A stretch of 54,086 bases of DNA from Syntrophomonas sp. (GTDB lineage: Bacteria > Bacillota > Syntrophomonadia > Syntrophomonadales > Syntrophomonadaceae). The stretch is taken from the NCBI GenBank assembly GCA_039679805.1, contig JBDKUD010000215.1:1-54086 (forward strand), in the 5' to 3' direction. Positions 1-54,086 of this stretch are shown here, piece after piece (the stretch's first letter is position 1; each line of letters begins with the position of its first letter). The position numbers were made by a program, and so were the translations under genes. The notes beneath the pieces were generated by a model. The model made no database searches. It saw nothing but the letters and a program-made list of their open reading frames with translations, and was not told the DNA's origin.

Positions 1-264
1 ACTCTGGATGAAGTAGTTTCAGTAATGAACGATTTATATTCTGTAGGATGCCAGATATTAACTCTGGGACAGTATTTGCAACCGTCTGAGGAACACGTAC
101 CGCTTGTGGAATATATACACCCGGATACTTTCAAGATGCTGGAGGAAACGGGATATAAAATAGGATTCTTAGAAGTGAATGCGGGACCATTGGTACGAAG
201 TTCGTACCATGCCGCCCGAACTTTTGAAAAGATTCGTAAAACTAATATAGAAGGGGGTAAATAA
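1..264 (+). CDS. lipA: Lipoyl synthase, C-terminal fragment (5' end lies outside the window)
   Basis: Frame 1 is open from base 1. LTLGQYLQPSEEHVPLVEYIHPDTF...GPLVRSSYHA matches the conserved LipA C-terminus (E. coli LTLGQYLQPS...GPFVRSSYHA, from memory). Confidence 0.9.
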   Translation, partial: TLDEVVSVMNDLYSVGCQILTLGQYLQPSEEHVPLVEYIHPDTFKMLEETGYKIGFLEVNAGPLVRSSYHAARTFEKIRKTNIEGGK

Positions 265-266
265 AT

Positions 267-698
267 TTGGCTAAAGTTGATAAATATGAAATTCCAGATG
301 ACCTTTATTATACTACTGACCATGCATGGGTAAAAATAGAAGGTAACCAGGTAAGAATAGGTATTACCGATTTTATGCAGCAACTGGCTGGAGAAATTAC
401 CTTTGTAAGAGTTCCGCGGGCTGGAAAAGAATTTGAGGCAGGTAAAAATCTTTGTTCCATGCAGTCCGGTAAGTGGGCCGGGAAAATAGCCATGCCGATA
501 GCCGGAAAGATTATAGATGCTAATAAGGATTTGGCTTCAGCACCCAAACCTTTAAATGAAGATCCCTATGGACAGGGTTGGATTGCCGTTGTTGAACCGA
601 CTAATATAGCTGATGTAGAAGCCAACCTGATGAAGGGTGAAAAAGCCATTGCGTTCGTAAAAGAGGAAATGGCTAAACATGCTGAAGAAGCTCAATAG
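267..698 (+). CDS. GcvH-like lipoyl-carrier protein (LbpA-like)
   Basis: TTG start 2 nt after the lipA stop; 143 aa. H-protein pattern HAWVK..GITDF...MQSGKWAGKIAMPIAGKI, with the candidate lipoyl-lysine codon at 471-473. Confidence 0.85.
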   Translation: MAKVDKYEIPDDLYYTTDHAWVKIEGNQVRIGITDFMQQLAGEITFVRVPRAGKEFEAGKNLCSMQSGKWAGKIAMPIAGKIIDANKDLASAPKPLNEDPYGQGWIAVVEPTNIADVEANLMKGEKAIAFVKEEMAKHAEEAQ

Positions 699-716
699 AC
701 CCATGGTAAGGGGGAA

Positions 717-2171
717 ATGCTGTTGAATAGAGAAGTAATACAAAAAATGGTCGACAAATACGGGGATCGTGCCACAGATTCATTATTTGAACGTTCTCTT
801 TATGCACGTGACCTGGCGCCTGTTCCTGCCATACTTGCCAATGTGTTAGTTAAGACACTTCCGGATATTGTAGTTAGACCGGAGAATACCGAAGAAGTAG
901 CTGAAATAATGAAAACGGCTTACGCCAATAGTATTCCGGTCACTCCCCGGGCAGGCGGATCTACCGTATATTTTGATTCAGTACCTGCTAAAGCCGGTAT
1001 TTTAATGGATCTTAATCTTATCAAAGGTATTGTTGCTCTTGATGAGGCCGGTATGACAGTTAAAGTAAAAACCGGTACTACCTGGAGTGAACTGGATGAA
1101 TATTTAAACATTAAAGGGTTTGCGCCAAAGTCATTTCCCAGCAGTGCACCAGCTGCTACCATCGGTGGATGGTTTTGTATGATGGGGTATGGTATTGGCA
1201 GTATGAAATATGGCAGCCTATTATCCCAGGTCAGATCAATTGAGGTGGTTTACCCGGATGGGAAAGTACAAAAAGTTTCACGTGAAACCAACCCGGCTCT
1301 AGATTGGTTTGTTTCTTCTGAAGGAACCCTGGGTATTATTACTGAGCTGGAAGTGGAAGTACGCAAACTTAATAATATGAAACACTTTTTACTGCAACTG
1401 CCTGATGCTCAAAAAATGCTTGTTACTATGAATGAGATTATCAACGGACCCATTCTTCCGTATAATATGCATTTTTCTGATCAGGAATGTTTAAAGGCTA
1501 TGAATGCTTTGGGCTTTTCACCTGCCAACATGGAAACCGGATGCCTTATCGGTATCGACTATGAAGGCTCAGATGAAGAATTAAAACAAGCCGAGGAATT
1601 TATTAATAGTCTAACAGTGGCTAATAAGGTGGTTAATCCTGTTCCCGAGGAAACAGCTGAACTGGAATGGGAGGAAAAATTCAAAGCATTAAGACTTAAG
1701 AGAGGTGGACCATCGGTTCTGGGTGCCGAAGTATGGCTGCCAATTAAAGGTCTGCCGGCTTACCTGGATGATATAAAGAAAATGGCTAAGGGATATAATC
1801 TAAACCTATTTTCTTATGGACATGTCGTTACTCCTGAATACGCCACGGTAATGACTACATTCTATGCCAATGAAACCCAAACTATAAAATATATTTTCAA
1901 TCTCAGTATGGTTAAAAAGATTCATGATGTTGGTTATCGTTATGGCGGCTGTCCCTATGGAGTGGGGGTATGGAATTCACCGATGATCGGCAGAATTCAT
2001 CAGACACCTAAATTGAATGAACTAAGAAAAAGAAAACAGACTATGGATAGCAAGGGAATAATGAATCCTGGCAAAGTTTACCGTGCGCCTCTATTGATGA
2101 ATCCTTTCAACTATTCCATGGGTATGAATGTTTTAGCCGGGGTTAGAAAAGTAATTGGAAAGGGGTGGTAA
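717..2171 (+). CDS. FAD-binding oxidoreductase (PCMH/GlcD-type FAD-linked oxidase)
   Basis: 484 aa; RBS AAGGGGGAA. N-terminal FAD-binding region with PRAGGSTVYFDSVP and GTLGIITE motifs typical of GlcD/D-lactate dehydrogenase-type flavoproteins. Confidence 0.85.
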   Translation: MLLNREVIQKMVDKYGDRATDSLFERSLYARDLAPVPAILANVLVKTLPDIVVRPENTEEVAEIMKTAYANSIPVTPRAGGSTVYFDSVPAKAGILMDLNLIKGIVALDEAGMTVKVKTGTTWSELDEYLNIKGFAPKSFPSSAPAATIGGWFCMMGYGIGSMKYGSLLSQVRSIEVVYPDGKVQKVSRETNPALDWFVSSEGTLGIITELEVEVRKLNNMKHFLLQLPDAQKMLVTMNEIINGPILPYNMHFSDQECLKAMNALGFSPANMETGCLIGIDYEGSDEELKQAEEFINSLTVANKVVNPVPEETAELEWEEKFKALRLKRGGPSVLGAEVWLPIKGLPAYLDDIKKMAKGYNLNLFSYGHVVTPEYATVMTTFYANETQTIKYIFNLSMVKKIHDVGYRYGGCPYGVGVWNSPMIGRIHQTPKLNELRKRKQTMDSKGIMNPGKVYRAPLLMNPFNYSMGMNVLAGVRKVIGKGW

Positions 2172-2174
2172 CCG

Positions 2175-3338
2175 ATGAGTAAGGAATCAGCAAGCAATTA
2201 CAGCAATCTGGAAAAGGAAGCCTTGATTTGTGGTCGTTGTGGTTACTGCCGTAGTGCCTGCCCGGTTTACCGCGTTGTAGGCTGGGAGTCTGCCGCACCC
2301 CGGGGCAAGATAAGCATGGCCCGGGAGATTTTCTCTAAAAACCAATCAAATGTTTTAACTGATGATTTTGTTAAACGCTTATCACAATGTACCTTGTGCG
2401 GAGCCTGTGCCAATGAGTGTTCAACCGATATTGACACCCGTAAATTATGGTTGGATTTACGCAAACGTATTGCCTCTATGGGTAAAGAGCCCAAAGCTTA
2501 CGATGCTATTAGGGATAATCTGTTGGCCAATAAAAATATCACCAGTTTCAGTAATGATGATCGTTTGGAATGGGCCCAGGATCTGGATGAGCCTGAACAA
2601 CTTGAACCCCGGGCCGGAGCTGAGGTGGCTTATTTTGTAGGATGTGTATCAGCCTACTTCCCACAAGCAGCCCAGATTCCCCTGGCTGTTTCCGAAATTT
2701 TAACTGAATCTGAAATCGATTTCACTACTATGGGCGGGGATGAATGGTGTTGTGGCTTTCCTCTGATTAGTACCGGTTTTGTAGAAGATTCAGAGCAGTT
2801 TGTTAAGCATAACGTTGATAAAATTAAAGAACTGGATATTCATACGCTAATTGCCAGTTGTGCTTCCTGTTATCATGTTTGGAAACATGACAGTGAAGAA
2901 GCGTTAAAAGGTTACAATCTAGAGGTTCTCCATACTACTGAATACTTGGCCAGGTTAATTAAAGAAGGCAAGATTGAACTAAACGAACTGGATGAAGTAG
3001 TGACCTATCATGACCCATGTGATCTGGGTAGAAACGGTGGGGTATTTGATGCACCCCGTGAAATAATAACCAGTATTCCCGGTGTTAAGTTTGTGGAGTT
3101 GGCTCATAATAAAAAAGCCTCATTGTGTTGTGGTGGTGGTGGAAACCTTCAGAGTGTTGATGCAGATACTGCTGCTAAGATTACGGCACTCAGAGTGGAA
3201 GAAATCAAAGCAACTGGTGCTACAATTGTTGTGTCCGCCTGTCAGCAATGCGAACAAATGTTAATAGCGGCCATTCAAAAAGCTAAACTTCCGGTAAGAG
3301 TAATGGACATTAGCCAACTGATTCTTGAAGCACTATAG
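2175..3338 (+). CDS. Iron-sulfur protein with two ferredoxin-type Cys motifs and two CCG domains (HdrD/GlcF-like)
   Basis: CGRCGYCRSACP and CTLCGACANEC motifs, then WCCG... and LCCGGGG... (cysteine-rich CCG domains). The start lies 3 nt after the upstream stop. Confidence 0.85.
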   Translation: MSKESASNYSNLEKEALICGRCGYCRSACPVYRVVGWESAAPRGKISMAREIFSKNQSNVLTDDFVKRLSQCTLCGACANECSTDIDTRKLWLDLRKRIASMGKEPKAYDAIRDNLLANKNITSFSNDDRLEWAQDLDEPEQLEPRAGAEVAYFVGCVSAYFPQAAQIPLAVSEILTESEIDFTTMGGDEWCCGFPLISTGFVEDSEQFVKHNVDKIKELDIHTLIASCASCYHVWKHDSEEALKGYNLEVLHTTEYLARLIKEGKIELNELDEVVTYHDPCDLGRNGGVFDAPREIITSIPGVKFVELAHNKKASLCCGGGGNLQSVDADTAAKITALRVEEIKATGATIVVSACQQCEQMLIAAIQKAKLPVRVMDISQLILEAL

Positions 3339-3498
3339 CATATTAAGCAGAATAACTCCGACTTGGTAAATTAAAACTTCCGACAAATTGATTAATAAAC
3401 TCTGAAAAATAGTAATTTTACAGTTAATCCCCGGTCATTGTGTGTATAGACATTCATCATTACAATTAAAATTACTTTTGAAAAGGGAGTTGGAAGAA

Positions 3499-3801
3499 AT
3501 GAAGTTAAAAGCAGCGTTTATTTTTGTAGCTCCAGATGCTAATTACGAAGTTCATCGGGCCGTAATTGAGAGCCCGGTAGTTGAATTGACGGCGGTAGGT
3601 GTTAAAGATTATGCCATGGCTGCTAAAGCCGCCAAGGAATTGGTGGATGCTGGTGTAGGTGCTATTGAATTATGTGGCGGATTTGGAATTGAAGGTACCG
3701 CTGCAGTGAAAAAAGCGGTTGCCGGCAAAGCTGCTATCGGGGTAGTAAGGTTTGACAATCACCCCGGACTTGAGTTTAAAAGCGGTGACGAACTTTTTTA
3801 G
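3499..3801 (+). CDS. Small conserved hypothetical protein (about 100 aa)
   Basis: I chose ATG 3499 over the ORF-track GTG 3442 because of the RBS AAAAGGGAG upstream. The protein is Ala/Gly-rich and globular-looking (MKLKAAFIFVAPDANYEVH...CGGFGIEG). I recognised no family with certainty. Confidence 0.5.
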   Translation: MKLKAAFIFVAPDANYEVHRAVIESPVVELTAVGVKDYAMAAKAAKELVDAGVGAIELCGGFGIEGTAAVKKAVAGKAAIGVVRFDNHPGLEFKSGDELF

Positions 3802-3826
3802 TAGATAGTGGGAGGCTGAGGTAATA

Positions 3827-4786
3827 GTGGATTTATACAACTTGGGGGCGGTTACCTGGTGGGAGTCCCAATGTTTTTATCATGCTTTGGCTCACCTGGG
3901 CCGCGAAGGGTTGATAATCTGCTTTCCTTCTACTCCTTATGTATGCTTGGGTTTACACGATGATCTGGAACAGGAAATTGACCGGGGATACTGTGAGAGA
4001 TCTGGTATACCCATTTTTCGGCGAGAGACCGGAGGTGGGGTGGTTTACCTGGATAGCAGGCAAGTATTTTTTCAATTGGTAATTAAAAGAGATAATCCCC
4101 AACTACCATTACGAAGGTATAGGTATTACGAAAAATTTTTACAACCTGCCATTTCAGTTTACCGACAGTTTGGTATCCCAGCTGCGATTAAAGTTCCTGC
4201 TGACATCGCAGCTAATGGAAAAAAGTGCTCTGGTAATGCATGTGGGGATATTGGAACCTGTGTTGCCTATGTGGGTAATCTTCTATTAGATTTTGACTTT
4301 TCTGTTATGAGCAATGTATTAAGGGCTCCTTACCCTCAATTTCGGGAATATTTAATGCAAGCAATGCAAAATAATATGACAACCTTTAAGGATTGGGTGG
4401 ATTATTCAGTAACATATGATGATCTGGCCTCACGTCTTATTGATGAATTTAAAATGCAATGGACAGAGCTGGATTACACCAAGCCTGATCAGGTATTAAT
4501 TGACAAAGCAACTGAAATATATAAAAGATCTGTTACCGATGACTGGCTGCAAATGCCGGGTCGCAGATATTATGATAGAAAAATTAAGATCGCCGAAGGT
4601 CTAATGTTGATGGAAAAAAGAATTGGGTCAAACAGTAATGCTGTGATCCTGGTTCGAGAGGGAATAGTTGAAGATATAAATATTCTTGGCAGAGACGATA
4701 TAGAAAATGATATAGCTTTTAGATTTATCGGGCAGGAATGGAACGATGATTTATTAGCTGAAATTACTTCCAATCCCGTTATTTAG
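3827..4786 (+). CDS. Lipoate/octanoate-protein ligase family protein (BPL_LplA_LipB fold)
   Basis: RRETGGGVVYLD and GKKCSGNA motifs correspond to the LplA RRxSGGGAVxHD and GxKxSGxA motifs. GTG start with RBS GGGAGG. Confidence 0.7.
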   Translation: MDLYNLGAVTWWESQCFYHALAHLGREGLIICFPSTPYVCLGLHDDLEQEIDRGYCERSGIPIFRRETGGGVVYLDSRQVFFQLVIKRDNPQLPLRRYRYYEKFLQPAISVYRQFGIPAAIKVPADIAANGKKCSGNACGDIGTCVAYVGNLLLDFDFSVMSNVLRAPYPQFREYLMQAMQNNMTTFKDWVDYSVTYDDLASRLIDEFKMQWTELDYTKPDQVLIDKATEIYKRSVTDDWLQMPGRRYYDRKIKIAEGLMLMEKRIGSNSNAVILVREGIVEDINILGRDDIENDIAFRFIGQEWNDDLLAEITSNPVI

Positions 4787-4802
4787 TAGGAGGAAATTAT
4801 TT

Positions 4803-5225
4803 ATGCAAGTTGATAAATATGAAATACCTGAAAATTTATTATATGATACTAATGATTTTTGGATAAAAATCAATGGTGAAGAAGCAGTAGTAGGTATGAC
4901 AGACTTCGGACAAAGCAACACCGGGGATATCTTATATTTAGAGTTATTTAACAGTGGTGAATCCATAAAAAAAGGTGAACAATTTGGATCCATTGAATCT
5001 GGAAAATGGGTTGGTAATCTGACAGCTCCAATATCAGGAGAAGTTATTGAAAATAATAATGAAGTTGCCTGTAATCCCCGCAAAGTTAATGCCGATGCTT
5101 ATGGAGAAGGCTGGATGTATCGGCTTAAACTAAGCAATCCTGATGAAGTTAAAATGTTAATGGCAGCAAACCAATATGCTGAGTGGGTTACCGAACAGAT
5201 TAATAACGAACAGGAGATAGAGTAG
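4803..5225 (+). CDS. GcvH-like lipoyl-carrier protein (second copy, LbpA-like)
   Basis: 140 aa and paralogous to 267-698 (both contain KYEIP near the N-terminus). SIESGKWVGNLTAPISGEV matches the H-protein ESVKA..PxSGEV pattern; lysine codon at 5004-5006. Confidence 0.85.
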   Translation: MQVDKYEIPENLLYDTNDFWIKINGEEAVVGMTDFGQSNTGDILYLELFNSGESIKKGEQFGSIESGKWVGNLTAPISGEVIENNNEVACNPRKVNADAYGEGWMYRLKLSNPDEVKMLMAANQYAEWVTEQINNEQEIE

Positions 5226-5229
5226 TATT

Positions 5230-6303
5230 ATGAAAGAAAATTGGCGCTTATTTGATCCCGGACCATTAACTGTAGCGGAGAATATGGCTCTGGATAGAGT
5301 CATACTTAATGCACGCAGTGCCAACCTTGCTCCCAATACCGTCCGTTATTTGCAGTTTAAACCGCAATGTGTGCTGGTAGGATATCATCAATCCGTAGAG
5401 CTCGAGGTAGAAGAAGAATATTGCCGTCAGCATGGTATTGAGATAAACCGGCGGATTACCGGTGGGGGTAATCTATACTGGGATGAATCCCAGTTGGGAT
5501 GGGAAATAGTAGCACCAAAAGATACTCCTGGTATACCTAAAAGACTTGAAGACATGTATAGGCTTATGTGCGAAAGTGTAGTATTAGGACTAGATAAGCT
5601 CGGTGTCAAAGCTAAATTTCGTCCTAAGAATGATATAGAAGTTGGAGGCAGAAAGATATCGGGCACCGGAGGTACTGAAATTGGTGATGCCTTCTTATAT
5701 CAAGGAACTCTGTTAACTGATTTTGATGTTGATACAATGATAAGTTGTCTAAAGCTTCCCATTAAAAAACTGGAAGATAAACAGGTGGATTCTTTTAAAC
5801 AAAGAGTCATTTGTTTGAAGGAGGTACTGGGATATTTGCCTCCCATGGAACAAATAAAGTCAGCACTTTCTGAAGGGATATCTGAAGTTTTAGGAATAAC
5901 TATGGAGCCCGGTGGCCTTACTGCAGCAGAAGAAAAAGCATTTAAAGAAGAATTGCCACTTTTTCAATCAGAAGAATGGATAAAAGGTCTTCGTACTATA
6001 CCCCAGGAAAATGATTTAAGTCTTGCCGAATATAAAGCCCCGGGAGGGCTAATACGTGTATCTTTAAGATTGGATAGGAATCGGCAGGTTATTAAAAGTG
6101 CTTTTATAACGGGTGACTTTTTTGCTTATCCGGAAAGAAGCATAATGGATCTGGAGGCCGCTTTGAAAAATTCATCATGCCGCCCCGCGGATGTTTTTAA
6201 TATAGTTAGTCAGTTCTTTATAGATAATGAAGTAAAAATACCGGGTGTAGATGTTGATGATCTATACCATGCCATATATCTCGCTATTGAAAAAGGCAGG
6301 TGA
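5230..6303 (+). CDS. Lipoate-protein ligase (LplA family, full length with C-terminal accessory domain; sLpl(AB)-like)
   Basis: 357 aa; RRITGGGNLYWD and GGRKISGTGG catalytic-core motifs. The length fits a fused large plus small domain ligase. Confidence 0.8.
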   Translation: MKENWRLFDPGPLTVAENMALDRVILNARSANLAPNTVRYLQFKPQCVLVGYHQSVELEVEEEYCRQHGIEINRRITGGGNLYWDESQLGWEIVAPKDTPGIPKRLEDMYRLMCESVVLGLDKLGVKAKFRPKNDIEVGGRKISGTGGTEIGDAFLYQGTLLTDFDVDTMISCLKLPIKKLEDKQVDSFKQRVICLKEVLGYLPPMEQIKSALSEGISEVLGITMEPGGLTAAEEKAFKEELPLFQSEEWIKGLRTIPQENDLSLAEYKAPGGLIRVSLRLDRNRQVIKSAFITGDFFAYPERSIMDLEAALKNSSCRPADVFNIVSQFFIDNEVKIPGVDVDDLYHAIYLAIEKGR

Positions 6304-7367
6304 CAGCATTGAGTACACCTGAATATGATGTGGTGGTGGTAGGGGCAGGCCCCGCAGGAGCCAGTGCTGCTGCTGCTGTTGGTAAGCAAGGAGTAAATGT
6401 ACTGCTTGTTGATAGTAAAAGTATTCCGGGAACCCCTGTTCAATGTGCAGAATACGTGCCTCGTATAGTTAAAAAATATGTATCACTGCCACCGGAAGCA
6501 GTCGTTCAAAAAATAGATACTCTCTTAACATTTATTAACGATGAATTAGTTTCTACTCTGGCCGGTCCGGGATATATACTGGATAGAAAAATATTTGACG
6601 GAAGTCTGGTACAGGATGCTATTGAATCAGGAACTGAATTCTGGGCTGGAACAAAAGCAGTATCCAAAACAAACGAGGGATTAATTGTTCATCAAGCTGG
6701 AAAAGACAATCAGGAAATCAAATCTAAGATAATTATTGGAGCGGACGGACCGCGATCAATAGTAGGTCAATGGATGAATAGCGAAAATAAAAAGTTCATG
6801 ATTGGACTTCAATATAGATTGCCGCTTTGTAAATACCAATCATCAACAGATATTTATTTTAAGCCTGAATACGAGGGTGGTTACGCTTGGGTCTTTCCAA
6901 AAGGTGAATATGCCAATATAGGAGTAGGTGTAAACACATTATATAAAAATAAATTGCCATTAATAATTAAGGATTTTATAAATAACCTGGTTGCCCGTGG
7001 AATAGTGGTAGATGACAGGCCAATTGAGAAAACCGGAGGATTAATACCGGTAGGTGGTCCACTTGAGGTTACTCAACGAGAGAATATGCTTTTGACAGGT
7101 GATGCGGCCGGACATACTCATCCGGTAACCGGTGGTGGCATTATGAATGCGATTGTCACCGGACGAATGGCAGGTGCGATAGCCGCCCAGGCAGTGATTA
7201 ACAATGATTTAACAATGCTCTCGCAATATCCTCAAACGTGGCAATCATTTTTGGGCAGATATCTAAATAGAGCTACCCAACAGCGAAATGAGATGGATCA
7301 TAAATGGACATATGATGCCCAGCAGTTTGAAGAATTAATTAGGAATAATTGGTTTAGTTTTAATTAA
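6300..7367 (+). CDS. Geranylgeranyl-reductase-family FAD-dependent oxidoreductase (LipT-like)
   Basis: GTG start overlaps the upstream stop (GTGA). YDVVVVGAGPAGASAA dinucleotide-binding motif and LTGDAAGHTHPVTGGGI motif. Confidence 0.8.
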   Translation: MTALSTPEYDVVVVGAGPAGASAAAAVGKQGVNVLLVDSKSIPGTPVQCAEYVPRIVKKYVSLPPEAVVQKIDTLLTFINDELVSTLAGPGYILDRKIFDGSLVQDAIESGTEFWAGTKAVSKTNEGLIVHQAGKDNQEIKSKIIIGADGPRSIVGQWMNSENKKFMIGLQYRLPLCKYQSSTDIYFKPEYEGGYAWVFPKGEYANIGVGVNTLYKNKLPLIIKDFINNLVARGIVVDDRPIEKTGGLIPVGGPLEVTQRENMLLTGDAAGHTHPVTGGGIMNAIVTGRMAGAIAAQAVINNDLTMLSQYPQTWQSFLGRYLNRATQQRNEMDHKWTYDAQQFEELIRNNWFSFN

Positions 7368-7388
7368 TACGGTACTGGAGGTTAGAAA

Positions 7389-8423
7389 ATGTCTTCAATA
7401 GGTGAAAGCCCTGAATATGTACAAACCAGCCTGGCCGGAGCAATATGCCTGGGAATGGAGTCTGGCCGGTTTATGAAAAATACTAAATGTGGCTGTCTTA
7501 ATCTTTTGTTAACTTATAAAAATGGCTGCAGTGCATCATGCAGTTACTGTGGCCTGGCCCATAACCGGCAAGTTGATTCCTCCAAAACATTTATTCGAGT
7601 TAAATGGCCAACCTATGCTATGACAGAGATAATTGACCGCGTGAAAAATAGACCCCACCCCTTCAAACGGGTTTGTGTATCAATGATAACACACGGGCAT
7701 TCACTTGCTGATACATGTACTATAATTAAACAAGTTCGTGAAGAGACTGGTTTACCAGTTAGTGCGCTGATTGCTCCGACGGTTATGAAAGGGAAAACCG
7801 ATATGGAGTCCTTAAAAATGGCTGGAGCCGAACGTATAGGTATTGCCATTGATGCGGTTACTGAAGAATTGTTTGAGAAGCACCGTGGTCACGGAGTAGG
7901 TGGCCCTCATCGCTGGGAACGTTTTTGGGAGAGCGTTACTGAGGCAGTAGATGTTTTTGGTAAATATAATGTCGGCGTTCATTTAATTGTAGGCCTGGGT
8001 GAAACTGAAGAACAAATGGTAAAAGTTATTGATCAAGCCTATCAAATGGGTGCCCTGACCCACTTGTTTTCGTTTTTCCCGGAAGCAGGAAGTGTTATGG
8101 AGGGATGTTTACAGCCATCTTTGGGGCACTACCGCCGGGTGCAAATGGCACGTTATTTAATAAATGAGGGTATTATCAGTGGTAATGTTATTAATTTTTC
8201 TCCTGAAGGACAAATAATTGACTTTGGGATAGACATTGAACCATATATCGAAAAAGGAATTGCCTTTATGACTTCCGGTTGTCCCGGAGAAGACGGATTG
8301 GTGGCGTGCAACCGTCCATTTGGTAATGAACGAGCCAGTGAACCAATGCGTAATTATCCGTTTATACCTGAAGCTGGTGATTTAGAAATAATTCGCCCGC
8401 AGATATGGAATGGTGTGAAATGA
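7389..8423 (+). CDS. Radical SAM protein (LipS1/LipS2-like candidate)
   Basis: CSASCSYC is a CxxxCxxC motif; 344 aa; RBS GGAGG. Its position next to ligase, carrier and LipT-like genes supports the assignment. Confidence 0.8.
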   Translation: MSSIGESPEYVQTSLAGAICLGMESGRFMKNTKCGCLNLLLTYKNGCSASCSYCGLAHNRQVDSSKTFIRVKWPTYAMTEIIDRVKNRPHPFKRVCVSMITHGHSLADTCTIIKQVREETGLPVSALIAPTVMKGKTDMESLKMAGAERIGIAIDAVTEELFEKHRGHGVGGPHRWERFWESVTEAVDVFGKYNVGVHLIVGLGETEEQMVKVIDQAYQMGALTHLFSFFPEAGSVMEGCLQPSLGHYRRVQMARYLINEGIISGNVINFSPEGQIIDFGIDIEPYIEKGIAFMTSGCPGEDGLVACNRPFGNERASEPMRNYPFIPEAGDLEIIRPQIWNGVK

Positions 8424-9382
8424 ATAGTCTAGAGGCAATACTTAAAGAAGCCTGGAAAATCAGGCAGGCTACGGAGCCAGTATTGCTGGTATCAGCCCCC
8501 GGCGCTAAACGTTATAATAATAAATATTATATTAATTACGAGTATTCATTTATGAACTTAAGTGTTACCGGAGAGAATTGCGCTTGTCACTGTGAGCATT
8601 GTAAGGGGAAGCTTCTGGAAACGATGGTTCCCACTACTACCCCGGAAGAAATGAACAGAATTATTGATAGATTAGCAGCAAAAAGAAGCCAGGGGATATT
8701 AATAAGCGGAGGAGCTAATAACAAAGGGGAAGTTCCGTTGTTAGGTTTTTTGGATAGCATGGCTTACGCTAAGGAGAAGGGTTTAAAGGTTATTGTTCAT
8801 TCCGGTTTGATAAAGCGATCAGCCGCCTTAGCTTTAAAAGAGGTGGGAATAGATCAGGTGTTGATAGATATAATTGGTGATGAAAGAACTATTCGGAATG
8901 TTTATCATTTGGATCGAAAACCATCAGATTATTTAGAGTCTATGCTTTTTTGCCGCGAAGTAGGGCTAAATCTTGCCCCGCATGTAGTTATTGGTTTGCA
9001 TTTTGGTGACATTTTAGGAGAGTATAAGGCTTTAGAAATGATTAGTGAGGCCCAACCACAGGCAGTTGTCATGGTAATTATTACACCTACCTGCGGTACG
9101 GGAATGCAGGGAGTTATACCACCAGATATAGATGAAGTGGGCAAGGTAATAGGAACAGCCCGGATATTAAATCCTAATATACCGCTTACTTTGGGCTGTG
9201 CCCGTCCCACCGGAGAATACAAACGACAGGTTGAAATAATGGCTGTAGATTGTGGTGTTAATGCTATTGCTTATCCCGATGAGAATACTATCGAGTATGC
9301 AAGTTCTAAAGGCCTAAAAACTGTATTTTCACAGGAATGCTGCAGTCTTATAGGGACTGGAACAGGTTATAATAGTAAATAA
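8405..9382 (+). CDS. Radical SAM protein (second LipS1/LipS2-like candidate)
   Basis: CACHCEHC contains CxxxCxxC. An alternative start at ATG 8420 gives the classic ATGA overlap with the upstream stop (8421-8423). Confidence 0.8.
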   Translation: MEWCEMNSLEAILKEAWKIRQATEPVLLVSAPGAKRYNNKYYINYEYSFMNLSVTGENCACHCEHCKGKLLETMVPTTTPEEMNRIIDRLAAKRSQGILISGGANNKGEVPLLGFLDSMAYAKEKGLKVIVHSGLIKRSAALALKEVGIDQVLIDIIGDERTIRNVYHLDRKPSDYLESMLFCREVGLNLAPHVVIGLHFGDILGEYKALEMISEAQPQAVVMVIITPTCGTGMQGVIPPDIDEVGKVIGTARILNPNIPLTLGCARPTGEYKRQVEIMAVDCGVNAIAYPDENTIEYASSKGLKTVFSQECCSLIGTGTGYNSK

Positions 9383-9423
9383 ACTAAAATAGTTCAATTT
9401 ACTTATTATTTAAATTAAATAAT

Positions 9424-9512
9424 GCACTGGGGGGCTGATAAGTATCGGCTGAGATAGACCTGGGGGTCTGACCCATAAACCTGATCTGGGTAATGCCAGC
9501 GTAGGGACTGCT
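9424..9512 (+). promoter_or_regulatory. TPP (THI-box) riboswitch aptamer
   Basis: GGGGGCTGATAAGTATCGGCTGAGA...ACCCATAAACCTGATCTGGGTAATGCCAGCGTAGGGA carries the invariant CTGAGA and ACCTGATCTGG.TAATGCCAGCG blocks. It lies directly upstream of thiamine genes. Confidence 0.9.
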
Positions 9513-9526
9513 TATAGCAATGCGCA

Positions 9527-9562
9527 AGGTCTTTTACTTAATCAGGTAAAAGGCCTATTTTT
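9527..9562 (+). terminator. Intrinsic terminator (expression platform of the TPP riboswitch)
   Basis: AGGTCTTTTAC / GTAAAAGGCCT stem (one mismatch) followed by ATTTTT. Confidence 0.8.
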
Positions 9563-9625
9563 ATTGTTGATAATAACAAAAATACGTAAGTACTAATAGG
9601 AAAAATAAATGGAGGTGATATATAT

Positions 9626-11134
9626 ATGTACATTAATGAATGCATATCTATAATTCCTAAAGCACTAACTATTGCTGGTTCCGATTGCGGAGGTGGTGCA
9701 GGAATTCAGGCGGATTTAAGGACTTTTGCTGTTCTAGGTGCTTATGGCAGCAGTGTTATTACGGCAATGACCGCTCAAAATACCCAGGGCGTCCGGGATA
9801 CCACGGGAATCGCTCCTGAAATGGTTGAGCAACAATTGAACGCTGTTCTAAGTGATATTGGTACCGGGGCGGTAAAGACCGGGATGTTATATGACTCAGC
9901 CATTATTGAGATCGTTGCTGAAAGGTTAAAAAATTATAAGGTTCCATATTTGATAATTGATCCGGTAATGCGGTCAACCAGTGGTCATGAACTATTAGAT
10001 TCCCCAGGAATAGAAGTATTGCGTAAGAAACTATTGCCCATTGCTAATATGGTCACTCCCAATGTTGAGGAAGCGTCGGTTTTATGTGGTTTTACTATTA
10101 ATGATGGTGCAGATTTGGCCAAAGCAGCGCGGGAGATTGCTATGATGGGACCTAATCAGGTCATAATTACCGGGATTAAACGCGGAAACCGGTGTATCGA
10201 GTTTTGTTATGAAAATCAGAGTTATTATGAAGTTGACGGTCCCTGGCTTGATACTCCCAACACTCATGGAACCGGATGTTCGTTTTCCGCTGCACTAACC
10301 GCTTTAATAGCTAAAGGAATGAGACCGCGTGAGGCTATTGAGCTGGCCAAAAAATATGTGACGGCTGGACTCAGGTATTCATATGGAGTTGGAAATGGTA
10401 AAGGACCGCTTAATCATCTGGCAGCTTTCTTCCCGGGTCATGTTGACGATGTCGATGTTTTAGAAGTTCGTTATCAAGCATTTAATGGTTGGGGTGAGAA
10501 AGTTGAACTTGGAAATCGGCCTGTACTCAATGTAATTATTGGCGGTCCGCTTTGTAAAGGCAAGGACTATGGTGAATTAACCAGGATGGCGGTTCAGAAT
10601 GGAGCTCGGTTGATTCAATTACGGGAAAAAGAGGGCGATACCAAACAGCTGGTTGATATGGCCAGCGAAATGTGTAGGGTGTGCCATGAGAATAATGCTC
10701 TTTTTGTGGTAAATGATCGTGTTGATGTGGCGCTTGCTTCTGGCGCAGATGGTGTTCATATCGGACAGGATGATCTGGCACCCAAAATGGCCCGGGCATT
10801 GCTGGGACCCGAGAAAATTATTGGGGTATCGGTAGGAAATGTTGCTGAAGCTGAAATAGCTTTAGCCGATGGTGCTGATTATCTGGGAGTAGGGCCTGTT
10901 TATCCTACGATTAGTAAAGAATGCAGATTTGAGGCTTGTGGTTCTGAATTAATAAACGATATTGTAACCCGGGTACCTCTTCCGGTCATTGCTATTGGTG
11001 GAATTACACCGGAAAATACCCCTCCCATTCTTAAGGCAGGAGCTGCAGGAGTGGCGGTTATCTCATCCATCCTGGGTGCGCCAAAACCGGAAGACGTTAT
11101 ACAAGGGTTTATGCAATCATTTCAGCAGGATTAA
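9626..11134 (+). CDS. thiDE: Bifunctional hydroxymethylpyrimidine/phosphomethylpyrimidine kinase and thiamine-phosphate synthase (ThiD-ThiE fusion)
   Basis: 502 aa. The N-terminal half has ThiD motifs (LTIAGSDCGGGAGIQADL, HGTGCSFSAAL). The C-terminal half is ThiE-like (IQLREK...NDRVD.A....ADGVHIGQDD...GVGPVYPT). Confidence 0.9.
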   Translation: MYINECISIIPKALTIAGSDCGGGAGIQADLRTFAVLGAYGSSVITAMTAQNTQGVRDTTGIAPEMVEQQLNAVLSDIGTGAVKTGMLYDSAIIEIVAERLKNYKVPYLIIDPVMRSTSGHELLDSPGIEVLRKKLLPIANMVTPNVEEASVLCGFTINDGADLAKAAREIAMMGPNQVIITGIKRGNRCIEFCYENQSYYEVDGPWLDTPNTHGTGCSFSAALTALIAKGMRPREAIELAKKYVTAGLRYSYGVGNGKGPLNHLAAFFPGHVDDVDVLEVRYQAFNGWGEKVELGNRPVLNVIIGGPLCKGKDYGELTRMAVQNGARLIQLREKEGDTKQLVDMASEMCRVCHENNALFVVNDRVDVALASGADGVHIGQDDLAPKMARALLGPEKIIGVSVGNVAEAEIALADGADYLGVGPVYPTISKECRFEACGSELINDIVTRVPLPVIAIGGITPENTPPILKAGAAGVAVISSILGAPKPEDVIQGFMQSFQQD

Positions 11135-11153
11135 TATTTGAGGAGGAACAATA

Positions 11154-12452
11154 ATGACACAGCTAGAGAAAGCCAGACGCGGGGAAATTACTGCCCAGAT
11201 GCACGAGGTGGCCGAACGTGAAGGAATAGCAGCGGAAACAATTCGCAGACTGGTTGCCAGTGGACAGGTAGTTATTCCCTATAACCAAAACCATAAGGGT
11301 CTTAAAGCATACGGTATAGGAACAGGTTTAAGCACCAAGGTTAATGCTAACTTGGGAACATCGCAGGTTTTTCCGGAATGGAAAAATGAAATTACCAAAT
11401 TAGAGGTAGCACTGGCCGCCGGGGCCGATGCGGTAATGGATTTAAGTACGGGGGGAGAATTACAGGCTTGCCGTCAGCAGATTTTAGCCAGATGTCCGGT
11501 GCCTGTAGGTACAGTGCCGGTTTATGAAGCGGCGGTCAGAACTCGGAATAAGAATATACTGGTCGTGGACATGGATCCCGATGATCTTTTTGCAGTAATT
11601 GAGGAACAGGCTGCCGAAGGGGTAGATTTTATTACTGTCCACTGCGGAGTTACTCTTAGTATTGTAGAAAAATTAAGAGACAATCCGCGCCTATTGGGAA
11701 TTGTTAGCCGGGGTGGAGCCATGATGGCCGGCTGGATGCTGCATCAGAAAAAGGAAAATCCATTATATGCACAGTTTGATCGGTTGCTGGAGATTTGCAA
11801 GGTTAATGATGTTACCTTGAGTCTGGGTGATGGGCTCCGGCCGGGTTGTCTGGAAGACGCAACAGATAGTGCTCAAATTGAAGAATTGATAACTTTAGGA
11901 TACCTGGTGGAACGTGCCCGTGCCGCAGAAGTACAAGTTATGGTGGAAGGACCGGGACATGTACCATATGATCAGATTGAGGCTAATATGATACTGCAGA
12001 AGAGACTTTGTCATAATGCACCTTTTTATGTATTGGGACCTCTGGTTACTGACGTAGCTGCCGGATACGATCACATAGCCGGTGCTATCGGAGGCACTCT
12101 GGCTGCTGCTGCTGGAGCCGATTTCTTGTGTTATGTTACTCCCTCAGAACATCTGGGCTTACCGACTGCTGAAGATGTCCATGAAGGAATAATGGCATCA
12201 AGAATCGCCGCTCATGCTGCTGATATCGTTAAGGGAGTAGCCGGTGCCCGCGAACGGGATCGGGCTATGGCTGAAGCCCGCCGGGATCTAGATTGGGAAA
12301 AACAGATGCAACTGGCACTTGACTCTGACCGGGCTCGTAAAATTCGAAAAGCACGCAACCCGGTGGAGCAGGATGTTTGTTCCATGTGTGGTGAATTTTG
12401 CGCTATTGATATGGTTAATCGTTATATGAAGACAGGATGTAATAGGGCGTAA
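11154..12452 (+). CDS. thiC: Phosphomethylpyrimidine synthase
   Basis: 432 aa. ThiC motifs VMVEGPGHVP, YVLGPLVTD.A.GYDHI and the C-terminal CSMCGEFCA cluster motif. Confidence 0.95.
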   Translation: MTQLEKARRGEITAQMHEVAEREGIAAETIRRLVASGQVVIPYNQNHKGLKAYGIGTGLSTKVNANLGTSQVFPEWKNEITKLEVALAAGADAVMDLSTGGELQACRQQILARCPVPVGTVPVYEAAVRTRNKNILVVDMDPDDLFAVIEEQAAEGVDFITVHCGVTLSIVEKLRDNPRLLGIVSRGGAMMAGWMLHQKKENPLYAQFDRLLEICKVNDVTLSLGDGLRPGCLEDATDSAQIEELITLGYLVERARAAEVQVMVEGPGHVPYDQIEANMILQKRLCHNAPFYVLGPLVTDVAAGYDHIAGAIGGTLAAAAGADFLCYVTPSEHLGLPTAEDVHEGIMASRIAAHAADIVKGVAGARERDRAMAEARRDLDWEKQMQLALDSDRARKIRKARNPVEQDVCSMCGEFCAIDMVNRYMKTGCNRA

Positions 12453-12504
12453 GGGGTTAGGAGTAAGGTGTGAGGTGTAAAATACCCCTAACCCCTTACA
12501 CCTC

Positions 12505-13290
12505 ATGCCTCACTTACTTATTGGAAGGATGACTGGTTTGAAGATTAAAACTATTACCACCTGGTGGCATGAAACTGACAACCTTATAATTCGTGATGTT
12601 CCAGTAACTTCAACCATAGTGGAAATGGATAAACAACTTATAATAATCGATACTGGGATGGTGGGAAACGATCAACTATTGGAAGAACTCGGGGATCTGG
12701 GTTATTGTCCGTCAGATTTTACTATGGTCATCAATACTCATCTGCACTGTGACCATATCGGAGGCAACCGTGTTTTTACTAAGGCTCGTATTTTGATTAG
12801 CCGGCAGGAGTTAGATTACGAGGAGAATTTTGCCCGAGCTTTACAGCAAAGTGATGATCCGGTAGCCACTTTGCGATCTCTAGGACGTAACATTGATGAG
12901 AGTTCCACTAAAACTGCCTGGGATGTGAAACAAGCCCAGGATGAATGGCCAGCTTCGTTATTGGTGGGAGACCAGGCTCAAATCGAGTTTTTTGAGGATA
13001 ACCCGATTTTGCCAGATAATTTTTCCTTTATAAGGGTTCCTGGTCATACAGTAGACAGCCGGGCGGTAATAATCAACGGCTCTGCCAATCAGATTGCAGT
13101 TACGGGTGATGCCTTTTATCATCGGGACTTGTGGTCAGTAAGCGTAGCCGGAATTAATTATGATGATAGTCTCTTCCAGCAGAATGCGGAACGTCTATCC
13201 CATTTTAAAGGCATAATAATTCCTGGCCATGACCATGCCTTTGATAATTCGAACGGAAAATACTTAATTGAGGATACTTTTGAAGTGTGA
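12505..13290 (+). CDS. MBL-fold metallo-hydrolase
   Basis: HLHCDHIGG (HxHxDH) motif and downstream PGHT / PGHDH histidines. The exact start is uncertain: there is no good RBS at 12505, and 12529 and 12538 are alternatives. Confidence 0.7.
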   Translation: MPHLLIGRMTGLKIKTITTWWHETDNLIIRDVPVTSTIVEMDKQLIIIDTGMVGNDQLLEELGDLGYCPSDFTMVINTHLHCDHIGGNRVFTKARILISRQELDYEENFARALQQSDDPVATLRSLGRNIDESSTKTAWDVKQAQDEWPASLLVGDQAQIEFFEDNPILPDNFSFIRVPGHTVDSRAVIINGSANQIAVTGDAFYHRDLWSVSVAGINYDDSLFQQNAERLSHFKGIIIPGHDHAFDNSNGKYLIEDTFEV

Positions 13291-13323
13291 TTATACCGGA
13301 ATATATGAAAGAAGGTTAAAGCT

Positions 13324-13614
13324 ATGGCGGAAGCAAATTTGAGCTTGCAGGTGTTACCTATTGTTGAAGAAGATAAAGTATATAGTATGGTGGACAAAGT
13401 TATAAATATCATAATAGAATCAGGGTTAAAATATGTGGTAGGTCCTATGGAAACTACGGTCGAAGGTGACCTTGACACCCTGCTGGAGCTGGTAAGAAAA
13501 TCGCAGGAAGTTCTTAAAGAAGCTGGTGTTCCGCGCGTGGTGTCGGTGGTTAAGATAGATTATAAGCCAGATGGAGTGACCATGGATGAAAAAGTCGGCA
13601 AATATCGCCAATAA
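13324..13614 (+). CDS. MTH1187/YkoF-family (DUF77) thiamine-binding protein
   Basis: 96 aa. The LQVLP...GLKYVVGPMETTVEGDLD pattern is typical of the family. It sits inside the thiamine operon next to the ABC importer. Confidence 0.7.
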   Translation: MAEANLSLQVLPIVEEDKVYSMVDKVINIIIESGLKYVVGPMETTVEGDLDTLLELVRKSQEVLKEAGVPRVVSVVKIDYKPDGVTMDEKVGKYRQ

Positions 13615-14362
13615 ATTAGCACCCTATATAGCATTTATTTTGCTATTGGTAGTATGGGAAATATCCGTAAGGATATACAAAACCCCAGAATATATATTGC
13701 CTGGTCCTATCAAAATAATAAATACACTCGGGGCAAGTTATTCCTTACTTTCGGTGCATACTGCCACTACCGTAATGGAAGCATTGTTGGGGTTTAGTCT
13801 GTCTATAATTTTCGCATTTGTGGTGGGCTTCTTGCTTACCAGTATCAAGTGGTTGAATCAGGCCTTGTATCCAATGTTAATCGTATCTCAGACTATACCG
13901 ATTATAACTCTGGCACCACTTTTTTTGATTTGGTTTGGATGGGGAATTCTACCCAAGATAATTGTAGTAGTACTAGTATGCTTTTTCCCGGTGGTCATAA
14001 GCCTAATAAAGGGGCTTTCATCGGTTGACCCTGACTTGCTTAATCTATTTCGCTCAATGGGGGCCAGTCGGATAGCTACTTTTAAAATGGTCAAACTCCC
14101 ATCAGCAATGCCGGTTTTCTTTTCCGGTTTGAAAATATCAGCCTCCTACAGTATTATGGCGGCGGTAATCGGAGAGTGGTTGGGGGCTAATCGGGGTTTG
14201 GGGTATTATATGACTATTTCCCAGAAATCTTTTAGAGTAGACCAAGTGCTGGCGGCGGTTGTGGTTATTGCTATAGTAAGCTTGTTAATGGTTAAGGTTA
14301 TTGACCTGGCTGAATGGCTGCTGGTTCCCTGGAACCGAAATAATCAGGAATTAGACAGATAA
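13586..14362 (+). CDS. ABC transporter permease (NitT/TauT family, ThiX-like)
   Basis: 258 aa with multiple TM helices. Overlaps the upstream gene by 29 nt. It sits next to an NMT1/THI5-type binding protein and an ATPase. Confidence 0.85.
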   Translation: MKKSANIANKLAPYIAFILLLVVWEISVRIYKTPEYILPGPIKIINTLGASYSLLSVHTATTVMEALLGFSLSIIFAFVVGFLLTSIKWLNQALYPMLIVSQTIPIITLAPLFLIWFGWGILPKIIVVVLVCFFPVVISLIKGLSSVDPDLLNLFRSMGASRIATFKMVKLPSAMPVFFSGLKISASYSIMAAVIGEWLGANRGLGYYMTISQKSFRVDQVLAAVVVIAIVSLLMVKVIDLAEWLLVPWNRNNQELDR

Positions 14363-14389
14363 TTATGGATTTATAAGGAGGAATGACTA

Positions 14390-15391
14390 ATGAAAAAGTC
14401 GGTAGTTTTCATGCTCATACTAAGTTTGTTGGCAGTTTCTCTAGTGGGTTGCCAGTCTACTGAAAAAGCTAAGAATACTAAGAAAACGGCACCCAAACAA
14501 AAAGTAACCATAATGCTGGATTGGTTCCCCAATACTAACCATACCGGCCTTTATGTAGCCAAAGATAAGGGCTATTTTGCCGAAGAGGGTTTGGATGTAG
14601 AAATTGTACAACCTGCTGAGGGGGGTAATCCGCAGCTGGTGGCTTCCGGAAAAAGCGATTTTGCCGTGAGCTACCAGGAAGAAGTAACTGTGGCCCGTTC
14701 ACAAAACATTCCTGTAGTGGCTATAGCGGCAGTTATACAGCATAATACCTCTGGTTTTGCTTCTCCGGTAGGAAAAAATATTAAAACCCCCAAAGATTTC
14801 GAAGGTAAAACTTATGGGGGCTGGGGATCTCCTTCTGAAACCGCTATGATTCAAGCTTTGATGAAGAAATATGGAGCTGACTTCAATAAGGTTAATATAG
14901 TTAACATCGGTTCAGCAGATTTCTTTTCCAGTGTGGAGAAGAATATCGATTTCTCATGGATATTCCAGGGATGGACTGGTATTGAAGCTGAAACTAAAGG
15001 CATGAAGTTAAATTTCATCAGTTTACGGGATGAAGATAAAGCGCTGGACTATTATACCCCGGTTATTATTACCAGTGAGAAGAATATTGCCGACAACCCG
15101 GAACTGGTTAAAAAATTCATGAGAGCTACTTCGAAGTGCTACCAGTTTGCCATCAAAAATCCCGACCAAGCTGCCCAGATCCTAATTAAAAACGTACCTG
15201 AAATAAATAAAACTCTGGTACAAAAAAGCCAGAAATATATGGCGGATCAATACCAAGCAGATGCTAAACGCTGGGGCGAAATGAAACCTGAAGTATGGCA
15301 AAACTACACAGAGTTTATGATTAACTATAAATTGCTGGAAAAGAATATTGATGTCAATAAGGCTTTTACCAATGATTTCCTGTCAGAATAG
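14390..15391 (+). CDS. ABC substrate-binding lipoprotein, NMT1/THI5-like (ThiY-like, pyrimidine-precursor binding)
   Basis: Signal peptide with lipobox [29 protein letters not shown] is typical of the NMT1/THI5 family. Confidence 0.8.
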
Positions 15392-15402
15392 GAGTAAAAC
15401 CT

Positions 15403-16149
15403 GTGGCTATAAAAGTCTGCAATGTGAGTAAAACCCTGGATAACTTATTTACCCTGAATGATATTTCTCTGGCTGTTAATTGCAACGAGTTTGTGGTAAT
15501 TCTTGGACCCAGCGGTTGTGGCAAGAGTACTTTGCTGAATATAATATCTGGGTTAATTGTTCCAGATAAGGGGCGGGTAGAGATAGATGGCAGGGATTGG
15601 ACCGGGCGTACCGGTCGGATAAGTTATATGCAACAGAAGGATTTACTACTACCTTCCAAAAATATTCTTGATAACGTATCACTGCCATTAGTTCTTAAGG
15701 GTATGGACAAAAAACGGGCTCGTGAGAAAGCTGGTACTTATATGGGTGATTTCGGATTAGCGGGATTTGAAAAATATTACCCGCGCCAGCTTTCCGGGGG
15801 TATGCGCCAGCGGGCAGCATTGTTACGCACCTATTTATTTACCAGTGATATTATGGTGTTAGATGAACCTTTTGCCGGGTTGGACGCTATAACCAGAAGG
15901 AAAATGCAGATGTGGTTAAAAGAACTGTGTAAAAGCTATCGACCGTCGGTATTATTCGTAACGCATGATATTGATGAAGCATTAATGCTGGCTGACAGTA
16001 TTTATGTCTTTTCTTCCCGGCCGGCCAGGGTGATTCTACATTTGAGAAAAACATCCCCTGCTGATACCGAACAGTTTAAAAAAGAGATATTGTCTGTTCT
16101 GGAAATTGATGAATTTAACCAGGCGGATGGTGTAAGAGAGGAAGTATAA
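15403..16149 (+). CDS. ABC transporter ATP-binding protein (ThiZ-like)
   Basis: GTG start. Walker A GPSGCGKST, signature LSGGMRQR, Walker B IMVLDEP. Confidence 0.9.
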   Translation: MAIKVCNVSKTLDNLFTLNDISLAVNCNEFVVILGPSGCGKSTLLNIISGLIVPDKGRVEIDGRDWTGRTGRISYMQQKDLLLPSKNILDNVSLPLVLKGMDKKRAREKAGTYMGDFGLAGFEKYYPRQLSGGMRQRAALLRTYLFTSDIMVLDEPFAGLDAITRRKMQMWLKELCKSYRPSVLFVTHDIDEALMLADSIYVFSSRPARVILHLRKTSPADTEQFKKEILSVLEIDEFNQADGVREEV

Positions 16150-16152
16150 GAG

Positions 16153-16968
16153 ATGATAGAAAAGTGTGCTGAAATATGGGATGAGGTAAGGGTAAAACAT
16201 CCTTTGATTCACTGTATAACTAACTATGTTACTATTAATGCCGTTGCTAATGTAATACTCGCCAGCGGGGCTTCACCGGCTATGGCTGAAAACCCTTCAG
16301 AGACTCGGGATTTTGCGGCTATTGCCCAAGCATTGTATCTAAATGTGGGAACTCTAACTGTTGAGCAGGAACTGGCTATGATTGAGGCCATTAAAGGCGC
16401 AAATGCACACTCGGTGCCGGTAGTGGTTGACCCGGTAGCCTGCGGAGTTATACCCCGGAAGTTGGAGGTAATAAATAAACTGAGTAAATCAGGTAAAATA
16501 GGCTGCTATAAGGGTAACATTGCTGAGATTAAATTCCTGGCAGGAGTTGAGTCTCAGGCCCGCGGGGTTGATTCATTGGACAGTGGTGAGGGATTGGAAC
16601 AGGCCTGCCTGGCTTTGGCCCGGAAAGAACAACTGGTGGTTGCTGCTACGGGAGAGATTGATGTAGTGGCTGATACCCAAAATGTTGCTCGTTTAAACAA
16701 CGGTACGCACTTGTTTGAATATATTACTGGAGCAGGATGTATGGTTGGCGGAGTAGTGGCAGCATGTATTGGAGCAGTGCCGGCAGAACCCTGGCTGGCA
16801 ACAATAACAGCTCTTACGGCCTTTAATATTGCTGGAGAAAGGGCCGCAAAGATTTCCGGAGATGCCCCAGGTACTTTCCACAGCTTGCTATTCGATAAGC
16901 TTTTCCAACTTAAGGGAGCGGATATTGGGAAAGAGGCCAGGGTGGAATGGCTTAAAACTGAGGGCTAA
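16153..16968 (+). CDS. thiM: Hydroxyethylthiazole kinase
   Basis: 271 aa. PLIHCITNYVTINAVANVILASGASPAM and DPV..G motifs are characteristic of ThiM. Confidence 0.9.
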   Translation: MIEKCAEIWDEVRVKHPLIHCITNYVTINAVANVILASGASPAMAENPSETRDFAAIAQALYLNVGTLTVEQELAMIEAIKGANAHSVPVVVDPVACGVIPRKLEVINKLSKSGKIGCYKGNIAEIKFLAGVESQARGVDSLDSGEGLEQACLALARKEQLVVAATGEIDVVADTQNVARLNNGTHLFEYITGAGCMVGGVVAACIGAVPAEPWLATITALTAFNIAGERAAKISGDAPGTFHSLLFDKLFQLKGADIGKEARVEWLKTEG

Positions 16969-16973
16969 TTTAT

Positions 16974-17621
16974 ATGAACAAAAAACTAATGATTTTTACC
17001 GACTTTGACGGAACCATAACTACCGAAGATGTATGTGCTGCCATGGTACTAACTTATGCCAGTGAAGGCTGGGAAGAAGTAAATCAGCTATGGATGGATG
17101 GGGTAGTCTCAACCGAGGAGTGTGCTCAAAAAACACTGGACCTTATGGACGTAACACCAGAGGAATTAGAGTTATTGTTCCAGGAAGCTATAATAGATAA
17201 AACTTTTCCCGCCTTCCTGGTATGGCTTGAGCAAAATGAATATCCACTTAGTATTGTAAGTGACGGTTATGACAATTATATTAAAGTTATTTTGGAGAAA
17301 AACGGAATTAATGTGCCCTATCATGCCAATCATTTGGATTATGAAGATGGCTGGAAGATCAAGTGTTCCTATTTGTTTACTGATTGCCAGAAATGTGGAG
17401 TATGCAAGACAAAAATCATCGAAAGTTTATTAAAGCCTGGATACACAAGTGTTTATATAGGGGATGGATATTCAGATATTTGCCCGGCTGACAAATGCGA
17501 TATCCTTTTTGCTAAAAAATATCTGGCTGAATATTGTAAAGAAAAGGGCATTCCGTTTTATCCCTATCAAAATTTTAGTGATGTAAAAACTAAGCTGCAG
17601 GAGTTATTTGATATTAGTTAA
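16974..17621 (+). CDS. HAD-IB family phosphatase (MtnX-like)
   Basis: DFDGTIT nucleophile motif near the N-terminus and GDGYSD motif IV; 215 aa. It is the last gene of the thiamine operon. Confidence 0.75.
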   Translation: MNKKLMIFTDFDGTITTEDVCAAMVLTYASEGWEEVNQLWMDGVVSTEECAQKTLDLMDVTPEELELLFQEAIIDKTFPAFLVWLEQNEYPLSIVSDGYDNYIKVILEKNGINVPYHANHLDYEDGWKIKCSYLFTDCQKCGVCKTKIIESLLKPGYTSVYIGDGYSDICPADKCDILFAKKYLAEYCKEKGIPFYPYQNFSDVKTKLQELFDIS

Positions 17622-17656
17622 CTATCCCATAGATTGCATTTTCCCCCGACCAACAG

Positions 17657-17688
17657 GCCAATCGCCGAAAGACGGTTGGCTTTGTTTT
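17657..17688 (+). terminator. Intrinsic terminator after the thiamine operon
   Basis: GCCAATCGCC-GAAA-GACGGTTGGC stem-loop followed by TTTGTTTT. It lies between convergent genes. Confidence 0.75.
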
Positions 17689-17748
17689 AGGTTTAACTGG
17701 AAAAAAGGAGTGTTCTATATAGCAATTAGCAGATAAGTAGAATGGATA

Positions 17749-18873
17749 CTATATCTTTATCCAACCTTTGTTCAATCCCAGTACCAGGGGTATACCAGCT
17801 ATAAAACCTATTGCCGGATTTATAGCTACACTCAGTACAACTACAATAATAAAGCTGAATATTTCATTATTGCCTTTTATTTTAACCGGTCGGATAAGGT
17901 CTATTCCACTGTAAAAAAGCATTCCTCCCAGAACCGCCTGAGGAATAATTTGCAACAGTTTAAGGCCGGAAGAGCCCAGGAAAATTCCAATAAATAATAA
18001 TACCATTCCAATAATAGTAATAGTCGCTCCAGTCCGTCCTCCGAACCGGTAATGGGCAGCCAGCCCGCCACTTCCGTGACATACTGGATAACCTCCCAGG
18101 GGTGCGGAAATCAAATTCCCCAATCCCAAAGTTAGACAAAGGTTTCTATCATTAACCCGGGCTGATGTATCAGGGAACAACTCGTGAGCCAAAACAGTGG
18201 TAACCAGAACTGAATTGGTAATAGTGAGCGGGAACTGAGGAAGTACTCCCAGGTAAAACCCGCGGGAAAAGTCATGCCAAGCGGGAATTATAAGATGCGG
18301 TATATTAAATCCCAACTTCAAAACAGGGAAAGTCAACTCGGGATGCAATCCAAAAGCCAGAACTGTACCCCCGATTAGCGCTACAATGGAAGCCGGGAAT
18401 TTTTTATTGTTTAATAGCAGAAGTATTACAATGAGGATTATTGCTCCCAGAGTCCAATCTGTTTTAATAAGATTAATGCCCAGAATTGCCAGACTAATCC
18501 CCAATCCGGCCTGAATACCCAGAGTTACACTTCTGGGGGTCAACCGGGCGATTTTATCAATGATACCGGTAAAATAAAGGACTAATAGAATTACCCCCAT
18601 CATAAAACCGGCTGCCGCTACTTCACCAGAGGTAAGATGATGAACTATTATAGCGGCACCGATAACCTTCATAGGCTGAACCGGTATTGGTATCCGGTAA
18701 AACCAGGCAGTAAAAAGATACATAAGACCAAACATAAAAAAGACCCCGGTTGAGTCCAGCCCGGCAATAGTTATACCCCCTATAATATAAGGAAGTAAAG
18801 TGCCCAGGTCCCCAATTGAACCGGCCAGTTCATTACTAAAGTTTTTTCCCAAGTTTAGCTGCAATGTTTTCAT
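17749..18873 (-). CDS. MOT1-family (SulP-related) putative molybdate transporter
   Basis: 374 aa and polytopic. GSIGDLGTLLPYI and IPIPVQPMKVIGAA match the MOT1 signatures as I recall them (GAMGDLGTYIPI and PMPVQPMKSIAA in plant MOT1). Confidence 0.7.
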   Translation of the reverse strand: MKTLQLNLGKNFSNELAGSIGDLGTLLPYIIGGITIAGLDSTGVFFMFGLMYLFTAWFYRIPIPVQPMKVIGAAIIVHHLTSGEVAAAGFMMGVILLVLYFTGIIDKIARLTPRSVTLGIQAGLGISLAILGINLIKTDWTLGAIILIVILLLLNNKKFPASIVALIGGTVLAFGLHPELTFPVLKLGFNIPHLIIPAWHDFSRGFYLGVLPQFPLTITNSVLVTTVLAHELFPDTSARVNDRNLCLTLGLGNLISAPLGGYPVCHGSGGLAAHYRFGGRTGATITIIGMVLLFIGIFLGSSGLKLLQIIPQAVLGGMLFYSGIDLIRPVKIKGNNEIFSFIIVVVLSVAINPAIGFIAGIPLVLGLNKGWIKI

Positions 18874-19021
18874 CCCCTAAAATTAATGTAACTGATAATA
18901 ATCATTGTAACAGAAGCCGTCCCTATGTGAAATTTTGCCCTCAATTTATCCTGAGTTTTTTAGAATCCATAAAATACATAATACAGTATGCAGGATTTTA
19001 CAATATTAAACGAGAATGATA

Positions 19022-19056
19022 AAAAGAAAAGAAAAGAAAAGAAAAGAAAAGAAAAG
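19022..19056. repeat. Pentanucleotide microsatellite (AAAAG)x7
   Basis: Perfect tandem AAAAG units read directly from the sequence. It is intergenic, about 150 nt upstream of the minus-strand transporter start. Confidence 0.95.
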
Positions 19057-19090
19057 GGTAATTTTAAACTTACTAAGAAATATTTTTATA

Positions 19091-19127
19091 AGGACTGTGT
19101 GTTTAATCAACTACAGTCCTTTTTCTT
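19091..19127 (+). terminator. Orphan intrinsic-terminator-like hairpin
   Basis: AGGACTGT / ACAGTCCT stem followed by TTTTCTT. No annotated plus-strand gene ends nearby. Confidence 0.45.
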
Positions 19128-19320
19128 ACAGGAATATTATTCTGAGTCGCATAGATTAATTTGATCTTCAAAAATACAGGTAACTAGTGGAGTTAATTGA
19201 TAAGTGAGGATCAAAATACAATAAGTATTATATTACCAATGCAGATAAGAGCAAAATAATTTGTCAAAAAATAAAACATTCTGATGAAAAAATATATTAT
19301 AATAAATACAACAATTAAAT

Positions 19321-19414
19321 ATCTCCGAGCCTACTAACCTAATGTAATACCATGGTTTTTAGGCCGTTAGGGTACATCGGGAAACTGGTGTGCCTCCCAG
19401 AGTGGAAAGGAGAA
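19321..19414 (+). promoter_or_regulatory. Moco/Wco-type riboswitch aptamer, copy A
   Basis: ATCTCCGAGCC...AGGGT-ACATCG-GGAAAC-TGGTGT-GCCTCCC-AGAGT-GGAAAGGAGA. The order of blocks matches the Moco RNA motif, and P1 is TCTCC/GGAGA. Confidence 0.7.
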
Positions 19415-19437
19415 GCTGAATACGGTTAGATACTGCG

Positions 19438-19467
19438 GCGAACTGCTTTGTACAGTTCGCTTTTTTT
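19438..19467 (+). terminator. Intrinsic terminator (expression platform of copy A)
   Basis: GCGAACTG / CAGTTCGC stem followed by TTTTTTT. Confidence 0.8.
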
Positions 19468-19638
19468 ATTATATGGGGGGTGTCTAAATCTAATTTTGTT
19501 TACCTTTTTAGACTGGTTTTTTTAATGCCCAGTATTCTTTCACAATGATAATGATTGGAGGTGTGTCCGGCCAAGTTATATTATTTGTATTTATCACGTG
19601 TAATTAGAGAAATATTAATGTTTGGGAGGGATAAGTAA

Positions 19639-22600
19639 TTGAGTAATGCTTGCTTAATGCTTGCAGAAAAGAAAACTAGCCTATGGCTAAAAACCATACT
19701 TGCAGTTCTTATGCTCTTTATGGCTTTTAGTATCGTCACCCCCGCACAGGCCGAAACACTCACCCCGTACATAGGTGAAAATACTACGCAATGGGGAACC
19801 GGACCATTTTGGATTATGCTTACAAATGTTGCTGCGGATGATATTGGAGTCTTAGAAACAACAGAAAATTCCTATACAAATGTAATAAAGACATCTTATG
19901 ATGCTTCGCAGCCGATTAACTTTGAGATTACGATCGGTGGTTCCGGCACGGACGGTTATGGAGCGAACTTGGAGCCCCGTACGGCCCCATATATCAAAAT
20001 CTATGACTCAACAAAAACAAATGTCGTTGCTGAATATAACAATGGAACAGGAGCACTTAAATACATAAGCGGTCTTGACGCTAAGGCCGGCGGATGTGGT
20101 TCAGTTATTCAACAAACCGGCACTGTCGTTACAATGGGTCTGAATGCAAATACTCTTGAACCGAACAAAGAATATTATTTTACAATTGAGCCTGGACTGC
20201 AGAATAAAAGAAATCCGGCTAACTTATACGGCAAAACTATTTGGTTCCGTTTTACGACCTCATCTGGAGTCTCATTGCCGGCCATCCCAACCTGGTCCGA
20301 TGGTGCTTCCCTGTCGGCGGAAGATGTTTTAAATACCGAGCTGGTCTTGAGATGGCCCCAGGTTAGCAACCCTGATGATTTAGCCGGGTATAAAGTTTAT
20401 GTTGATGGAGTTGAAGAGGCAAGTCTTCCTCCTATCCAAGATTATTATGAGCTTTATGGTTTAAACAGCGGACAAAAATATGTACTGTCAGTTAAACCGT
20501 ATAATGAAACAGGGGAACTGGGTGATGCCATAGAAACTATGGTAGTAACTCCGGGTGCCGGCGGTTTATCTTTTACCTTTAATCCTTATGCTATAGATGA
20601 AGGTGAATCAGGATATTATCATAATTATGATATCGTTAACCCGGTAGATATGGATAGCTTTAGCCTGGCCTGGAACTTTGGCAATGGCCTGGACGAAAAT
20701 CTAAGACTTAATTTGGAATGCATTCATCTTATTAATAAAAGTTCTGGTGAGCAAATCCAACTGGATTTAGGAACAGAGCCGTATTCTTTTAGCCCCGAGG
20801 GTGTTATTGAGTCAGGCGATTTCAAATATATCAGTACCGGTGGTGGTACGGGAGGCGGCACAGGCACAGGTACTGGTACTGTCGACCCAACCAGGACCCG
20901 TATGCTTAAATTTGAGCCTGGTGCCAATACTCTGGCCCAAATTAATAAAGGCGGAGATTATGTAATAGAAATTGATCCGGAATTTACTGCTAATAATGGT
21001 ACCAACAAATTAGGAAAAATCTTCACCTTTGCCTTTACCACGGCCATAGATGATATACAAGCTCCCGTTTGGCCTGCCGGTGCCCAAATAACCGCCAGCC
21101 AAGTTGGTACCGATGCCTTTGTATTGAATTGGCCGGAGGCAACCGACAATGTTGGAATTACCGAATACCAGCTTTATAATGAAGATGTATTGGTTAAAAC
21201 GTTTAACAACGGAGTTACCTCCTGCAAGATGGAAGGCTTAACCCCTAATACCACCTATAATCTGGTTTTGAAAGCCAGGGATGCAAAATCCAATTATACT
21301 CTTCTATACCTGACTTTATCAGTAACCACTCTCTTATCTGATGATCAGGCTCCCACCTGGCCAACAGGCAGTAAATTAACAGCTGATAATATTTTGCCTG
21401 ACAATCTGGATCTATACTGGACGCCTGCCGATGATAATGTGGAGGCAACAGGATACCGCTTGCTTGAAAACGGCAATACGGTTGCAGAACTTGATGCCGG
21501 CATTTTAACGTATCATGTTGGTCAGCTGACCCCCAACACGGCTTATATTTTTAAGGTCGAAGCTAGGGATAACGCAGGCAATTACAGCACTACCGGACCT
21601 GAACTGGCTATAAGCACTCTTGCAGGAGAAGCCGATAATACAGCTCCTGTCTGGACAACTAATGGTTATTTCCAAACTTCACTTAGCAATACCGCCGGTA
21701 AAACTTATGTAAATTATAAATGGCCCTGGGCTAATGATAATGTAGCCGTAACCGCATACCTGGTATACAAAGATGGTGTGCAATGCGGTACAGTAGATGC
21801 TTATACCAACAGTTTTAGTGATATACTTGATTATAATAATACCCGTTATACCTATTCTGTATATGCTGTTGATGCAGCAGGCAACAAAAGCATTGAAGGC
21901 AACAGAATGGAGATATTAACCGGCGATCCTAATGAGGATCTCATATCACCTTACTGGCCGGCCGATACTGATATAACCCTCTCAGAATTTACAGATAATA
22001 GTTCCGTAAAGGTTAAATGGACACCTGCCCAGGATAATGTTAAGGTCAGAGGGTATGTGGTAGTAAAAGACGGGTTATGGGTGGAATGGACCGACAATGG
22101 AATTGTCGAAACACCTACCCGCGGAGATTGCTTTGTGGTCTATAATCCCTATATTAACTACAGCTGTCAGCCGTCTTCGGTCTATCCGGAATTAGTATCC
22201 GGCCAAACCTATACCTTTTCGGTTAAGGCTTTTGACCTCAAAGAAAGTTCATCCAAGGGAGACCCCAAAATAACCTTTGTAATGGGGACCAGCCCTACTG
22301 CTGGTTCAGGAATACCCTTTGCTCTTACCAATGTAGGAAATACAAGAGGTTCATTAAATAGTATTACCGGTGCTCTGAATCAGGTGCTGGCACCCCAGGA
22401 TCCGGAAAATACCCAGTTTACCTGGACCTTCGATGAGCCTTTGGCAGCTGGATATGAGAGCAAATTCACCTTAACCAATAACACAACAGGAGCAACAGCA
22501 GCACTTGATCCAACTTATTTCCAATATAGCGAAAATAACGGTAAAGGTATTTTAACGCTTGATTTAACCAGCATTAAGCTGGCAGATAAGACCAATTATA

Positions 22601-25600
22601 TCGTTAAGTTAGATAAAACTCTGACAGCCCAAAGCAGTAAACAATTAGGTTTTGATATTGCCTGGCAGTTTACTACCGATGTAGCTGATAAAACAGCTCC
22701 GTATTGGGGAACAGATGATTCGCTTAATGTAAACTGCGTTAAAGATCCTACAATTGCTACTTTAACCTGGCCAGCAGCCACCGACAATGTAGCAGTCACC
22801 CAATATAAGGTATACCAGGGCGAAACATTGCTTACCGCCCTTCCTGCTGATGTATTAACTTATGATGTGACAGGCTTGGCAGTAAATACTCTTTATAACT
22901 TTAAAGTTATAGCAGAGGATTATCTGGAAAATCTCAGCACTCCATTAACAGTTTCAACAACTACCTCTGTTGCCGATAGTATCGCACCTGCATGGCAAAG
23001 TGGTGCTATGCTAACATTTGCCGATATTTTATCAGATAATGTTAAAGTATCCTGGCCAGCGGCTATCGACGACAAATATGCAATTAAGACTTATAAGCTT
23101 TTCAAAAATGGTTCAAGCGAGCCGTTTGCTGAGGTAGCAGGAAATGTTTTAAATTACAATATTACAGGTCTGGCTGGCGAAACAACCTATAGTATTACCG
23201 TTAAAGCTTTTGACTTCAGCGGAAACTCCGCGGAACTTACGGGCAGTGTTACAACTATTACTGACAGCGTAAGCCCGGTTTGGCCGGAGGGCAGCAAGCT
23301 GCAGGCAAAAGACATTAAAGATACCTCAGTTACACTGTACTGGAACGCGGCAGCTGATAATGTCGGAGTAACAAAATATAATATTTATCGTAATAATGAG
23401 TTCTTACAAACTGTAGAAGCCCCGACAACAGAACTAACTGTAACCGGCTTAACAGGTGCTGCGGAATATACCTTTGCAGTAGAAGCTGTGGATCTAAAAG
23501 GCAATAAAACAACCCAATTAAGCCTGAACCAATGGACAGCACTTAATCCTATTTCAACCGGTGCTGCATTTCCTTTCAGTCTGGAAAGCCCCCTGTCTTA
23601 CAATCAAGCAATCGATGTTGCCGGTAACACTACCAATAATATAGTTGACGGCAGTTTCACCAAAAATAATGTTGCCTTTAGTTTTGCCTTTAGTAAGACG
23701 CTGGCAAATGAGACGTGGCTTAACAATATTGAGCTGAAAGACAACAGCGGACAAACAATCGTGTTGGATTCCAGCGCTTTTACCTATACCGAGCTGGCTG
23801 ATAACACCTCCAAACTAAAAATTACTGTGCCTGCCGGGCTGGTATCAAATGGTCAATATAAACTGACCGTAAAAAATGCTTTAACTGCAGCCGACTCGAC
23901 TGCCATAGGACGGAATTTCGTCTGGACATTTAACGTGTCGGTAGGAATGTATGGTATAACCGATATTGCAGCGGGTTATTATACCACTGGCTTACAGCCG
24001 TCAGCTGCTGAACGCTTCTATATGGTACTGAAAGATGACGGAACTATATGGACCTGGGGAAATAATACCTTCGGAACATTAGGTGATGGTACAACAGATT
24101 CCAGACAGATCCCAACCAAGGTAGAAGCATTAACCGGAATTACAGCTGTGGAAGCTGGAAGAAACAGTGCATTTGCTCTCGATTCGGATGGTGCTGTTTG
24201 GGGATGGGGATCCAACGAATTTGGGCAATTAGGCCGGGGAACTGTTCCCCTTGGTACCAGCGGACGCTACGACAACACTACACCCCAAAAAGTAATTGGT
24301 CTGCCGGCGGCTATTGAGAAATTAAGCTATGGCTTTGGCCATGTGGCAGCGCTTGATGCCAACGGGGAAGTCTGGAATTGGGGCACTGCAGTGCAGCAGG
24401 GAATTTCTACGGATGCACAGTGCAGCGGAACACCGTTAAAAGTCAGCGGTTTATCCAACGTAATCGACGTGGCCGCCGGTTATTATGCTTCTATAGCGGT
24501 AACCAGCAACGGAGATGTATATACCTTTAAAATGGCTGAAACACCGGTGAAAGTTGCAGGCCTTAGTGAGATTGTAGCTGTTGATGCACGGTGTATTGAC
24601 AATAATAATATTTGGATGGCTTTAAAGGCTGACGGTACAGTATATACCTGGGATAGCAATGGAATACCGGTTATGGTTGCAAATGCCAGCCTGATTAAAT
24701 CAGTTATTGCTGATGGGCCTTATGTACTGGGAACTAATGGACAGGTAAGTAATGTTGATTATAGTTCGGCACCGGTATTGGGAACAGAAGTAACTGCCTT
24801 AAATAATGTGGTTAAGGTAGCCAGCTCAGCCCGAGGTGGATTAGCTTTGTTAAATGACGGCAGTTTATTGCAGTTCATTGGTGCTGAAGCAAATGCGGTT
24901 GCTCTGAACATTAATTCCGTTGAAGCTCCGGTTTGGCCTGCAAGCAGTGCGTTAACCATTACTAATTTGACTGAAACAGGATTAACCCTGAACTGGGAGA
25001 AACCAAGTTCCGATGTTTCAGGTTTTGCTATTTTTAAAGATGGTACAAGAATAGCTACTATTTCAGGCAGCACATTAAGTTATGATATTACCGGACTGAC
25101 CAAAGGTCAGAGCTATACTTTCAAAGTTGAAGCTCGTCTTTTAAACAGCGACTGGACTACTGCCGGACCTTCAATTACCCAAACTATGGATGAATGGAAT
25201 CCAACCATGCAGAGTGCCGGTAAAATTGCTTTGAGCAGCAAACATACGCTAATGATTGGTGACGACGGCAGTGTTTGGGCCTGGGGACAAAATGAATATG
25301 GTCAATTGGGAATCGGCAATAACACTGAACAATTGATTCCGGTAAAAATCAATGGCCTTTCTAACATAATAGCTGTGGCTGCAGGTGATAATCACAGTAT
25401 TGCACTCGATAGCAGCGGTAATGTTTGGGCTTGGGGTAAAAATAACCTTTACCAATTAGGTAATGGTGTAACTGCGAACAGTAATATACCGGTAAAGATT
25501 ATCTCCAGTTGTATTAAAGCTATATCTGCCGCCGCCGATCACAGTATCGCCTTGAAAAATGACGGTACAGTTTTGGGGTGGGGTGCAGACGGATATGCAA

Positions 25601-28257
25601 CCAATTTTTCCTTATCGGGTATTGATGGACATGCACCCGGTCAACTGTGGAACGCCACGACAACCGGGGGAGTGTATTATCAACTATCCGGTGTTAAGGG
25701 TATAGCCACTTCGCGTCAATTCAGCACCTACCTTTTTGATGACGGCAGAATTTGCCGCATCGGTCACTTTATTGATGAAGTCGGGGCACCCACAGTAATG
25801 CCTATGAAGCACTATTCCACCTTGATGGGAATTCAAGCTATCGCTGCCGGCGAGAACTTCGTTTTAGCCCTGAAGGAAGACGGAACTGTGCTGAGTCTGG
25901 GTGACAATAATTCCGGTCAATATGGCAACGGTACTCAGGGTAATGGTACACCTGCAGATCCCCGTCCGTATGGAGTGGTGACAGGTCTTAATAATATTGT
26001 GGAAATTGCTGCCGGAGGATACCATTGTATTGCATTGGATCAAAACGGAAATGTCTATACCTGGGGTAAAAACCTCTACGGCCAGCTTGGCACCGGCAAA
26101 ACAGATATTCATCTAACTCCGGTTAAAGTTTCCGGATTAACGGAGATAACTGCAATCGGGGGAGGTACTGAAAGTACTATAGCCTTTAGAAATATGCAAA
26201 AGGTATACGGCTGGGGTAATAATGACAACGGTCAGTTGGGGAATGAAAGCAAAGTTGCCTCTAAAGTACCTACCGTAGCTAAAATGGCGGGCTACGATAC
26301 AGATGTAGACGTACCTGTTTGGCCGGCATATTTTGCACTGATGGTAAACAACATTACTGAGAACAGTGCTACTTTAATGTGGAGTCCTGCCGGTGATGAT
26401 ATGGGCGTAGCCAGCTATGAGATTTATATCAACAATGAGAAAAAGGCCGATGTGGAAGGTACTAAGCTTGAATATACCGTTAGCGGGCTGAATGCGAATA
26501 CAGCGTACGTTTTTGGTATTAAAGCCAAAGATGCAGCAACCAATACCAGTGATATGAGTAAGACGGTATCGATTAATACAAAAGTTGCAGCTGCTATTCC
26601 AAATGCCAATGATATTATCATTGATGGTTATGCAGGTACCAGTATTAATTTACCAGCCGCGGAGATTTCCATACCTAATAATGCATTACTTGATGTCAAT
26701 GCGGGCTTGGCAGTTAAAAATGGAAATAACATTCAAGTGGCTGGACAGAATAAAGATTTAACGCAGTTTGCGATTGACGGTCAAACCAAAGATTTAACGC
26801 AAACTGCCAGTGTAGGAGGCCAACCGGTAGTAATAGAAAAAGCTGTTCAATTACAATCAGCTGTTGACAACCAACCTACGGTTATTAAAAATGATTCATT
26901 ACCTAACATAACGGCATCTGTTCCAGATGGAACAACAATTTTAGCACCCCAAGGTTGGGATGGTACGATTAAGCCACCGACGATAGCTGAAAAGAAAGGG
27001 AATGCACCGGCGGGATTTACCGTTGGCAGTACGGTCCTTGAAGTTGGTAATCCTAATGAAGTACTTCTTTTTGATAAACCTGTAATATTAACTTTAACTG
27101 GAGTTAAAGGCAATAATTTTGCTTATAAACCGTCGGGCTCAAATAATTGGGTAAAAATGTCCCAAGCCGAAGGTACTTATGAGAATCCAATAGCTCCAGC
27201 CTTCCCAGGAGAGGCTTATATTACTAATGGCACTGACACAAAAATAATCACTTGGCATTTTACACAATTTGCTTCTCTGGATGCTGTTACGTCAACTGGC
27301 GGCGGCGGAGGCGGCGGAGTAGCTTTGCCGACTGCCAACACAGTAACTGCCAGTGGCGGAACGGTAAGTGAATTAGGTACAACTATAACAATACCGGCCA
27401 GTGCTTTTAATAGTAACATCGAAGTACAAATTAAAAAGGTAAGCCAAATAACTAATCTGACCATGACATCAACCAGTAAACTACTAAGTGATGTAATTGA
27501 AATAACCAAAGACAAATCAGGTGATTTCAGTAAACCGGTGTCTATAACATTAAGTTTCGACAAAGCCAAAGCGGACCAGGACAAATACAAACTTAGTATC
27601 TACTGGCTGGATGAAAAGACCGGCAAATGGGTGGAACTAAGTAACGTTAAGGTGGATATGGCAACCGGTAAGGTGAGCGGAGAAGTACAGCATTTCACCA
27701 AATTCGCTGTAATAGCTACCGAAAAAGAGCAATTACCGGCAGCCGCATTAAAAGACATTACCGGACATTGGGCCGAAGCTAATATTAATAAACTTATAGC
27801 TTCAGGTGCAATAAGCGGTTATCCGAATGGAACATTCGGACCGGACAATACTATCAGCAGAGCAGAATTCGCCAGTATAATAGTACGTGCTTTTAAACTG
27901 GTACCGAAAGACGGCAGAGTATTTAATGATACAGCTGCCCACTGGGCAAAAGATGCAATAGCCACAGCAGCAGGCAACGGTATAGTGAGTGGTTATGACT
28001 CAGCAAACTTTGGCCCTGATGACAAAATAACCCGGGAGCAAATGGCGATAATAATTGACAAACTAATCAGTAATAATACTTCCACTGGAAAGACATTTGC
28101 CGACGGAAAGGGAATTTCGGCCTGGGCAGAAGATGCAGTTGCCAGAGTCAGTGGAAATGGCATAATCGCAGGTTATCCGGACAATACATTCAGACCGAAG
28201 GTTAATGCCACCAGAGCAGAAGCGGTAACTGTTATCCTGAATGCATTAAGTAAATAG
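19639..28257 (+). CDS. 2872-aa secreted cell-surface protein: Big_5-like modules, many FN3 domains, two RCC1-repeat propeller blocks, three C-terminal SLH domains
   Basis: TTG start 8 nt after GGGAGGG (ATG 19657 is an alternative). Signal peptide ends at ..TPAQA (19751). Recurrent APVWP...W..A.DNVGVT.Y..Y FN3 starts, repeated W.WG.N..GQLG RCC1 motifs, and an SLH triplet at 27748-28254. Confidence 0.9.
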   Translation: MSNACLMLAEKKTSLWLKTILAVLMLFMAFSIVTPAQAETLTPYIGENTTQWGTGPFWIMLTNVAADDIGVLETTENSYTNVIKTSYDASQPINFEITIGGSGTDGYGANLEPRTAPYIKIYDSTKTNVVAEYNNGTGALKYISGLDAKAGGCGSVIQQTGTVVTMGLNANTLEPNKEYYFTIEPGLQNKRNPANLYGKTIWFRFTTSSGVSLPAIPTWSDGASLSAEDVLNTELVLRWPQVSNPDDLAGYKVYVDGVEEASLPPIQDYYELYGLNSGQKYVLSVKPYNETGELGDAIETMVVTPGAGGLSFTFNPYAIDEGESGYYHNYDIVNPVDMDSFSLAWNFGNGLDENLRLNLECIHLINKSSGEQIQLDLGTEPYSFSPEGVIESGDFKYISTGGGTGGGTGTGTGTVDPTRTRMLKFEPGANTLAQINKGGDYVIEIDPEFTANNGTNKLGKIFTFAFTTAIDDIQAPVWPAGAQITASQVGTDAFVLNWPEATDNVGITEYQLYNEDVLVKTFNNGVTSCKMEGLTPNTTYNLVLKARDAKSNYTLLYLTLSVTTLLSDDQAPTWPTGSKLTADNILPDNLDLYWTPADDNVEATGYRLLENGNTVAELDAGILTYHVGQLTPNTAYIFKVEARDNAGNYSTTGPELAISTLAGEADNTAPVWTTNGYFQTSLSNTAGKTYVNYKWPWANDNVAVTAYLVYKDGVQCGTVDAYTNSFSDILDYNNTRYTYSVYAVDAAGNKSIEGNRMEILTGDPNEDLISPYWPADTDITLSEFTDNSSVKVKWTPAQDNVKVRGYVVVKDGLWVEWTDNGIVETPTRGDCFVVYNPYINYSCQPSSVYPELVSGQTYTFSVKAFDLKESSSKGDPKITFVMGTSPTAGSGIPFALTNVGNTRGSLNSITGALNQVLAPQDPENTQFTWTFDEPLAAGYESKFTLTNNTTGATAALDPTYFQYSENNGKGILTLDLTSIKLADKTNYIVKLDKTLTAQSSKQLGFDIAWQFTTDVADKTAPYWGTDDSLNVNCVKDPTIATLTWPAATDNVAVTQYKVYQGETLLTALPADVLTYDVTGLAVNTLYNFKVIAEDYLENLSTPLTVSTTTSVADSIAPAWQSGAMLTFADILSDNVKVSWPAAIDDKYAIKTYKLFKNGSSEPFAEVAGNVLNYNITGLAGETTYSITVKAFDFSGNSAELTGSVTTITDSVSPVWPEGSKLQAKDIKDTSVTLYWNAAADNVGVTKYNIYRNNEFLQTVEAPTTELTVTGLTGAAEYTFAVEAVDLKGNKTTQLSLNQWTALNPISTGAAFPFSLESPLSYNQAIDVAGNTTNNIVDGSFTKNNVAFSFAFSKTLANETWLNNIELKDNSGQTIVLDSSAFTYTELADNTSKLKITVPAGLVSNGQYKLTVKNALTAADSTAIGRNFVWTFNVSVGMYGITDIAAGYYTTGLQPSAAERFYMVLKDDGTIWTWGNNTFGTLGDGTTDSRQIPTKVEALTGITAVEAGRNSAFALDSDGAVWGWGSNEFGQLGRGTVPLGTSGRYDNTTPQKVIGLPAAIEKLSYGFGHVAALDANGEVWNWGTAVQQGISTDAQCSGTPLKVSGLSNVIDVAAGYYASIAVTSNGDVYTFKMAETPVKVAGLSEIVAVDARCIDNNNIWMALKADGTVYTWDSNGIPVMVANASLIKSVIADGPYVLGTNGQVSNVDYSSAPVLGTEVTALNNVVKVASSARGGLALLNDGSLLQFIGAEANAVALNINSVEAPVWPASSALTITNLTETGLTLNWEKPSSDVSGFAIFKDGTRIATISGSTLSYDITGLTKGQSYTFKVEARLLNSDWTTAGPSITQTMDEWNPTMQSAGKIALSSKHTLMIGDDGSVWAWGQNEYGQLGIGNNTEQLIPVKINGLSNIIAVAAGDNHSIALDSSGNVWAWGKNNLYQLGNGVTANSNIPVKIISSCIKAISAAADHSIALKNDGTVLGWGADGYATNFSLSGIDGHAPGQLWNATTTGGVYYQLSGVKGIATSRQFSTYLFDDGRICRIGHFIDEVGAPTVMPMKHYSTLMGIQAIAAGENFVLALKEDGTVLSLGDNNSGQYGNGTQGNGTPADPRPYGVVTGLNNIVEIAAGGYHCIALDQNGNVYTWGKNLYGQLGTGKTDIHLTPVKVSGLTEITAIGGGTESTIAFRNMQKVYGWGNNDNGQLGNESKVASKVPTVAKMAGYDTDVDVPVWPAYFALMVNNITENSATLMWSPAGDDMGVASYEIYINNEKKADVEGTKLEYTVSGLNANTAYVFGIKAKDAATNTSDMSKTVSINTKVAAAIPNANDIIIDGYAGTSINLPAAEISIPNNALLDVNAGLAVKNGNNIQVAGQNKDLTQFAIDGQTKDLTQTASVGGQPVVIEKAVQLQSAVDNQPTVIKNDSLPNITASVPDGTTILAPQGWDGTIKPPTIAEKKGNAPAGFTVGSTVLEVGNPNEVLLFDKPVILTLTGVKGNNFAYKPSGSNNWVKMSQAEGTYENPIAPAFPGEAYITNGTDTKIITWHFTQFASLDAVTSTGGGGGGGVALPTANTVTASGGTVSELGTTITIPASAFNSNIEVQIKKVSQITNLTMTSTSKLLSDVIEITKDKSGDFSKPVSITLSFDKAKADQDKYKLSIYWLDEKTGKWVELSNVKVDMATGKVSGEVQHFTKFAVIATEKEQLPAAALKDITGHWAEANINKLIASGAISGYPNGTFGPDNTISRAEFASIIVRAFKLVPKDGRVFNDTAAHWAKDAIATAAGNGIVSGYDSANFGPDDKITREQMAIIIDKLISNNTSTGKTFADGKGISAWAEDAVARVSGNGIIAGYPDNTFRPKVNATRAEAVTVILNALSK
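23947..24885 (+). other. RCC1-repeat (beta-propeller) block 1 within the 2872-aa protein
   Basis: Repeats such as DGTIWTWGNNTFGTLGDG, DGAVWGWGSNEFGQLGRG and NGEVWNWG. Confidence 0.75.
25218..26278 (+). other. RCC1-repeat (beta-propeller) block 2 within the 2872-aa protein
   Basis: DGSVWAWGQNEYGQLGIG, GNVWAWGKNNLYQLGNG, GNVYTWGKNLYGQLGTG and VYGWGNNDNGQLGN. Confidence 0.8.
27748..28254 (+). other. Three tandem SLH (S-layer homology) domains
   Basis: LKDITGHWAEANINKLIASGAISGYPNGTFGPDNTISRAEFA, FNDTAAHWAKDAIATAAGNGIVSGY..., FADGKGISAWAEDAVARVSGNGIIAGYPDNTFRP. Confidence 0.9.
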
Positions 28258-28291
28258 TAATTCTTTAATTGTAAATTGTTCCTATCCCTGG

Positions 28292-28326
28292 GGGCGAGTC
28301 ATATCATTTGGCTCGTCCTCTGTTTT
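28292..28326 (+). terminator. Intrinsic terminator after the 2872-aa gene
   Basis: GGGCGAGTC / GGCTCGTCC stem (with G-U pairs) followed by TCTGTTTT. Confidence 0.6.
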
Positions 28327-28350
28327 AATCTTATCTACAGCAGCTAAACC

Positions 28351-28392
28351 AAAAGGGCTCAATGGGGATTACACTCCATTGGGCCCTTTTTT
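28351..28392. terminator. Bidirectional terminator between convergent genes
   Basis: AAAA-GGGCTCAATGG...CCATTGGGCCC-TTTTTT. A/T runs on both sides allow it to function on either strand. Confidence 0.7.
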
Positions 28393-28492
28393 GTTTAGCT
28401 GCAGAATCGACGCAAAACGTCACAGCGGGACAGAAATTCTGAAGCGTATTATTAGATTACTTGTTATAAACTGATATTATCTAATCTCTAAC

Positions 28493-30391
28493 TTATTTAA
28501 CACGTTTTTTTAACCTTAAAAATATACTGTATCCCGCCATGACTGTGGCAGCTGCAGCAAGCAGTGCCGCTATCAGTACAATGTAGATCGGGCTCCCCGC
28601 GCTTCTCTTTACCTTATCGAGGGGAATAGAAATGGGTGCAAGTGTTTCCTGTTTAACTCTGGGGGCAGCAGCCTTCGTATCCTCGACGACATCTTTCGGT
28701 CCCTTCGTTTCATCTAATTCTTCACGATTGGCGTCAGGCTTTTCATTTACATCCGTATTTGTTTCCTCCACTGTCGCTTTGTTTTCAGTATTTTTGGGCG
28801 GCTGCAGTCTAGTACCGGAAGCGGCTTCGATAAACATTCCGGTTCGGTTTACGGAAAATATCTTATAGCCTTCCGCTTCCGCCGATATGATTTGAGAGGT
28901 CGTGAGGTCATCGCTCACTGTATAAACATGTGATGTTCCAGATTTAGCGCCGCCTATTATGGGGATTTGAAGTTCTATCTTTCCTGTCGGCTGTACTATA
29001 AGGTCATGGTTGTATAGCTTTATATCGTATATGGCAATTTTGGTATCCTGCCCGAAAGCTCTTTGCAGCTTTCTATATGCATCATCGGTGTCGGACAAGG
29101 TCTTGACATACATAACGACGTCATCTGGCACAGCACCCCTTGGAATGACTGCCTTGACTCCACTCGCGCGGTCAAACAAAATGATACTATCCTCACGGAC
29201 TTTGGACGCATACACCCGGTCCATGGCTTCTTGTAAATTATTGAATGCTTCGTTTATTACACTCTGACCGTCTTTTTCATTTAAGGCAGATGCTGAATCT
29301 ATTGATTCTTTTAACGCAAGAGTCTCTGTTTTGCCGTATTGCCCCATATCTGTACCAATGTTAGCGGCAGCAGTTTGATACAGGTCCTTTGCTTCATTAA
29401 GCAAGGCGTGGAGTTTGTTTAAATTAACGGCGGATGATTCAGGGTTCTGTGCTTTTTTAAGAGCAATCTTAAGCTCCAGAAGCATGAGCTGCATATTTTC
29501 CTCTGCGGCGGGTTGCAGCTGTTTTTTTATTGAAGTTTGCGCTTCTTTTTCCAGCGACTGCATGGTGAGTTGCAGCTCATTTATGTTTTCATTATTATAT
29601 TTGCCGTTGCTGATATCCTTGGGAGTAATGCTGTTAATAAACTGCTGCGCCTCCTGCTTGCCATTCTCCCAGGTGGTTAGGTCGGAGTATGTCTGCACTG
29701 AAAAGCGCATGGGTACGAGGTGAAAATCATACTTGTAGTCACCTGTTTGGGGATCTTTTAATACCCAGTAACTGGACATAAACTGGTATTCGAAATACTT
29801 ATCATGCTCGTATTTCACTTTCTCCTCCGCTGTTTCGGGATTTTGTATATAGCCCTTGCCATCTTGGGAAAAAACGAGGGTTATTCCGTTTTTAGCCTGC
29901 AATCCGCGTTGGAAGGCAAATTCATAATAACATCCCGGTTCAAATTCAAATCCATTGATAGGAATAGACCAATCTGCGCCGCTGCCCATATCGGTCTCCA
30001 CATTTAATCGTCCCGGGCTCCCTGCGTAGGAGGAAAAGTTAGGGATCGGTTTGCCGTTTTTATACGCTGTTAAGTATTTATAGATTTGTGGAGTGCGGTC
30101 GGTAAAAGCATACAAGGTATATTTTGAACCGTCTATTTTTTTCGCGTCGATATAGCTTAGACCGTTTTGAACACCTGAGTAAGTCACTGTTCCGGTACTG
30201 TTATCGAACCGACTGTTCAGCCAATATTTTCCCGTGTCGGTTACGATGACATAACCTCTTGGAGTGAATGGGTTTTTGCCCGTGCCTGACGTGCCGTATT
30301 CCCATGTTACCGCAAAGGTTGCTGCGTTTAGTATAAATGTAAGTATTATGGTAAGTGTCACCGTGCCAATTAACTTTTTGAGCTTTCTCAT
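28493..30391 (-). CDS. Membrane-anchored surface protein (N-terminal signal/TM, Big_5-like module, FIVAR-like helical repeats, C-terminal TM anchor)
   Basis: Strong RBS AAGGAGG. 632 aa with hydrophobic N-terminus LTIILTFILNAATFA and C-terminal IYIVLIAALLAAAATVMAGYSIFLRLKKRVK. Helical motifs LNKLHALLNEAKDLY and NEAFNNLQEAMDRV. Confidence 0.8.
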   Translation of the reverse strand: MRKLKKLIGTVTLTIILTFILNAATFAVTWEYGTSGTGKNPFTPRGYVIVTDTGKYWLNSRFDNSTGTVTYSGVQNGLSYIDAKKIDGSKYTLYAFTDRTPQIYKYLTAYKNGKPIPNFSSYAGSPGRLNVETDMGSGADWSIPINGFEFEPGCYYEFAFQRGLQAKNGITLVFSQDGKGYIQNPETAEEKVKYEHDKYFEYQFMSSYWVLKDPQTGDYKYDFHLVPMRFSVQTYSDLTTWENGKQEAQQFINSITPKDISNGKYNNENINELQLTMQSLEKEAQTSIKKQLQPAAEENMQLMLLELKIALKKAQNPESSAVNLNKLHALLNEAKDLYQTAAANIGTDMGQYGKTETLALKESIDSASALNEKDGQSVINEAFNNLQEAMDRVYASKVREDSIILFDRASGVKAVIPRGAVPDDVVMYVKTLSDTDDAYRKLQRAFGQDTKIAIYDIKLYNHDLIVQPTGKIELQIPIIGGAKSGTSHVYTVSDDLTTSQIISAEAEGYKIFSVNRTGMFIEAASGTRLQPPKNTENKATVEETNTDVNEKPDANREELDETKGPKDVVEDTKAAAPRVKQETLAPISIPLDKVKRSAGSPIYIVLIAALLAAAATVMAGYSIFLRLKKRVK

Positions 30392-30451
30392 TTTGTACCT
30401 CCTTCAAGCGAGATACAAGGTGCAGCACGTCTGCATACAGAACTCGCTTCA

Positions 30452-30481
30452 TTGACGAAAATAACCAAGGTATGCTAAGCT
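30452..30481 (+). promoter_or_regulatory. Candidate sigma-A promoter for the 30529 gene
   Basis: TTGACG (-35), an 18-nt spacer, then an extended -10 TGcTAAGCT. Confidence 0.35.
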
Positions 30482-30528
30482 GAAAAAATCATAAAGAATC
30501 TTATAAAAGGAGCTGATATATTTATATC

Positions 30529-31269
30529 ATGAGCTTTAGTAAGAAAAAGTGTATTTGTTTTGTCTTAATCCTTCTTTTTTCAATCATTTTCGCTCCCTTA
30601 TCCCGTGCAGCGTCCAGCTCAGTCGCTCCAGGCAATGGCGACGGCCAGGGACAAAACGCAGATATAGCCCTGACCCTTGTTTCTTCCTCTGTGGCGGACG
30701 GCGCTACGAATGTACCGGTCAATCCTGTAATCCAGCTTAATTTCAATAAAAACGTTGTAAATATCGCGGTGATGGAAAACAATTCAAAATGCTTCCACCT
30801 TACCGATGAAAATGGTGCTCCAGTTCCGATAAGAATAATTTTCCCCGATGATCAAACGCAAAGCGAATTCAAACGTAATGTGTTCATAATTCCCCAGGAA
30901 AAACTGAAAATAAATTCAAAATACGAACTGGCAGTGGACAGTAAACTGTGCGCCAAGAATAACACCAACATAGACAGTGCCCATGTCATTACTTTTGAAG
31001 CTGGTGCTGCAGCGGCGGGCGAGCAGAATAAAGCCCTGCTTAAACTGGGTAATGACATTACAGTCTACAATACCGCTCTTAAAAAGACGGAATATTCTGT
31101 GCCGCACAAAAAAGAAGTACAAAATATTGACAAAACGCGTCAACCTGCTGAGAATAAAGTGCTGGATATTGATAAGTTGTCCTCAATACTCCTTTTCGTA
31201 ATAGCAGCGGTTTTTGTCTGTTCCAGCCTGTTTTTTATCCTTCAAAAGAGGAAAGGCAAGAATCAATAA
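30529..31269 (+). CDS. Small secreted Big_5 (SbsA-Ig-like) domain protein with C-terminal TM anchor
   Basis: Signal peptide, then GNGDGQGQ, then SSSVADGATNVPVNPVIQLNFNKNVV, and a C-terminal helix LSSILLFVIAAVFVCSSLFFIL. Paralogue of 46365-47138. Confidence 0.8.
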   Translation: MSFSKKKCICFVLILLFSIIFAPLSRAASSSVAPGNGDGQGQNADIALTLVSSSVADGATNVPVNPVIQLNFNKNVVNIAVMENNSKCFHLTDENGAPVPIRIIFPDDQTQSEFKRNVFIIPQEKLKINSKYELAVDSKLCAKNNTNIDSAHVITFEAGAAAAGEQNKALLKLGNDITVYNTALKKTEYSVPHKKEVQNIDKTRQPAENKVLDIDKLSSILLFVIAAVFVCSSLFFILQKRKGKNQ

Positions 31270-33662
31270 GCAGAATAACGCAGACACAAGAAAGTCATTA
31301 TCGCCTTTTTATAAATATTTTTCCCTTTATATATCTCTTCTGCAAGAAAATGCAGATAGCTGCTCATGCAAGCAAGCTCATCTTTTTCTATGCCGCGGTT
31401 TTCTGCGGCATAGCGTGCCCTATAGATATAACCCAGAACGCTTTCAATGGATAAACCGGGCGGATGCGGATATTTTTCATTTGCTTGCTTTAAAACGTTA
31501 TACGCAGTCAGGCCGTCTGTTTTTACACCGTCGAAGCGCAGCAGCCTAATCATACAGTAGTATATGTATAGTGCGGCTTTGCGTGAGTCTTGCTGAGTCA
31601 AGGCACGGTGTAATTTATTTTTATACCGTGCTCGCAACAGCAGGATAGCAACCACTAAGAAAATTAGTACCAGAGGGATCAGCAGCCATTTCTGATCAAA
31701 CCTGTTGGGATATTCCTGGGGCGGGGTTATAATATCATCTTTTACGGCTTTTTTATCCCTTAAGAATAAATATTTGGGGTTGTCGATCAGGATATCCTTT
31801 ACGCCGTTATTATTATCCTGGCTTTTGGTAAGAGTATAAAAGCCAGGCGTCACTTCAACAGGTGTCCAACCTATACCGTCCGTGTAAATCTCCACCCATG
31901 CATGTGCTTTTGAGTCGGGTATGTCCAAGGTAGTTGATCTCATATTAGTATAGATGTTGGTGTCCTTAGCCGATAGGTAGTAGCCCTCGACATATCGCGC
32001 AGGTATGCCGGCCTCACGCAGGAGCAGGGTGGCCAGGGTGGCGAAATGAATATCATAACCTTCTTTATCACTTAAGAAGCTCTCAATGACATTATCACCT
32101 GCCGGTATGGGGAGCACATCCAACGAGTAGGAAAAGCTCTCTGCAAAGTACTTGCGTATCATGTTGACCACCACACGGCGGTCGCTTTTTTTCATAGTGC
32201 CCAGAGCATCTCCTGAAAAATAATCCCTGAGCAGTTTATCATCTTGGGACGGGATTTGCAGATATCTATTGTAAACGAAATTACGGTATACCTTTTCTAA
32301 TTTAAGAAATTTTGAATATTGGGAAGTAGTTTTTATATTGTCAGACAACAGTGCCAATGTGTCAGCGCTGCCGTAGTCTTCGACAGGGGGCAGGCAGATG
32401 TTGTAAGAATATTGCCTGGTTCCCAGAAATCCGGGGCACAGTATGGCATCGTCTTTTTGAAAATGGGAGCTTTCATTTTTTAAGGCCGGGTCAGGGATTG
32501 CTTCATAAGGTGCATATATATACTTGCTGCTCAGTGCGATATTATCTATGGTAATTCTGCCCTTTTGCGCTCCATCTAATAGTGCTAAATATGTTCCCAG
32601 CTGTATTTGCGGATAAAACTTATTATAATGCAGCCACATGAATATCCCGGTATAATCACCCGCATAGGCTTGAGGTGAAAGGCCGCTCCATTTTCCATCA
32701 TTATATATGCTGCCGGTAAAGCTGCGCAGGTACAGAGGGCGCGGCTTTTCCATCGTTACCCGTAGGACGGTGTTTTCGGTATAATTGGCAGAACCTGCAT
32801 TTTTCAGGTTGCCAAAGGGAAGAGAGTATATTGTATCGCTGTTTCCGTTTTCATAACGCAAAGCATTGGCGGAGGATGTGATATCTGCTTTTAACTGTTC
32901 TGTTTTGAAGGAAGGCACATAGCGGTTCGCCGGGAATAGCAAAATCAGTACGAGAAAACAAAGCAACACTACAGAAGTGGATAAAACAATTGCTGTAATA
33001 CCAGGAATTTGCCAGTTCTGCTGGCGCACCGGGGAGCGGCCCTCAGTGCCTACTCCACAGGATACAAAAAGGCATACGCAGCCAAGGACGAGCAGAAGGA
33101 AAGGCAGCGGTTGCGGCTCGAAGCGGAGAGCAATGCCCAAAAGGGGCACCAAAGCTATAAAAACTACGGTACAGATGGCATGGCGTTTCATTACACCAAA
33201 TACGATGACAGCTGCCGATATGATAATCATTGGAGTTAGTGCCATGGTTACATGTAGTGCCGCATTCATTCCCGATGTTATAAAGGGGATGATTGAAAAT
33301 CCGAGCTGGTTCAGATGTTCTATGATACCGTTGGCAATAAGCAGATATCCGTCCCATACCGCACTATATTTTAAAACATATAACGCGGCGGCAGGCAAAA
33401 GGAGATAGATGAACACGATATGTGCGTTCATTTTTCTGAATAACAGCTGTAAAATGGCGGGGGAAAGCAGGATGACGGGAAAAAGTATTCCGCCGGAATA
33501 TACAATGTCAACCATGGATAGCAAGGAAAACCAGCTTCCGGTGCAAAGGACGATACACAATAATAACTCACCAATAAGCATCATGTTCATGCCTAAATTG
33601 TCTATATCTGGTTTTTGCGTTGTTATCTTCATACAGGAGGTGTTTCTGCTTTTTTCTATCAT
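31263..33662 (-). CDS. Polytopic transglutaminase-like (TgpA-type) protein with a non-canonical active site
   Basis: 799 aa with multiple N-terminal TM helices. Core reads GYDIHFATLATLLLREAGIPARYVEGY...HAWVEIY..GWTPVEVTP, where the position of the canonical GxCxHFA cysteine is Asp. Confidence 0.8.
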   Translation of the reverse strand: MIEKSRNTSCMKITTQKPDIDNLGMNMMLIGELLLCIVLCTGSWFSLLSMVDIVYSGGILFPVILLSPAILQLLFRKMNAHIVFIYLLLPAAALYVLKYSAVWDGYLLIANGIIEHLNQLGFSIIPFITSGMNAALHVTMALTPMIIISAAVIVFGVMKRHAICTVVFIALVPLLGIALRFEPQPLPFLLLVLGCVCLFVSCGVGTEGRSPVRQQNWQIPGITAIVLSTSVVLLCFLVLILLFPANRYVPSFKTEQLKADITSSANALRYENGNSDTIYSLPFGNLKNAGSANYTENTVLRVTMEKPRPLYLRSFTGSIYNDGKWSGLSPQAYAGDYTGIFMWLHYNKFYPQIQLGTYLALLDGAQKGRITIDNIALSSKYIYAPYEAIPDPALKNESSHFQKDDAILCPGFLGTRQYSYNICLPPVEDYGSADTLALLSDNIKTTSQYSKFLKLEKVYRNFVYNRYLQIPSQDDKLLRDYFSGDALGTMKKSDRRVVVNMIRKYFAESFSYSLDVLPIPAGDNVIESFLSDKEGYDIHFATLATLLLREAGIPARYVEGYYLSAKDTNIYTNMRSTTLDIPDSKAHAWVEIYTDGIGWTPVEVTPGFYTLTKSQDNNNGVKDILIDNPKYLFLRDKKAVKDDIITPPQEYPNRFDQKWLLIPLVLIFLVVAILLLRARYKNKLHRALTQQDSRKAALYIYYCMIRLLRFDGVKTDGLTAYNVLKQANEKYPHPPGLSIESVLGYIYRARYAAENRGIEKDELACMSSYLHFLAEEIYKGKNIYKKAIMTFLCLRYSAY

Positions 33663-33686
33663 ATTTAAGTCACTCTCTATATTCTA

Positions 33687-34847
33687 TTATATATTTACTA
33701 TTAATTGGCCAAAACTATCGGCAGCAACAGGGACAAAGCCATTATCGGCGTTGATAGTATCTTCCATGGCGCAGTTTTCATTGGCTACAACGAGGATGGT
33801 TCTGATAGCTTCACCGGGTAGCACGTCTGAAATGCCGGCGGTATTCCGGCATGCTGTAACATAGTATATGACCATACGGCGGCAGGCAAAGCTGCTGTTT
33901 GCATAACAGTCGAGAGCCACCAAAGGTTTCGCGTAACCTTTGGCAGAAAGTAAAACAGGGATAAATGTATCCAGTTCCTCAACGGAGGATATCTGTTCCA
34001 TGTGTAAATAACCATCGTCGTACCATGCTATATTATGACTGATTCCCAGCCGCAAAAAAGACAGCGACAGGGAGATAAATACCTCCAGGCAGCAGGAAAG
34101 CAACTTTTCATCCTCTTCAGCTCCAATGCTCTGCGTTTCTAACAACAGTACCACGGGGTAATCAAGTGGCAGTCCAAGATCACGCACTATAAGGTTGTCA
34201 GTTTTGGCTGACAGCTTCCAGTGTACCTTCCTTAAATCATCTCCCTGGGCATATTCGTGAAGTGCAAAGATCTCGGTTTTATCGGAACCGGATTTATACT
34301 GGGAATATATGTTTCCCTCTTCAGACGCAACACGATTGACCATATTTATATTGAATTCCGCAAGGCGCGGATAGACCAGACAGCATTTTTCCCTGGGAGC
34401 AGCTACGTTCAGGCAGAACAGCCCGAATAGGTCGTAGACCTTGACCTGACGGGTAGAGACAATGAGCTTTCCCGCACACAGGTTGGCAAGGGAAAGAGAA
34501 ATTTCCCCCGAAGAACGCCCTCTAACAGATGTGAAAACTTTCATAGACGTTTCTTTACCCAATAGCTGGGTTTTGATGGAGACCTCCCACTCGATTTTCA
34601 GGGCGGGAAAGGGGGAGCTATTTCTGACGTTATAGTTAATACTTTTTTTACCTTCCGGCATTATCAGCGCGGGGGCACTTAGCTCAAGACTAATATACCG
34701 TGCGGTATAAAGAAGCAGCATAAAGGAAACACATGGTGCTGTAACCGAAAACAGCAGCAGCAGCAAAGCAAGATGGCTGTTCGACATTATGTATACGAGT
34801 GCGATTATGGCAAGGAGAATGAAATACCCTATGCGTTCCTTTAGCAT
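33687..34847 (-). CDS. DUF58 domain protein
   Basis: DDLRKVHWKLSAKTDNLIVRD matches the DUF58 signature (D.R.I.WK.tAr...L.vr.). It has N-terminal TM helices and lies between MoxR and the transglutaminase-like gene. Confidence 0.8.
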   Translation of the reverse strand: MLKERIGYFILLAIIALVYIMSNSHLALLLLLFSVTAPCVSFMLLLYTARYISLELSAPALIMPEGKKSINYNVRNSSPFPALKIEWEVSIKTQLLGKETSMKVFTSVRGRSSGEISLSLANLCAGKLIVSTRQVKVYDLFGLFCLNVAAPREKCCLVYPRLAEFNINMVNRVASEEGNIYSQYKSGSDKTEIFALHEYAQGDDLRKVHWKLSAKTDNLIVRDLGLPLDYPVVLLLETQSIGAEEDEKLLSCCLEVFISLSLSFLRLGISHNIAWYDDGYLHMEQISSVEELDTFIPVLLSAKGYAKPLVALDCYANSSFACRRMVIYYVTACRNTAGISDVLPGEAIRTILVVANENCAMEDTINADNGFVPVAADSFGQLIVNI

Positions 34848-34862
34848 ATCAACCTCCAGTGT

Positions 34863-35795
34863 CTAAAGAATAGACGGAGCGGGCACTTCGGCTAGAACTG
34901 TATCAAGCATCGATTGTGCCGTTTCCTTCATTATTTTAGCCTGCGGCTTCAGCACAAGACGATGACAGCATACATCTGTAAAAACTTCTTTTATATCTTC
35001 GGGAATGACAAAATCTCTGCCATTTAAGAATGCACACGCCTTTGCCATCTGTATCAGGGCAAGTACTGCACGGGGGCTGACTCCCTGTTCAATAAGGGGA
35101 ATGTTCCTCGTAGCTTCGCACAGAGTCACTGCGTAGCGTATCACATCGTCGGCCACAAAAACGGTTTGTATCTGTGAGCGAAGGGCAAGCAGTTCTTCTT
35201 TTGAAACTGCAGGTTGGATGTTGTTTAAAGGGTTTTCCGTTTGACGGCTTTTTATTATGTCTATCTGGCTTTCCAGGGCAGGGTAGCCCATGGACAGACG
35301 CACCATGAACCGATCAAGCTGAGAATTGGGCAGGTTTTGAGTTCCTATACTTCCCGTGGGGTTCTGTGTAGCTATACAAATAAATGGATCGGGAAGAGGG
35401 CGGGTAACACCGTCCACCGTTGCGGATCCTTCCTCTAAAACCTCTAAAAGAGCAGCTTGTGTTTTGGGGGAGGTGCGGTTTATCTCATCAGCGAGTAACA
35501 TATTGCAGAATACTGCGCCGGGAAGGTATTCAAATTTGCCGCTTGGCTTGTTGTACACGCTGTAACCGACGATGTCACTTGCCATAGTATCAGGAGTGAA
35601 CTGAATGCGGCGGCAGTCTAATCCCATGCTCTTTGAAAAAGCCAGGGCGAGGGTGGTCTTGCCCACGCCGGGAACATCCTCGAGCAGGATATGCCCGCCA
35701 GCAAGGACAACCATAAGCACCTTTTTAATGATAACATCTTTACCAACTATGGCCTTTTTAACTTCGGATATGATCTGATTGGCTTGTGTAAGCAT
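34863..35795 (-). CDS. MoxR-family AAA+ ATPase
   Basis: Walker A EDVPGVGKT and Walker B LLADEINR. I chose the ATG at 35795 (RBS GGAGAGGG 8 nt upstream) over the ORF-track start at 35849. Confidence 0.85.
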   Translation of the reverse strand: MLTQANQIISEVKKAIVGKDVIIKKVLMVVLAGGHILLEDVPGVGKTTLALAFSKSMGLDCRRIQFTPDTMASDIVGYSVYNKPSGKFEYLPGAVFCNMLLADEINRTSPKTQAALLEVLEEGSATVDGVTRPLPDPFICIATQNPTGSIGTQNLPNSQLDRFMVRLSMGYPALESQIDIIKSRQTENPLNNIQPAVSKEELLALRSQIQTVFVADDVIRYAVTLCEATRNIPLIEQGVSPRAVLALIQMAKACAFLNGRDFVIPEDIKEVFTDVCCHRLVLKPQAKIMKETAQSMLDTVLAEVPAPSIL

Positions 35796-35875
35796 AAAAC
35801 AAAACCCTCTCCGCTTTCTACAAAATATTTTCAAAGCGCTGCATAGCAATATGTTAACGTACTACAAAACAGCAT

Positions 35876-35906
35876 TGAAAAAGCCGGATGCGAAAACTCA
35901 TCCGGC
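35876..35906 (-). terminator. Intrinsic terminator in the moxR leader (expression platform of copy B)
   Basis: Minus strand reads GCCGGATG-AGTTTTCG-CATCCGGC followed by TTTTTC, about 80 nt upstream of the moxR start. Confidence 0.7.
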
Positions 35907-35930
35907 TTATAACTTTAGCAGCCAAATAAT

Positions 35931-36017
35931 TATCCTTTCCGCCATGGGAGGCATGGCCGTTTCCAGCCAAACCCTGTTCTCTCGCCATAGTCGTGATGAC
36001 CTCAGGCAAGGAGAATC
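35931..36017 (-). promoter_or_regulatory. Moco/Wco-type riboswitch-like aptamer, copy B (divergent variant)
   Basis: Minus strand reads GATTCTCCTTGCC...AGGGT-TTGGCT-GGAAAC-GGCCAT-GCCTCCC-ATGGC-GGAAAGGA. The 5' CCGAG block is replaced by CCTTG. Confidence 0.5.
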
Positions 36018-36212
36018 GGATAGATATTAAATTTAAACAATATTAAAACTTTCCTATATTTTATTACAGTTTAATTTATATCAGTTTTTAGCTAAAAGTC
36101 AAGATAAGTAATTTTTTGTTGTTTATTGTTTATTAATAGTATATAAATAGGAGGAGGAGAATAAATCCTTTCATTGAAGAATATAACTATATATTTTTAT
36201 TATTTTGGAGTG

Positions 36213-36297
36213 TATTTCCGAGTCTTTTGTCCTGTTGCTATGAAAGACCAAAGGGTGTCTTCGGAAACGGACGCGCCTCCCATGGCGGAAAGGAAAA
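36213..36297 (+). promoter_or_regulatory. Moco/Wco-type riboswitch aptamer, copy C (first of a tandem pair)
   Basis: TATTTCCGAGTC...AGGGT-GTCTTC-GGAAAC-GGACGC-GCCTCCC-ATGGC-GGAAAGGAAA. P1 is TTTCC/GGAAA. It is followed by hairpin CTTTTCA/TGAAAAG (36317-36338) with no T-tract. Confidence 0.6.
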
Positions 36298-36379
36298 CGG
36301 AATATATTAATAGAAGCTTTTCAGAAAGGGGTGAAAAGTGCCATTCCCTAAATAAGTCAATTTTATAAGCTGTGAGCAG

Positions 36380-36477
36380 AATTTCCGAGTCTTTTGTCCT
36401 GCGGCATTCTTGGCTATGGCGAAAGATCAAAGGGTGTATTTGGAAACGAGTACGCCTCCCATTATGGAAAGGAGAAA
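36380..36477 (+). promoter_or_regulatory. Moco/Wco-type riboswitch aptamer, copy D (second of a tandem pair)
   Basis: AATTTCCGAGTC...AGGGT-GTATTT-GGAAAC-GAGTAC-GCCTCCC-ATTAT-GGAAAGGAGA. Confidence 0.65.
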
Positions 36478-36493
36478 ACTGAATTTAGAAATT

Positions 36494-36537
36494 GAAGCTT
36501 TTTCCATTCTTTATTGGGAAAAGCTTTTATTATTTTT
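36494..36537 (+). terminator. Intrinsic terminator (expression platform of copy D)
   Basis: GAAGCTTTTTCC / GGGAAAAGCTT stem followed by TTATTATTTTT. Confidence 0.7.
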
Positions 36538-36665
36538 AGAAAGAGGTGAGAAGTACTAAACAATAAGTTTGTAAGATTAAACTAGTCGAATGAGACAAAA
36601 TTTAGTGGACTCATTACCTAATCCCCAATCAAAGAATTATAGCAGGGTAGAAGGAGAGTTGAAAA

Positions 36666-39600
36666 TTGAGGTTAAAAAGGATCCCACTTATTCTTTTATT
36701 ATCCCTAATCATGGTTTTAACTGTAGGGGGCCTGACGGTCTATGCTGGCACAAACCTGCCGAATGTTGTGAGTTATGGCGTATATAATTTTGATCCCAAC
36801 AGCAACGATGTGACGACTACTGTTCCCCAAGGAACCGTTGTGTCAACGGGTAATGACGGGGTGATTTATAATAATCCGCCATGGACTACACTGACAGATG
36901 TGCCTTATGTTTTCGGCAACAATGTTGGCATCGGAATTGAATTTGCCGTGAACGTGATACCAGAAGCCTATTGGACTGCTAATCAGGCTTGTTTTCATAT
37001 GTATGACGCATCTAATACCCCTGTTCCCATCAACGTAATAAGATTAGGTACTGTCTACGATGGTACGAATGGAAACAGAAACTACATATTTGTGGTCCCC
37101 CAAGGCCAACTGCAGCCTGTAAGCACATATAAAATAATTATAGATTCAACGCTGCAGTCAAATAATACCATGACAGCCGGTAAACAACAGGAAATTACGC
37201 TTTCAACCGCTGCTGCGCCCGATACTACTGCGCCATCTGTGAGCAGCAGCGACCCGGCGAACGCAGCTACAGGAGTAGCAATCAACAAAACCGTAGCGCT
37301 TACCTTCAGTGAGAACATATCAGCAGGCAGTACCTATGATCAGATCAGCTTTAAAGACGGAAGCAACGCTGATGTACTGTTTACTAAGGGCATCAGCGGC
37401 AGCACGTTAACCCTGGATCCAGTATCCGACCTGGACTACTGCACCTATACCGTGACTATACCCGCTGATGCTGTAAAAGATGCCGCAAACAATGACTTAG
37501 CCAATGAATACTCCCTGACATTTAGCACCGGACTCAGCGCGACAATTTCAAGGTCCAGAGCAACAGCCGGAGCAAGTTTTACTATAAACATTACCGGAGC
37601 TAAAGACGCTTCCGATACGCTTTTGACCGGTAACAATACAGTCACTGTGACTAATGGAGGAGCCGAAGTATATCGTGGCGATGTTGCGTTTACTGATGGC
37701 GCAGCAAACGTTACAATCCCGGCAAGTTCTACACCAAACAGCATTACCACAGTAGGGACCTATAACTTAACAGTAGCTATTGCCGGAGTGACTGAGCAGC
37801 CGACCGTTCCTTTGACGATCAATGCAGGGTCTATTGACTCCACGCAGTCCACTGCGGTTATCGACCAGGCTTTAAGCAAGGGGACTACCCGGGCAATTGC
37901 AGTAACGCTTAAAGACATATTTGGAAATCCAATAGCCAACAAAAATATCAAAACAAAGGTTACTATAGCCAACAACTATTCAATAACAAATGAATCTTAT
38001 ACTGTTGACGGAACAACAATGACGGCGTCAGGATTTACAACAGCTGTATATACTGATGTCAGTGGACAATATACAGTAAATGTGGTCATGCCGGGCGCCA
38101 TTGATCCTGGCGACGGAGTATCGATCCAGATAGCACAAAATAACGGCACATCATTTATCGGCGATCCGTTTGCATACTATGAACCTATCCCAACACCGAT
38201 GGTGACCAATGCAACGTCTGATGCCACTCATATTGTGTTAACCATGGATCAGCCCTTGTTAGGAACAGCAGCCGATACAAATGCCTTTACCATACACGGG
38301 GCGGCGAGCAATCCGACAGTTGCGAATGCTGTAGTATCCGGAACCAATGTATCGTTAACCTTGAATGCAGCCATTGCTTACAATGAGACGATTACACTGG
38401 ATTATGCCAGAACAGGCATTAATGATTTAAATAACGGACCTGGTTCTCAAGTGGCCGACTTTACTAGCCAACCGGTCATCAACAATACACCTGAACATGC
38501 TGCAGCGCCACTATTAGTCAGTGCAGCTTCCAATGTCCAGGGAAATGTTATAACGGTAATCTTTGATAAAGAAATGGCTGCTCTGCCGGCAGCACCAGCC
38601 GGCTTTTCCGTTGCAGTCGACGGCGCCAGCGATGTGGTTACTGAGGTTGCAAACAATACGGATAGAGCCAAAGTTGAACTGCTGTTGACGACAGCAATAA
38701 ATTACGGACAGACAGTAACAATCTCCTATAGCCCGGGAACGGTAACCGCACTTGATAATGGTGCTTTAGCCGGGTTTACCGATCAGGCTGTAACAAATAA
38801 TACAATACAGGACGGCTATATTACGACACTGCTTGGTGATGGTTCTTCAGGTAATTCTGGGGATAACGGACCGGCAACCTCAGCCACGATGGCAAGGACT
38901 ATTTATGGCTGCACAGTTGTAGATGAGATGGGGAATATCTATATTTCTGATTCATCCAATGGCAAGGTGCGAGAGATTGCCGCGATTACCCATACCCAGT
39001 TCGGAATTAACATGACGGCAGGGAATATTTATACTGTAGCTGGAACTGGGTTAACTAGATCTTATGCGGTAACTGATGAAGGACAACTTGCAACAGCAGT
39101 AAATCTGATGAATTCTGCAAATGGTATTGCTGTTGATGATTCGGGAAATCTCTATATTGCTGATACCCAAAACAGTAGGATCCGTGAAGTGGCCAACACA
39201 GACCATAACCAATATGGCATTACTATGACTACGGGATGTATTTACACCATAGCCGGTGTTGGGGCAACAGGTCTTACATCTAACACTTATACAACTGCCA
39301 TAGCGGAAGAAGGGGTGGCTGCGACAACTGCCCACCTGTGCAATCCGAATGCACTAATTTTTGACACGACTGGTAATCTGTATATTGTAGATCAAAACAA
39401 CAACAGGATCAGAAAGATGGATACCAGCGGAATTATAAATACAGTTGCAGGCACAGGAACTACAAATCCTACTGCTGATAGCGGGCCGGCGATCAGCTTT
39501 AACATGAGGCCTGCAGCCATAACCTTTGATAGTTTAGGAAATATATTTATCGGAGACGGGATATGCGGTAGAATTTACAAAATGGACACCGGTGGGAATA

Positions 39601-42254
39601 TCACGACCTATGCTGGTACATTAATCCCGAGTGGCTCTAGTTATACCATTAAAGATGTAGGCAGCGCGCCTCCTCTCACTGAAGTCGGTTTCAGACCCGT
39701 CAGTTTGATGTTTGATAGTGCGGACAACTTATATGTGGCGGAAGGCAACTGGGACCGCGTCAGAAAGATCGGTATCGATGGCAGTGTTACTTTAGCCGCA
39801 GGGTATGGGTATGCAGCCGGTGTAGCTAATGTGTTTAATGGTGATAATATTCCGGCTACTGCAGCATTGCTGAATAGTGCCCAATTTGCGTCCCTGGATA
39901 AATGGGGAAACATGTATATTATGGATAATCAAAGCATGCGGATTCGTTTTGTTAAAAACCCGCAGGTAGTAGCGGAAGCACCTCCGGTTGTTAACAGCGC
40001 AGTAACTTCTGATGAGACACATATTGTACTCACCATGAGCCGAGCATTATTAGGCACTGCAGTAAACCCCGCAGCTTTCACAGTATCAGGAGCAGCTTCA
40101 AATCCTACAGTAACCGCAGCAGCAGTTTCAGGTACCAGTGTGACACTGACACTAAGTTCAGCAATTGCTTATAACGATACGATAACCGTAAGTTACGCAA
40201 AAACAGGCTTCGACAGTGCAGCTGGGTATAGCAATTTGACTGCAGTGGAAAACTTCACCAATCAGCCAGTAACAGTAACCGTGCCTGCTCCGGGAACTGT
40301 TGCTGTACCGACGGCTGTACCCTCAGGGACTGCTGTAACGGCAGGCACTCAGGTAACGCTGACAACGATGACTGCAGGTGCAACCATATATTACAGCCTG
40401 GACGGCAGCGACCCGACAGCAGCAAGTACAGCATATAACGGCCCGATTACCATTAATAATCCTGTAACCATCAAGGCTATCGCAGTTAAGGACGGTATGA
40501 TAAACAGTACAATCCTGACAGTGTCCTATACAATCAAAAGTGGCAATGGTGGGCCTTCTAGTTTGCCCACTTGGCCGGATGATGCTACATTGACAGTTAG
40601 CAAAAATCAAACTACAGCAACCCTTACCTGGACGGAAGCCACCGGTGAGGTGACCAAATATAGAATATATCGCGGCGTGTCTGGAATTGCTGATACACTG
40701 ATTGCTACAATTGATGCTCCGGCAACAACTTATACAGATACAACACTACAATCAGGTGGTTATACTTATATCTTCAAAGTTGAAGCCGGGAATAACGCAG
40801 GCTGGACCAACAGCGGACCCAGCGCCCAGACTGAGGGCGGACAAAACCCCTTGATTCTTGATGGGGCCTATTTAACTACAGCCACTCCCAGCAGCAGCAC
40901 TTCTGATACAGGAGAATCCGTTGATGACAGCACTAGTGTACCGGTCAAACCAACGATCAAATTCATATTTGAAAGAAGTGTGGCACAAGATGAACTCTGG
41001 TCAAACAATAAGTTATGTTTTACCATGAAAGACAGCTCTGGTGCCAGCGTTTCTTTAAATGTTTTTAAAATTTCAAATGGTACTGAAATCAACCCGAACG
41101 AAAGGCATAATTTATTTATCACGCCCTTAAGCAATCTGACTGCGGGAAATACTTATTATATTACTATAAGTAAAAATTTACAGGCCAATAACGGCAAGAC
41201 GCTTGGTGAAGCTTATGACGGCAAAGATATTGTAATCAGCTTTACTGTGGCCGGGGGTACAAATTCCGGCGGGGGCACTGTTACTACGGATGGTCCCACC
41301 TATACCAACGGTTACGGCTCTGTCGATCCGGCTGTCGGGGCGAGCGTCGCCCTGGATGAAGCAGCCATGGTAGTCATACCGCCCGATGCCCTTAAAGAAA
41401 CTGGTTCTGTCAATGTAAACATCAAGAAGGTAACCACATCGCCAGCAGTTCCAGCAGGATTTAAAGTGGCCGGCGATGTGTACGAGTTTAGTGTAGGAAA
41501 TAAGACATCCTACAGCTTTGCTAAAAGTGTTGCTTTAACGTTTAATTTTGACGCCTCCCAAATCGAGGCGGACGAAGTTCCGGAAATTTACTACTATGAC
41601 GAAGTCCTGAAAAAATGGGTCGGCATCGGGGGCACAGTGTCCGGCTCGACCATCACTGTGCAGGTAAATCACTTTACGAAGTTTGCCGTACTGGCTGTCC
41701 CCAAAGCCGTAGAACCAGTAAAACCAGTAGTACCAGTAGTATCATTTACCGATGTTAACGGAAATTGGGCGGCAGCTAATATAACAAAATTAGCTGCAAC
41801 AGGTGCAATTAAGGGATATACGGACGGAACCTTCAAGCCGGACAACAATATTACCAGGGCTGAGTTCGTTACGGTTCTGGTCAAAGCACTTAAATTAGCG
41901 CCTGCAAGCGGAAAAACCTTCAACGATACTGCAAACAGCTGGAGCAAAGATTACATTGCAACCGCTGTTGCCAATGGTATTATCAATGGTTACAGTGATA
42001 CCACATTTGGCCCTGATGATCCCATCACCCGCGAACAAATGGCGGTGATAATTGTTAAGGCTGACAAGTTAAGCAAAATTCCGAGTGGAAAAATATTTGC
42101 CGACAACGGTGCAATTTCAGCCTGGGCCAAAGATGCTGTCAGCACGGCCAGCGGAAACAGTATTATCGCAGGGTACGCAGACAATACCTTTAGACCCCAA
42201 AATTATGCTAGCAGGGCTGAAGCAGTTACGGTCATTGTCAAAATATTGAAATAA
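36666..42254 (+). CDS. 1862-aa secreted cell-surface protein: Big_5/SbsA-Ig modules, Big_1-like and SwmB-like Ig domains, NHL-repeat propeller, chitobiase-C-like domain, FN3, three SLH domains
   Basis: TTG start 9 nt after AAGGAGAG, with a signal peptide. APDTTAPSVSSSDPANAATGVAINKTVALTFSE (Big_5). NHL repeats GNLYIADTQNSRIREV and similar. GATIYYSLDGSDPT. SLH triplet at 41745-42251. Confidence 0.9.
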   Translation: MRLKRIPLILLLSLIMVLTVGGLTVYAGTNLPNVVSYGVYNFDPNSNDVTTTVPQGTVVSTGNDGVIYNNPPWTTLTDVPYVFGNNVGIGIEFAVNVIPEAYWTANQACFHMYDASNTPVPINVIRLGTVYDGTNGNRNYIFVVPQGQLQPVSTYKIIIDSTLQSNNTMTAGKQQEITLSTAAAPDTTAPSVSSSDPANAATGVAINKTVALTFSENISAGSTYDQISFKDGSNADVLFTKGISGSTLTLDPVSDLDYCTYTVTIPADAVKDAANNDLANEYSLTFSTGLSATISRSRATAGASFTINITGAKDASDTLLTGNNTVTVTNGGAEVYRGDVAFTDGAANVTIPASSTPNSITTVGTYNLTVAIAGVTEQPTVPLTINAGSIDSTQSTAVIDQALSKGTTRAIAVTLKDIFGNPIANKNIKTKVTIANNYSITNESYTVDGTTMTASGFTTAVYTDVSGQYTVNVVMPGAIDPGDGVSIQIAQNNGTSFIGDPFAYYEPIPTPMVTNATSDATHIVLTMDQPLLGTAADTNAFTIHGAASNPTVANAVVSGTNVSLTLNAAIAYNETITLDYARTGINDLNNGPGSQVADFTSQPVINNTPEHAAAPLLVSAASNVQGNVITVIFDKEMAALPAAPAGFSVAVDGASDVVTEVANNTDRAKVELLLTTAINYGQTVTISYSPGTVTALDNGALAGFTDQAVTNNTIQDGYITTLLGDGSSGNSGDNGPATSATMARTIYGCTVVDEMGNIYISDSSNGKVREIAAITHTQFGINMTAGNIYTVAGTGLTRSYAVTDEGQLATAVNLMNSANGIAVDDSGNLYIADTQNSRIREVANTDHNQYGITMTTGCIYTIAGVGATGLTSNTYTTAIAEEGVAATTAHLCNPNALIFDTTGNLYIVDQNNNRIRKMDTSGIINTVAGTGTTNPTADSGPAISFNMRPAAITFDSLGNIFIGDGICGRIYKMDTGGNITTYAGTLIPSGSSYTIKDVGSAPPLTEVGFRPVSLMFDSADNLYVAEGNWDRVRKIGIDGSVTLAAGYGYAAGVANVFNGDNIPATAALLNSAQFASLDKWGNMYIMDNQSMRIRFVKNPQVVAEAPPVVNSAVTSDETHIVLTMSRALLGTAVNPAAFTVSGAASNPTVTAAAVSGTSVTLTLSSAIAYNDTITVSYAKTGFDSAAGYSNLTAVENFTNQPVTVTVPAPGTVAVPTAVPSGTAVTAGTQVTLTTMTAGATIYYSLDGSDPTAASTAYNGPITINNPVTIKAIAVKDGMINSTILTVSYTIKSGNGGPSSLPTWPDDATLTVSKNQTTATLTWTEATGEVTKYRIYRGVSGIADTLIATIDAPATTYTDTTLQSGGYTYIFKVEAGNNAGWTNSGPSAQTEGGQNPLILDGAYLTTATPSSSTSDTGESVDDSTSVPVKPTIKFIFERSVAQDELWSNNKLCFTMKDSSGASVSLNVFKISNGTEINPNERHNLFITPLSNLTAGNTYYITISKNLQANNGKTLGEAYDGKDIVISFTVAGGTNSGGGTVTTDGPTYTNGYGSVDPAVGASVALDEAAMVVIPPDALKETGSVNVNIKKVTTSPAVPAGFKVAGDVYEFSVGNKTSYSFAKSVALTFNFDASQIEADEVPEIYYYDEVLKKWVGIGGTVSGSTITVQVNHFTKFAVLAVPKAVEPVKPVVPVVSFTDVNGNWAAANITKLAATGAIKGYTDGTFKPDNNITRAEFVTVLVKALKLAPASGKTFNDTANSWSKDYIATAVANGIINGYSDTTFGPDDPITREQMAVIIVKADKLSKIPSGKIFADNGAISAWAKDAVSTASGNSIIAGYADNTFRPQNYASRAEAVTVIVKILK
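38818..39958 (+). other. NHL-repeat beta-propeller region of the 1862-aa protein
   Basis: Six repeats of the type GNIYISDSSNGKVREI, GNLYIADTQNSRIREV, GNLYIVDQNNNRIRKM, GNIFIGDGICGRIYKM, DNLYVAEGNWDRVRKI and GNMYIMDNQSMRIRFV. Confidence 0.8.
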
Positions 42255-42282
42255 CGAAGAGCTTAAATTAAAAGTAAATAAG

Positions 42283-42319
42283 GGGGCGGGTTCGCTTTTC
42301 GTGGCTCGCCCTTCTTTTT
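42283..42319 (+). terminator. Intrinsic terminator after the 1862-aa gene
   Basis: GGGCGGG...CTCGCCC stem followed by TTCTTTTT. It resembles the terminator at 28292-28326. Confidence 0.65.
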
Positions 42320-42378
42320 AAAATGGTTGTTGGCAATTATATCAGCAAATACCGATTTGTTTTTAAGGGGGAGAGACA

Positions 42379-44403
42379 ATGCTTTTTGAAAAAAGAGGCC
42401 CATTGATTTCCATGATCATTCTGGTTGCAATGCTAACGCTGACATTTCCGGTTTTTGCGTTTACCACCGATATTTCCCTGACCAGCGTTAGTGTAAATGG
42501 AAATACTTATCTGGTGACCGGGGATAATGCCGTAGTGAACGAGTCTTTTAATGCTGGTGATCAACCGAGGTTCATTTTGAATTTCAGTCATAATGTGAGC
42601 AATACACTCGACGCAAACCTTGCTAGGCTGTCTATGGTTAAGATCACTTCTGGCGTCGAGCAGGTAATCCCCACAAGCACCTATGGCGGGCTGACGGGTA
42701 TGGGACTGGTAATAAGGCCGGTCAGCGGGCTTGAGAATGGTAATTATAAGATCATAGTGGCACAGGGTATCCAGGCGAATGCTGGTACGATCGAAGAAAC
42801 CTACAGTATATATTTCAATGTGGGAGGCAGCCCGTCCGGCACAGGTGGCGGGATGATAAGTGAAGATGCCCATAAAATAGTCTTTGATATCAAGGGTATT
42901 GCAGCAGATACCAAATATAACGCAACCGTAAAACAGGATAATCAGATCTTTTATCCTCAAAGTGAGAATACTTTCTTTCTTGAACCAGGTGACTATACCT
43001 ATGCCGTGAGTGCATCAGGTTACGTTGCAGTTACCGGCGAGCTTACTGTCAGCAAAGACGAAACCATTCCCATCACCATGACCGACCATGTTCTTATCAC
43101 TTTCAGCACTACGCCTGCTGATGCATCGGTGCGTGTCAAGGTGGGGCAGAATGAATTTATCGATCCATATCAAGTAAATATATTTAAACTTACACCCGGT
43201 ATAGAGTATACATATATCGTTGAGGCGAAAGGCTATATCACGAAAGCTCAGCGATTCACACCGATGGTAAATGAAACGAAAACCGTCCAGCTTTTAGTGG
43301 GCGGTGCAGCAGGCAGCTATTGCGAGCAGGGCAACGGCGGCAATACTCTGACCATGCTTGTACCGGGGTCTTCCCGAATCACTGTCAAGGAGGATAACTT
43401 AGATTATTCTTACAATCTGATATCCGGCTCTTTTGACGGGAGTAAGGAGATTACTTTCGGTTTTACTATGGGAGCGGGGGTTAATAATTTTGGCGACGGT
43501 TCTGGCTTTAAAACCAACAATATGCCCAAGATCGCGGTCTACAAGAGCTATAAGAATGGACCGCAGGGTAACCCGGTAGCGGATTATAAGTCAGGCAACG
43601 GCACTCTCAAATACATAGGATTTAATGCAGGAGCACCCGAGGGGAAGCTTATTACCATCGGCCTGACGAAGGGAGCTTTAAAGGACGGTACTTATGTTCT
43701 TGTATTTGGCAAAAACTTATGCGGAAATAATGTAAACAAAACCCTGGGTAAGGATGTCGTGTTTGAATTCGCAATAGGCCAGAGCGGCAGCAATACTACA
43801 GTAACTGAGCCGTCCCAACCGGTTACTCCGGTAACCGAAGCTGTTTTTTCTGATGTCACGGAAAACAGCTGGTATAAAGAAGCTGTTAACTATGTAGTAA
43901 AAAATGGATTGTTCAAGGGCACTTCAGACAGCACCTTTGATCCCGACCTGCCCATGAACAGAGGTATGTTCGTAACGGTATTGGGAAGGCTGGCTAAAAT
44001 TGACGGCAATTCGGTATACACAGCCCTAGGTTTTACCGATGTGAAGGCGGACGCGTACTATGCCAAATATGTTGCCTGGGCAGCGGAAAAAGGTATAGTT
44101 TCCGGCACCGGGAATGGGAATTTCTCTCCTGACAGGAGCATAACCCGTCAGGAGGCGGCTTCTATAATGTTTAGTTTTTCAAAACCAATGGGTTATGATC
44201 TAAACATTGCGGATAATGCAGCAATGAACAAATTCAATGACGCTTCCCGCGTGGCTGTATGGGCAGCAGATGCAGTGAACTGGGTATTAAGTAAAAAGGT
44301 GATGGGCGGCAGCAACGACGGTTCCCTTAATCCCGGGGGAACTGCTACCCGTGCCCAGGTGGCCCAGATAATTATGAACTTCGTAAATAATGCGGGAAAA
44401 TAG
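42379..44403 (+). CDS. 674-aa secreted SLH-anchored protein with Big_5-like and PEGA-like beta-sandwich modules
   Basis: RBS AAGGGGGAGAG and a signal peptide. PEGA-like repeats (EPGDYTYAVSASGYVAVTGELTV and TPGIEYTYIVEAKGYITKAQRF). SLH triplet at 43846-44400. Confidence 0.85.
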   Translation: MLFEKRGPLISMIILVAMLTLTFPVFAFTTDISLTSVSVNGNTYLVTGDNAVVNESFNAGDQPRFILNFSHNVSNTLDANLARLSMVKITSGVEQVIPTSTYGGLTGMGLVIRPVSGLENGNYKIIVAQGIQANAGTIEETYSIYFNVGGSPSGTGGGMISEDAHKIVFDIKGIAADTKYNATVKQDNQIFYPQSENTFFLEPGDYTYAVSASGYVAVTGELTVSKDETIPITMTDHVLITFSTTPADASVRVKVGQNEFIDPYQVNIFKLTPGIEYTYIVEAKGYITKAQRFTPMVNETKTVQLLVGGAAGSYCEQGNGGNTLTMLVPGSSRITVKEDNLDYSYNLISGSFDGSKEITFGFTMGAGVNNFGDGSGFKTNNMPKIAVYKSYKNGPQGNPVADYKSGNGTLKYIGFNAGAPEGKLITIGLTKGALKDGTYVLVFGKNLCGNNVNKTLGKDVVFEFAIGQSGSNTTVTEPSQPVTPVTEAVFSDVTENSWYKEAVNYVVKNGLFKGTSDSTFDPDLPMNRGMFVTVLGRLAKIDGNSVYTALGFTDVKADAYYAKYVAWAAEKGIVSGTGNGNFSPDRSITRQEAASIMFSFSKPMGYDLNIADNAAMNKFNDASRVAVWAADAVNWVLSKKVMGGSNDGSLNPGGTATRAQVAQIIMNFVNNAGK

Positions 44404-44428
44404 GACTATCAGAAAATATATTATAGCA

Positions 44429-44469
44429 AAGGTGAGGCGCCCCTTCGGGGACTGCTTCACCTTTATTTT
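44429..44469 (+). terminator. Intrinsic terminator after the 674-aa gene
   Basis: AAGGTGAGGC...GCTTCACCTT with an inner CCCC/GGGG stem, followed by TATTTT. Confidence 0.7.
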
Positions 44470-44772
44470 CTAATGTAATGACATTTTGAGTTGTTGGCTT
44501 AGCGATAGTATCCTCTTCCGACTCCTTTAAACTCACACTTTCATCATATCCCTAATATTTGTTTATTCTCTCATTTATGGTCACAGCTCACTAAACTCTT
44601 CAGCTTGTCTTCTTATAGATTCCCAGCTTGCAGGCCCATATCCCGGCAGAATATGGCAGCAGATTATTTCAGCAATAATAGACCGCGTTGTCCTAAAGGC
44701 TGACGAGTCTTTAATTACATGTCTTGGCCCGCTATTTAAGGATTTATTAACAACCGAGTCCATCTATTACCA

Positions 44773-44802
44773 TTGACCTATGTGCGTGATAGCCTTGATA
44801 AT
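44773..44802 (+). promoter_or_regulatory. Candidate sigma-A promoter for the 44849 gene
   Basis: TTGACC (-35), an 18-nt spacer, then GATAAT (-10). No riboswitch-like element lies between it and the gene. Confidence 0.4.
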
Positions 44803-44848
44803 ATGACATGGATTATAAACCTTGTATACAAAGGAGAGTGAAAAATCC

Positions 44849-46081
44849 ATGCATATCCTTAAACGTAATCCTTTATTATCTACATTTTTAATAATACTGC
44901 TTTTATTTACGTCACTAATTGCAGGTGCCCAGACAGTACTGGCAGGTGACGGCAGCGGCGGCGGGAAAAATCCACCTTTATTACGGAGTGCCTGTTTGAC
45001 GACTATTAATAATAATGTCTCTGCCACAGGTGATTCTTTGGGAGAGAATATGTCGCTGGCCAATAATCCTCCTACGATTAGAATTGAATTTGCAACCAAT
45101 ATTGCAGATAACACAGTATGGAATGATAACAAAAATTATGTAACGTTATATGACGGTGACCATAAGGCAGTATCTTCTGATGTAAGCAGAATTGACCCTA
45201 CCGTAACTTTTGCGGAGAGAAATTATATTTTTGTTAAACCTTCGGCAGCATTACAACCGGGGTCATATACAATTGTTGTAGATGCCAGGCTTACTTCCAA
45301 GAACGGAATATCATCTGGTCAGGAACAAACGGTAAGTTTCAGTGTTGCTGGAAATACTGACAGCAATAATAACACTAACAACGATACCGGCAGCGGTACC
45401 AATGCTGGTAATAATAACAATATTGGTAATAATACCGATACCAATACAAACAATAATAACAATGATACCAATGATACCAATGATACCAGTAACAACAACG
45501 ATACTGGCAGCAATACTAATAACAGTAATAACAGCAATAATGATAGCAGTATTGTTTTAACAGACATTAGCGGACATTGGGCTGGAAACAATATTAATAA
45601 ACTCGTTAAATCAGGTGTTATCAGCGGTTATCCCGATGGGACATTTAAACCTGATAAAACTATCAGCAGGGCAGAGTTTGTAACTATTATTGTTCGTGCT
45701 TTCAAACTGCCGCCCAAAGCAGGCAAAGTGTTTGCAGATACGGCTAATCATTGGGCTAAGGACTCTATTGCCACAGCCGCTGCATACGGGATAGTTAATG
45801 GTTATAACTCAACTAAATTTGGCCCCGACGATAATATTACCCGGGAACAAATGGCAGTAATCTTAGATAAGGCTTTGAAACTTAACAATGCTGCAGGCGG
45901 CAAAAATTTCATCGACCAGGCTAAGATTTCAACATGGGCTAAAGATGCCGTTGTCAGAGTAAATCAAAATGGCATATTTGCAGGTTATCCGGATAAATCA
46001 TTTAAACCCAAAGCTAGTGCTGCTAGAGCAGAAGCAGCGACTGTTATTTTAAAAGCATTAGATAAAGTAGGAAGTAAATAG
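44849..46081 (+). CDS. Secreted Big_5-like domain protein with Asn/Thr/Asp-rich linker and three SLH domains
   Basis: I chose ATG 44849 (RBS AAGGAGAG) over the ORF-track TTG 44822. Signal peptide, then GDGSGGGK. Low-complexity linker at 45351-45549 and SLH triplet at 45557-46078. Confidence 0.85.
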   Translation: MHILKRNPLLSTFLIILLLFTSLIAGAQTVLAGDGSGGGKNPPLLRSACLTTINNNVSATGDSLGENMSLANNPPTIRIEFATNIADNTVWNDNKNYVTLYDGDHKAVSSDVSRIDPTVTFAERNYIFVKPSAALQPGSYTIVVDARLTSKNGISSGQEQTVSFSVAGNTDSNNNTNNDTGSGTNAGNNNNIGNNTDTNTNNNNNDTNDTNDTSNNNDTGSNTNNSNNSNNDSSIVLTDISGHWAGNNINKLVKSGVISGYPDGTFKPDKTISRAEFVTIIVRAFKLPPKAGKVFADTANHWAKDSIATAAAYGIVNGYNSTKFGPDDNITREQMAVILDKALKLNNAAGGKNFIDQAKISTWAKDAVVRVNQNGIFAGYPDKSFKPKASAARAEAATVILKALDKVGSK

Positions 46082-46101
46082 ATTAAGTTTAAAACTAAAT
46101 A

Positions 46102-46192
46102 ATCTCCGAGCCTGTTAACCTGAGGTTTAATGGTTTACAGGCCGATAGGGTGCAGTGGGAAACTGCTGTACCTCCCAGTGCGGAAAGGAGAA
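46102..46192 (+). promoter_or_regulatory. Moco/Wco-type riboswitch aptamer, copy E
   Basis: ATCTCCGAGCC...AGGGT-GCAGTG-GGAAAC-TGCTGT-ACCTCCC-AGTGC-GGAAAGGAGA. It is a close paralogue of copy A and begins 20 nt after the upstream stop codon. Confidence 0.7.
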
Positions 46193-46214
46193 GCTGATAC
46201 GGTTGGAATATCGC

Positions 46215-46245
46215 GGCGAAGTGCTTTGTGCAGTTCGCCTTTTTT
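46215..46245 (+). terminator. Intrinsic terminator (expression platform of copy E)
   Basis: GGCGAAGTG / CAGTTCGCC stem (one mismatch) followed by TTTTTT. It is nearly identical to the copy A terminator. Confidence 0.75.
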
Positions 46246-46364
46246 ATCGGCTCGCGGGAAATGTTTCATTATTATATAAGCGTCAATAAGATGATTAGTT
46301 AATATCTTTAAATTTGCTCCATATATCACAAAAACTGATGAATTAATTTCAAGGGGGTTATATA

Positions 46365-47138
46365 ATGATAAATGGGATTAGGGGAAAGAGACCATTAATA
46401 TTAGTCTTATTGGCTGTATTATGCTGCATGTTTATAGCCCTGCCGGTATTTGCCGCTGAAGGTGATGGAAGCGGAGGAGGCAGGGATGTACCTCTTGCTC
46501 TGGCTTCATCCAGTCTGGCTAATGGACAGAGCAATGTCCCGGTTATGGCCAATATTAATCTTGCTTTTAACAAGAATGTAGTTAACCTGGCAGTCAAAGA
46601 TAATAATATGAAATGTTTCAGCCTTTCCGGTAATGGCATTAGTGTCCCCATTCAGGTGATTATGCCGGATGATCAGGTTGATTTCGAACATCGCCGGAAT
46701 ATTGATATTGATCCTTTGCAGGATCTGAAACCAGGTACTCTTTATAAATTAGTAATTTCAGGTCAGCTCCAGGCCAAAAACGGAATGAGCTTGGGTACTC
46801 CTGTGTCTGTCAGCTTTACAACTGCAGGTGCTGCCAATGTAAATCAAAACACCAGCACCGGACCAAATACCGGCAGCATTAAGTCCGGCTCTGCTCAAAC
46901 AACACAGCCAACAACATCAGCTGAAAAGGTAACAACTGAGAAAGCTGCCAAAGAAAATACCAAGGCAGCTGCAGAGAATACTAAAGCAAAAGCAGCAAAA
47001 GCAAAAACAAAATCTGCAGCAAAAACTAAAAGTGAAGAAAAGGAAACTAAATCGACCAGTACTAAAGGCATTGCTGCTGCAGCAGGACTGATAATAGCAG
47101 CTGGAGTATATGGGTATTATAGATTCAGTTATAAATAA
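46365..47138 (+). CDS. Small secreted Big_5 (SbsA-Ig-like) domain protein with Lys/Ala/Thr-rich spacer and C-terminal TM anchor
   Basis: RBS AAGGGGG and a signal peptide, then EGDGSGGGR, then SSSLANGQSNVPVMANINLAFNKNVV. C-terminal helix GIAAAAGLIIAAGVYGYY. Confidence 0.85.
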   Translation: MINGIRGKRPLILVLLAVLCCMFIALPVFAAEGDGSGGGRDVPLALASSSLANGQSNVPVMANINLAFNKNVVNLAVKDNNMKCFSLSGNGISVPIQVIMPDDQVDFEHRRNIDIDPLQDLKPGTLYKLVISGQLQAKNGMSLGTPVSVSFTTAGAANVNQNTSTGPNTGSIKSGSAQTTQPTTSAEKVTTEKAAKENTKAAAENTKAKAAKAKTKSAAKTKSEEKETKSTSTKGIAAAAGLIIAAGVYGYYRFSYK

Positions 47139-47231
47139 AATCTTTATGGGGGCTGTAAGAATCAAAAGCCTTACAGTCCCGGCTTACCAAAAGCCAATCA
47201 AAAATCACCACAAATAGTTAAAGCTTAGGAG

Positions 47232-48245
47232 TTGAAGACAACGAAGAAAAAACTAATATATTCATTTTTAGCACTCGGACCCCTGGCTTTTATATTTATT
47301 ACCTTATTCGTAGGCAGATATCCAATCTCTATACCAACGGTGGCCAAAATATTGTGGTGTAAAATAACTTTGACACCATGTAATATTCCGGAGATGTACC
47401 AAACTATAGTTTGGGATATTCGTTTGCCCAGGGCTATACTTGGTGCCCTGGTAGGCGGCTGCCTGGCTATCAGCGGCGCTTCATTTCAGGGATTGTTCCG
47501 CAATCCCCTGGTAAGTTCAGGTATTCTGGGTGTAACTTCCGGTGCCGGATTTGGTGCGGCGCTGGCAATTATTCTTTTCAAGACAACTGCACCGATTTAC
47601 ATATCCGCCTTTCTTTTTGGCGGTCTGGCGGTTTTATTCAGCTTTTTAATAGGAAAGGTTTATAACACAACACCGACTATAATGCTGGTTCTGGGTGGTA
47701 CTATTGTATCATCGGTGTTCTCAGCCTTAATTTCATTTACCAAATATGTGGCTGATCCAACTAATGAACTGCCGGCAATAGTTTTTTGGCTGATGGGCAG
47801 CCTGGCTTCAGCCCGGTATCGTGACATCATGATAGCTGGCATACCTATGGTAATAGGGATAGCCGGCCTGCTGGCAGTGAGATGGCGGATCAATGTCCTT
47901 TCCATGGGCGATAAGGAAGCTCATTCTTTAGGGATTAATACTAAATTAAATAAAGGAATAGTAATAGTTTGTGCTACATTGGCTTCAGCCGGAGCCGTAT
48001 GTGTAAGCGGAATTATTGGCTGGGTCGGATTAGTTATTCCTCACATCGGACGTATGCTGGTAGGCAATGACAACCGCATACTGATACCGGCCAGTCTCTC
48101 CCTGGGGGCCTGCTTTCTTATTTTGGTCGATAATCTCAGCAGGATGTTAACCGGATCAGAAATACCGTTGGGTATTCTCACCGCACTGGTTGGCGGCCCC
48201 TTCTTTGTATATTTGTTAAAGCGGACCAAAGGAGGAGGGTGGTAG
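47232..48245 (+). CDS. FecCD/BtuC-family ABC transporter permease
   Basis: TTG start after TAGGAG; 337 aa and polytopic. RLPR...GA.LA.SG...Q...RNPL..P..LG motif and C-terminal GGPFF.YLL. Confidence 0.85.
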   Translation: MKTTKKKLIYSFLALGPLAFIFITLFVGRYPISIPTVAKILWCKITLTPCNIPEMYQTIVWDIRLPRAILGALVGGCLAISGASFQGLFRNPLVSSGILGVTSGAGFGAALAIILFKTTAPIYISAFLFGGLAVLFSFLIGKVYNTTPTIMLVLGGTIVSSVFSALISFTKYVADPTNELPAIVFWLMGSLASARYRDIMIAGIPMVIGIAGLLAVRWRINVLSMGDKEAHSLGINTKLNKGIVIVCATLASAGAVCVSGIIGWVGLVIPHIGRMLVGNDNRILIPASLSLGACFLILVDNLSRMLTGSEIPLGILTALVGGPFFVYLLKRTKGGGW

Positions 48246-48248
48246 ATT

Positions 48249-49106
48249 ATGCCTTTAATAGAAGCTAAGAATATATCCTTTGGTTATGATGAGCACGATG
48301 TATTTCAGGATATTAATTTCCGGGTAAAAAAGGGTGAGATTTTTTTCCTGTTAGGCCCGAACGGCTGTGGAAAAACAACTCTTCTTGATTGTGTGCTGGG
48401 ATTATTAAAGCCCAGAAACGGAAATATATTAGTAAACGGTACCAATATTAACGATATTCGTCCTGAAGCCATAGCCAAACAAATAGCTTATGTACCCCAG
48501 AGTCACGAAAAAACATTTCCTTATAAAGTTATAGATATAGTACTGATGGGACGGGCTTCATATATAGGATTGTTTAATTCCCCATCAGACGAGGATATGT
48601 CTATAGCCGAAGAAGCTTTAAAAATGGTGGGAATCAGCAGGTTAAAAGACAGACGTTATACACAGTTAAGCGGTGGTGAAGGGCAGCTGGTGATGATTGC
48701 CAGGGCCCTGGCACAGAAAACACCCTTGGTTGTTATGGACGAACCAACTGCTCATCTGGATTTTAAACATGAGCTGGTTATTATGGAAACAATAGTTCAA
48801 CTGGTTAAGGAAACAGGATTGGCTATACTTATGGCTACCCATTTTCCCAATCACGCTTTTTACTTCGAAAACAATGATATTGCTACCCGGGTGGCTATGA
48901 TGAGCCAGGGCAATTTTATAGCGGTGGGGCGTGCTTCCGAAGTTCTGTCGGAGAAAAATCTGAAATTACTCTACAATATTAATGCCCGGGTGGTGTCATA
49001 TGCTATTGACGAAGAACGGGAGCTTAAGCAAGTTATTCCCATCAGCACTGCAGCATCGGCTGAATCTATTGATATGAGAGAAGGTACATATAATGAAGCA
49101 AAATAA
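48249..49106 (+). CDS. ABC transporter ATP-binding protein (FepC/BtuD-like)
   Basis: Walker A GPNGCGKTT, signature LSGGEGQ, Walker B LVVMDEPT. Confidence 0.9.
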   Translation: MPLIEAKNISFGYDEHDVFQDINFRVKKGEIFFLLGPNGCGKTTLLDCVLGLLKPRNGNILVNGTNINDIRPEAIAKQIAYVPQSHEKTFPYKVIDIVLMGRASYIGLFNSPSDEDMSIAEEALKMVGISRLKDRRYTQLSGGEGQLVMIARALAQKTPLVVMDEPTAHLDFKHELVIMETIVQLVKETGLAILMATHFPNHAFYFENNDIATRVAMMSQGNFIAVGRASEVLSEKNLKLLYNINARVVSYAIDEERELKQVIPISTAASAESIDMREGTYNEAK

Positions 49107-50187
49107 AAACCATTATAGCTGGTTTATAATCTTATGCCTGATATTTACCCTGCTCTTGGCAGGCGGATGTACAAGCAAACAAATCGGAGAATCACAATCT
49201 GCCGCCAATACCAGAACAATAACTGATTGTGCCGGCAGACAGGTAAAAATTCCGGTTAAAATAAACCGGATTGCTTGTTTGTGTCCGGAATCAGGATATA
49301 CCCTGGCGATGTTTGGAAAAGGGGATAAAATAGTAGCTGTAGTAGGCGGATTAAAGAGAGATGTTATTTTTACCAATATGTATCCGCAAGTAAAAAATTT
49401 ACCGGTACCCAAAACCAGTGCTTCAATTAACATTGAAGAATTGGTACGAAGCAATCCGGATATTGTATTTGTAAAAGAGGATACTATGCGCAGTGAAGCT
49501 GAAGTACAAAAATTAAATATGAGTCACATACCGTTTTTGGTGGTGACATATAACAATATAGAACAACAGCAATTTGCTGTTGATATGATCGGCAAAGTTG
49601 TTGGGAGCGAGAATAAAGCTAAAGTATATCGGGCCTATTACAAGAAACTGGTCGATTTGGTTCAGTCGCGGGTGGCAGACATTCCTATGAAGGATCGGGT
49701 CAGGATATATCATTCTATCAGTGAAGCTACCAGGACTGATGCCAAGGGGACCCTGGCAGCTGATTGGACCAATATAGCCGGAGCCAATAACGTTTCCGTA
49801 ACTGCAAATTTAAAACAAGTAGAGGGTAATTATTTTGCCAGTCTGGAACAGATTCTCTTGTGGGATCCGGATTATATATTTGTTAATGATCCCATAGTAG
49901 TTAAATATATAATGGGTAATAATCAATGGTCATCGCTCAAGGCTGTAAAAAACAAGAGGGTTTTGCCTTTGCCTGACGGTATTTCCCGCTGGGGTCATCC
50001 TTCTTCACCGGAGACTCCGCTGGCCATTCTCTGGACAGCCAAAACCTTATATCCCGATAAATTTAAGGATGTTGATATGGCAGCCGAGATAAAATACTTC
50101 TATAAAGAATTCTTTGGTTATCAGCTATCAGACGTGGATGTGCAGAAGATATTAAGTGGTGTTGGAATGAGAGAGTTATTAAAATAA
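49093..50187 (+). CDS. Periplasmic-binding-protein (BtuF/FhuD class, PF01497-like) substrate-binding probable lipoprotein
   Basis: Overlaps the ATPase gene by 14 nt. The N-terminal hydrophobic segment ends in LLAGGC. Size and position are typical of cluster-A binding proteins paired with FecCD permeases. Confidence 0.75.
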   Translation: MKQNKNHYSWFIILCLIFTLLLAGGCTSKQIGESQSAANTRTITDCAGRQVKIPVKINRIACLCPESGYTLAMFGKGDKIVAVVGGLKRDVIFTNMYPQVKNLPVPKTSASINIEELVRSNPDIVFVKEDTMRSEAEVQKLNMSHIPFLVVTYNNIEQQQFAVDMIGKVVGSENKAKVYRAYYKKLVDLVQSRVADIPMKDRVRIYHSISEATRTDAKGTLAADWTNIAGANNVSVTANLKQVEGNYFASLEQILLWDPDYIFVNDPIVVKYIMGNNQWSSLKAVKNKRVLPLPDGISRWGHPSSPETPLAILWTAKTLYPDKFKDVDMAAEIKYFYKEFFGYQLSDVDVQKILSGVGMRELLK

Positions 50188-50227
50188 ACATGTTGCCAAC
50201 AATACTATTAGATTGGGAGGTTAATTG

Positions 50228-50956
50228 GTGAAAATATATGTCGCTATAGATGATACAGATAGTTTGGAAGTTGGAGCAACCGGACAATCCGCCAACGAAT
50301 TGCGAAAACTTATTAAAGATAAAGGCTGGGGTACAACAGAGCCGGTTACCAGGCACCAGTTGCTGCTGCATCCGGATGTACCATATACTTCTCACAACAG
50401 TTCCATGTGCTTCATCGCTGATATGGAGGAGGGCAGTTTGGAGGAATTTATTAATTGTGCAGCCGACTTTCTAAAAACAACGAGTGCCCCAGGCTCAGAC
50501 CCCGGACTTTGTGTGGCGGATTATGAATGCATAAAAAACATAGATAAACTGATGAATTTTGGATTTAAGGCTAAAGAGGAAGTATTAAGTAAGGAACAAG
50601 CTTATAAAACCGCGGAAGACTGTGGTGTTCATCTTTCTGAACACGGTGGGACCGGGCAGGGTATCATTGGTGCACTGGCAGCTATTGCACTTCGGATGAC
50701 AGGCAACGATGGAAGATTTCAGGGCCGAACTCAACTGAAAGACATCGGGGAAAGTATGCAAGTAAAGGAAATAATCTCAACTACGGAGATAGAGGAAGTG
50801 CAATCGATAGACGGGCAGGTGCTGACTGACAATGAGATACTTATTATAGGAGATAAAATAAAAACAGTTCTGCTTGATGGCAAAAGAAAACTCCTGGTGC
50901 ACCGTGAAGAAGACAGTTGGCATACCTGTAATAATAAACATCTGAAAAAATATTAG
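50228..50956 (+). CDS. Uncharacterised enzyme-like protein, paralogue 1 of 3 (possible TiaS N-terminal kinase-domain-like fold)
   Basis: I chose GTG 50228 (7 nt after GGGAGG), which gives MKIYVAIDDTDS like its paralogues. Motifs HQLLLHPDVPYTSHNSSMCF, SDPGLCV and HGGTGQGIIGALAA. Confidence 0.7.
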   Translation: MKIYVAIDDTDSLEVGATGQSANELRKLIKDKGWGTTEPVTRHQLLLHPDVPYTSHNSSMCFIADMEEGSLEEFINCAADFLKTTSAPGSDPGLCVADYECIKNIDKLMNFGFKAKEEVLSKEQAYKTAEDCGVHLSEHGGTGQGIIGALAAIALRMTGNDGRFQGRTQLKDIGESMQVKEIISTTEIEEVQSIDGQVLTDNEILIIGDKIKTVLLDGKRKLLVHREEDSWHTCNNKHLKKY

Positions 50957-51025
50957 GTGAGTAGCTAAGAATATTAGATCATAAACGATAGCAGCCACAA
51001 GGATACTATTAGGAGGTAACTGATC

Positions 51026-51766
51026 ATGAAAATATATGTTGCTATTGATGACTCCCGACAGCTTGACGGGGGTAAGGCAGGTGTAACTGCTTCTTCATTA
51101 ACCAAAGCCATAGAAGATAACGGATGGGGGACATGTACAATTCCAAGTCGGCATCGGCTATACCCAAATCCTGTTACCGGCTGTAAAAAACACAACACTG
51201 CACGTAGTTTTTCTGCAGAAATAAATGAAGAAAATCTGAGTGAATTTATTGACTATGCCTGTAATATGATAAAAACAATTGTGACTCCTGATTCCAATAC
51301 CGGGTTGGCTATTGCTGTCCCTGAACAAATGGAAAATACTGATGAGCTAATTGAATATGCGTATAAAGCCAAAGAAGAATTGGTGAGTAAGGATGAAGCT
51401 TTTGAATTGGCTAAAAAACCAGGTATATATTTATTTGAATTAAGCGGCAGCGGGCAGGGTATAATCGGTGCACTGGCTGGAGCCGGGCTTAATATGACGG
51501 GAAACGATGGGCAATTCAGAGGCAAACTGGAATTAAGTAAAGAGGAATACTATATTGCTACCGTAAAGGAAATTATAGAGAAAACATATGTTGAGCAAGT
51601 AAAAAATATGGATTTCGAAAATTTAAGTGATGATGAATATGTCCGCATGGGTGAGAAGGTAAAGGTAGTAAAGCTTGATGACAAATACACGTTGTTGGTC
51701 TTTCCAACTGAAATAGAATACCCGAAATGGCAAACGAGTACTACTCATATGCTTAGAATTTTTTAA
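51026..51766 (+). CDS. Uncharacterised protein, paralogue 2 of 3 (motif-degenerate copy)
   Basis: MKIYVAIDDSRQ..., HRLYPNPVTGCKKHNTARSF, and SGSGQGIIGALAGAGL retained. RBS AGGAGG. Confidence 0.7.
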   Translation: MKIYVAIDDSRQLDGGKAGVTASSLTKAIEDNGWGTCTIPSRHRLYPNPVTGCKKHNTARSFSAEINEENLSEFIDYACNMIKTIVTPDSNTGLAIAVPEQMENTDELIEYAYKAKEELVSKDEAFELAKKPGIYLFELSGSGQGIIGALAGAGLNMTGNDGQFRGKLELSKEEYYIATVKEIIEKTYVEQVKNMDFENLSDDEYVRMGEKVKVVKLDDKYTLLVFPTEIEYPKWQTSTTHMLRIF

Positions 51767-51812
51767 TCAAGATGTGGCAGGTCAATTAAGGCCATATACG
51801 AGGAGGGTAATA

Positions 51813-52574
51813 ATGAAAATTCTTGTTTCCATTGATGATACAGATACTATTAAAACGGATGGTATTGATGTTATAGGCACAGGGGAACTGGCGGGTATGA
51901 TAGCAGAGGCCATAGAAAGAAACAAATGGGGCCGGTGTGCACCGATTACCCGGCACCAGTTGCTTATACACCCGGATATACCATATACATCTCACAATAG
52001 TTCGATGTGCTTCGAAGCAGACATCGACACTATTTTTTTGAATCAGCTGATTGATTTTGCAGCTGATTTTTTAACTTGTGAAAGCACACCCGATTCAGAC
52101 CCGGGACTATGTGTCGCGGTTACTGATCGTATAAGCCGGCCGGGCTGGCTTATTGCTTTTGGTTATATGGCAAAAAATTATATAATGACCAAACAGGATG
52201 CTTATGACATGGCCAAAAGATTAAACATTCACCTTTCAGAACATGGCGGAACCGGTCAGGGAGTTATTGGTGCACTGGCGGGAGCAGGATTACGCCTTAG
52301 CGGGAATGACGGGCGATTTAAAGGAAAAATGAAGATTAAAGCAAAAGATAATATCATATCGGTAGCTGGTATTCGCTCGCAGGGAAAGGTGGATATGGTA
52401 AAGTGCCTGGAAGAGGGAATAATACTGCAGGATAATGATATGATTACTCTGGGCGATTCTGTTAAAACAGTATTACTATACGGAAAAGCAGTCTTGCCAG
52501 TTTACCCGATAAAAGAAGAGGAAAATCAGGTCCGTTGGCAAACTTATTCAAAGAAGCAATTAAAAGATTTCTAA
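51813..52574 (+). CDS. Uncharacterised enzyme-like protein, paralogue 3 of 3
   Basis: I chose ATG 51813 (RBS GAGGAGGG) over the ORF-track GTG 51774. MKILVSIDDTDT, HQLLIHPDIPYTSHNSSMCF, SDPGLCV, HGGTGQGVIGALAGAGL. Confidence 0.7.
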   Translation: MKILVSIDDTDTIKTDGIDVIGTGELAGMIAEAIERNKWGRCAPITRHQLLIHPDIPYTSHNSSMCFEADIDTIFLNQLIDFAADFLTCESTPDSDPGLCVAVTDRISRPGWLIAFGYMAKNYIMTKQDAYDMAKRLNIHLSEHGGTGQGVIGALAGAGLRLSGNDGRFKGKMKIKAKDNIISVAGIRSQGKVDMVKCLEEGIILQDNDMITLGDSVKTVLLYGKAVLPVYPIKEEENQVRWQTYSKKQLKDF

Positions 52575-52608
52575 TTTGTTAAAGCAAACTCGAGGAGATG
52601 ATAGGCAA

Positions 52609-52809
52609 ATGTGGCGTATTAACGATAAAGGAAAGCATGAGTTCTCGGGCGGGAAGGAAGATTGGAATAATGCTGCTCAGATAGCGGAAAGCTGTTCTGA
52701 ATTTAAACCTGATGATGAGGATGAAATGGTGGCTGATGAACCAGTTTCCTGCTATAACTGCCAGTACCGGCGTTGGACAGTTGAATCTTTTGTATGTTAT
52801 AAGAAATAG
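52609..52809 (+). CDS. Small acidic Cys-containing hypothetical protein (66 aa)
   Basis: ATG 52609 downstream of GAGGAG. CSEF...CYNC...C spacing suggests a possible small metal-binding or zinc-ribbon-like protein. I recognised no family. Confidence 0.4.
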   Translation: MWRINDKGKHEFSGGKEDWNNAAQIAESCSEFKPDDEDEMVADEPVSCYNCQYRRWTVESFVCYKK

Positions 52810-52976
52810 GCATTACGAAAAAGGTTGACAGTTGAATCAATAACAGATTAACATTGAATACAGGTAGAATGGTTGAGGCGGTAGGAACATGTAGCCGACA
52901 GTTTACCGATAACAGCTTTATTTTTAGTTGCAGTACGGTAGCAGGGATTATTTCTAAGGTTTGTATTTGTAATTCT

Positions 52977-53006
52977 GGCTCCCGGTCCGGGAGCCTTTTT
53001 AGTTTT
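52977..53006 (+). terminator. Intrinsic terminator inside the leader of the downstream ABC binding-protein gene
   Basis: GGCTCCC-GGTCC-GGGAGCC followed by TTTTTAGTTTT, 47 nt upstream of the TTG start at 53053. Confidence 0.75.
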
Positions 53007-53052
53007 CTGTTCCGCCTTACTACCAAAAAATCAAAACTGGGAGGTAGAGAAT

Positions 53053-54051
53053 TTGAAGAAAGTTGTAACGTTGCTCATGGTAGTTCTCCTTATTGCCGGT
53101 CTGGCTGGCTGCGGAGGCAAAGACCAAACCAAAAAGGCTGAAGAGCCGAAGGATACGGCCCAAGTAAAAGTTGGAATTATTCAGATTGTTGAACATCCGG
53201 CATTGGATGCGGCCCGCAAGGGATTTTTGGATCAGCTGGCTAAGGACGGTTATAAGGAAGGCACGAACCTGGTAGTGGAATATGAAAATGCCCAGGGAGA
53301 TCAGGCTAACTTACAGACCATTTCCCAGAAGTTTGTCCAGGATAAATGTGATCTGGTTCTGGCTATTGCTACCCCTTCAGCAGTTGCTATGGCAAATGCC
53401 ACAGCCGATATACCAATTCTTATTACAGCTGTAACTGATCCGGTTAGTGCTAAGTTGGTAAAAAGCAATGAGAAACCGGGTACTAATGTAACCGGTACAA
53501 CCGATATGAATCCGGTTAAAGACCAGTTGAAACTGATCAAAGATATTGTACCAGGAGCCAAAAAGGTTGGTATCCTTTATAACTCCAGTGAAGTTAACTC
53601 TCAGGTGCAGGTAGACATCGCGGAAAAGGCAGCTCCTGAATTAGGACTGGGACTGGTAAAAGTAACAGTTACTGCCAGCAGCGAAGTTATGCAGGCGGCC
53701 CAATCATTGGTAGGAAGAGTAGATGCTATTTATCTGCCTACTGACAACATGGTAATATCCTCAATAGCCTCAGTTCTTAAAGTAGCTGAGGAGAATAAAA
53801 TACCAGTTATCGCTGGTGAGAGCAATTCAGTTGAGAGCGGTGCCCTGGCTACTGTAGGGATTGATTATTACAAACTCGGTCAGACCACCGGCCAAATGGC
53901 TGTTAAGGTGATTAAGGGTGAGAAGCCGCAGAATATGGCTATTCAAGGTCAGGCAGGAACTGATCTGGTTCTTAACCTTAAAGCTGCTAAAAATATGGGT
54001 GTTACTATTTCACAAGACATGATAGCAAAGGCAAAAAAAGTAATTAAGTAA
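53053..54051 (+). CDS. ABC transporter substrate-binding lipoprotein (ABC_sub_bind / PF04392-like)
   Basis: TTG start 8 nt after GGGAGG, lipobox LAGC. KVGIIQIVEHPALDAARKGF and AIATPSA...IPILITAVTDPV are typical of the family. Confidence 0.8.
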   Translation: MKKVVTLLMVVLLIAGLAGCGGKDQTKKAEEPKDTAQVKVGIIQIVEHPALDAARKGFLDQLAKDGYKEGTNLVVEYENAQGDQANLQTISQKFVQDKCDLVLAIATPSAVAMANATADIPILITAVTDPVSAKLVKSNEKPGTNVTGTTDMNPVKDQLKLIKDIVPGAKKVGILYNSSEVNSQVQVDIAEKAAPELGLGLVKVTVTASSEVMQAAQSLVGRVDAIYLPTDNMVISSIASVLKVAEENKIPVIAGESNSVESGALATVGIDYYKLGQTTGQMAVKVIKGEKPQNMAIQGQAGTDLVLNLKAAKNMGVTISQDMIAKAKKVIK

Positions 54052-54063
54052 AAGGTGATTGAT

Positions 54064-54086
54064 TTGATAACAAGTGTCTGGTTCGG
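54064..54086 (+). CDS. Possible 5' end of the cognate ABC permease gene (runs off the window)
   Basis: TTG 5 nt after AAGGTGA. Only 7 codons are visible (LITSVWF). Confidence 0.3.

Follow-up and report, generated by a model that had tools for sequence, protein, structure and literature searches.

The P3-less subclass of the Moco riboswitches ('Tuco/Wco') was described in 2008 and proposed to sense the tungsten pyranopterin cofactor, in a class for which, owing to the instability of the cofactor, ligand binding has never been demonstrated directly (PMC2408646). S. wolfei carries 15 copies, and tandem or triple arrangements are known for the class (PMC2408646); P3-less variants, the abundance of copies in Syntrophomonas and tandem arrangements have all been published (PMC2408646, PMC9481103). 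In Eubacterium limosum the Tuco regulon includes WOR1, tupABC and focA; two of its copies precede 'Fe ABC-type' transporters, and limiting W relieves repression at the terminator-type P3-less switches ahead of fetABC1 and focA (PNAS 2024, PMC11725836). A further point of comparison is MolBC-A of Haemophilus influenzae (HI1470/HI1471/HI1472), a type II molybdate importer whose binding protein MolA binds both molybdate and tungstate (PMC4031551).

In the window, by which we mean the whole stretch of 54,086 nt that was analysed, an Rfam scan at gathering thresholds returned exactly five RF01055 matches, with scores of 44.7-76.4 bits (gathering score 36), and a more permissive scan found no further copies in 17000-54086. 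The matches are riboswitch A (19311-19428, + strand; 76.4 bits, E 9e-17, full model 1-135), B (35916-36033, - strand; 61.9 bits), C (36204-36311, + strand; 44.7 bits, E 2e-7), D (36371-36490, + strand; 62.2 bits) and E (46092-46206, + strand; 62.2 bits), the last of which starts 10 nt past the stop codon of a 419-aa SLH gene. They coincide with five segments that a first-pass annotation, made from the sequence alone, had read as Moco-type aptamers, each match being about 10 nt longer per side. Since all five alignments lack the P3 hairpin (approximately model positions 60-74), the impression of a single hairpin in that annotation was right. Copies A-E are genuine members of the already known Moco/Tuco family and belong to its P3-less subclass, with which they share P1, a P2 with a tetraloop-receptor-like bulge, a GAAA-capped P4, the CCUCCC...GGAAAGG motifs and, in all but C, terminator-type OFF platforms (PMC2408646). 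The E. limosum genome likewise carries five P3-less copies (PMC11725836).

The covariation that had been reported between the copies was confirmed against the sequence, provided that P4 positions are numbered from the base of the stem. A and E share UCUCC/GGAGA as P1, whereas B has UAUCC/GGAUA, C has UUUCC/GGAAA and D has UUUCC/GGAGA. The second P4 pair is C-G in A and E, U-A in B and D and U-G in C; the fourth is U-G in A and D, G-C in B and E and U-A in C. Across 129 unique P3-less sequences, comprising the window copies and an arbitrary sample of genomes, pairing at the variable P4 positions 2-6 is seen in 91-96% of cases, against 45-67% with shuffled partners. A and E share 82% identity across aptamer and terminator, expression platform included, and C and D are 72% identical; the two pairs are recent duplicates, and the five copies do not represent five separate lineages.

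Intrinsic terminators were located at all four copies for which a stem and T-tract had been noted. That of A (19437-19468, + strand) has a 9-bp stem (5 G-C pairs) followed by TTTTTTT and is present in the minimum-free-energy fold, that of D (36494-36537, + strand) has a 13-bp stem and a T-run, and those of B (35876-35908, - strand; AAGCCGGAUG...CAUCCGGCUU then UUUUC) and E (46215-46245, + strand; GGCGAAGUGC...GCAGUUCGCC then UUUUUU) are likewise supported by folding. Because each of A, B, D and E carries such a terminator, we read them as OFF switches. In D the 3' strand of P1, GGAGAAAA, can pair with the 5' arm of the terminator, CUUUUUCC, as an antiterminator, and this alternative pairing shows up in the fold once the 3' arm of the terminator is withheld; for A and E, folding gives only weak antiterminators. 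When the tungsten (or molybdenum) pterin cofactor is plentiful, the aptamer would be bound and P1 locked, leaving the 5' arm of the terminator free, so that transcription would stop within the leader. Under cofactor shortage, the 3' strand of P1 would instead pair with that arm and RNA polymerase would read through. We propose for the island the same regulatory logic as for the terminator-type copies of E. limosum (PMC11725836). Riboswitch C, in tandem with D, is a D-type leader minus the terminator hairpin; a hairpin follows it, though one without a U-tract. Its P2 is shortened and its P4 has a mismatch; C lacks a terminator and may be a decaying duplicate.

The operon under E (46365-52574, + strand) begins with a gene for a secreted Big_5 protein (46365-47138), followed by a MolB-like FecCD permease (47232-48245), an ABC ATPase (48249-49106), a MolA-like lipoprotein binding protein (Peripla_BP_2; 49093-50187) and three paralogs that a structure model and fold search liken to TiaS-TCKD (50225-50956, 51026-51766 and 51774-52574), all on the + strand. 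Among solved structures the best match of the permease is by far HI1471 (MolB), at 257 bits and E 1.7e-75, the next transporter scoring 169 bits. The binding protein is homologous to MolA (HI1472; E 9e-29), its top PDB match being the uncharacterised protein 4OVK. From these homologies the operon is predicted to encode a MolBC-A-type (type II) molybdate/tungstate importer, and the target of E is therefore a canonical uptake system rather than an exotic one. The statement in the first-pass annotation that the downstream genes are not moa, mod or tup genes is consequently misleading for E; the unusual targets are those of A, C/D and B. The operon shares the three-component layout of MolBC-A but, unlike it, adds the secreted Big_5 protein and the three TiaS-TCKD-like proteins. 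Homologous importers lie behind P3-less switches in L029, L080, L115 and, twice, L127, and the importer operon of L080 also encodes a MobB-like protein. FecCD-type operons behind Moco RNAs had already been listed in 2008. The Tuco-controlled ABC transporters of E. limosum, called 'iron transporters' and read as iron importers by the authors (PMC11725836), look homologous to the importer described here, which is closest to MolBC-A.

Of the four transcription units, three code for giant SLH surface proteins or a MoxR-DUF58-TgpA envelope module and, unlike the known targets of the Moco/Tuco class (PMC2408646), none of the three is devoted to cofactor synthesis, transport or cofactor-dependent enzymes. 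Under A lies the gene for a 2872-aa secreted giant protein (19639-28257, + strand) with seven fn3 domains, RCC1 beta-propellers, a weak Big_5 match and three C-terminal SLH domains (Pfam). The gene block under C/D (36666-46081, + strand) encodes an 1862-aa Big_5/SWM/NHL-propeller/CHB_HEX_C/SLH protein (36666-42254), a 674-aa SLH protein (42379-44403) and a 419-aa Big_5-like/SLH protein (44822-46081). The operon under B (31263-35849, - strand) encodes a MoxR AAA+ ATPase (AAA_3, AAA_lid_2; 34863-35849), a divergent 386-aa DUF58 protein whose distant homologs carry PF01882 (33687-34847) and a TgpA-like transglutaminase (Transglut_core, TgpA_N; 31263-33662). Pfam recognised no metal- or pterin-binding domain in the giant proteins, only adhesin-like repeats (Ig, fn3, propellers, SLH).

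Such gene contexts are atypical of the class and could suggest that a derived aptamer lineage with a different ligand stands before the surface-protein and MoxR genes, a possibility also raised in the first-pass annotation and to which the junction before AGGG might lend itself, being often CCAA in D-type copies and CCGAU in most TupA-associated ones. However, the tracked core motifs CCGA(G/U), AGGG, GAAA loop, CCUCCC and GGAAAGG and the helices are all kept, and the core nucleotides of the window copies are those of TupA-associated copies. Moreover, A, which precedes a surface protein, and E, which precedes the Mo/W importer, are the closely matching pair described above, expression platform included, and in metagenome contigs the A-type leaders that one search pattern picks up stand ahead of giant proteins as well as of MolBC-A-like operons. 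A changed ligand thus finds no support, and we consider it very improbable.

Four related MAG contigs, along with several from metagenomes, have RF01055 matches ahead of orthologous surface-protein, MoxR and importer operons, the nearest relatives being annotated as Syntrophomonas or Pelotomaculum. In L122 and L123 the same riboswitch is followed by an ortholog with 68% identity to the 2872-aa protein, and L123 has an additional switch ahead of a 2517-aa giant ORF as well as a tandem switch pair. An orthologous B switch stands upstream of MoxR in all three of L129, L130 and L131 (71.8-74.4 bits), its terminator being kept with compensatory changes in L129 and L131; other switches in these three, which hold 11 RF01055 matches in 63 kb, precede SLH/fn3, dockerin, cohesin and Big_5/NHL proteins and a FecCD operon. 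L132 has an ortholog of E in the same position, ahead of Big_5-FecCD-ABC-PBP-Tia, and the S. wolfei-like Big_5-PBP-Tia cluster of L133 has no riboswitch. Pelotomaculum, Desulfotomaculum and Syntrophomonas likewise have SLH proteins behind P3-less switches. The switch-to-gene pairings recur in related Syntrophomonadaceae/Pelotomaculum-like genomes. MoxR-DUF58-TgpA modules behind P3-less switches were not found outside this clade.

This conservation bears on whether most copies are passengers, leaders copied along with duplicated or recombining surface-gene cassettes and now relics without current function. The recent duplications, the degeneration of C (terminator, P4 and P2) and the C-terminal SLH modules of the surface proteins, which are recombining and share 48-68% mutual identity, would all fit such an origin. 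Yet orthologous switches have been kept, with compensatory changes and intact terminators, in three other genomes in which the DUF58 protein is 72-77% identical, switches precede unrelated genes too (MoxR, FecCD), and all copies score far above the gathering threshold. We therefore give this explanation hardly any credence.

The riboswitch class itself is known; what appears to be new is the conserved cell-surface regulon. The literature searched by full text contains no mention of S-layer or SLH targets of Moco/Tuco riboswitches. In the 2008 supplement the term 'S-layer' does not occur, and the gene-context entries consulted there (TupA, FDH, MoaA, TroA_e, the sulfite-oxidase family, Fe-hydrogenase and 'hypo' for S. 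wolfei) include no S-layer or SLH targets. The E. limosum regulon lacks surface proteins, which the island has (PMC11725836). The cofactor-linked envelope regulon that had been suggested is given real support by the comparison with related contigs, the target of E being a canonical one. Among the first genes after P3-less switches in an arbitrary sample (n=97), most encode TupA/ModA-type binding proteins, FDH, AOR, the sulfite-oxidase family or Moco synthesis, and surface proteins are a minority, clade-biased target.

If leader termination is under cofactor control as proposed, the island would be a cofactor-starvation regulon, in which oxyanion import and a set of surface proteins are switched on together by relief of OFF switches. 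We believe this to be the best explanation of the locus and a probable one. Its conserved arrangement in related syntrophic bacteria suggests that the cell surface is remodelled under cofactor shortage. More tentatively, and with somewhat less than even confidence, we suggest that the likeliest function of the surface and small Big_5 proteins is to help acquire W/Mo at the cell surface, where they would capture it, retain it or pass it on to the importer. The reason is that SLH or Ig-like proteins recur in the same transcription units as W/Mo uptake components downstream of P3-less switches. A Big_5 gene comes first in the importer operon, an SLH protein follows FecCD-ABC-PBP in the same direction in L129 and L130, and the order in L043 is switch, TupA-like protein, SLH protein. 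In L057 a switch is followed by FmdE-like, Big_7 and SLH proteins, and in L037 by an SLH protein bearing an Oxidored_molyb domain.

In Isd-type heme acquisition of Gram-positives, wall- or SLH-anchored receptors relay their ligand to a FecCD-type ABC importer. Here, too, wall-anchored and small secreted Ig-fold proteins share their regulation, and in part their transcripts, with a type II ABC importer. Unlike Isd, the island proteins have no NEAT domains, and an Isd-like relay is offered as an analogy and a hypothesis, not as homology.

Alternatively, the switches may sense the cofactor while the surface proteins play no part in metal capture: a shortage that cripples W/Mo formate dehydrogenases could itself be the physiological signal on which a syntrophic bacterium alters its surface or adhesiveness, for instance to aggregate with partner methanogens or to attach. 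The adhesin- or scaffold-like make-up of the giant proteins (Ig-like, fn3, RCC1/NHL propellers, SLH), the dockerin and cohesin proteins of relatives, the annotation of the nearest relatives and the frequency with which P3-less switches target FDH genes are in keeping with this reading. However, a lifestyle switch alone does not explain the placing of Big_5 and SLH genes within uptake operons, and we regard it as unlikely, though deserving of more weight than the changed-ligand and passenger explanations.

Some genes of the island have no riboswitch of their own. Those for a secreted 632-aa unknown protein (28493-30391, - strand) and a secreted 246-aa Big_5 protein (30529-31269, + strand), the latter a paralog of the first gene of operon E, also adjoin TgpA in L129-L131. 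A MOT1-family (MFS) molybdate-transporter homolog (17749-18873, - strand; PF16983, E 1.8e-54) is the divergent neighbour of riboswitch A, and a homolog follows a P3-less riboswitch in L118.

Exactly five matches to the Moco/Tuco riboswitch family RF01055 were returned when the whole window was compared with Rfam 15 at curated thresholds (E-values 9e-17 to 2e-7), which agrees with the five Moco-type aptamers that the first-pass annotation had claimed from the sequence. Riboswitch A lies at 19311-19428 (+; 76.4 bits, E 9e-17), B at 35916-36033 (-; 61.9 bits), C at 36204-36311 (+; 44.7 bits, E 2e-7), D at 36371-36490 (+; 62.2 bits) and E at 46092-46206 (+; 62.2 bits). All five score above the gathering score of 36 bits and cover model positions 1-135 of the covariance model, which was Rfam's own, and a more permissive scan of positions 17000-54086 found no further copy, sub-threshold matches included. 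The P3 columns are deleted in 5/5 alignments and the spacing from P2 to AGGG is only 2-5 nt, so the single-hairpin, P3-less architecture suspected by eye is borne out for every copy. The core blocks are kept throughout (the CCGAG junction, with a CCGAU variant in B, AGGG, a GAAA tetraloop on P4, CCUCCC and GGAAAGG), non-canonical pairs are few, compensatory changes support helices P1, P2 and P4, and the two strands of P1 vary in step between A/E, B, C and D. In A, B, D and E the two halves of the tetraloop receptor in the P2 bulge can be read as CCUNNG ... YAUGG; C retains CCUG and CUAUG, with its distal P2 stem shrunk to a 3-nt loop. By sequence, A-E are regular RF01055 members of the P3-less subclass.

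The covariation originally described among the five copies is correct if the P4 positions are numbered from the stem base. The copies do not count as independent lineages, A and E being 82% identical across aptamer and terminator and C and D 72% identical; for independent support, 129 unique P3-less sequences were taken from the window and an arbitrary genome sample. A MAFFT alignment of the five copies shifted P2 by one column and was left out of covariation and model building, and pair counts were therefore anchored on the invariant motifs. Variable pairs 2-6 of P4 are paired in 91-96% of the 129 sequences, compared with 45-67% when partners are shuffled, and each of these positions shows several pair types.

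As a rule, the genes that a riboswitch controls have functions linked to its ligand, and the unusual genes described below might suggest that the switches before the surface-protein and MoxR genes sense a changed ligand, an alternative that the first-pass annotation had also raised. We reject this lesser rival. The core nucleotides are unchanged, the features outside the helices equal those of TupA-associated copies, and of the near-duplicates A and E, the first controls a surface protein and the second a Mo/W importer; given the A/E pair and the intact core, we see no sign of a changed ligand. The RNAs are ordinary, and what is unusual is what they control. That P3-less RNAs sense the tungsten rather than the molybdenum cofactor is a proposal made in 2008 (PMC2408646), with indirect in vivo support from another species (PMC11725836).

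A stem and T-tract had been noted after A, B, D and E, and terminators with a stem and U-tract were located at all four: 19437-19468 (+) for A, 35908-35876 (-) for B, 36494-36537 (+) for D and 46215-46245 (+) for E. In folds, the antiterminator of D is explicit, as GGAGAAAA, the 3' strand of P1, and CUUUUUCC, the 5' arm of the terminator, pair once the 3' arm is withheld; that of B is plausible and those of A and E are weak. C has no U-tract and no terminator. Aligned with the D-type leaders of relatives, C is the same leader minus the terminator hairpin, a clean deletion, and because of this C appears either to form a tandem pair with D that uses D's platform or to be decaying. We propose that binding of the cofactor would stabilise P1 and thereby permit termination, and that cofactor shortage would result in read-through of the terminators, as in a transcription-terminating OFF switch.

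Two further features of these leaders were observed. A conserved element, AGAAAGAGGUGAGAAGUACUAAA, follows the terminator of D (36535-36566) and also follows C (36320-36350); it consists of a Shine-Dalgarno-like run, a GTG and a mini-ORF of 6-7 codons, recurs in the orthologous leaders of the related MAG contigs L130 and L131, and may encode a leader peptide or act as a further regulatory element. Riboswitch E starts 10 nt past the stop codon of the upstream SLH gene (46081-46092), an arrangement repeated by its ortholog in the related locus L132 (5848-5858), and a promoter-like site is present upstream at 45951-45978. Riboswitch E may thus be an attenuator inside a long transcript begun at C/D or be served by a promoter within the upstream gene.

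Operon E encodes, in order, a secreted Big_5 protein, a FecCD permease, an ABC ATPase, a Peripla_BP_2 lipoprotein and three TiaS-TCKD-like paralogs. The first-pass annotation held that the genes downstream of the switches are not moa/mod/tup genes, which for E is misleading. The best solved relative of the permease is HI1471 (MolB; E 1.7e-75, 257 bits), against 135-169 bits for HmuU, FhuB and BtuC, of which HmuU is next best at 169 bits, and the binding protein matches MolA (HI1472) at 9e-29, second only to an uncharacterised binding protein. The Pfam architecture also fits the three-part MolBC-A layout of permease, ATPase and binding protein. The ligands of MolA are molybdate and tungstate, and MolBC-A is counted among the type II importers, with molybdate as a substrate (PMC4031551). 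On homology, operon E is a canonical Mo/W uptake target of a P3-less switch, with a predicted MolBC-A-like importer. Homologous importers stand behind P3-less switches in a Chloroflexota MAG (L029), a Clostridiaceae MAG (L080), a Syntrophomonas MAG (L115) and, twice, a fermentation-metagenome contig (L127). The L080 cluster also has TiaS-like and MobB-like genes, and the inclusion of the latter in the operon connects this importer/TiaS-like cluster with cofactor metabolism, not with iron. This MobB-like gene (molybdopterin-guanine dinucleotide synthesis protein B; 6625-7374) is the last of the riboswitch-controlled MolBC-A-like operon, and L127 carries divergent P3-less riboswitches at 4714-4832 (-) and 5175-5294 (+), each with one MolBC-A-like operon.

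FecCD-type targets were known before, though under an iron-transporter reading. Operons of FepD, FepC and TroA_e follow Moco RNAs in the 2008 supplement (PMC2408646), and in Eubacterium limosum two 'Fe ABC' transporters lie under Tuco riboswitches, one of which, controlled by a terminator, is up under W limitation (PMC11725836). We suggest that fetABC1/2 of E. limosum may be systems of the MolBC-A type that import tungstate/molybdate and not iron, and that the same may apply to 'iron-type' ABC importers behind Tuco riboswitches elsewhere.

The TiaS-like genes of operon E form three tandem paralogs at 50225-52574 (+), 37-46% identical, which resemble standalone TiaS-TCKD or methanogenesis-marker-11 proteins. 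Their family is large (5876 matches at E<=1e-8). An AlphaFold model (pLDDT 89.6) has TiaS TCKD as its only strong fold match; kinship with HPPK, a pterin pyrophosphokinase, or with PII was considered and discarded, the fold matches being too weak to use.

The targets of A, B and C/D are surface proteins and MoxR-DUF58-TgpA, not W/Mo transport, pterin synthesis or cofactor-dependent enzymes. The gene under A encodes a 2872-aa secreted protein with fn3, RCC1-propeller and three SLH domains; the operon under B encodes MoxR (AAA_3), a divergent DUF58 protein and a TgpA-like transglutaminase; and C/D precede an 1862-aa Big_5/SWM/NHL-propeller/SLH protein and two more SLH proteins. No enzyme or cofactor domain was found when the 2872-aa protein (residues 1-2500) and the 1862-aa protein (residues 1-1500) were searched in 500-aa pieces. 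Several neighbours in the island are without a riboswitch of their own. A MOT1-family MFS molybdate-transporter homolog (17749-18873, -) is the divergent neighbour of A; in a Scalindua MAG (L118), a MOT1-family homolog with 36% identity lies directly behind a P3-less riboswitch. A secreted protein of 632 aa in which no domain was detected (28493-30391, -) and a secreted Big_5 paralog (30529-31269, +) adjoin TgpA in all related islands; sequence searches of the PDB yielded no useful match for the 632-aa protein or for the 257-aa Big_5 protein.

The source organism is placed by its nearest homologs, which come from MAGs labelled Syntrophomonas or Pelotomaculum, and by a GC content of 41-44%. By sequence comparison, these unusual targets are conserved in one clade and, less strictly, outside it. 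When metagenomes were scanned with a pattern that singles out the A/E leader, eight contigs were recovered. In two of them (L122 and L123) the switch stands ahead of an ortholog that is 68% identical to the 2872-aa protein; L123 additionally contains a tandem pair and a switch in front of a giant SLH ORF of 2517 aa. The gene behind the switch in L121 encodes a protein more distantly related to the 2872-aa one. Three NCBI MAG contigs (L129-L131), reached via homologs of the DUF58 protein (72-77% identity), all keep the order MoxR-DUF58-TgpA-Big_5-632 aa, and in 3/3 an RF01055 match of 71.8-74.4 bits lies directly upstream of MoxR. A lesser rival is that the leaders are hitchhiking relics; in the MoxR-leader copies of these contigs, P4 and the terminator both carry compensatory changes. 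Across the three islands there are 11 RF01055 matches in 63 kb, with fn3/SLH, dockerin, cohesin/CW_binding_2, Big_5/NHL giant, fn3/RCC1 giant and FecCD operon targets besides MoxR. In L132, whose TiaS-like gene is 96% identical, the order is switch, Big_5, FecCD, ABC, PBP, Tia. The riboswitch-controlled genes of L130 and L131 include those for dockerin, cohesin, CW_binding_2, cadherin-like and BclA_C proteins, which look like a cellulosome-style surface scaffold under cofactor control in organisms labelled Syntrophomonas or Pelotomaculum.

A genome-wide pattern scan gave at least 120 loci, an arbitrary sample in which proportions are rough. The bulk of the 97 first genes are canonical: among the matches listed, TupA/ModA-type binding proteins account for 24-26/97, FDH-like proteins for 11/97, AOR and sulfite-oxidase-family proteins for 7/97 each, MoCF_biosynth for 6/97 and MoeA for 4/97. 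SLH proteins occur behind P3-less switches in at least four of these loci, from Pelotomaculum (L037 and L100), Desulfotomaculum (L043, after a TupA-like gene) and Syntrophomonas (L057, after FmdE-like and Big_7 genes). In L037, a MAG locus, the riboswitch is followed at 3988-7092 by an SLH-anchored protein of 1034 aa that carries an Oxidored_molyb domain of the sulfite-oxidase family (26.2 bits, cutoff 24) and may be a surface-anchored Mo/W enzyme.

The RNA class has been known since 2008, and the high copy number of Moco RNAs in Syntrophomonas and their tandem copies are published (PMC2408646, PMC9481103). The conserved extension of the regulon to surface proteins and MoxR-DUF58-TgpA is not described in the literature searched. 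Full-text search returned no mention of S-layer proteins as riboswitch targets, no report of cohesin/dockerin or MoxR-DUF58-TgpA targets was found in the literature searched, and in the 2008 supplement the term 'S-layer' is absent by term search and surface targets are absent from the gene-context entries consulted. The undescribed Mo/W-cofactor envelope regulon suggested by the first-pass annotation gains comparative support from the conserved pairings.

The aptamers, terminators, gene order and conservation are demonstrated at the level of sequence, and functional statements throughout rest on sequence, structure prediction and synteny. We propose that the island would act as a cofactor-starvation regulon, in which oxyanion import and a set of surface proteins are raised together. 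More than ten conserved cofactor switches before giant S-layer proteins, cohesin/dockerin proteins and MoxR-DUF58-TgpA point either to a surface route of W/Mo acquisition or to a coupling of cofactor status to the way in which syntrophs, dependent as they are on W/Mo formate dehydrogenases, behave at the cell surface. The latter is the main rival, namely a lifestyle or adhesion response to lost formate dehydrogenase activity. We favour an acquisition-related role for the surface proteins, a real possibility if somewhat short of an even chance, because Ig-like/SLH proteins repeatedly share transcription units with uptake components (operon E, L132, L129/L130, L043 and L057). A fuller reading, which we offer speculatively and consider rather unlikely as a whole, is that syntrophic Firmicutes possess an extracellular W/Mo acquisition apparatus under cofactor riboswitches. 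In such an apparatus, giants anchored by the S-layer or by cohesin/dockerin, together with small secreted Big_5 proteins, would capture W/Mo species at the surface and the metal would be passed to the MolBC-A-type importer; MoxR-DUF58-TgpA would assemble or cross-link the surface apparatus, and the cytoplasmic TiaS-TCKD-like proteins would serve an ATP-dependent step of cofactor metabolism. By analogy, it would do for metal oxyanions what the Isd relay does for heme. The regulon also offers a testable handle on TgpA modules, Big_5 proteins and standalone TiaS-TCKD proteins.

The sole other RNA match in the window is a TPP riboswitch (RF00059; 9418-9524, +; 72.3 bits), which is ordinary and is followed downstream by a fused ThiD/ThiE gene (9626-11134) and thiC (11154-12452).

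Follow-up and report, generated by a model that had tools for sequence, protein, structure and literature searches.

RF01055 aptamers without P3 in the divergent leaders of a moxR operon and a surface-protein gene

The window analyzed here, a 54,086-nucleotide stretch of a Syntrophomonas sp. contig, contains a divergent control region in which an AT-rich core is flanked by three copies of the aptamer of RF01055, the riboswitch class of the molybdenum and tungsten cofactors (Moco and Tuco), all of them lacking helix P3. One copy (B) lies on the minus strand and leads into a moxR operon; the other two (C and D) lie in series on the plus strand and lead into a gene for a giant SLH surface protein. 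We consider it likely that B and D are complete OFF switches acting on transcription termination and that C is a duplicate without a switch of its own. Such a switch is expected to combine a terminator with a competing helix in which the 3' strand of P1 takes part; B and D have this layout, and C does not. The RNA mechanism itself is nothing new, as the class, its P3-less subgroup, control by a terminator, and the occurrence of tandem copies have all been published. The value of the region lies in the targets, namely an aptamer conserved before moxR-DUF58-tgpA and before several families of wall-anchored surface proteins. RF01055 control of MoxR-DUF58-TgpA and of wall-anchored surface proteins is absent from the 2008 table (PMC2408646) and from the literature that we searched.

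Class membership and layout of the RF01055 copies

Searching the entire window for Rfam families returned five RF01055 matches, referred to as A to E, and one TPP riboswitch. Other Rfam families gave just sub-threshold chance matches in the divergent region (PyrR and two miRNA models). The five RF01055 copies fall within 27 kb, and all except C are followed by a terminator. The two copies outside the divergent region are also P3-less and on the plus strand. Aptamer A (19311-19428), followed by a terminator at 19437-19461, precedes a 2872-aa SLH/RCC1/fn3 gene; aptamer E (46092-46206), likewise with a terminator, precedes a series of genes for a Big_5 protein, a FecCD permease, an ABC ATPase, a Peripla_BP_2 binding protein (49093-50187), and three TCKD-like paralogs.

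The three intergenic copies are ordinary members of RF01055. All exceed the Rfam gathering score of 36 bits, with 61.9 bits for B (E-value 1.6e-12), 44.7 bits for C (1.8e-07), and 62.2 bits for D (1.3e-12). A local covariance model, R1, built from 16 copies (the five in the window and eleven from related contigs), scores B, C, and D at 104, 75, and 102 bits, respectively. In the covariance-model alignment, the P3 positions are gaps in all five window copies, which places them in the P3-lacking subgroup.

The structure is backed by covariation. Over the 16 copies, standard pairs fill 85.7% of the cells in the consensus P1-P2-P4-P5 fold, with 14 pairs in which both partners vary. Covariation scores 0.289, compared to 0.168 in shuffles, with none of 500 shuffles reaching the observed value; controls in which the pairing partner was slid by one to three columns roughly halve each measure, with covariation of at most 0.152. 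Thirty columns are invariant across the 16 copies, and these include UCC-A, GGG, GGAAA, CCUCCC, and GGAAAGGA. Within the conserved core that was tested (UCCGAG, AGGG, GGAAAC, CCUCCC, and GGAAAGGA), B carries one compensated change, reading CCGAU, and C and D carry none. B and D both have the GAAA tetraloop on P4 together with its receptor in P2 (CCUnnG...UAUGG); C has lost the distal helix by deletion and, with it, the AUGG half of the receptor. The E. coli moaA Moco riboswitch has the same core (CCGAG, GAAA tetraloop and receptor, CCUCCC, and GGAAAGG) and is an OFF switch, as B and D would be. Unlike the window copies, however, it has P3, masks the ribosome-binding site (RBS) to act on translation, and controls cofactor synthesis genes.

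A preliminary description of this DNA, made from the sequence alone, had proposed divergent control, with B facing the moxR operon and C and D facing the SLH gene, and this is supported here. It had also placed an AT-rich core of about 195 nt at 36018-36212. The AT-richness is real (GC of 0.16-0.24 over 36000-36200), but by Rfam boundaries the core, a putative promoter region for both sides, is the 170-nt spacer from B to C (36034-36203). The B-C-D order recurs in two separate Logan assemblies (L001 and L002) and is therefore no assembly artefact.

Two leaders with probable complete switches

Aptamer B (35916-36033, minus strand) occupies the leader of moxR-DUF58-tgpA. The first gene behind it, moxR (34863-35795, minus strand), encodes a 310-aa AAA_3 MoxR-family ATPase (PF07726, E-value 6e-51). 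The second (33687-34847, minus strand; 386 aa) is DUF58-like, with a weak DUF58 match (E-value 0.0014) and an ortholog in locus L062, 35% identical, that passes the Pfam cut-off. The third and last is a tgpA-like gene (31263-33662, minus strand) for a 799-aa transglutaminase membrane protein with Transglut_core and TgpA_N. The operon ends before a convergent gene for a Big_5 paralog (30529-31269, plus strand).

The B terminator (35877-35908, minus strand) is formed by AAGCCGGAUG, a loop, and CAUCCGGCUU followed by UUUUU, with the stem at 35908-35881 and the U-tract running to about 35877. It folds at -19.3 kcal/mol (z -3.1) and is conserved in the related contigs L003, L004, and L083, as well as in L009. 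This terminator and the moxR start at 35795 had both been recognized before and are confirmed here: the ATG lies behind the RBS GGAGAGGG, and the same start is used in relatives. In contrast, the claim that CCTTG replaces the conserved CCGAG in B stems from an error of register, as B reads CCGAU and its CCUUG lies further 3' within P2. The G-to-U change opens P2, where the new base pairs with an A of the 3' strand (pair 19-59, the single U-A). In the RF01055 alignment, CCGAU is shared by the closest relative, L083, and the pentamer is elsewhere in the family also CCUAG or CCAAG. The suggestion that B is degenerate or altered in specificity finds no support either: its score is on a par with that of D, its core is intact bar the one compensated base, and aptamer and terminator are kept before moxR in five further contigs.

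A candidate antiterminator in the B leader (35898-35929, minus strand) pairs UUAUUUGGCU (35929-35920), with which the 3' strand of P1 ends, with AGCCGGAUGA (35907-35898) in the 5' arm of the terminator. This 10-bp helix is seen in folds of transcripts that end before the 3' arm of the terminator, and its counterpart in L004 is a 14-bp helix. It leaves the inner 5 bp of P1 free, overlapping just its outer extension, and coexists with the aptamer in equilibrium folds; control by B would therefore need to be kinetic.

On the opposite strand, aptamer D (36371-36490, plus strand) is a complete P3-less copy in the leader of the SLH surface-protein gene (36666-42254, plus strand). As proposed before, C and D both lead into this gene, whose 1862-aa product combines Big_5, SWM repeats, an NHL propeller, and three SLH domains. 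Two further SLH genes lie 3' of it (42379-44403 and 44822-46081), and no terminator was found in the intergenic gaps between the three. The full terminator ascribed to D is also present (36494-36537, plus strand), with a 13-bp stem and an 8-nt loop (36494-36527) followed by a T-run. Its 5' arm, CUUUUUCC, has a complement in GGAAAGGAGAAA, which comprises the 3' strand of P1 and the invariant purines next to it. The predicted antiterminator, UUUUUCC of the 5' arm against GGAGAAA of the P1 3' strand, forms in folds cut before the 3' arm, and a 5' arm bearing UUUCC opposite the invariant GGAAAGG is also found in orthologous or paralogous leaders from L005, L003, and L083. A Shine-Dalgarno (SD)-like block, AGAAAGAGGTGAGAAGTAC (36538-36556, plus strand), lies 3' of the D terminator, about 110 nt 5' of the real RBS, and is conserved in five leaders. 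A leader peptide behind this block was considered and rejected, because there is no start codon at a usable distance.

In general terms, switching at B and D can be pictured as a competition for the 3' strand of P1. With the cofactor abundant, P1 would be closed and the terminator arms would pair, so that transcripts would end near 35877 (B) and 36537 (D). With the cofactor scarce, the P1 3' strand would pair with the 5' arm of the terminator, allowing read-through into moxR-DUF58-tgpA (B) or the SLH genes (D). We infer the OFF direction for the window copies from this layout, and it agrees with E. limosum, in which P3-less terminator-type copies, ahead of fetABC1 and focA, are up-regulated at limiting tungsten (PMC11725836). 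The E. limosum leaders resemble those of the window in having RF01055 without P3 and an aptamer followed by a terminator hairpin with poly-U. The E. limosum paper mentions neither moxR-DUF58-tgpA nor giant SLH genes as targets (PMC11725836), and the window further differs in having three copies in one intergenic region.

Targets of the aptamers in relatives and other Clostridia

Among genomes, Desulfoscipio geothermicus MAGs and Pelotomaculum sp. PtaB.Bin104 come closest to the window. A B-type P3-less aptamer lies directly before moxR in L003, L004, L005, and L083/L084, where MoxR is 92-93% identical to that of the window, and a P3-less aptamer is found in the same position in L009, a Thermoanaerobacteraceae MAG with a MoxR that is 71% identical. 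At the C/D site, a single complete riboswitch is present in L083/L084, L004, and L005 (all with the 92-93% identical MoxR); in L005, this single aptamer is orthologous to D and precedes a Big_5/SWM/NHL ortholog. L003 has separate single aptamers ahead of surface-protein genes, and surface-protein genes with an aptamer of their own are likewise found in L004 and L005. The divergent neighbors of moxR vary by genome, each with its own aptamer, and comprise SLH/fn3, dockerin, cohesin/dockerin/BclA_C, and cohesin/CWB2 proteins, as well as the Big_5/NHL ortholog.

Applied to 77 more distant MoxR loci, model R1 detected aptamers in four only (L009, L015, L016, and L062); a further aptamer-headed FecCD operon, L087, was identified separately. 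In L015, L016, L062, and L087, the aptamer lies 4-5 kb 5' of moxR and heads one operon, in the order (Ig-like protein)-TCKD-like-FecCD-ATPase-Peripla_BP_2-MoxR-DUF58-TgpA. The TCKD-like and binding proteins of the E operon in the window are 40% and 36% identical, respectively, to those of L062; because these proteins are orthologous to genes of the L062-type operon, the E and B operons correspond to the two parts of a module whose genes stand together elsewhere. This FecCD-MoxR module occurs in 10 of the 87 MoxR-DUF58-TgpA loci of Bacillota that we collected. The idea that the riboswitch is universal on FecCD-MoxR operons was rejected, as it is present in four and absent in five of the nine assessable cases. 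The collected loci have the same gene order as the window, most of them without a riboswitch, and among all 87 the triad stands under an RF01055 aptamer only in the window lineage, in L009, and in four FecCD-linked operons. We know of no established function for the MoxR-DUF58-TgpA triad, which is found in very many Bacillota, nor, to our knowledge, is there an established link between moxR or SLH proteins and Mo/W cofactor metabolism.

None of the three intergenic aptamers lies directly upstream of genes for the synthesis or transport of a Mo/W cofactor or of cofactor-using genes, and none of the genes behind the five window aptamers is a classical moa, mod, tup, or tungstoenzyme gene. The tie of the window genes to Mo/W runs indirectly, through FecCD operons that carry RF01055 elsewhere. 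For instance, the FecCD-type 'iron' ABC importer controlled in E. limosum resembles the targets of aptamer E and of the L015, L016, L062, and L087 operons, and the E. limosum FecCD operons share a regulon with tupABC and WOR1 (PMC11725836). FecCD-type importers under an RF01055 riboswitch have also been on record for D. hafniense since the 2008 supplement (PMC2408646). MoxR, DUF58, transglutaminase, and SLH genes are all missing from the same gene-context supplement (PMC2408646), and our search of the literature on Moco/Tuco riboswitches together with S-layer, MoxR, or Pelotomaculum found nothing relevant.

Taken as one regulon, the five window aptamers would make a FecCD-type importer, TCKD-like proteins, MoxR-DUF58-TgpA, and wall-anchored Ig/propeller proteins all respond to cofactor starvation. 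Such an association points to a cell surface that is remodeled with cofactor status in syntrophic, sulfate-reducing relatives of Pelotomaculum and Desulfoscipio. The FecCD/TCKD-like/MoxR operon under one aptamer in other Clostridia offers a testable lead toward W/Mo or pterin acquisition.

Aptamer C and competing explanations

Aptamer C (36204-36311, plus strand) is a P3-less copy with a truncated P2. It starts 167 nt before D, close to the spacing of about 170 nt given in the preliminary description. Alignment with D and homologous leaders reveals that C copies a whole D-type unit, from about 35 nt 5' of P1 through the SD-like block, and that it has two deletions. One removes 14 nt of the distal P2, taking the AUGG half of the receptor, and the other, of about 44 nt, falls on the position of the terminator in D and the orthologous leaders. 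C is followed only by a hairpin without a T-tract, as had been noticed before: this weak hairpin (36316-36339, plus strand) is a terminator stump (GAAGCUUUU) fused to the SD-like block, with a folding energy of -8.4 kcal/mol (z -1.8) that 10 of 200 shuffles equal. C and D share 81% identity (19% divergence). Of the columns shared by 14 or more of the 15 other copies, C fails to match only the four deleted receptor bases, and its P4 differs from that of D at several pairs, yet 10 of 11 pairs are kept. Folded alone in silico, C has its consensus fold within 1 kcal/mol of the MFE, a measure that cannot be compared reliably between copies wherever MAFFT puts P2 out of register.

Judging from these alignments, C is a lineage-specific duplicate of a D-type leader, and the tandem is confined to the window lineage. 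The duplicated unit would have comprised a -10 region, aptamer, terminator, and SD-like block, with the deletions coming later. The adjoining putative promoter probably gives a transcript in which C precedes D, and we hold with moderate confidence that C probably has no independent regulatory output; the decision on the SLH genes is most likely made by D alone. The earlier notion that one copy might be a decayed duplicate comes closer to the sequence, in that C is a duplicate with two deletions, although its remaining conserved core bases are intact. Metagenome scans for relatives of the N-terminus of the SLH-gene product and of the DUF58-like protein gave no matches, so that the C and D pair could not be followed outside the window's own species.

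Tandem aptamers are uncommon, as previously remarked, but for RF01055 they are already published: tandem and triple P3-less Moco RNAs are known from Syntrophomonas wolfei and Geobacter metallireducens (Regulski et al. 2008, PMC2408646). Like C and D, these are serial aptamers of the same class in one leader, P3-less and with terminator-type platforms. In the S. wolfei triple, however, the first two copies each have a terminator, whereas the upstream copy of the window, C, lacks a terminator and has half a receptor. Also, the S. wolfei operon serves MPT synthesis and Mo/W transport, whereas the targets of C and D are surface proteins.

The precedent in S. wolfei favors an explanation in which C and D form a working tandem, with C binding the cofactor and sharpening or shifting the response of the SLH leader. 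We regard this as unlikely; the routes by which C might act would be a stump (36308-36322) freed to pair with the 3' arm of the D terminator, Rho-dependent termination or pausing, or an effect on the folding of D. C does exceed the Rfam cut-off, its core is intact bar four receptor bases despite only 81% identity to D, and its P4 differences from D mostly preserve pairing in the alignment. The stump is 93% complementary to the 3' arm of the D terminator over 15 nt, and this helix appears in the full-leader MFE; blocking the P1 3' strand of C in silico drops the P1 probability of D from about 0.6 to 0.07. The complementarity of the stump is, however, an automatic consequence of duplication, and in the full-leader ensemble P1 of C itself has a probability of 0.001, compared to about 0.5-0.6 for D. 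C has neither a terminator nor an RBS-sequestering platform, and the pair thus differs from serial complete riboswitches, such as the S. wolfei triple and TPP tandems, in which every aptamer comes with an expression platform. Half of its receptor is deleted, and in the 2008 set the receptor is missing in only 2 GAAA-loop Moco RNAs (PMC2408646). Nor is the pairing of C and D kept across species, as it is in glycine-type tandems: L083, L004, and L005 have one aptamer at this site, and a tandem seen in a single lineage finds no comparative support. The steeper, 'digital' response once proposed for the pair is not upheld, given that C has no platform, has lost half of its receptor, and is absent from the relatives examined.

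In the reading that we prefer, the ligand recognized by these RNAs would be a pterin cofactor, presumably the tungsten cofactor (Tuco), as proposed for the P3-less subgroup. The Tuco proposal derives from gene correlation (PMC2408646) and expression (PMC11725836), not direct binding, which leaves room for P3-less aptamers that sense something other than the mature cofactor, such as a precursor of the pterin, a pterin obtained by salvage, or a metal-chelate that FecCD brings in. The gene context of the five window aptamers, devoid of classical cofactor genes, would suit such a ligand, and so would the recurrent partners, which are TCKD-like proteins of unknown role and FecCD/Peripla_BP_2 importers, a transporter class for large organic chelates. 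We nevertheless consider a different ligand quite improbable: the aptamers agree with RF01055 at every conserved core position, their sequence is not separable from that of P3-less copies before tupABC and tungstoenzyme genes elsewhere, and one E. limosum regulon unites FecCD operons with tupABC and WOR1 (PMC11725836). Five copies in 27 kb, four of them with strong terminators, could also be taken to mean that the terminated leader RNAs are trans-acting small RNAs or cofactor sponges, with downstream control secondary and the platform-less C adding binding capacity only. This would be very surprising, since every copy directly precedes an operon and is read in its sense direction, and the competition between P1 and terminator, a hallmark of cis control, is conserved.

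A broader and tentative proposal, which we think doubtful rather than likely, is that the P3-less aptamers mark a W/Mo-cofactor starvation regulon built around an undescribed uptake or salvage machine. Wall-anchored Ig-like and beta-propeller proteins (SLH, cohesin/dockerin, or CWB2) would capture a metal-chelate or pterin on the outside of the cell and hand it on to FecCD/Peripla_BP_2 for import, much as the Isd relay of Gram-positive bacteria does with haem, and the TCKD-like proteins and MoxR-DUF58-TgpA would process or insert the cargo. If true, this would give the widespread MoxR-DUF58-TgpA operon its first physiological role and re-interpret the E. limosum 'iron transporters' under Tuco control.

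The AT-rich core carries promoter-like hexamers on both strands, i.e., TTGAAG-18-TATTAT immediately 5' of C (36174-36203, plus strand) and TTGACT-18-TAAATT on the side of B (36102-36073, minus strand). A scan of the region found five such matches, compared to 3.7 +/- 1.7 in shuffles, which is chance level, and we therefore claim no start site. The block at 36150-36200 is conserved in L083 and L004. On the minus strand, a closer extended -10-like site could also be the moxR promoter, in which case the outer part of P1 in B would stay untranscribed.

Conserved elements in the surface-gene leaders

Five surface-gene leaders share a conserved Shine-Dalgarno-like block, AGAAAGAGGTGAGAAGTAC, which lies directly 3' of the terminator position. 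In the window, where C and D are the tandem P3-less RF01055 (Moco/Tuco) aptamers preceding the SLH-domain surface gene, the leader comparison placed the block at 36538-36556 after D and at 36323-36341 after C; it also occurs in the minus-strand leaders of the close relatives L005 (3618-3790), L003 (1607-1775), and L083 (60-190). No start codon was found at a usable distance 3' of the block in these leaders, and the real ribosome-binding site is located ~110 nt downstream of it. AGAAAGAGGTGAGAAGTAC could be a STAB-SD-type element, i.e., an mRNA-stabilizing ribosome-binding element.

The C leader is a duplicate of the D-type leader from which the terminator was deleted, leaving a stump (36308-36322). 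This stump and the 3' arm of the D terminator (36518-36532), 195 nt apart, show 93% complementarity. The minimum free energy (MFE) fold of the whole leader includes a long-range helix formed by these two segments. Most simply, their complementarity is a by-product of the duplication.

Comparing the window with the close relatives L083 and L004 revealed a conserved block adjoining the -35 element of the predicted surface-gene promoter (window 36150-36200; L083 about 340-400, minus strand; the core in L004). Inside this block is an imperfect palindrome, GGAGAATATATTCC, whose window copy carries a 1-nt deletion. The block is a candidate operator, at which a protein regulator may act on top of the riboswitch.

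Aptamer A and its neighbors

Aptamer A and its terminator (19311-19461) precede a gene (19639-28257) whose 2872-aa product contains RCC1 propellers together with seven fn3 and three SLH domains. Sequence comparison of the aptamers grouped A with E (81% identical) in one subtype, separate from B, C, and D. A divergent gene of the MFS_MOT1 molybdate-transporter family (17749-18873, minus strand) adjoins aptamer A, with 18874-19310 in between; scanning the window against Rfam identified no RF01055 aptamer of its own for this gene.

The TCKD-FecCD-MoxR module and other riboswitches

A recurrent conserved module, comprising TCKD-like, FecCD, ABC ATPase, Peripla_BP_2, MoxR, DUF58, and TgpA genes and a convergent Big_5 gene, was found in 10 of the 87 MoxR loci (L012, L013, L015, L016, L022, L032, L062, L085, L086, and L087). 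The TCKD-like protein of the module is about 290 aa long and resembles 'methanogenesis marker 11'. In the window, the module-related stretch spans 46092-52574 and includes three tandem TCKD-like paralogs (50225-52574).

In the Thermoanaerobacteraceae MAG contig L009, two more P3-less aptamers were observed (426-548 and 2739-2858), bringing the total to three within 6 kb upstream of moxR; the additional two lie ahead of a TCKD-like gene accompanied by a gene of the amino-acid-kinase family, and of two paired ABC ATPases. The window also contains an ordinary TPP riboswitch (9418-9524, 72.3 bits), upstream of thiD/thiE-fusion and thiC genes.

Follow-up and report, generated by a model that had tools for sequence, protein, structure and literature searches.

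A riboswitch-linked, MolBC-A-like importer and its probable operon in a Syntrophomonadaceae bacterium

A leader of the Moco type lies ahead of genes for an ABC importer of the FecCD class in the window (the whole stretch of DNA analysed here, 54,086 nucleotides), raising the questions of which genes the leader controls and what the importer carries. The sequence-only reading of this locus started from the premise that the FecCD/BtuCDF class carries bulky chelates and cofactors, and inferred a metallophore-bound Mo/W species or a pterin- or cofactor-type molecule as the substrate.

The riboswitch leader

The leader comprises the following two elements.

46092-46206, plus strand: riboswitch aptamer of the Moco/Tuco type (RF01055), a P3-less variant found by an Rfam match
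46215-46245, plus strand: intrinsic terminator of the expression platform, with a 10-bp stem containing one mismatch, a 5-nt loop and a T6 tract

The aptamer scored 62.2 bits (E 1.3e-12) against RF01055, for which the Rfam gathering score is 36, and 105 bits with a custom model, R1. Helices P1, P2, P4 and P5 were found and P3 was absent; the minimum-free-energy fold reproduced all four helices. Covariation analysis of 38 homologous aptamers revealed compensatory double changes in 24 of the 32 base pairs, and 90.5% of the cells were paired, as against at most 48% with slid partners. The P3-less variant of RF01055 is the proposed sensor of the tungsten cofactor Tuco, and we infer that the ligand of this aptamer is a metal-pterin cofactor of the Tuco/Moco type.

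The sequence-only reading had placed the aptamer 20 nt past the stop of the 44849 gene, with no terminator in between and a terminator of its own behind it, and these three points were borne out. Helix P1 (46103-46107 paired with 46187-46191) begins 22 nt past the stop codon (46079-46081) of the SLH gene 44822/44849-46081. No terminator was found in the gap between this stop and the aptamer, and the sole nearby terminator-like match (46018-46039) is weak and lies within the SLH coding region. The terminator behind the aptamer reads GGCGAAGTGC-TTTGT-GCAGTTCGCC, followed by T6, and a hairpin with a T-tract trails 53 of the 58 related aptamers.

A candidate anti-terminator, derived from a fold of the partial transcript only, pairs GGAAAG (46183-46188) with CUUUGU in the loop and 5' arm of the terminator. 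Abundant metal-pterin cofactor would keep P1 closed and allow the terminator to form, ending transcription at about 46245. Under cofactor scarcity, the GGAAAGGAG strand would become available for pairing with the loop and 5' arm of the terminator, letting RNA polymerase read through.

Extent and conservation of the probable operon

The features downstream of the leader are listed below.

46365-47138, plus strand: surface-exposed, membrane-anchored accessory protein with a signal peptide, a Big_5 domain and a C-terminal TM helix
47149-47195, plus strand: intergenic stem-loop (11 bp, 47149-47180) and small hairpin (5 bp, 47181-47195), with no T-tract
47232-48245, plus strand: permease of a type II ABC importer, FecCD/BtuC family, MolB-like (FecCD 2.3e-85)
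48249-49106, plus strand: ABC ATPase, MolC-like (ABC_tran 1.4e-33), beginning 3 nt past the permease stop
49093-50187, plus strand: lipoprotein substrate-binding protein, cluster A / class III, of a MolA-like clade (Peripla_BP_2 1e-17)
50225-50956, plus strand: T1, cytoplasmic protein of the TiaS TCKD (kinase) fold, paralogue of T2 and T3
51026-51766, plus strand: T2, TCKD-fold paralogue of T1 and T3 with degenerate motifs
51813-52574, plus strand: T3, TCKD-fold paralogue, its ORF callable from 51774
52576-52809, plus strand: small protein (77 aa) in which four Cys are conserved (C..CxxC..C); it partners the T proteins and is kept after T in many loci
52977-52995, plus strand: first strong intrinsic terminator after the cassette (8 bp, 7 GC pairs, T-run), the probable end of the operon

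In this Syntrophomonadaceae bacterium, which comes from a wastewater/digester metagenome, positions 46092-52995 are very probably transcribed as a single unit, and the eight genes from Big_5 to the 77-aa Cys protein are, again very probably, an operon switched off by a Tuco/Moco riboswitch. The genes listed in the sequence-only reading were correct, but that list stopped at 50187; another four closely packed same-strand genes (50225-52809) come before any strong terminator. No strong terminator was found within the operon ahead of 52977, and co-transcription probably extends as far as 52995. From the permease gene on, the successive spacings are 3 nt, a 14-nt overlap (the start of the binding-protein gene with the end of the ATPase gene), 37, 69, 7 and 1 nt.

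The stem-loop without a T-tract previously noticed at 47152-47175 does exist, but is wider than described (47149-47180 plus 47181-47195). Its fold has an energy of -23.9 kcal/mol (z = -3.6 relative to shuffles), and several relatives have hairpins at this position, the sequence of which is not conserved. The element probably acts as an mRNA 3'-end stabiliser or as a partial attenuator that sets the Big_5:transporter ratio. Alternatively, the leader might control the Big_5 gene only, the transcript ending at 47149-47180 and the transporter and T genes having their own promoter. The stability of the hairpin 3' of the Big_5 gene is consistent with this arrangement, as is the unusual start of the permease gene, where the Shine-Dalgarno sequence abuts the start codon. 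However, the hairpin has no T-tract, and a consensus scan, which weak or non-sigma-70 promoters may escape, detected no promoter-like site in 47139-47231. In addition, the order and tight spacing of the cassette are conserved, and the positions of the aptamers in relatives described below argue against separate control, which we regard as very unlikely.

The linkage between aptamer and cassette is conserved across families of anaerobic Bacillota and is not a one-off. Big_5, permease, ATPase, binding-protein and TiaS-like genes form a fixed cassette across these bacteria: in 57 of 59 loci the Big_5 gene is the immediate 5' neighbour of the gene for the permease or the binding protein, and the binding-protein gene is followed by a T homologue in 59 of 68. 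The sequence-only reading had asked whether orthologous transporters elsewhere also sit behind RF01055. A same-strand upstream aptamer was present in 39 of the 58 related loci with enough upstream DNA, directly ahead of the Big_5 cassette in 26 and further upstream in 13, where a single distal aptamer precedes the same-strand SLH and Big_5 genes and the transporter together. All 12 re-tested aptamers passed the Rfam threshold of RF01055. The aptamer lies directly ahead of the permease gene in two loci (L003 and L004) and directly ahead of the cys/T genes in two others (L034 and L036). No aptamer was found within 8 kb in about one third of the loci, including those of Desulfitobacterium sp. Sab5, D. 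metallireducens and Neobacillus. This linkage, together with the result of the promoter scan, supports the earlier claim that the leader controls a FecCD-class importer.

Relatives and possible substrate of the importer

The row of FecCD permease, ATPase and cluster-A binding protein had been recognized from the sequence, and the FecCD, ABC_tran and Peripla_BP_2 matches agree with it. The best PDB match of the permease was HI1471 (MolB; 257 bits, 1.7e-75, 41.5% identity over 318 columns), compared to 1.7e-48 for HmuU and 3.6e-38 for BtuC among the other solved permeases, and the NCBIfam equivalogs (BtuC, FecC, FhuB and others) were all under their cut-offs. That of the ATPase was HI1470 (MolC, 3e-43). 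The binding protein, which has a lipoprotein-type Cys26, was modelled by AF2 (pLDDT 89.6), and the top Foldseek match of the model was MolA (3psa; E 7e-23, rmsd 2.7 Å, TM 0.76/0.84). Profile comparison gave E 5e-41 for MolA and 2e-9 to 7e-3 for BtuF; the tight clustering with cobalamin- or haem-specific proteins that had been considered as a counter-indication was not found. Domain-profile searches detected no similarity of the cassette transporter to ModABC, TupABC or WtpABC. MolBC-A is the best solved relative of the permease, the ATPase and the binding protein. The structural clade of the binding protein in Foldseek also holds YiuA (Fe-catecholate) and HpCeuE (Ni-His2, Ni-His), and MolB may top the permease matches merely because the permeases of the YiuA and HpCeuE systems are unsolved.

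MolBC-A of H. influenzae (HI1470/HI1471/HI1472) is a type II molybdate/tungstate importer, the transcription of which is repressed by molybdate (PMC4031551, PMC4245157). The premise that the FecCD/BtuCDF class carries only bulky chelates is therefore incomplete, and since MolBC-A is a vitamin-B12-type pump for plain molybdate/tungstate, the pairing of riboswitch and importer has a known precedent. All three parts are nearest to MolBC-A, and thus the metallophore-bound or pterin substrate proposed earlier is not needed. Such a chelate or pterin can still be entertained because the residues invariant in the binding-protein family (R89, D90, H207, S208, E211, R214, T215, S298, R299, H302, S305 and E307, presumably in the cleft loops) are not shared with MolA, 4ovk or 4pag in alignments; the pocket is therefore unlike that of the one clade member characterised as an oxyanion binder.

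With moderate confidence, we favour a MolBC-A-type tungstate/molybdate importer under Tuco/Moco feedback, with accessory proteins, as the most economical reading; negative feedback by the finished cofactor fits the uptake of its metal, and the response to W limitation of a similarly controlled E. limosum operon, fetABC1, described below, points the same way. The importer, a permease dimer, an ATPase dimer and the lipoprotein binding protein, would be the second product of read-through. It would take up tungstate and/or molybdate, possibly as thio-forms given the sulfidic habitat, and would serve as a second route beside Tup/Mod-type systems, like MolBC-A beside ModABC in H. influenzae. In line with a link to oxyanion uptake, the window also contains a MOT1-family molybdate-transporter gene, and in about a dozen loci a MOT1-like gene comes after the cassette in the same orientation. 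Where it shares the operon, a further route for oxyanions would duplicate function unless the routes differed in affinity or chemical species. In S. wolfei, Tup-type transporters lie under the same riboswitch (Swo-1-1), a possible redundancy that speaks somewhat against this reading.

The first product of read-through would be the Ig-like Big_5 protein, anchored on the outside of the membrane. A secreted Big_5 domain with a C-terminal TM anchor had been read from 46365-47138, and a signal peptide, a Big_5 domain (Pfam, E 5.9e-11) and a hydrophobic anchor were indeed found, with a low-complexity Lys/Ala/Thr linker. The GDGSGGG motif at the mature N-terminus is kept in 48 of the 58 cassette Big_5 proteins. 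Capture or hand-over of the substrate outside the cell is the probable task of this protein and of the upstream-encoded S-layer Big_5 proteins. Alternatively, the importer might carry not the free oxyanion but Mo/W bound to an organic ligand in a metallophore-type complex, with the Big_5 and S-layer proteins as receptors for that complex. The conservation of surface proteins within the same regulon would suit this possibility, and type II importers and this clade of binding proteins (YiuA and HpCeuE) are mostly chelate handlers. The pocket-loop invariants, unlike those of MolA, are rich in Arg, His, Glu and Asp, and a different chemical species would explain an extra system beside existing oxyanion routes (MOT1 in the window and the riboswitch-linked Tup of S. 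wolfei). On the other hand, the annotation searches run on the window and on 80 loci turned up no genes for chelator biosynthesis (NRPS, NIS or similar), and the nearest relative of every part is an oxyanion importer. We know of no Mo/W metallophore importer of the type II class in Bacillota, and consider a metallophore-type substrate unlikely.

The third product would consist of the cytoplasmic TiaS-kinase-fold proteins and the small Cys protein. The T proteins gave weak matches to TiaS_TCKD and methanogenesis-marker-11 (Pfam/NCBIfam), and an AF2 model (pLDDT 86) matched TiaS (5xob/3amt) in Foldseek with E 6e-11 over ~160 aa (rmsd 2.8 Å). The 77-aa protein had no Pfam match; P0217 is a natural fusion of T and Cys proteins. 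We presume that these proteins bind or process the substrate inside the cell, probably in an ATP-dependent manner. In TiaS, the kinase domain of this fold phosphorylates a heterocycle oxygen, and the T proteins are almost obligatory in the cassette, raising the idea of pterin salvage, in which molybdopterin, cPMP, a degraded or dephospho form or the intact cofactor would be imported and re-phosphorylated or activated by the T proteins. Type II importers do carry cofactors such as B12 and haem, and the riboswitch ligand would be the cofactor itself. However, metal-pterin cofactors are extremely labile outside proteins, and to our knowledge no transporter for them has been described. The closest relatives of the importer are oxyanion carriers, the same operons also encode oxyanion transporters of the MOT1 type, and no pocket feature could be assigned to a pterin. 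Pterin salvage thus appears most improbable.

Comparison with known systems

ModABC, TupABC and WtpABC share the presumed role in Mo/W acquisition and are common RF01055 targets, but have a type I permease fold and a class II binding protein, unlike the cassette. The association of the riboswitch with FecCD genes has been on record since 2008, since the supplement of Regulski et al. lists RNA->Crp->FepD->FepC->COG2014->TroA_e and ...FecCD->FepC->TroA_e for D. hafniense and RNA->TroA_e (Swo-1-5) for S. wolfei (PMC2408646). The association was listed there, not discussed, before the 2011 classification of MolA, and without mention of the Big_5 and TiaS-like partners.

In E. limosum, P3-less RF01055 aptamers lie 5' of two 'Fe ABC-type' importer operons, fetABC1 and fetABC2, which were read in 2024 as iron transporters, cell iron being higher on lactate (PMC11725836). 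Accordingly, the cassette might import an iron complex or cation chelate, supplying Fe to Fe-S-rich tungstoenzymes. Homologues are publicly annotated as 'iron complex transport system substrate-binding protein', and the clade includes the Fe binder YiuA. These names are, however, family-level annotation and not tests, and the NCBIfam iron, haem and siderophore equivalogs were all far under their cut-offs. The genes would be off at cofactor abundance, exactly when apo-enzymes would need iron, and metal feedback therefore fits better than iron supply. Moreover, fetABC1, which shares the aptamer-plus-terminator design, rose under W limitation (PMC11725836), and no E. limosum protein was among the best 120 relatives of an Eubacteriaceae cassette binding protein. 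We consider iron import rather improbable.

For the surface proteins, the Gram-positive Isd relay (NEAT proteins to IsdE to IsdF), in which anchored Ig-like proteins are likewise encoded with a cluster-A binding protein and a FecCD permease, offers a plausible analogy, and an analogy only, for Big_5/SLH proteins passing substrate to the binding protein. Unlike Isd, there is no NEAT domain here; an NCBIfam match suggesting a NEAT protein was rejected as due to SLH repeats.

MolBC-A differs from the cassette in several respects. The binding proteins share only 26% identity, compared to the 41.5% of the permeases, and the cleft-loop invariants are not in common. The cassette is Gram-positive with a lipoprotein binding protein, is under an RF01055 riboswitch, and is accompanied by Big_5 anchor, TiaS-fold and small Cys proteins, none of which is described for mol. 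The two systems nevertheless share a three-part make-up, with a permease of the FecCD/BtuC type, an ATPase and a binding protein of class III, and MolBC-A works alongside a classical Mod/Tup system in Mo/W nutrition, its expression being repressed at high metal supply (PMC4031551).

The probable transcription unit behind aptamer copy E

Of the six elements that an Rfam search found in the window, one is a TPP riboswitch and the other five are aptamers of RF01055 (Moco/Tuco); in the Rfam alignment the P3 stem is missing from all five RF01055 copies. The P3-less variant of RF01055 has been correlated with tungsten-cofactor metabolism by Regulski et al. (PMC2408646). One of these aptamers, copy E, precedes a cassette of surface-protein, importer and accessory genes, and the features of this unit are as follows.

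46092-46206, +, RF01055 aptamer copy E (62.2 bits against a gathering threshold of 36; E = 1.3e-12)
46215-46245, +, intrinsic terminator, GGCGAAGTGC-TTTGT-GCAGTTCGCC followed by T6
46365-47138, +, Big_5 anchor gene (signal peptide, Big_5 domain, low-complexity linker, C-terminal TM anchor)
47232-48245, +, FecCD permease
48249-49106, +, ATPase
49093-50187, +, Peripla_BP_2 lipoprotein (the binding protein, SBP)
50225-50956, +, first T paralogue (T, TiaS-kinase-domain-like protein)
51026-51766, +, middle T paralogue
51813-52574, +, last T paralogue
52576-52809, +, 77-aa four-Cys protein
52977-52995, +, first strong terminator after the cassette

Copy E belongs to RF01055, with P1, P2, P4 and P5 present together with the conserved cores CCGAG, AGGG, GAAA, CCUCCC and GGAAAGGA. 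Its P1 (46103-46107 paired with 46187-46191) begins 22 nt past the stop of the SLH-domain gene 44822/44849-46081, and the terminator at 46215-46245 provides its expression platform. The minimum-free-energy fold of the aptamer with the terminator recovered the Rfam consensus helices. When a partial transcript ending before the 3' arm of the terminator was folded, the invariant GGAAAG paired with CUUUGU of the terminator loop and 5' arm, and this pairing is a plausible candidate for an anti-terminator. The Moco/Tuco ligand is unstable, and binding by the E. coli representative, too, is supported by genetic evidence (PMC2408646).

The leader has a weak promoter match of its own (ATTAGA-16-TAGATT, 7/12) at the spot where its relatives have a promoter directly before P1. 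A better match (9/12 with TG, 45951-45978) falls within the upstream gene, and it is equally possible that the copy E leader is fed by read-through from the upstream riboswitch-controlled SLH operon.

A narrower reading, in which the leader governs the Big_5 gene alone, bears on the junction between this gene and the permease gene. The sequence there folds into an 11-bp stem-loop (47149-47180) and a further small hairpin that reaches to 47195; z is -3.6, and there is no T-tract. A constitutive promoter after 47138, which the sequence-only reading had named as an argument against its own proposal, did not emerge from the consensus scan, which returned no site of at least 9/12 in 46246-46364 or 47139-47231; two promoter-like sites at 47235-47296 are both within the permease gene. 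The putative TTG start codon of the permease (47232) abuts an AGGAG Shine-Dalgarno-like sequence (47227-47234), and the same arrangement, AGGA followed directly by GTG, is found in the relatives.

The elements observed in the sequence-only reading were all confirmed by Rfam, gene calls and folds, with minor corrections of coordinates. The transcription unit very probably extends past 50187, where that reading had ended it: four further genes follow on the same strand with gaps of 37, 69, 7 and 1 nt. A search for RNA sequencing runs containing the window sequence found none, the matching runs being exclusively DNA metagenomes (wastewater, freshwater and soil).

Conservation of the aptamer-linked cassette

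Relatives of the SBP were found in Syntrophomonadaceae, where identity reaches 76%, and in further anaerobic Bacillota. A scan with one genome per species gave a set of 80 loci, over which a covariance model built from 28 P3-less aptamers was run, and the window proteins were mapped onto them by tblastn. One regex match (positions 1987-2110 of locus L079), probably a false positive, was left out when the model was built. The recurring order was aptamer, Big_5, permease, ATPase, binding protein, T and, in part, the Cys protein, and it was seen in Syntrophomonas, Pelotomaculum, Desulfotomaculaceae, Sporotomaculum, Thermincola, Phosphitispora and Desulfosporosinus as well as in Eubacteriaceae, Dethiobacteria and Atribacterota-labelled MAGs. 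The Big_5 gene was present in 57 of 59 loci, the permease and ATPase genes in 55 of 59 each, and a T gene stood directly 3' of the SBP gene in 59 of 68. In Neobacillus and Bacillus the cassette is present and the aptamer was not found.

Aptamers were counted in the 58 loci with at least 3.3 kb of upstream DNA. The check proposed in the sequence-only reading, whether orthologous transporters in other genomes also lie behind RF01055, came out positive for 39 of them: the aptamer is immediately 5' of the cassette in 26 loci, and in 13 more a single or tandem-pair aptamer lies farther upstream on the same strand, before genes for SLH and Big_5 surface proteins. The remaining 19 had no aptamer within the flank, and a search with filters off found nothing in six aptamer-less loci (L006, L011, L040, L073, L075 and L081), so that the linkage is frequent rather than universal, or else long SLH genes separate the cassette from an aptamer that is over 8 kb upstream. 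As the S. wolfei genome carries about 15 RF01055 copies (PMC2408646), the chance of finding one in a given 8-kb same-strand window is a few per cent. Rfam's own model confirmed all 12 of the 12 aptamer matches that were re-tested. Canonical pairs made up 90.5% of the pair cells, against at most 48% when the partners were slid; compensatory changes occurred in 24 of the 32 pairs, and a hairpin with a T-tract followed 53 of the 58 aptamers.

Variant arrangements bear on the reading in which only the Big_5 gene is regulated. The aptamer is directly 5' of the permease gene in two loci (L003 and L004) and directly 5' of the cys/T genes in two others (L034 and L036), while in L083 a single aptamer is followed by a gene for a 1,236-aa protein and the entire cassette. 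These variants argue that the transporter and T genes are true targets of the riboswitch rather than bystanders behind the Big_5 gene, and we consider control of the Big_5 gene alone very unlikely.

Modules of Big_5 and SBP genes (with or without T) that lack permease and ATPase genes were also seen, in L003 (approximately 2675-3940), L004 (approximately 6983-11448), L010 and L012; in L004 an orphan Big_5 and SBP pair comes first, followed by the aptamer and then by the complete transporter. The orphan modules look like binding proteins feeding a shared permease.

Transporter class and most likely substrate

Comparison with all PDB sequences placed the permease nearest to MolB (1.7e-75, 257 bits, 41.5% identity over 318 columns), followed by HmuU (169 bits, 1.7e-48), BhuU (154 bits), FhuB (136 bits) and BtuC (135 bits, about 4e-38). 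The best PDB match of the ATPase was MolC (HI1470; 3e-43), with HmuV at 1.4e-33. A profile of the SBP family matched the uncharacterised protein 4ovk (2e-43) and MolA (5.2e-41), and far more weakly FhuD2 (5e-11), a BtuF (2e-9), IsdE (8e-8), ShuT (3e-4) and E. coli BtuF (7e-3). In addition, the top Foldseek match of the AlphaFold model of the SBP (pLDDT 89.6) was the MolA-tungstate structure 3psa (E = 7e-23, TM 0.76/0.84, rmsd 2.7 Å). The importer therefore has the make-up of a MolBC-A-type system, with a permease nearest MolB, an ATPase nearest MolC and a class III (cluster A) SBP of the MolA clade. Profile E-values, Foldseek and NCBIfam scores thus spoke for the MolA clade and against the cobalamin- and haem-binding proteins with which the sequence-only reading had proposed to compare the SBP.

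Other importer classes were compared in the same way. For a BtuCDF cobalamin importer, the BtuC models scored 238 and 185 bits against cut-offs of 461 and 334, the BtuF E-values ranged from 2e-9 to 7e-3, and Rfam found no cobalamin riboswitch (RF00174) in the window. Siderophore and haem importers (FhuBCD, FecCDE, FepBCD, IsdEF and HmuTUV) were far below cut-off, for example FecC at 180/396 and IsdE at 17/299. As for ModABC, TupABC and WtpABC, no BPD_transp_1 domain or class II oxyanion-binding domain was found in 46365-52809, and a WtpC match in the cassette is due only to the generic ATPase domain.

A precedent for an oxyanion-carrying type II importer dates from 2011-2014. The structure of H. 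influenzae MolBC-A (HI1470/71 with MolA, HI1472) defines it as a type II importer, and its binding protein binds molybdate and tungstate; it is a lower-affinity route beside ModABC, and its transcription is repressed by molybdate (PMC4031551, PMC4245157). The premise of the sequence-only reading that the FecCD/BtuCDF class carries only bulky chelates or cofactors does not hold in view of MolBC-A, and with it falls the need for an exotic substrate, while the proposed riboswitch regulation of the importer stands. On balance, we regard tungstate or molybdate, thio-forms included, as the most likely substrate, somewhat more probable than not. When the cofactor is replete, the aptamer would be closed, the terminator formed and the operon off; when it is scarce, RNA polymerase would read through, and the Big_5 surface protein, the importer of MolBC-A type and, in the cytoplasm, the T and Cys proteins would be made.

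The SBP shares just 26% identity with MolA. Residues R89, D90, H207, S208, E211, R214, T215, S298, R299, W300, H302, S305 and E307 are invariant in its family (47-100% identity); they lie in the presumed class III cleft loops, and most of them are not found in MolA, 4ovk or 4pag. The family clearly has a single ligand that is specific and conserved. Other members of this structural clade are YiuA, which binds iron with catecholate fragments, and H. pylori CeuE, which binds Ni-His2. A Mo/W chelate as the cargo would accord with these chelate-binding members, and we consider it unlikely next to the MolA-tungstate match. A pterin or cofactor, the other proposal of the sequence-only reading, seems most unlikely, although the importer class includes carriers of cofactors. 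Every curated NCBIfam equivalog for B12, haem, siderophore and F420 systems scored far under its cut-off.

An iron or other cation chelate is the reading closest to the published one. In E. limosum, the 'Fe ABC-type' operon fetABC1, which has a Tuco riboswitch and a terminator, rose under tungsten limitation, which lends experimental support to the mechanism proposed above; the authors read both such transporters of this organism as iron importers (PMC11725836). The best 120 matches to an SBP query from a Eubacteriaceae cassette included no E. limosum protein. Negative feedback by the finished cofactor fits metal uptake and fits iron supply poorly, because iron is needed exactly when the cofactor is available; we rate an iron or other cation chelate as quite unlikely.

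Accessory proteins and relation to known systems

The T proteins gave weak matches to TiaS_TCKD (with FLD; Pfam) and to methanogenesis-marker-11. In an AlphaFold model of a T protein (pLDDT 86), Foldseek matched the TiaS kinase domain over approximately 160 residues (E = 6e-11, rmsd 2.8 Å). TiaS, the tRNA-Ile2 agmatidine synthetase, consists of TCKD, FLD, OB and zinc-ribbon domains, whereas the T proteins (243-253 aa) lack the OB and zinc-ribbon domains and match in fold to the TCKD only; they thus have the TiaS catalytic fold yet are not TiaS. With the NCBIfam model for TiaS itself, whose cut-off is 600, they scored 27-43 bits. More than 6,600 proteins, annotated as 'hypothetical', belong to the family, and in one of them, P0217, T and the small Cys protein are naturally fused. 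The middle paralogue (51026-51766) is without the conserved PYTSHNSSMCF and IDDTD motifs.

A GDGSGGG-x motif stands right after the signal peptide and before Big_5 in the anchor protein (46461) and in the upstream SLH protein 44849-46081 (44945), and the motif recurs in 48 of 58 cassette Big_5 proteins. In 13 related loci, SLH genes like those for the giant S-layer proteins of the window stand between the transporter cassette and the sole aptamer. An Ig-like layer, anchored to the wall or the membrane, thus accompanies the importer constantly. Like Isd-type relays, this layer may capture the substrate and pass it on. The Big_5 protein of D. metallireducens (L081) gave a weak precomputed match to CopC, and that of the window gave none even at E up to 5, so that a CopC-like nature is a hint rather than a finding. 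The same cassette is present in L081 (2919-9965) with a CW_binding_2 wall-anchored protein in place of the SLH protein, and no aptamer was found in this locus with filters off.

Several further features of the window touch on the same subjects.

17749-18873, -, MOT1-family (PF16983) molybdate-transporter gene, with no aptamer on its strand
35916-36033, -, RF01055 aptamer at the head of the operon region 31263-36033
34863-35849, -, MoxR AAA+ ATPase
33687-34847, -, DUF58-like protein
31263-33662, -, TgpA-like transglutaminase

A MOT1-like gene lies 3' of the cassette on the same strand in about 12 loci (for example L026, L029, L043, L051, L058 and L060). An operon for MoxR, a DUF58-like protein and a transglutaminase is not what a cofactor riboswitch usually precedes. 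In 19311-28257 and 36204-46081, single or tandem RF01055 aptamers precede genes for giant S-layer proteins, the cargo comprising a 2872-aa protein (RCC1, FN3, SLH), a 1862-aa protein (Big_5, NHL, SWM repeats, SLH) and SLH proteins of 674 and 419 aa. A second Big_5 anchor-type gene (30529-31269) carries the variant GNGDGQGQ near 30630, and between it and a giant S-layer gene lies a 632-aa ORF (28493-30391, -) with no Pfam family. The TPP riboswitch (72 bits) precedes a thiamine cluster (9418-17621: ThiD-ThiE fusion, ThiC, NMT1/THI5-like ABC uptake system, ThiM and HAD phosphatase) that looks ordinary.

Formate dehydrogenases and aldehyde oxidoreductases that contain W or Mo are essential to syntrophic oxidisers of fatty acids, Syntrophomonas and Pelotomaculum among them, and to our knowledge their acquisition of W and Mo in sulfidic digesters is poorly known. 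We tentatively raise the possibility, doubtful at present, that the cassette is an unrecognised pathway of anaerobic Bacillota dedicated to the acquisition and processing of W (or Mo). Its parts would be the GDGSGGG Big_5 surface protein, often with giant S-layer Big_5 proteins, a MolBC-A-like importer with a non-MolA pocket, and the T and Cys proteins. The target would then not be the free oxyanion but, for example, thiotungstate, thiomolybdate or mineral- or ligand-bound metal in sulfidic habitats, and the T/Cys pair might perform a step, new and dependent on ATP, that lies between uptake and the assembly of the cofactor. The significance would be greater if this pair or the Big_5 layer were indeed a new step in tungsten handling. 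The analysis delivers as candidates an SBP family with an invariant, uncharacterised pocket, a surface Big_5 family with a conserved Gly-rich N-terminus, and the TiaS-kinase-fold family of more than 6,600 members with its small Cys partner, tied to the cofactor regulon.

Parts of this arrangement have been on record. The 2008 supplement tabulates Moco RNAs with FepD/FecCD, FepC and TroA_e genes in D. hafniense and S. wolfei (PMC2408646), and the association of the riboswitch with an 'Fe ABC-type' system was described for E. limosum in 2024 (PMC11725836). Our literature search found no paper joining the RF01055 riboswitch and MolBC. Three points appear to be undescribed: that these 'iron' systems are relatives of MolBC-A, that they form a fixed cassette in which a Big_5 anchor, TiaS-fold proteins and a small Cys protein take part, and that the SBP has a distinct invariant pocket. 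For thousands of genes that carry the annotation 'iron complex transport' in these organisms, a MolBC-A-type W/Mo importer is the more plausible product. This reassignment probably covers the published 'iron transporters' under Tuco riboswitches as well, and it alters the reading of Tuco regulons.

Follow-up and report, generated by a model that had tools for sequence, protein, structure and literature searches.

What do three tandem genes for stand-alone, kinase-like proteins do directly behind an ABC importer? The question is raised by a contig of Syntrophomonas sp. (JBDKUD010000215.1, assembly GCA_039679805.1), of which we analysed positions 1-54,086 on the forward strand. This 54,086-nucleotide stretch is referred to as the window. 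A first-pass annotation, made from the sequence alone, had noticed three consecutive genes of 242-253 aa and had proposed a relation to the Thr18-Cyt34 kinase domain (TCKD) of TiaS, the tRNA(Ile2) agmatinylcytidine synthetase. The setting of these genes is one of tungsten (W) and molybdenum (Mo) metabolism. W and Mo enzymes, among them formate dehydrogenases and aldehyde oxidoreductases, play central roles in syntrophic, acetogenic, and gut anaerobes. Little is understood of what tungstate undergoes between its uptake and its incorporation into the pterin cofactor, or of the way cells separate W from Mo.

Three tandem TCKD-like paralogues

The three open reading frames were found as described (Table 1). 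The likely start of copy 1 is a GTG at 50228, with a ribosome-binding site (RBS) GGGAGG at 50215-50220. Copy 2 likely starts at ATG 51026 (RBS AGGAGG) and copy 3 at ATG 51813 (RBS GAGGAGGG). By pairwise BLASTP the genes are paralogues, with similarity far above chance: identity is 43% between copies 1 and 2 (E 1e-66), 47% between copies 1 and 3 (E 6e-79), and 37% between copies 2 and 3 (E 2e-53). The N-terminus MKI(Y/L)V(A/S)IDD is common to all three. HQLL(L/I)HPD(V/I)PYTSHNSSMCF, SDPGLCV, and HGGTGQG(I/V)IGALA are present in copies 1 and 3, as first read. Purifying selection acts on each of the three copies, with a dN/dS of ~0.11 for copy 2 (against related locus L002).

Copy 2 is degenerate at exactly these motif sites. 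DDSRQ replaces the DDTD found in copies 1 and 3, the position equivalent to Thr18, also kept in copies 1 and 3, reads Ala-Gly, and the remaining sites read NPVTGCKKHNTARSF and SNTGLAI. Orthologues of copy 2 (for example, P0139) retain the same degenerate motif. Copy 2 is probably a non-catalytic subunit or degenerate paralogue, which the first-pass annotation had overlooked. Copies 1 and 3 are predicted to be catalytically intact. The three genes are predicted to encode stand-alone proteins with a TCKD fold and its ATP/Mg-binding motifs, followed by a small beta-rich C-terminal domain.

The proposed homology to the TCKD is supported by Pfam for copy 1, and by NCBIfam, PDB profile, and Foldseek comparisons. 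Against Pfam TiaS_TCKD (PF22641; gathering cut-off 27 bits), copy 1 scores 31.6 bits and copy 2 16.4 bits, while copy 3 has no match; 25 of 56 diverse family members match this model at E <= 0.01. The N-terminal ~155 residues of all three copies match the NCBIfam TiaS model NF040849 (E 1e-6 to 1e-11), and a family profile matches TiaS in the PDB over positions 1-157 (E 8e-9). An alignment-based AlphaFold model was made for copy 1 only (pLDDT 89.9). Foldseek aligned it with TiaS (3amt_A; probability 1.00, E 1.3e-9, rmsd 2.5 Å over 160 columns). The proteins and the TiaS TCKD (PDB 3AMT, 3AMU, 5XOB, 3U02) share the same fold over ~157 residues and one motif order: DDTD, the Thr18 equivalent, a P-x-IPY-x-T/S-x-x-N loop, (N/D)PG, and G-x-G-x-IGALA. 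The first reading had proposed this order, and HMMER alignments to PDB TiaS chains display it as GIDDTDS, RLNPTIPYKTRGNGAVSF, NPG, and GRGLIGALAA. Across the 56 diverse members DDTD never varies, and at least 90% of them retain the Thr18 equivalent. In TiaS, DDTD and an autophosphorylated Thr18 reportedly have a catalytic role. PDB entry 3U02 was considered as a solved stand-alone homologue and was set aside, as it is a fragment of Pyrococcus furiosus TiaS.

The proteins also differ from TiaS. In place of the TiaS FLD, OB, and zinc-ribbon domains, the stand-alone proteins have an 85-residue beta-rich C-terminal domain. Pfam and Foldseek found none of the three TiaS domains, Foldseek aligning only the ~160 TCKD columns, in line with the original description of proteins that lack tRNA-binding domains. 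TiaS_FLD was matched by 0 of the 56 members, with a sub-threshold score in copy 2 (17 bits versus a cut-off of 21). The polar loop reads YTSHNSS here and YKTRGNG in TiaS, and the TCKD-like proteins have additional conserved His and Cys residues. TiaS is archaeal, whereas the TCKD-like proteins are bacterial and are encoded in a context of W/Mo uptake, not translation. On NF040849, an equivalog model, copies 1 to 3 score 40.6, 43.3, and 27.2 bits, more than 10-fold under the cut-off of 600, and cover only positions 1-154 of 422. Judged by domain content and score, the three proteins are not TiaS, because the tRNA-binding domains are absent and the family cut-offs are missed. Some database entries name family members tRNA(Ile2) 2-agmatinylcytidine synthetase; public bacterial records that do so are probably mis-annotated.

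The three copies match methanogenesis marker protein 11 (Mmp11; TIGR03280) better than they match TiaS. Model positions 132-283 align with residues 1-156 of all three (E 4e-16 to 8e-10), at scores of 38-59 bits versus a cut-off of 255.8 and over the C-terminal half of the model only. Like the present family, Mmp11 contains a TCKD, lacks tRNA-binding domains, and is uncharacterised. It differs by an extra N-terminal domain of ~130 residues, which is absent from the three copies. A literature search found no biochemical data for any family member, and nothing on stand-alone TCKD proteins, on Mmp11 function, or on the TCKD in Mo/W metabolism. The family comprises 823 clusters at 50% identity. One member (P0164) is fused to a DAO/BFD oxidoreductase, a single case that was set aside as evidence.

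A riboswitch-led operon with an importer and a Cys4 protein

The paralogues had been placed in an operon led by a cofactor riboswitch, straight after an importer. Both elements were found, as a Moco/Tuco RNA and a predicted MolBC-A orthologue (Table 1). The RF01055 aptamer opens the operon; 159 nt separate it from the first gene, and a hairpin with a U-run comes after it. Moco RNAs without P3 correlate with genes for the tungsten cofactor, which is a correlation and not proven specificity (Regulski 2008). The P3-less RNA here is putatively of the tungsten-cofactor (Tuco) type. The adjoining hairpin has a fold energy of -16.4 kcal/mol, which alone is not significant (z -1.4); from its position, it is the probable expression platform.

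Table 1. Features of the operon in the window (all coordinates are window positions)
Feature	Position	Strand	Description
Moco/Tuco riboswitch aptamer (RF01055), P3 stem absent	46092..46206	+	62.2 bits versus gathering score 36; P3 hairpin deleted in alignment
Terminator-like hairpin and U6	46215..46245	+	directly 3' of aptamer; read from sequence
Surface protein	46365..47138	+	signal peptide, GDGSGGG motif, Big_5 Ig-like domain, low-complexity linker, C-terminal membrane anchor
MolB-like type II ABC importer permease (FecCD family)	47232..48245	+	Pfam FecCD E 2e-85
MolC-like ABC ATPase	48249..49106	+	Pfam ABC_tran E 1.4e-33
MolA-like substrate-binding lipoprotein (Peripla_BP_2)	49093..50187	+	Pfam E 1e-17
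TCKD-like paralogue 1	50228..50956	+	242 aa; catalytic motifs intact
TCKD-like paralogue 2	51026..51766	+	246 aa; DDTD, Thr18 equivalent, and His/Cys-rich loop lost; glycine-rich GxGxIGALA retained
TCKD-like paralogue 3	51813..52574	+	253 aa; catalytic motifs intact
Cys4 partner protein (predicted partner)	52609..52809	+	66 aa; C-x5-D-x3-E ... C-x-N-C-x2-R-R-W-x6-C; last gene of operon
Intrinsic terminator closing operon	52977..53005	+	8-pair stem, 7 G-C, then T-run

The first gene encodes a surface protein with a Pfam Big_5 match (E 5.9e-11). A hydropathy scan placed a hydrophobic N-terminal segment at residues 5-35, and a C-terminal hydrophobic stretch was read from the sequence. A surface-protein-type gene lies upstream of the importer in most Gram-positive loci. 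The permease best matches HI1471 MolB among PDB sequences (E 1.7e-75), ahead of HmuU (1.7e-48), and the binding lipoprotein matches 4ovk (5e-32) and HI_1472 MolA (9e-29). The closest solved relative of the importer is MolBC-A (HI1470-HI1472), a type II ABC importer of Haemophilus influenzae, a comparison that concerns the neighbouring genes and not the three paralogues. We know of no TCKD-like partner for the Haemophilus system. MolBC-A is an established transporter of molybdate/tungstate (PMC4031551). The importer in the window is of the MolBC-A type, with molybdate/tungstate as its putative substrate.

The operon ends with a small gene that the first-pass annotation had overlooked (RBS GAGGAG at 52592-52597). 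Its product, termed Cys4, had no match in profile searches of Pfam, NCBIfam, or PDB sequences, and a homologue search returned 15 close relatives only, all named hypothetical. The invariant core of the Cys4 module is acidic and D/E-rich. A Cys4 gene lies directly downstream of the enzyme gene in 35 of 72 loci, and among 150 family representatives 31 carry the module as a fusion with the enzyme. This conserved mini-protein is a predicted partner of the TCKD-like enzymes.

Conserved linkage to W/Mo genes

Scanning genome contigs with a single protein query gave 3 close loci. Related loci were collected by a metagenome scan with a profile alignment; the sample consists of the 80 closest relatives and is hence biased. 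For the neighbourhood counts we used 50 non-redundant loci, each flanked by at least 4 kb of sequence, which come from Firmicutes, Bacteroidota, and other groups; importer classes were assigned by similarity to the window proteins and to the ECF-locus proteins of locus L008. An importer lies within 5 kb in 39 of the 50 loci (23 MolBCA-type, 13 ECF-type, and 5 Tup, two loci having two kinds). Counting independent Mo/W markers as well, the figure is 42 of 50; the other 8 have neither. The neighbourhood comparison suggested at the outset yields a linkage to W/Mo uptake.

This linkage is conserved, and extends to storage and regulation genes. Five kinds of W/Mo uptake component adjoin the homologues: MolBCA-type importers, a novel ECF type whose loci encode two ATPases of their own, TupA, WtpA, and TonB-dependent receptors. 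MoSto-like storage proteins, MoeA, ModE-like regulators, and Moco riboswitches also recur nearby. Moco RNAs were present at 17 related loci; at L025 and L039 the RNA immediately precedes the TCKD-like gene. In L067, a Moco RNA and TupABC are divergent from the TCKD-like gene, followed by a MoSto-beta-like gene (PDB 2ogx_B, E 1.5e-70) and then DUF364. MoSto-like genes flank the TCKD-like gene in 4 further loci, and genes for MoeA and W/Mo formate dehydrogenase do so in others. A distant Bacteroidota subfamily (~38% identity) has the order ModE-like, WtpA, TCKD-like, membrane protein, lipoprotein, TonB receptor, and its WtpA scores 377 bits versus an equivalog cut-off of 355.

MoSto (MosA/MosB; PDB 2OGX) is a kinase-fold protein that uses ATP in handling molybdate/tungstate. 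MoSto-beta-like genes adjoin TCKD-like genes in 5 related loci, and the window has no MoSto-like gene. The fold of MoSto is unrelated (amino-acid kinase family), so the parallel is one of logic, not homology. Tub, a known tungsten storage protein, was considered as a relative and rejected; it is an unrelated TOBE protein.

A possible ATP-dependent step after W/Mo import

We give somewhat better than even weight to an uncharacterised, ATP-dependent cytoplasmic step that follows tungstate/molybdate import, in which the TCKD-like enzymes and Cys4 would make up the cytoplasmic arm of a W/Mo acquisition operon. When the W (or Mo) cofactor is scarce, the P3-less Moco-type riboswitch would permit transcription. 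The surface Ig-like protein, the MolBC-A-type importer, and the TCKD-like enzymes would then be made. The TCKD-like proteins would use ATP to capture, activate, or pass on the imported tungstate/molybdate. They would probably deliver it to a store or to the machinery for cofactor insertion (MoeA/MPT-AMP). The proteins may form a hetero-oligomer, in which copy 2 may be a structural subunit, and Cys4 may be an acceptor or co-subunit. To our knowledge, the canonical Moco/Tuco pathway requires no such enzyme.

The first-pass annotation had instead proposed ATP-dependent carbonyl-activating, amidine-forming enzymes. Such enzymes would transfer a phosphoryl group to a small organic molecule before amine attack. 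In the present setting the molecule would be a pterin, for example molybdopterin or a Moco precursor that has been imported or salvaged, and its phosphorylation or amidation would keep it inside the cell. In favour, the catalytic motifs of the TCKD are conserved, and linkage to ECF-type and BtuCD-like importers resembles kinase-coupled vitamin salvage systems. Foldseek also linked the model weakly to HPPK, a pterin pyrophosphokinase (E 1e-3 to 2e-2); this hit lies among generic ferredoxin-like folds, was judged a resemblance of that kind, and carries little weight. However, the binding proteins that co-occur bind oxyanions (MolA-like, TupA, and a WtpA that exceeds its equivalog cut-off), and MoSto-like oxyanion stores adjoin in 5 loci. 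The FLD, in which some of the TiaS residues that hold C34 and agmatine are said to lie, is absent here. We consider this reading unlikely. Because of the Moco/Tuco RNA, the predicted MolBC-A orthologue, and the TupA, WtpA, MoSto-like, MoeA, and ModE-like neighbours, the relevant substrate is more probably tungstate/molybdate, or its recipient, than an organic carbonyl. Slightly less likely again is a regulatory autokinase or ATP sensor, which would autophosphorylate the conserved Thr and gate the importer or signal W/Mo status, leaving the metal untransformed. The title of Terasaka 2011 describes TiaS as a kinase of both protein and RNA, at least 90% of members retain the Thr18 equivalent, and accompanying five different kinds of uptake component would fit a generic accessory. 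Against this, riboswitches and ModE-like proteins already provide regulation, and three paralogues with a Cys4 protein seem excessive for a switch.

Two further readings are much less probable. The TCKD-like protein could be an ATPase subunit that powers a new importer whose core is a ~190-aa membrane protein, as the Bacteroidota operons with WtpA and no ABC ATPase nearby might suggest. The TCKD-like gene abuts the gene for this conserved multi-TM protein in L091-L093 and L047, overlapping it in L091-L093, and these operons have no ABC ATPase. Yet the window and 23 other loci have a complete MolBC-A with its own ATPase and no ~190-aa membrane protein, and the ECF-type loci likewise bring their own ATPases; we hold the idea very improbable. 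Least probable of all is a nucleic-acid-modifying enzyme that carries out a TiaS-like cytidine modification of bacterial tRNA or other RNA, with Cys4 in the zinc-ribbon role. The homology to TiaS, the TiaS names in some databases, and a Cys-rich module after the enzyme, matching the TiaS domain order, all fit. But FLD, OB, and zinc ribbon are unmatched, the NCBIfam TiaS scores are 27-43 bits versus 600, and the Cys4 module, with its acidic invariant core, has no PDB or Pfam relative. The gene context is metal uptake and never translation, and bacteria employ TilS for this modification. Given the domain content and the gene context, we set a tRNA-modifying role aside.

The preferred reading, an ATP-dependent step after W/Mo import, has a stronger form that we hold only tentatively and think rather doubtful. 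The TCKD-like enzyme and Cys4 would make up an unrecognised ATP-dependent system that activates or inserts tungstate (or molybdate), repeatedly recruited to MolBCA, ECF-type, Tup, Wtp, and TonB-dependent uptake. If true, it would be a missing dedicated step that channels imported tungstate into the tungsten cofactor or a store in anaerobes, and it would perhaps discriminate W from Mo.

The analysis flags the probable TiaS mis-annotation in public bacterial records and leaves two further leads, the predicted Cys4 partner and the ~190-aa membrane protein, possibly a novel permease for tungstate or an S-component of the ECF type. The TCKD-like family is large and unstudied and has an ATP-using fold; in several phyla its gene context links it to W/Mo uptake. 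It offers a concrete protein for testing tungstate handling, and its genomic surroundings hint that anaerobes handle W and Mo with the help of an ATP-dependent step that has yet to be described.

Three tandem paralogues built on the TiaS kinase fold

Three adjacent plus-strand ORFs, spanning 50228-52574, encode products of 242, 246 and 253 amino acids (copies 1, 2 and 3). Copy 1 begins with a GTG at 50228, preceded at 7-nt spacing by a strong Shine-Dalgarno sequence, GGGAGG. Copies 2 and 3 start at ATG codons (51026 and 51813), each behind a strong Shine-Dalgarno sequence (AGGAGG and GAGGAGGG, respectively). Pairwise identity is 43% between copies 1 and 2 (E 1e-66), 47% between 1 and 3 (E 6e-79) and 37% between 2 and 3 (E 2e-53). 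Judged by these alignments the three are clear paralogues, as the first-pass annotation had claimed, and every motif it quoted is found in the sequences. Their nearest homologues lie in Syntrophomonas MAGs (96% identity), and the wider family comprises 5,879 clusters at 90% identity and 823 at 50%.

The same annotation suggested a likeness to the Thr18-Cyt34 kinase domain (TCKD) of archaeal TiaS, the tRNA(Ile2) 2-agmatinylcytidine synthetase. As homology, this is borne out. Copy 1 scores 31.6 bits against Pfam TiaS_TCKD, above the gathering score of 27. The NCBIfam TiaS model is matched over its first 154 positions by every copy (E 1e-6 to 1e-11), and methanogenesis marker 11 gives a still stronger match to each, through its C-terminal half (E 4e-16 to 8e-10). 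A 43-sequence family profile finds PDB TiaS chains over profile positions 1-157 (E 8e-9). An alignment-based AlphaFold model, made for copy 1 only, is confident (pLDDT 89.9, pTM 0.87), and in the proposed Foldseek search of the PDB its sole strong matches are TiaS structures, the best being 3amt_A (E 1.3e-9, probability 1.0, rmsd 2.5 Å, 160 columns). 3U02 looked like a stand-alone homologue but is itself TiaS, a fragment from Pyrococcus.

In the HMMER alignment the family DDTD corresponds to TiaS Asp8, Asp9 and Asp11, and a conserved threonine to Thr18. DDTD is invariant across 56 diverse members, at least 90% of which also have the Thr18 equivalent. The two lowest-confidence stretches of the copy 1 model are the loops with this threonine and with YTSHNSS, which would suit mobile active-site loops. 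Copies 1 and 3 keep all the catalytic motifs of this TCKD fold, which is of the ATP/Mg-binding kind and was modelled on copy 1. For the mechanism of TiaS we follow what was reportedly found by Terasaka et al. (2011) and by Osawa et al. (2011).

Sequence scores and the model indicate that the copies are not TiaS. They reach only 27-43 bits against the NCBIfam TiaS cut-off of 600, and the Foldseek alignment is confined to the TCKD. The final 85 residues of the model form a small beta-rich domain without a PDB match. TiaS_FLD, a further TiaS domain, matched none of the 56 members, in keeping with the predicted absence of TiaS tRNA-binding domains. In public records the usual label is 'hypothetical', with an occasional 'tRNA(Ile2) 2-agmatinylcytidine synthetase' or 'DNA-binding protein with Zn-ribbon'; neither functional name is backed by the evidence.

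Copy 2 is degenerate. DDTD is replaced by DDSRQ, and the Thr of the following G-T-G, the HPD(I/V)PYTSHNSSMCF loop and SDPGLC are gone, while the glycine-rich GxGQGIIGALAG is retained. The same degenerate N-terminus is seen again in an independent cluster representative, P0139. Compared with the orthologous triplet in the complete genome of another Syntrophomonadaceae member (L002), dN/dS is near 0.03 for copy 1, 0.11 for copy 2 and 0.09 for copy 3, rough ratios because dS is saturated. Selection therefore preserves the degenerate copy, which is no pseudogene in decay.

A riboswitch-led importer operon and its Cys4 protein

A Moco RNA lacking the P3 stem heads the operon, with a hairpin and U6 directly 3' of the aptamer. 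P3-less Moco RNAs correlate with tungsten-cofactor genes, and Syntrophomonas wolfei carries at least 15 of them (Regulski et al. 2008). The first gene encodes a protein with a signal peptide, a Big_5 domain and a membrane anchor. Next is a FecCD permease; among solved structures HI1471 MolB is by a wide margin its closest relative (E 1.7e-75 vs 1.7e-48 for HmuU). An ABC ATPase and a Peripla_BP_2 lipoprotein matching HI_1472 MolA (E 9e-29) come after it. MolBC-A of Haemophilus influenzae is a molybdate/tungstate importer (PMC4031551). Copies 1-3 come directly after these genes, so the riboswitch-led, post-importer position described earlier holds. They are predicted to be cotranscribed with the importer under the Moco-type riboswitch, judging by gene spacing, by the terminator at the operon's end and by the lack of any strong one inside it.

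The last gene encodes a Cys-rich (Cys4) protein with invariant C29, D35, E39, C48, N50, C51, R54, W56 and C63 (alignment A7) and no relative in Pfam, NCBIfam or PDB. Its gene lies just 3' of the TCKD-like gene in 35 of the 72 loci with enough sequence, and the module is fused to the enzyme C-terminus in 31 of 150 family representatives, typically giving proteins of ~295 aa. Its ligand may be Zn, an Fe-S cluster or the W/Mo species. One lone 826-aa member (P0164), possibly a gene-calling artefact, carries in addition a DAO-type FAD oxidoreductase that has a BFD-like [2Fe-2S] domain. In Desulfotomaculum/Pelotomaculum ECF-type loci an HdrD-like protein of ~664-694 aa is encoded close 3' of the Cys4 gene.

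The 54 kb of the window hold five Moco-type riboswitches, two of them in tandem and all seemingly without P3; those outside the importer operon precede giant S-layer-anchored proteins and a minus-strand operon. Big_5-type surface proteins share a signal peptide, then G-D-G-(S/T)-G-G/N, an Ig domain, and an anchor of SLH repeats or a C-terminal TM helix.

Features of the window and of related loci (L-numbers)
Feature	Position	Strand	Remarks
Moco RNA (RF01055) of importer operon	46092-46206	+	62 bits
Copy 1	50228-50956	+
Copy 2	51026-51766	+
Copy 3	51813-52574	+
Cys4 protein, 66 aa	52609-52809	+	last operon gene, 3' of copy 3
Terminator, strong	52977	+	closes operon
Other Moco-type riboswitches	19311-19428, 36204-36311, 36371-36490	+
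Other Moco-type riboswitch	35916-36033	-
S-layer-anchored protein, 2872 aa	19639-28257		RCC1, fn3, SLH; 3' of Moco-type riboswitch
S-layer-anchored protein, 1862 aa	36666-42254		Big_5, NHL, SWM repeat, SLH; 3' of Moco-type riboswitch
MoxR AAA_3 / unknown / TgpA-transglutaminase operon	35849 down to 31263	-	3' of Moco-type riboswitch
MOT1-family MFS molybdate transporter homologue	17749-18873	-	Pfam E 1.8e-54; divergent from riboswitch at 19311
Big_5-type surface proteins	44822-46081, 46365-47138, 30529-31269; L008 7656-8675
TPP riboswitch	9418-9524
Genes after TPP riboswitch	9626-17621		ThiD-ThiE fusion, ThiC, metallo-beta-lactamase-fold protein, NMT1/THI5-like ABC transporter, ThiM, HAD phosphatase
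Tandem Moco RNAs	L019 11176-11756		three
Multi-TM family	L008 9166-9759; L025 13434-13940; L047 7138-7851; L091 8701-9255; L092 8680-9249; L093 8671-9249		~170-240 aa
MoSto-beta-like gene, then DUF364 gene	L067 11096-11971, 12066-12815
HdrD-like Fer4/CCG protein	L008 18558-20642; L010 10992-12986; L014 2924-4777		directly adjacent to Cys4 gene in L010, L014

Conserved linkage to tungsten and molybdenum genes

The suggested neighbourhood analysis used loci from genomes and metagenomes, with genes labelled by tblastn, Pfam and NCBIfam. The 50 non-redundant loci with at least 4 kb of flank come from a sample biased towards the 80 closest metagenomic relatives. In 42 of them an importer or a Mo/W marker is present: 39 have an importer, and 18 an independent marker, no more than 5 kb from the TCKD-like gene. 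Classed by similarity to the window proteins and the ECF-locus proteins of L008, the importers are MolBCA-type in 23 loci, ECF-type in 13 and TupA-type in 5, two loci having two kinds. A covariance model from seven P3-less Moco RNAs found Moco RNAs in 17 related loci; L025 and L039 have theirs immediately 5' of the TCKD-like gene.

The importer varies. In Desulfotomaculum and Pelotomaculum, two ABC ATPases, a CbiQ T-component and an unannotated 197-aa multi-TM protein replace MolBCA, while the Big_5-type anchored protein, TCKD-like gene and Cys4 gene are all retained; a Big_5-type gene almost always lies 5' of the importer in Gram-positive loci. In L067 a Moco RNA and TupABC diverge from the TCKD-like gene, which is followed by a homologue of the beta subunit of the molybdenum storage protein MoSto (2ogx_B, E 1.5e-70) and a DUF364 'putative heavy-metal chelation' protein. 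MoSto-like genes flank the TCKD-like gene in four further loci, and these single genes (L067, L039, L011, L049, L018) are on anaerobe metagenome contigs. MoeA is directly 5' of the TCKD-like gene in L045. In L019 three tandem Moco RNAs, a W/Mo formate dehydrogenase and MoeA are found directly 3' of the TCKD-like gene; the dehydrogenase, preceded by the RNAs, is split in two ORFs, probably by an in-frame UGA for selenocysteine, and MoeA-type genes and NuoE/F-like subunits follow.

A distant Bacteroidota subfamily (~38% identity) has the order ModE-repressor-domain protein, WtpA (377 bits vs an equivalog cut-off of 355), TCKD-like protein, 190-aa membrane protein, lipoprotein and TonB-dependent receptor. 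The 190-aa proteins of Bacteroidota, of a Gram-negative locus (L047) and of Firmicute ECF-type loci are mutually homologous, with E-values that are indicative only, from a small custom database. This multi-TM family, with a conserved P-x-x-x-PG-H/K/R, has no Pfam or NCBIfam model. It is a putative S-component in ECF-type loci, adjoins the TCKD-like gene in Bacteroidota and one Gram-negative locus, and is a candidate new tungstate/molybdate permease.

Across genomes the TCKD-like family thus stays with genes for W/Mo uptake, storage, insertion and regulation, through five changes of importer type and two of regulator type. This persistence is the strongest argument for a role in W/Mo handling.

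A possible ATP-dependent step after import

It is common for micronutrient importers to be paired with a cytoplasmic enzyme that uses ATP for 'trapping', and MoSto is a precedent for a kinase-fold protein that handles Mo/W oxyanions with ATP. We lean towards ATP-dependent post-import W/Mo handling as the class of function; any particular chemistry within it is far less probable. Under cofactor scarcity the operon would be transcribed and the importer would bring in tungstate or molybdate. The TCKD-like proteins would then use ATP in capturing the oxyanion, activating it or handing it over, with MoeA/MPT-AMP or a store as its destination, perhaps as a hetero-oligomer with the probably non-catalytic copy 2 and the Cys4 protein. 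The family-specific YTSHNSS loop and conserved H44, H49, H57, C62, C96, H136 and H140, all absent from copy 2, are candidates for a new substrate site.

Less probable readings are that the proteins act on an organic or pterin molecule, modify RNA, serve as regulatory autokinases or are the motor of a transporter.

The fold is known, and Pfam tags some members. Our literature search turned up no paper on bacterial TCKD proteins that stand alone. Their association with tungsten/molybdenum uptake appears to be undescribed, as do the degenerate paralogue, the 190-aa membrane protein that accompanies them, and the Cys4 partner with its fusions. TCKD-like proteins in W/Mo uptake operons are of real interest to the Mo/W field.
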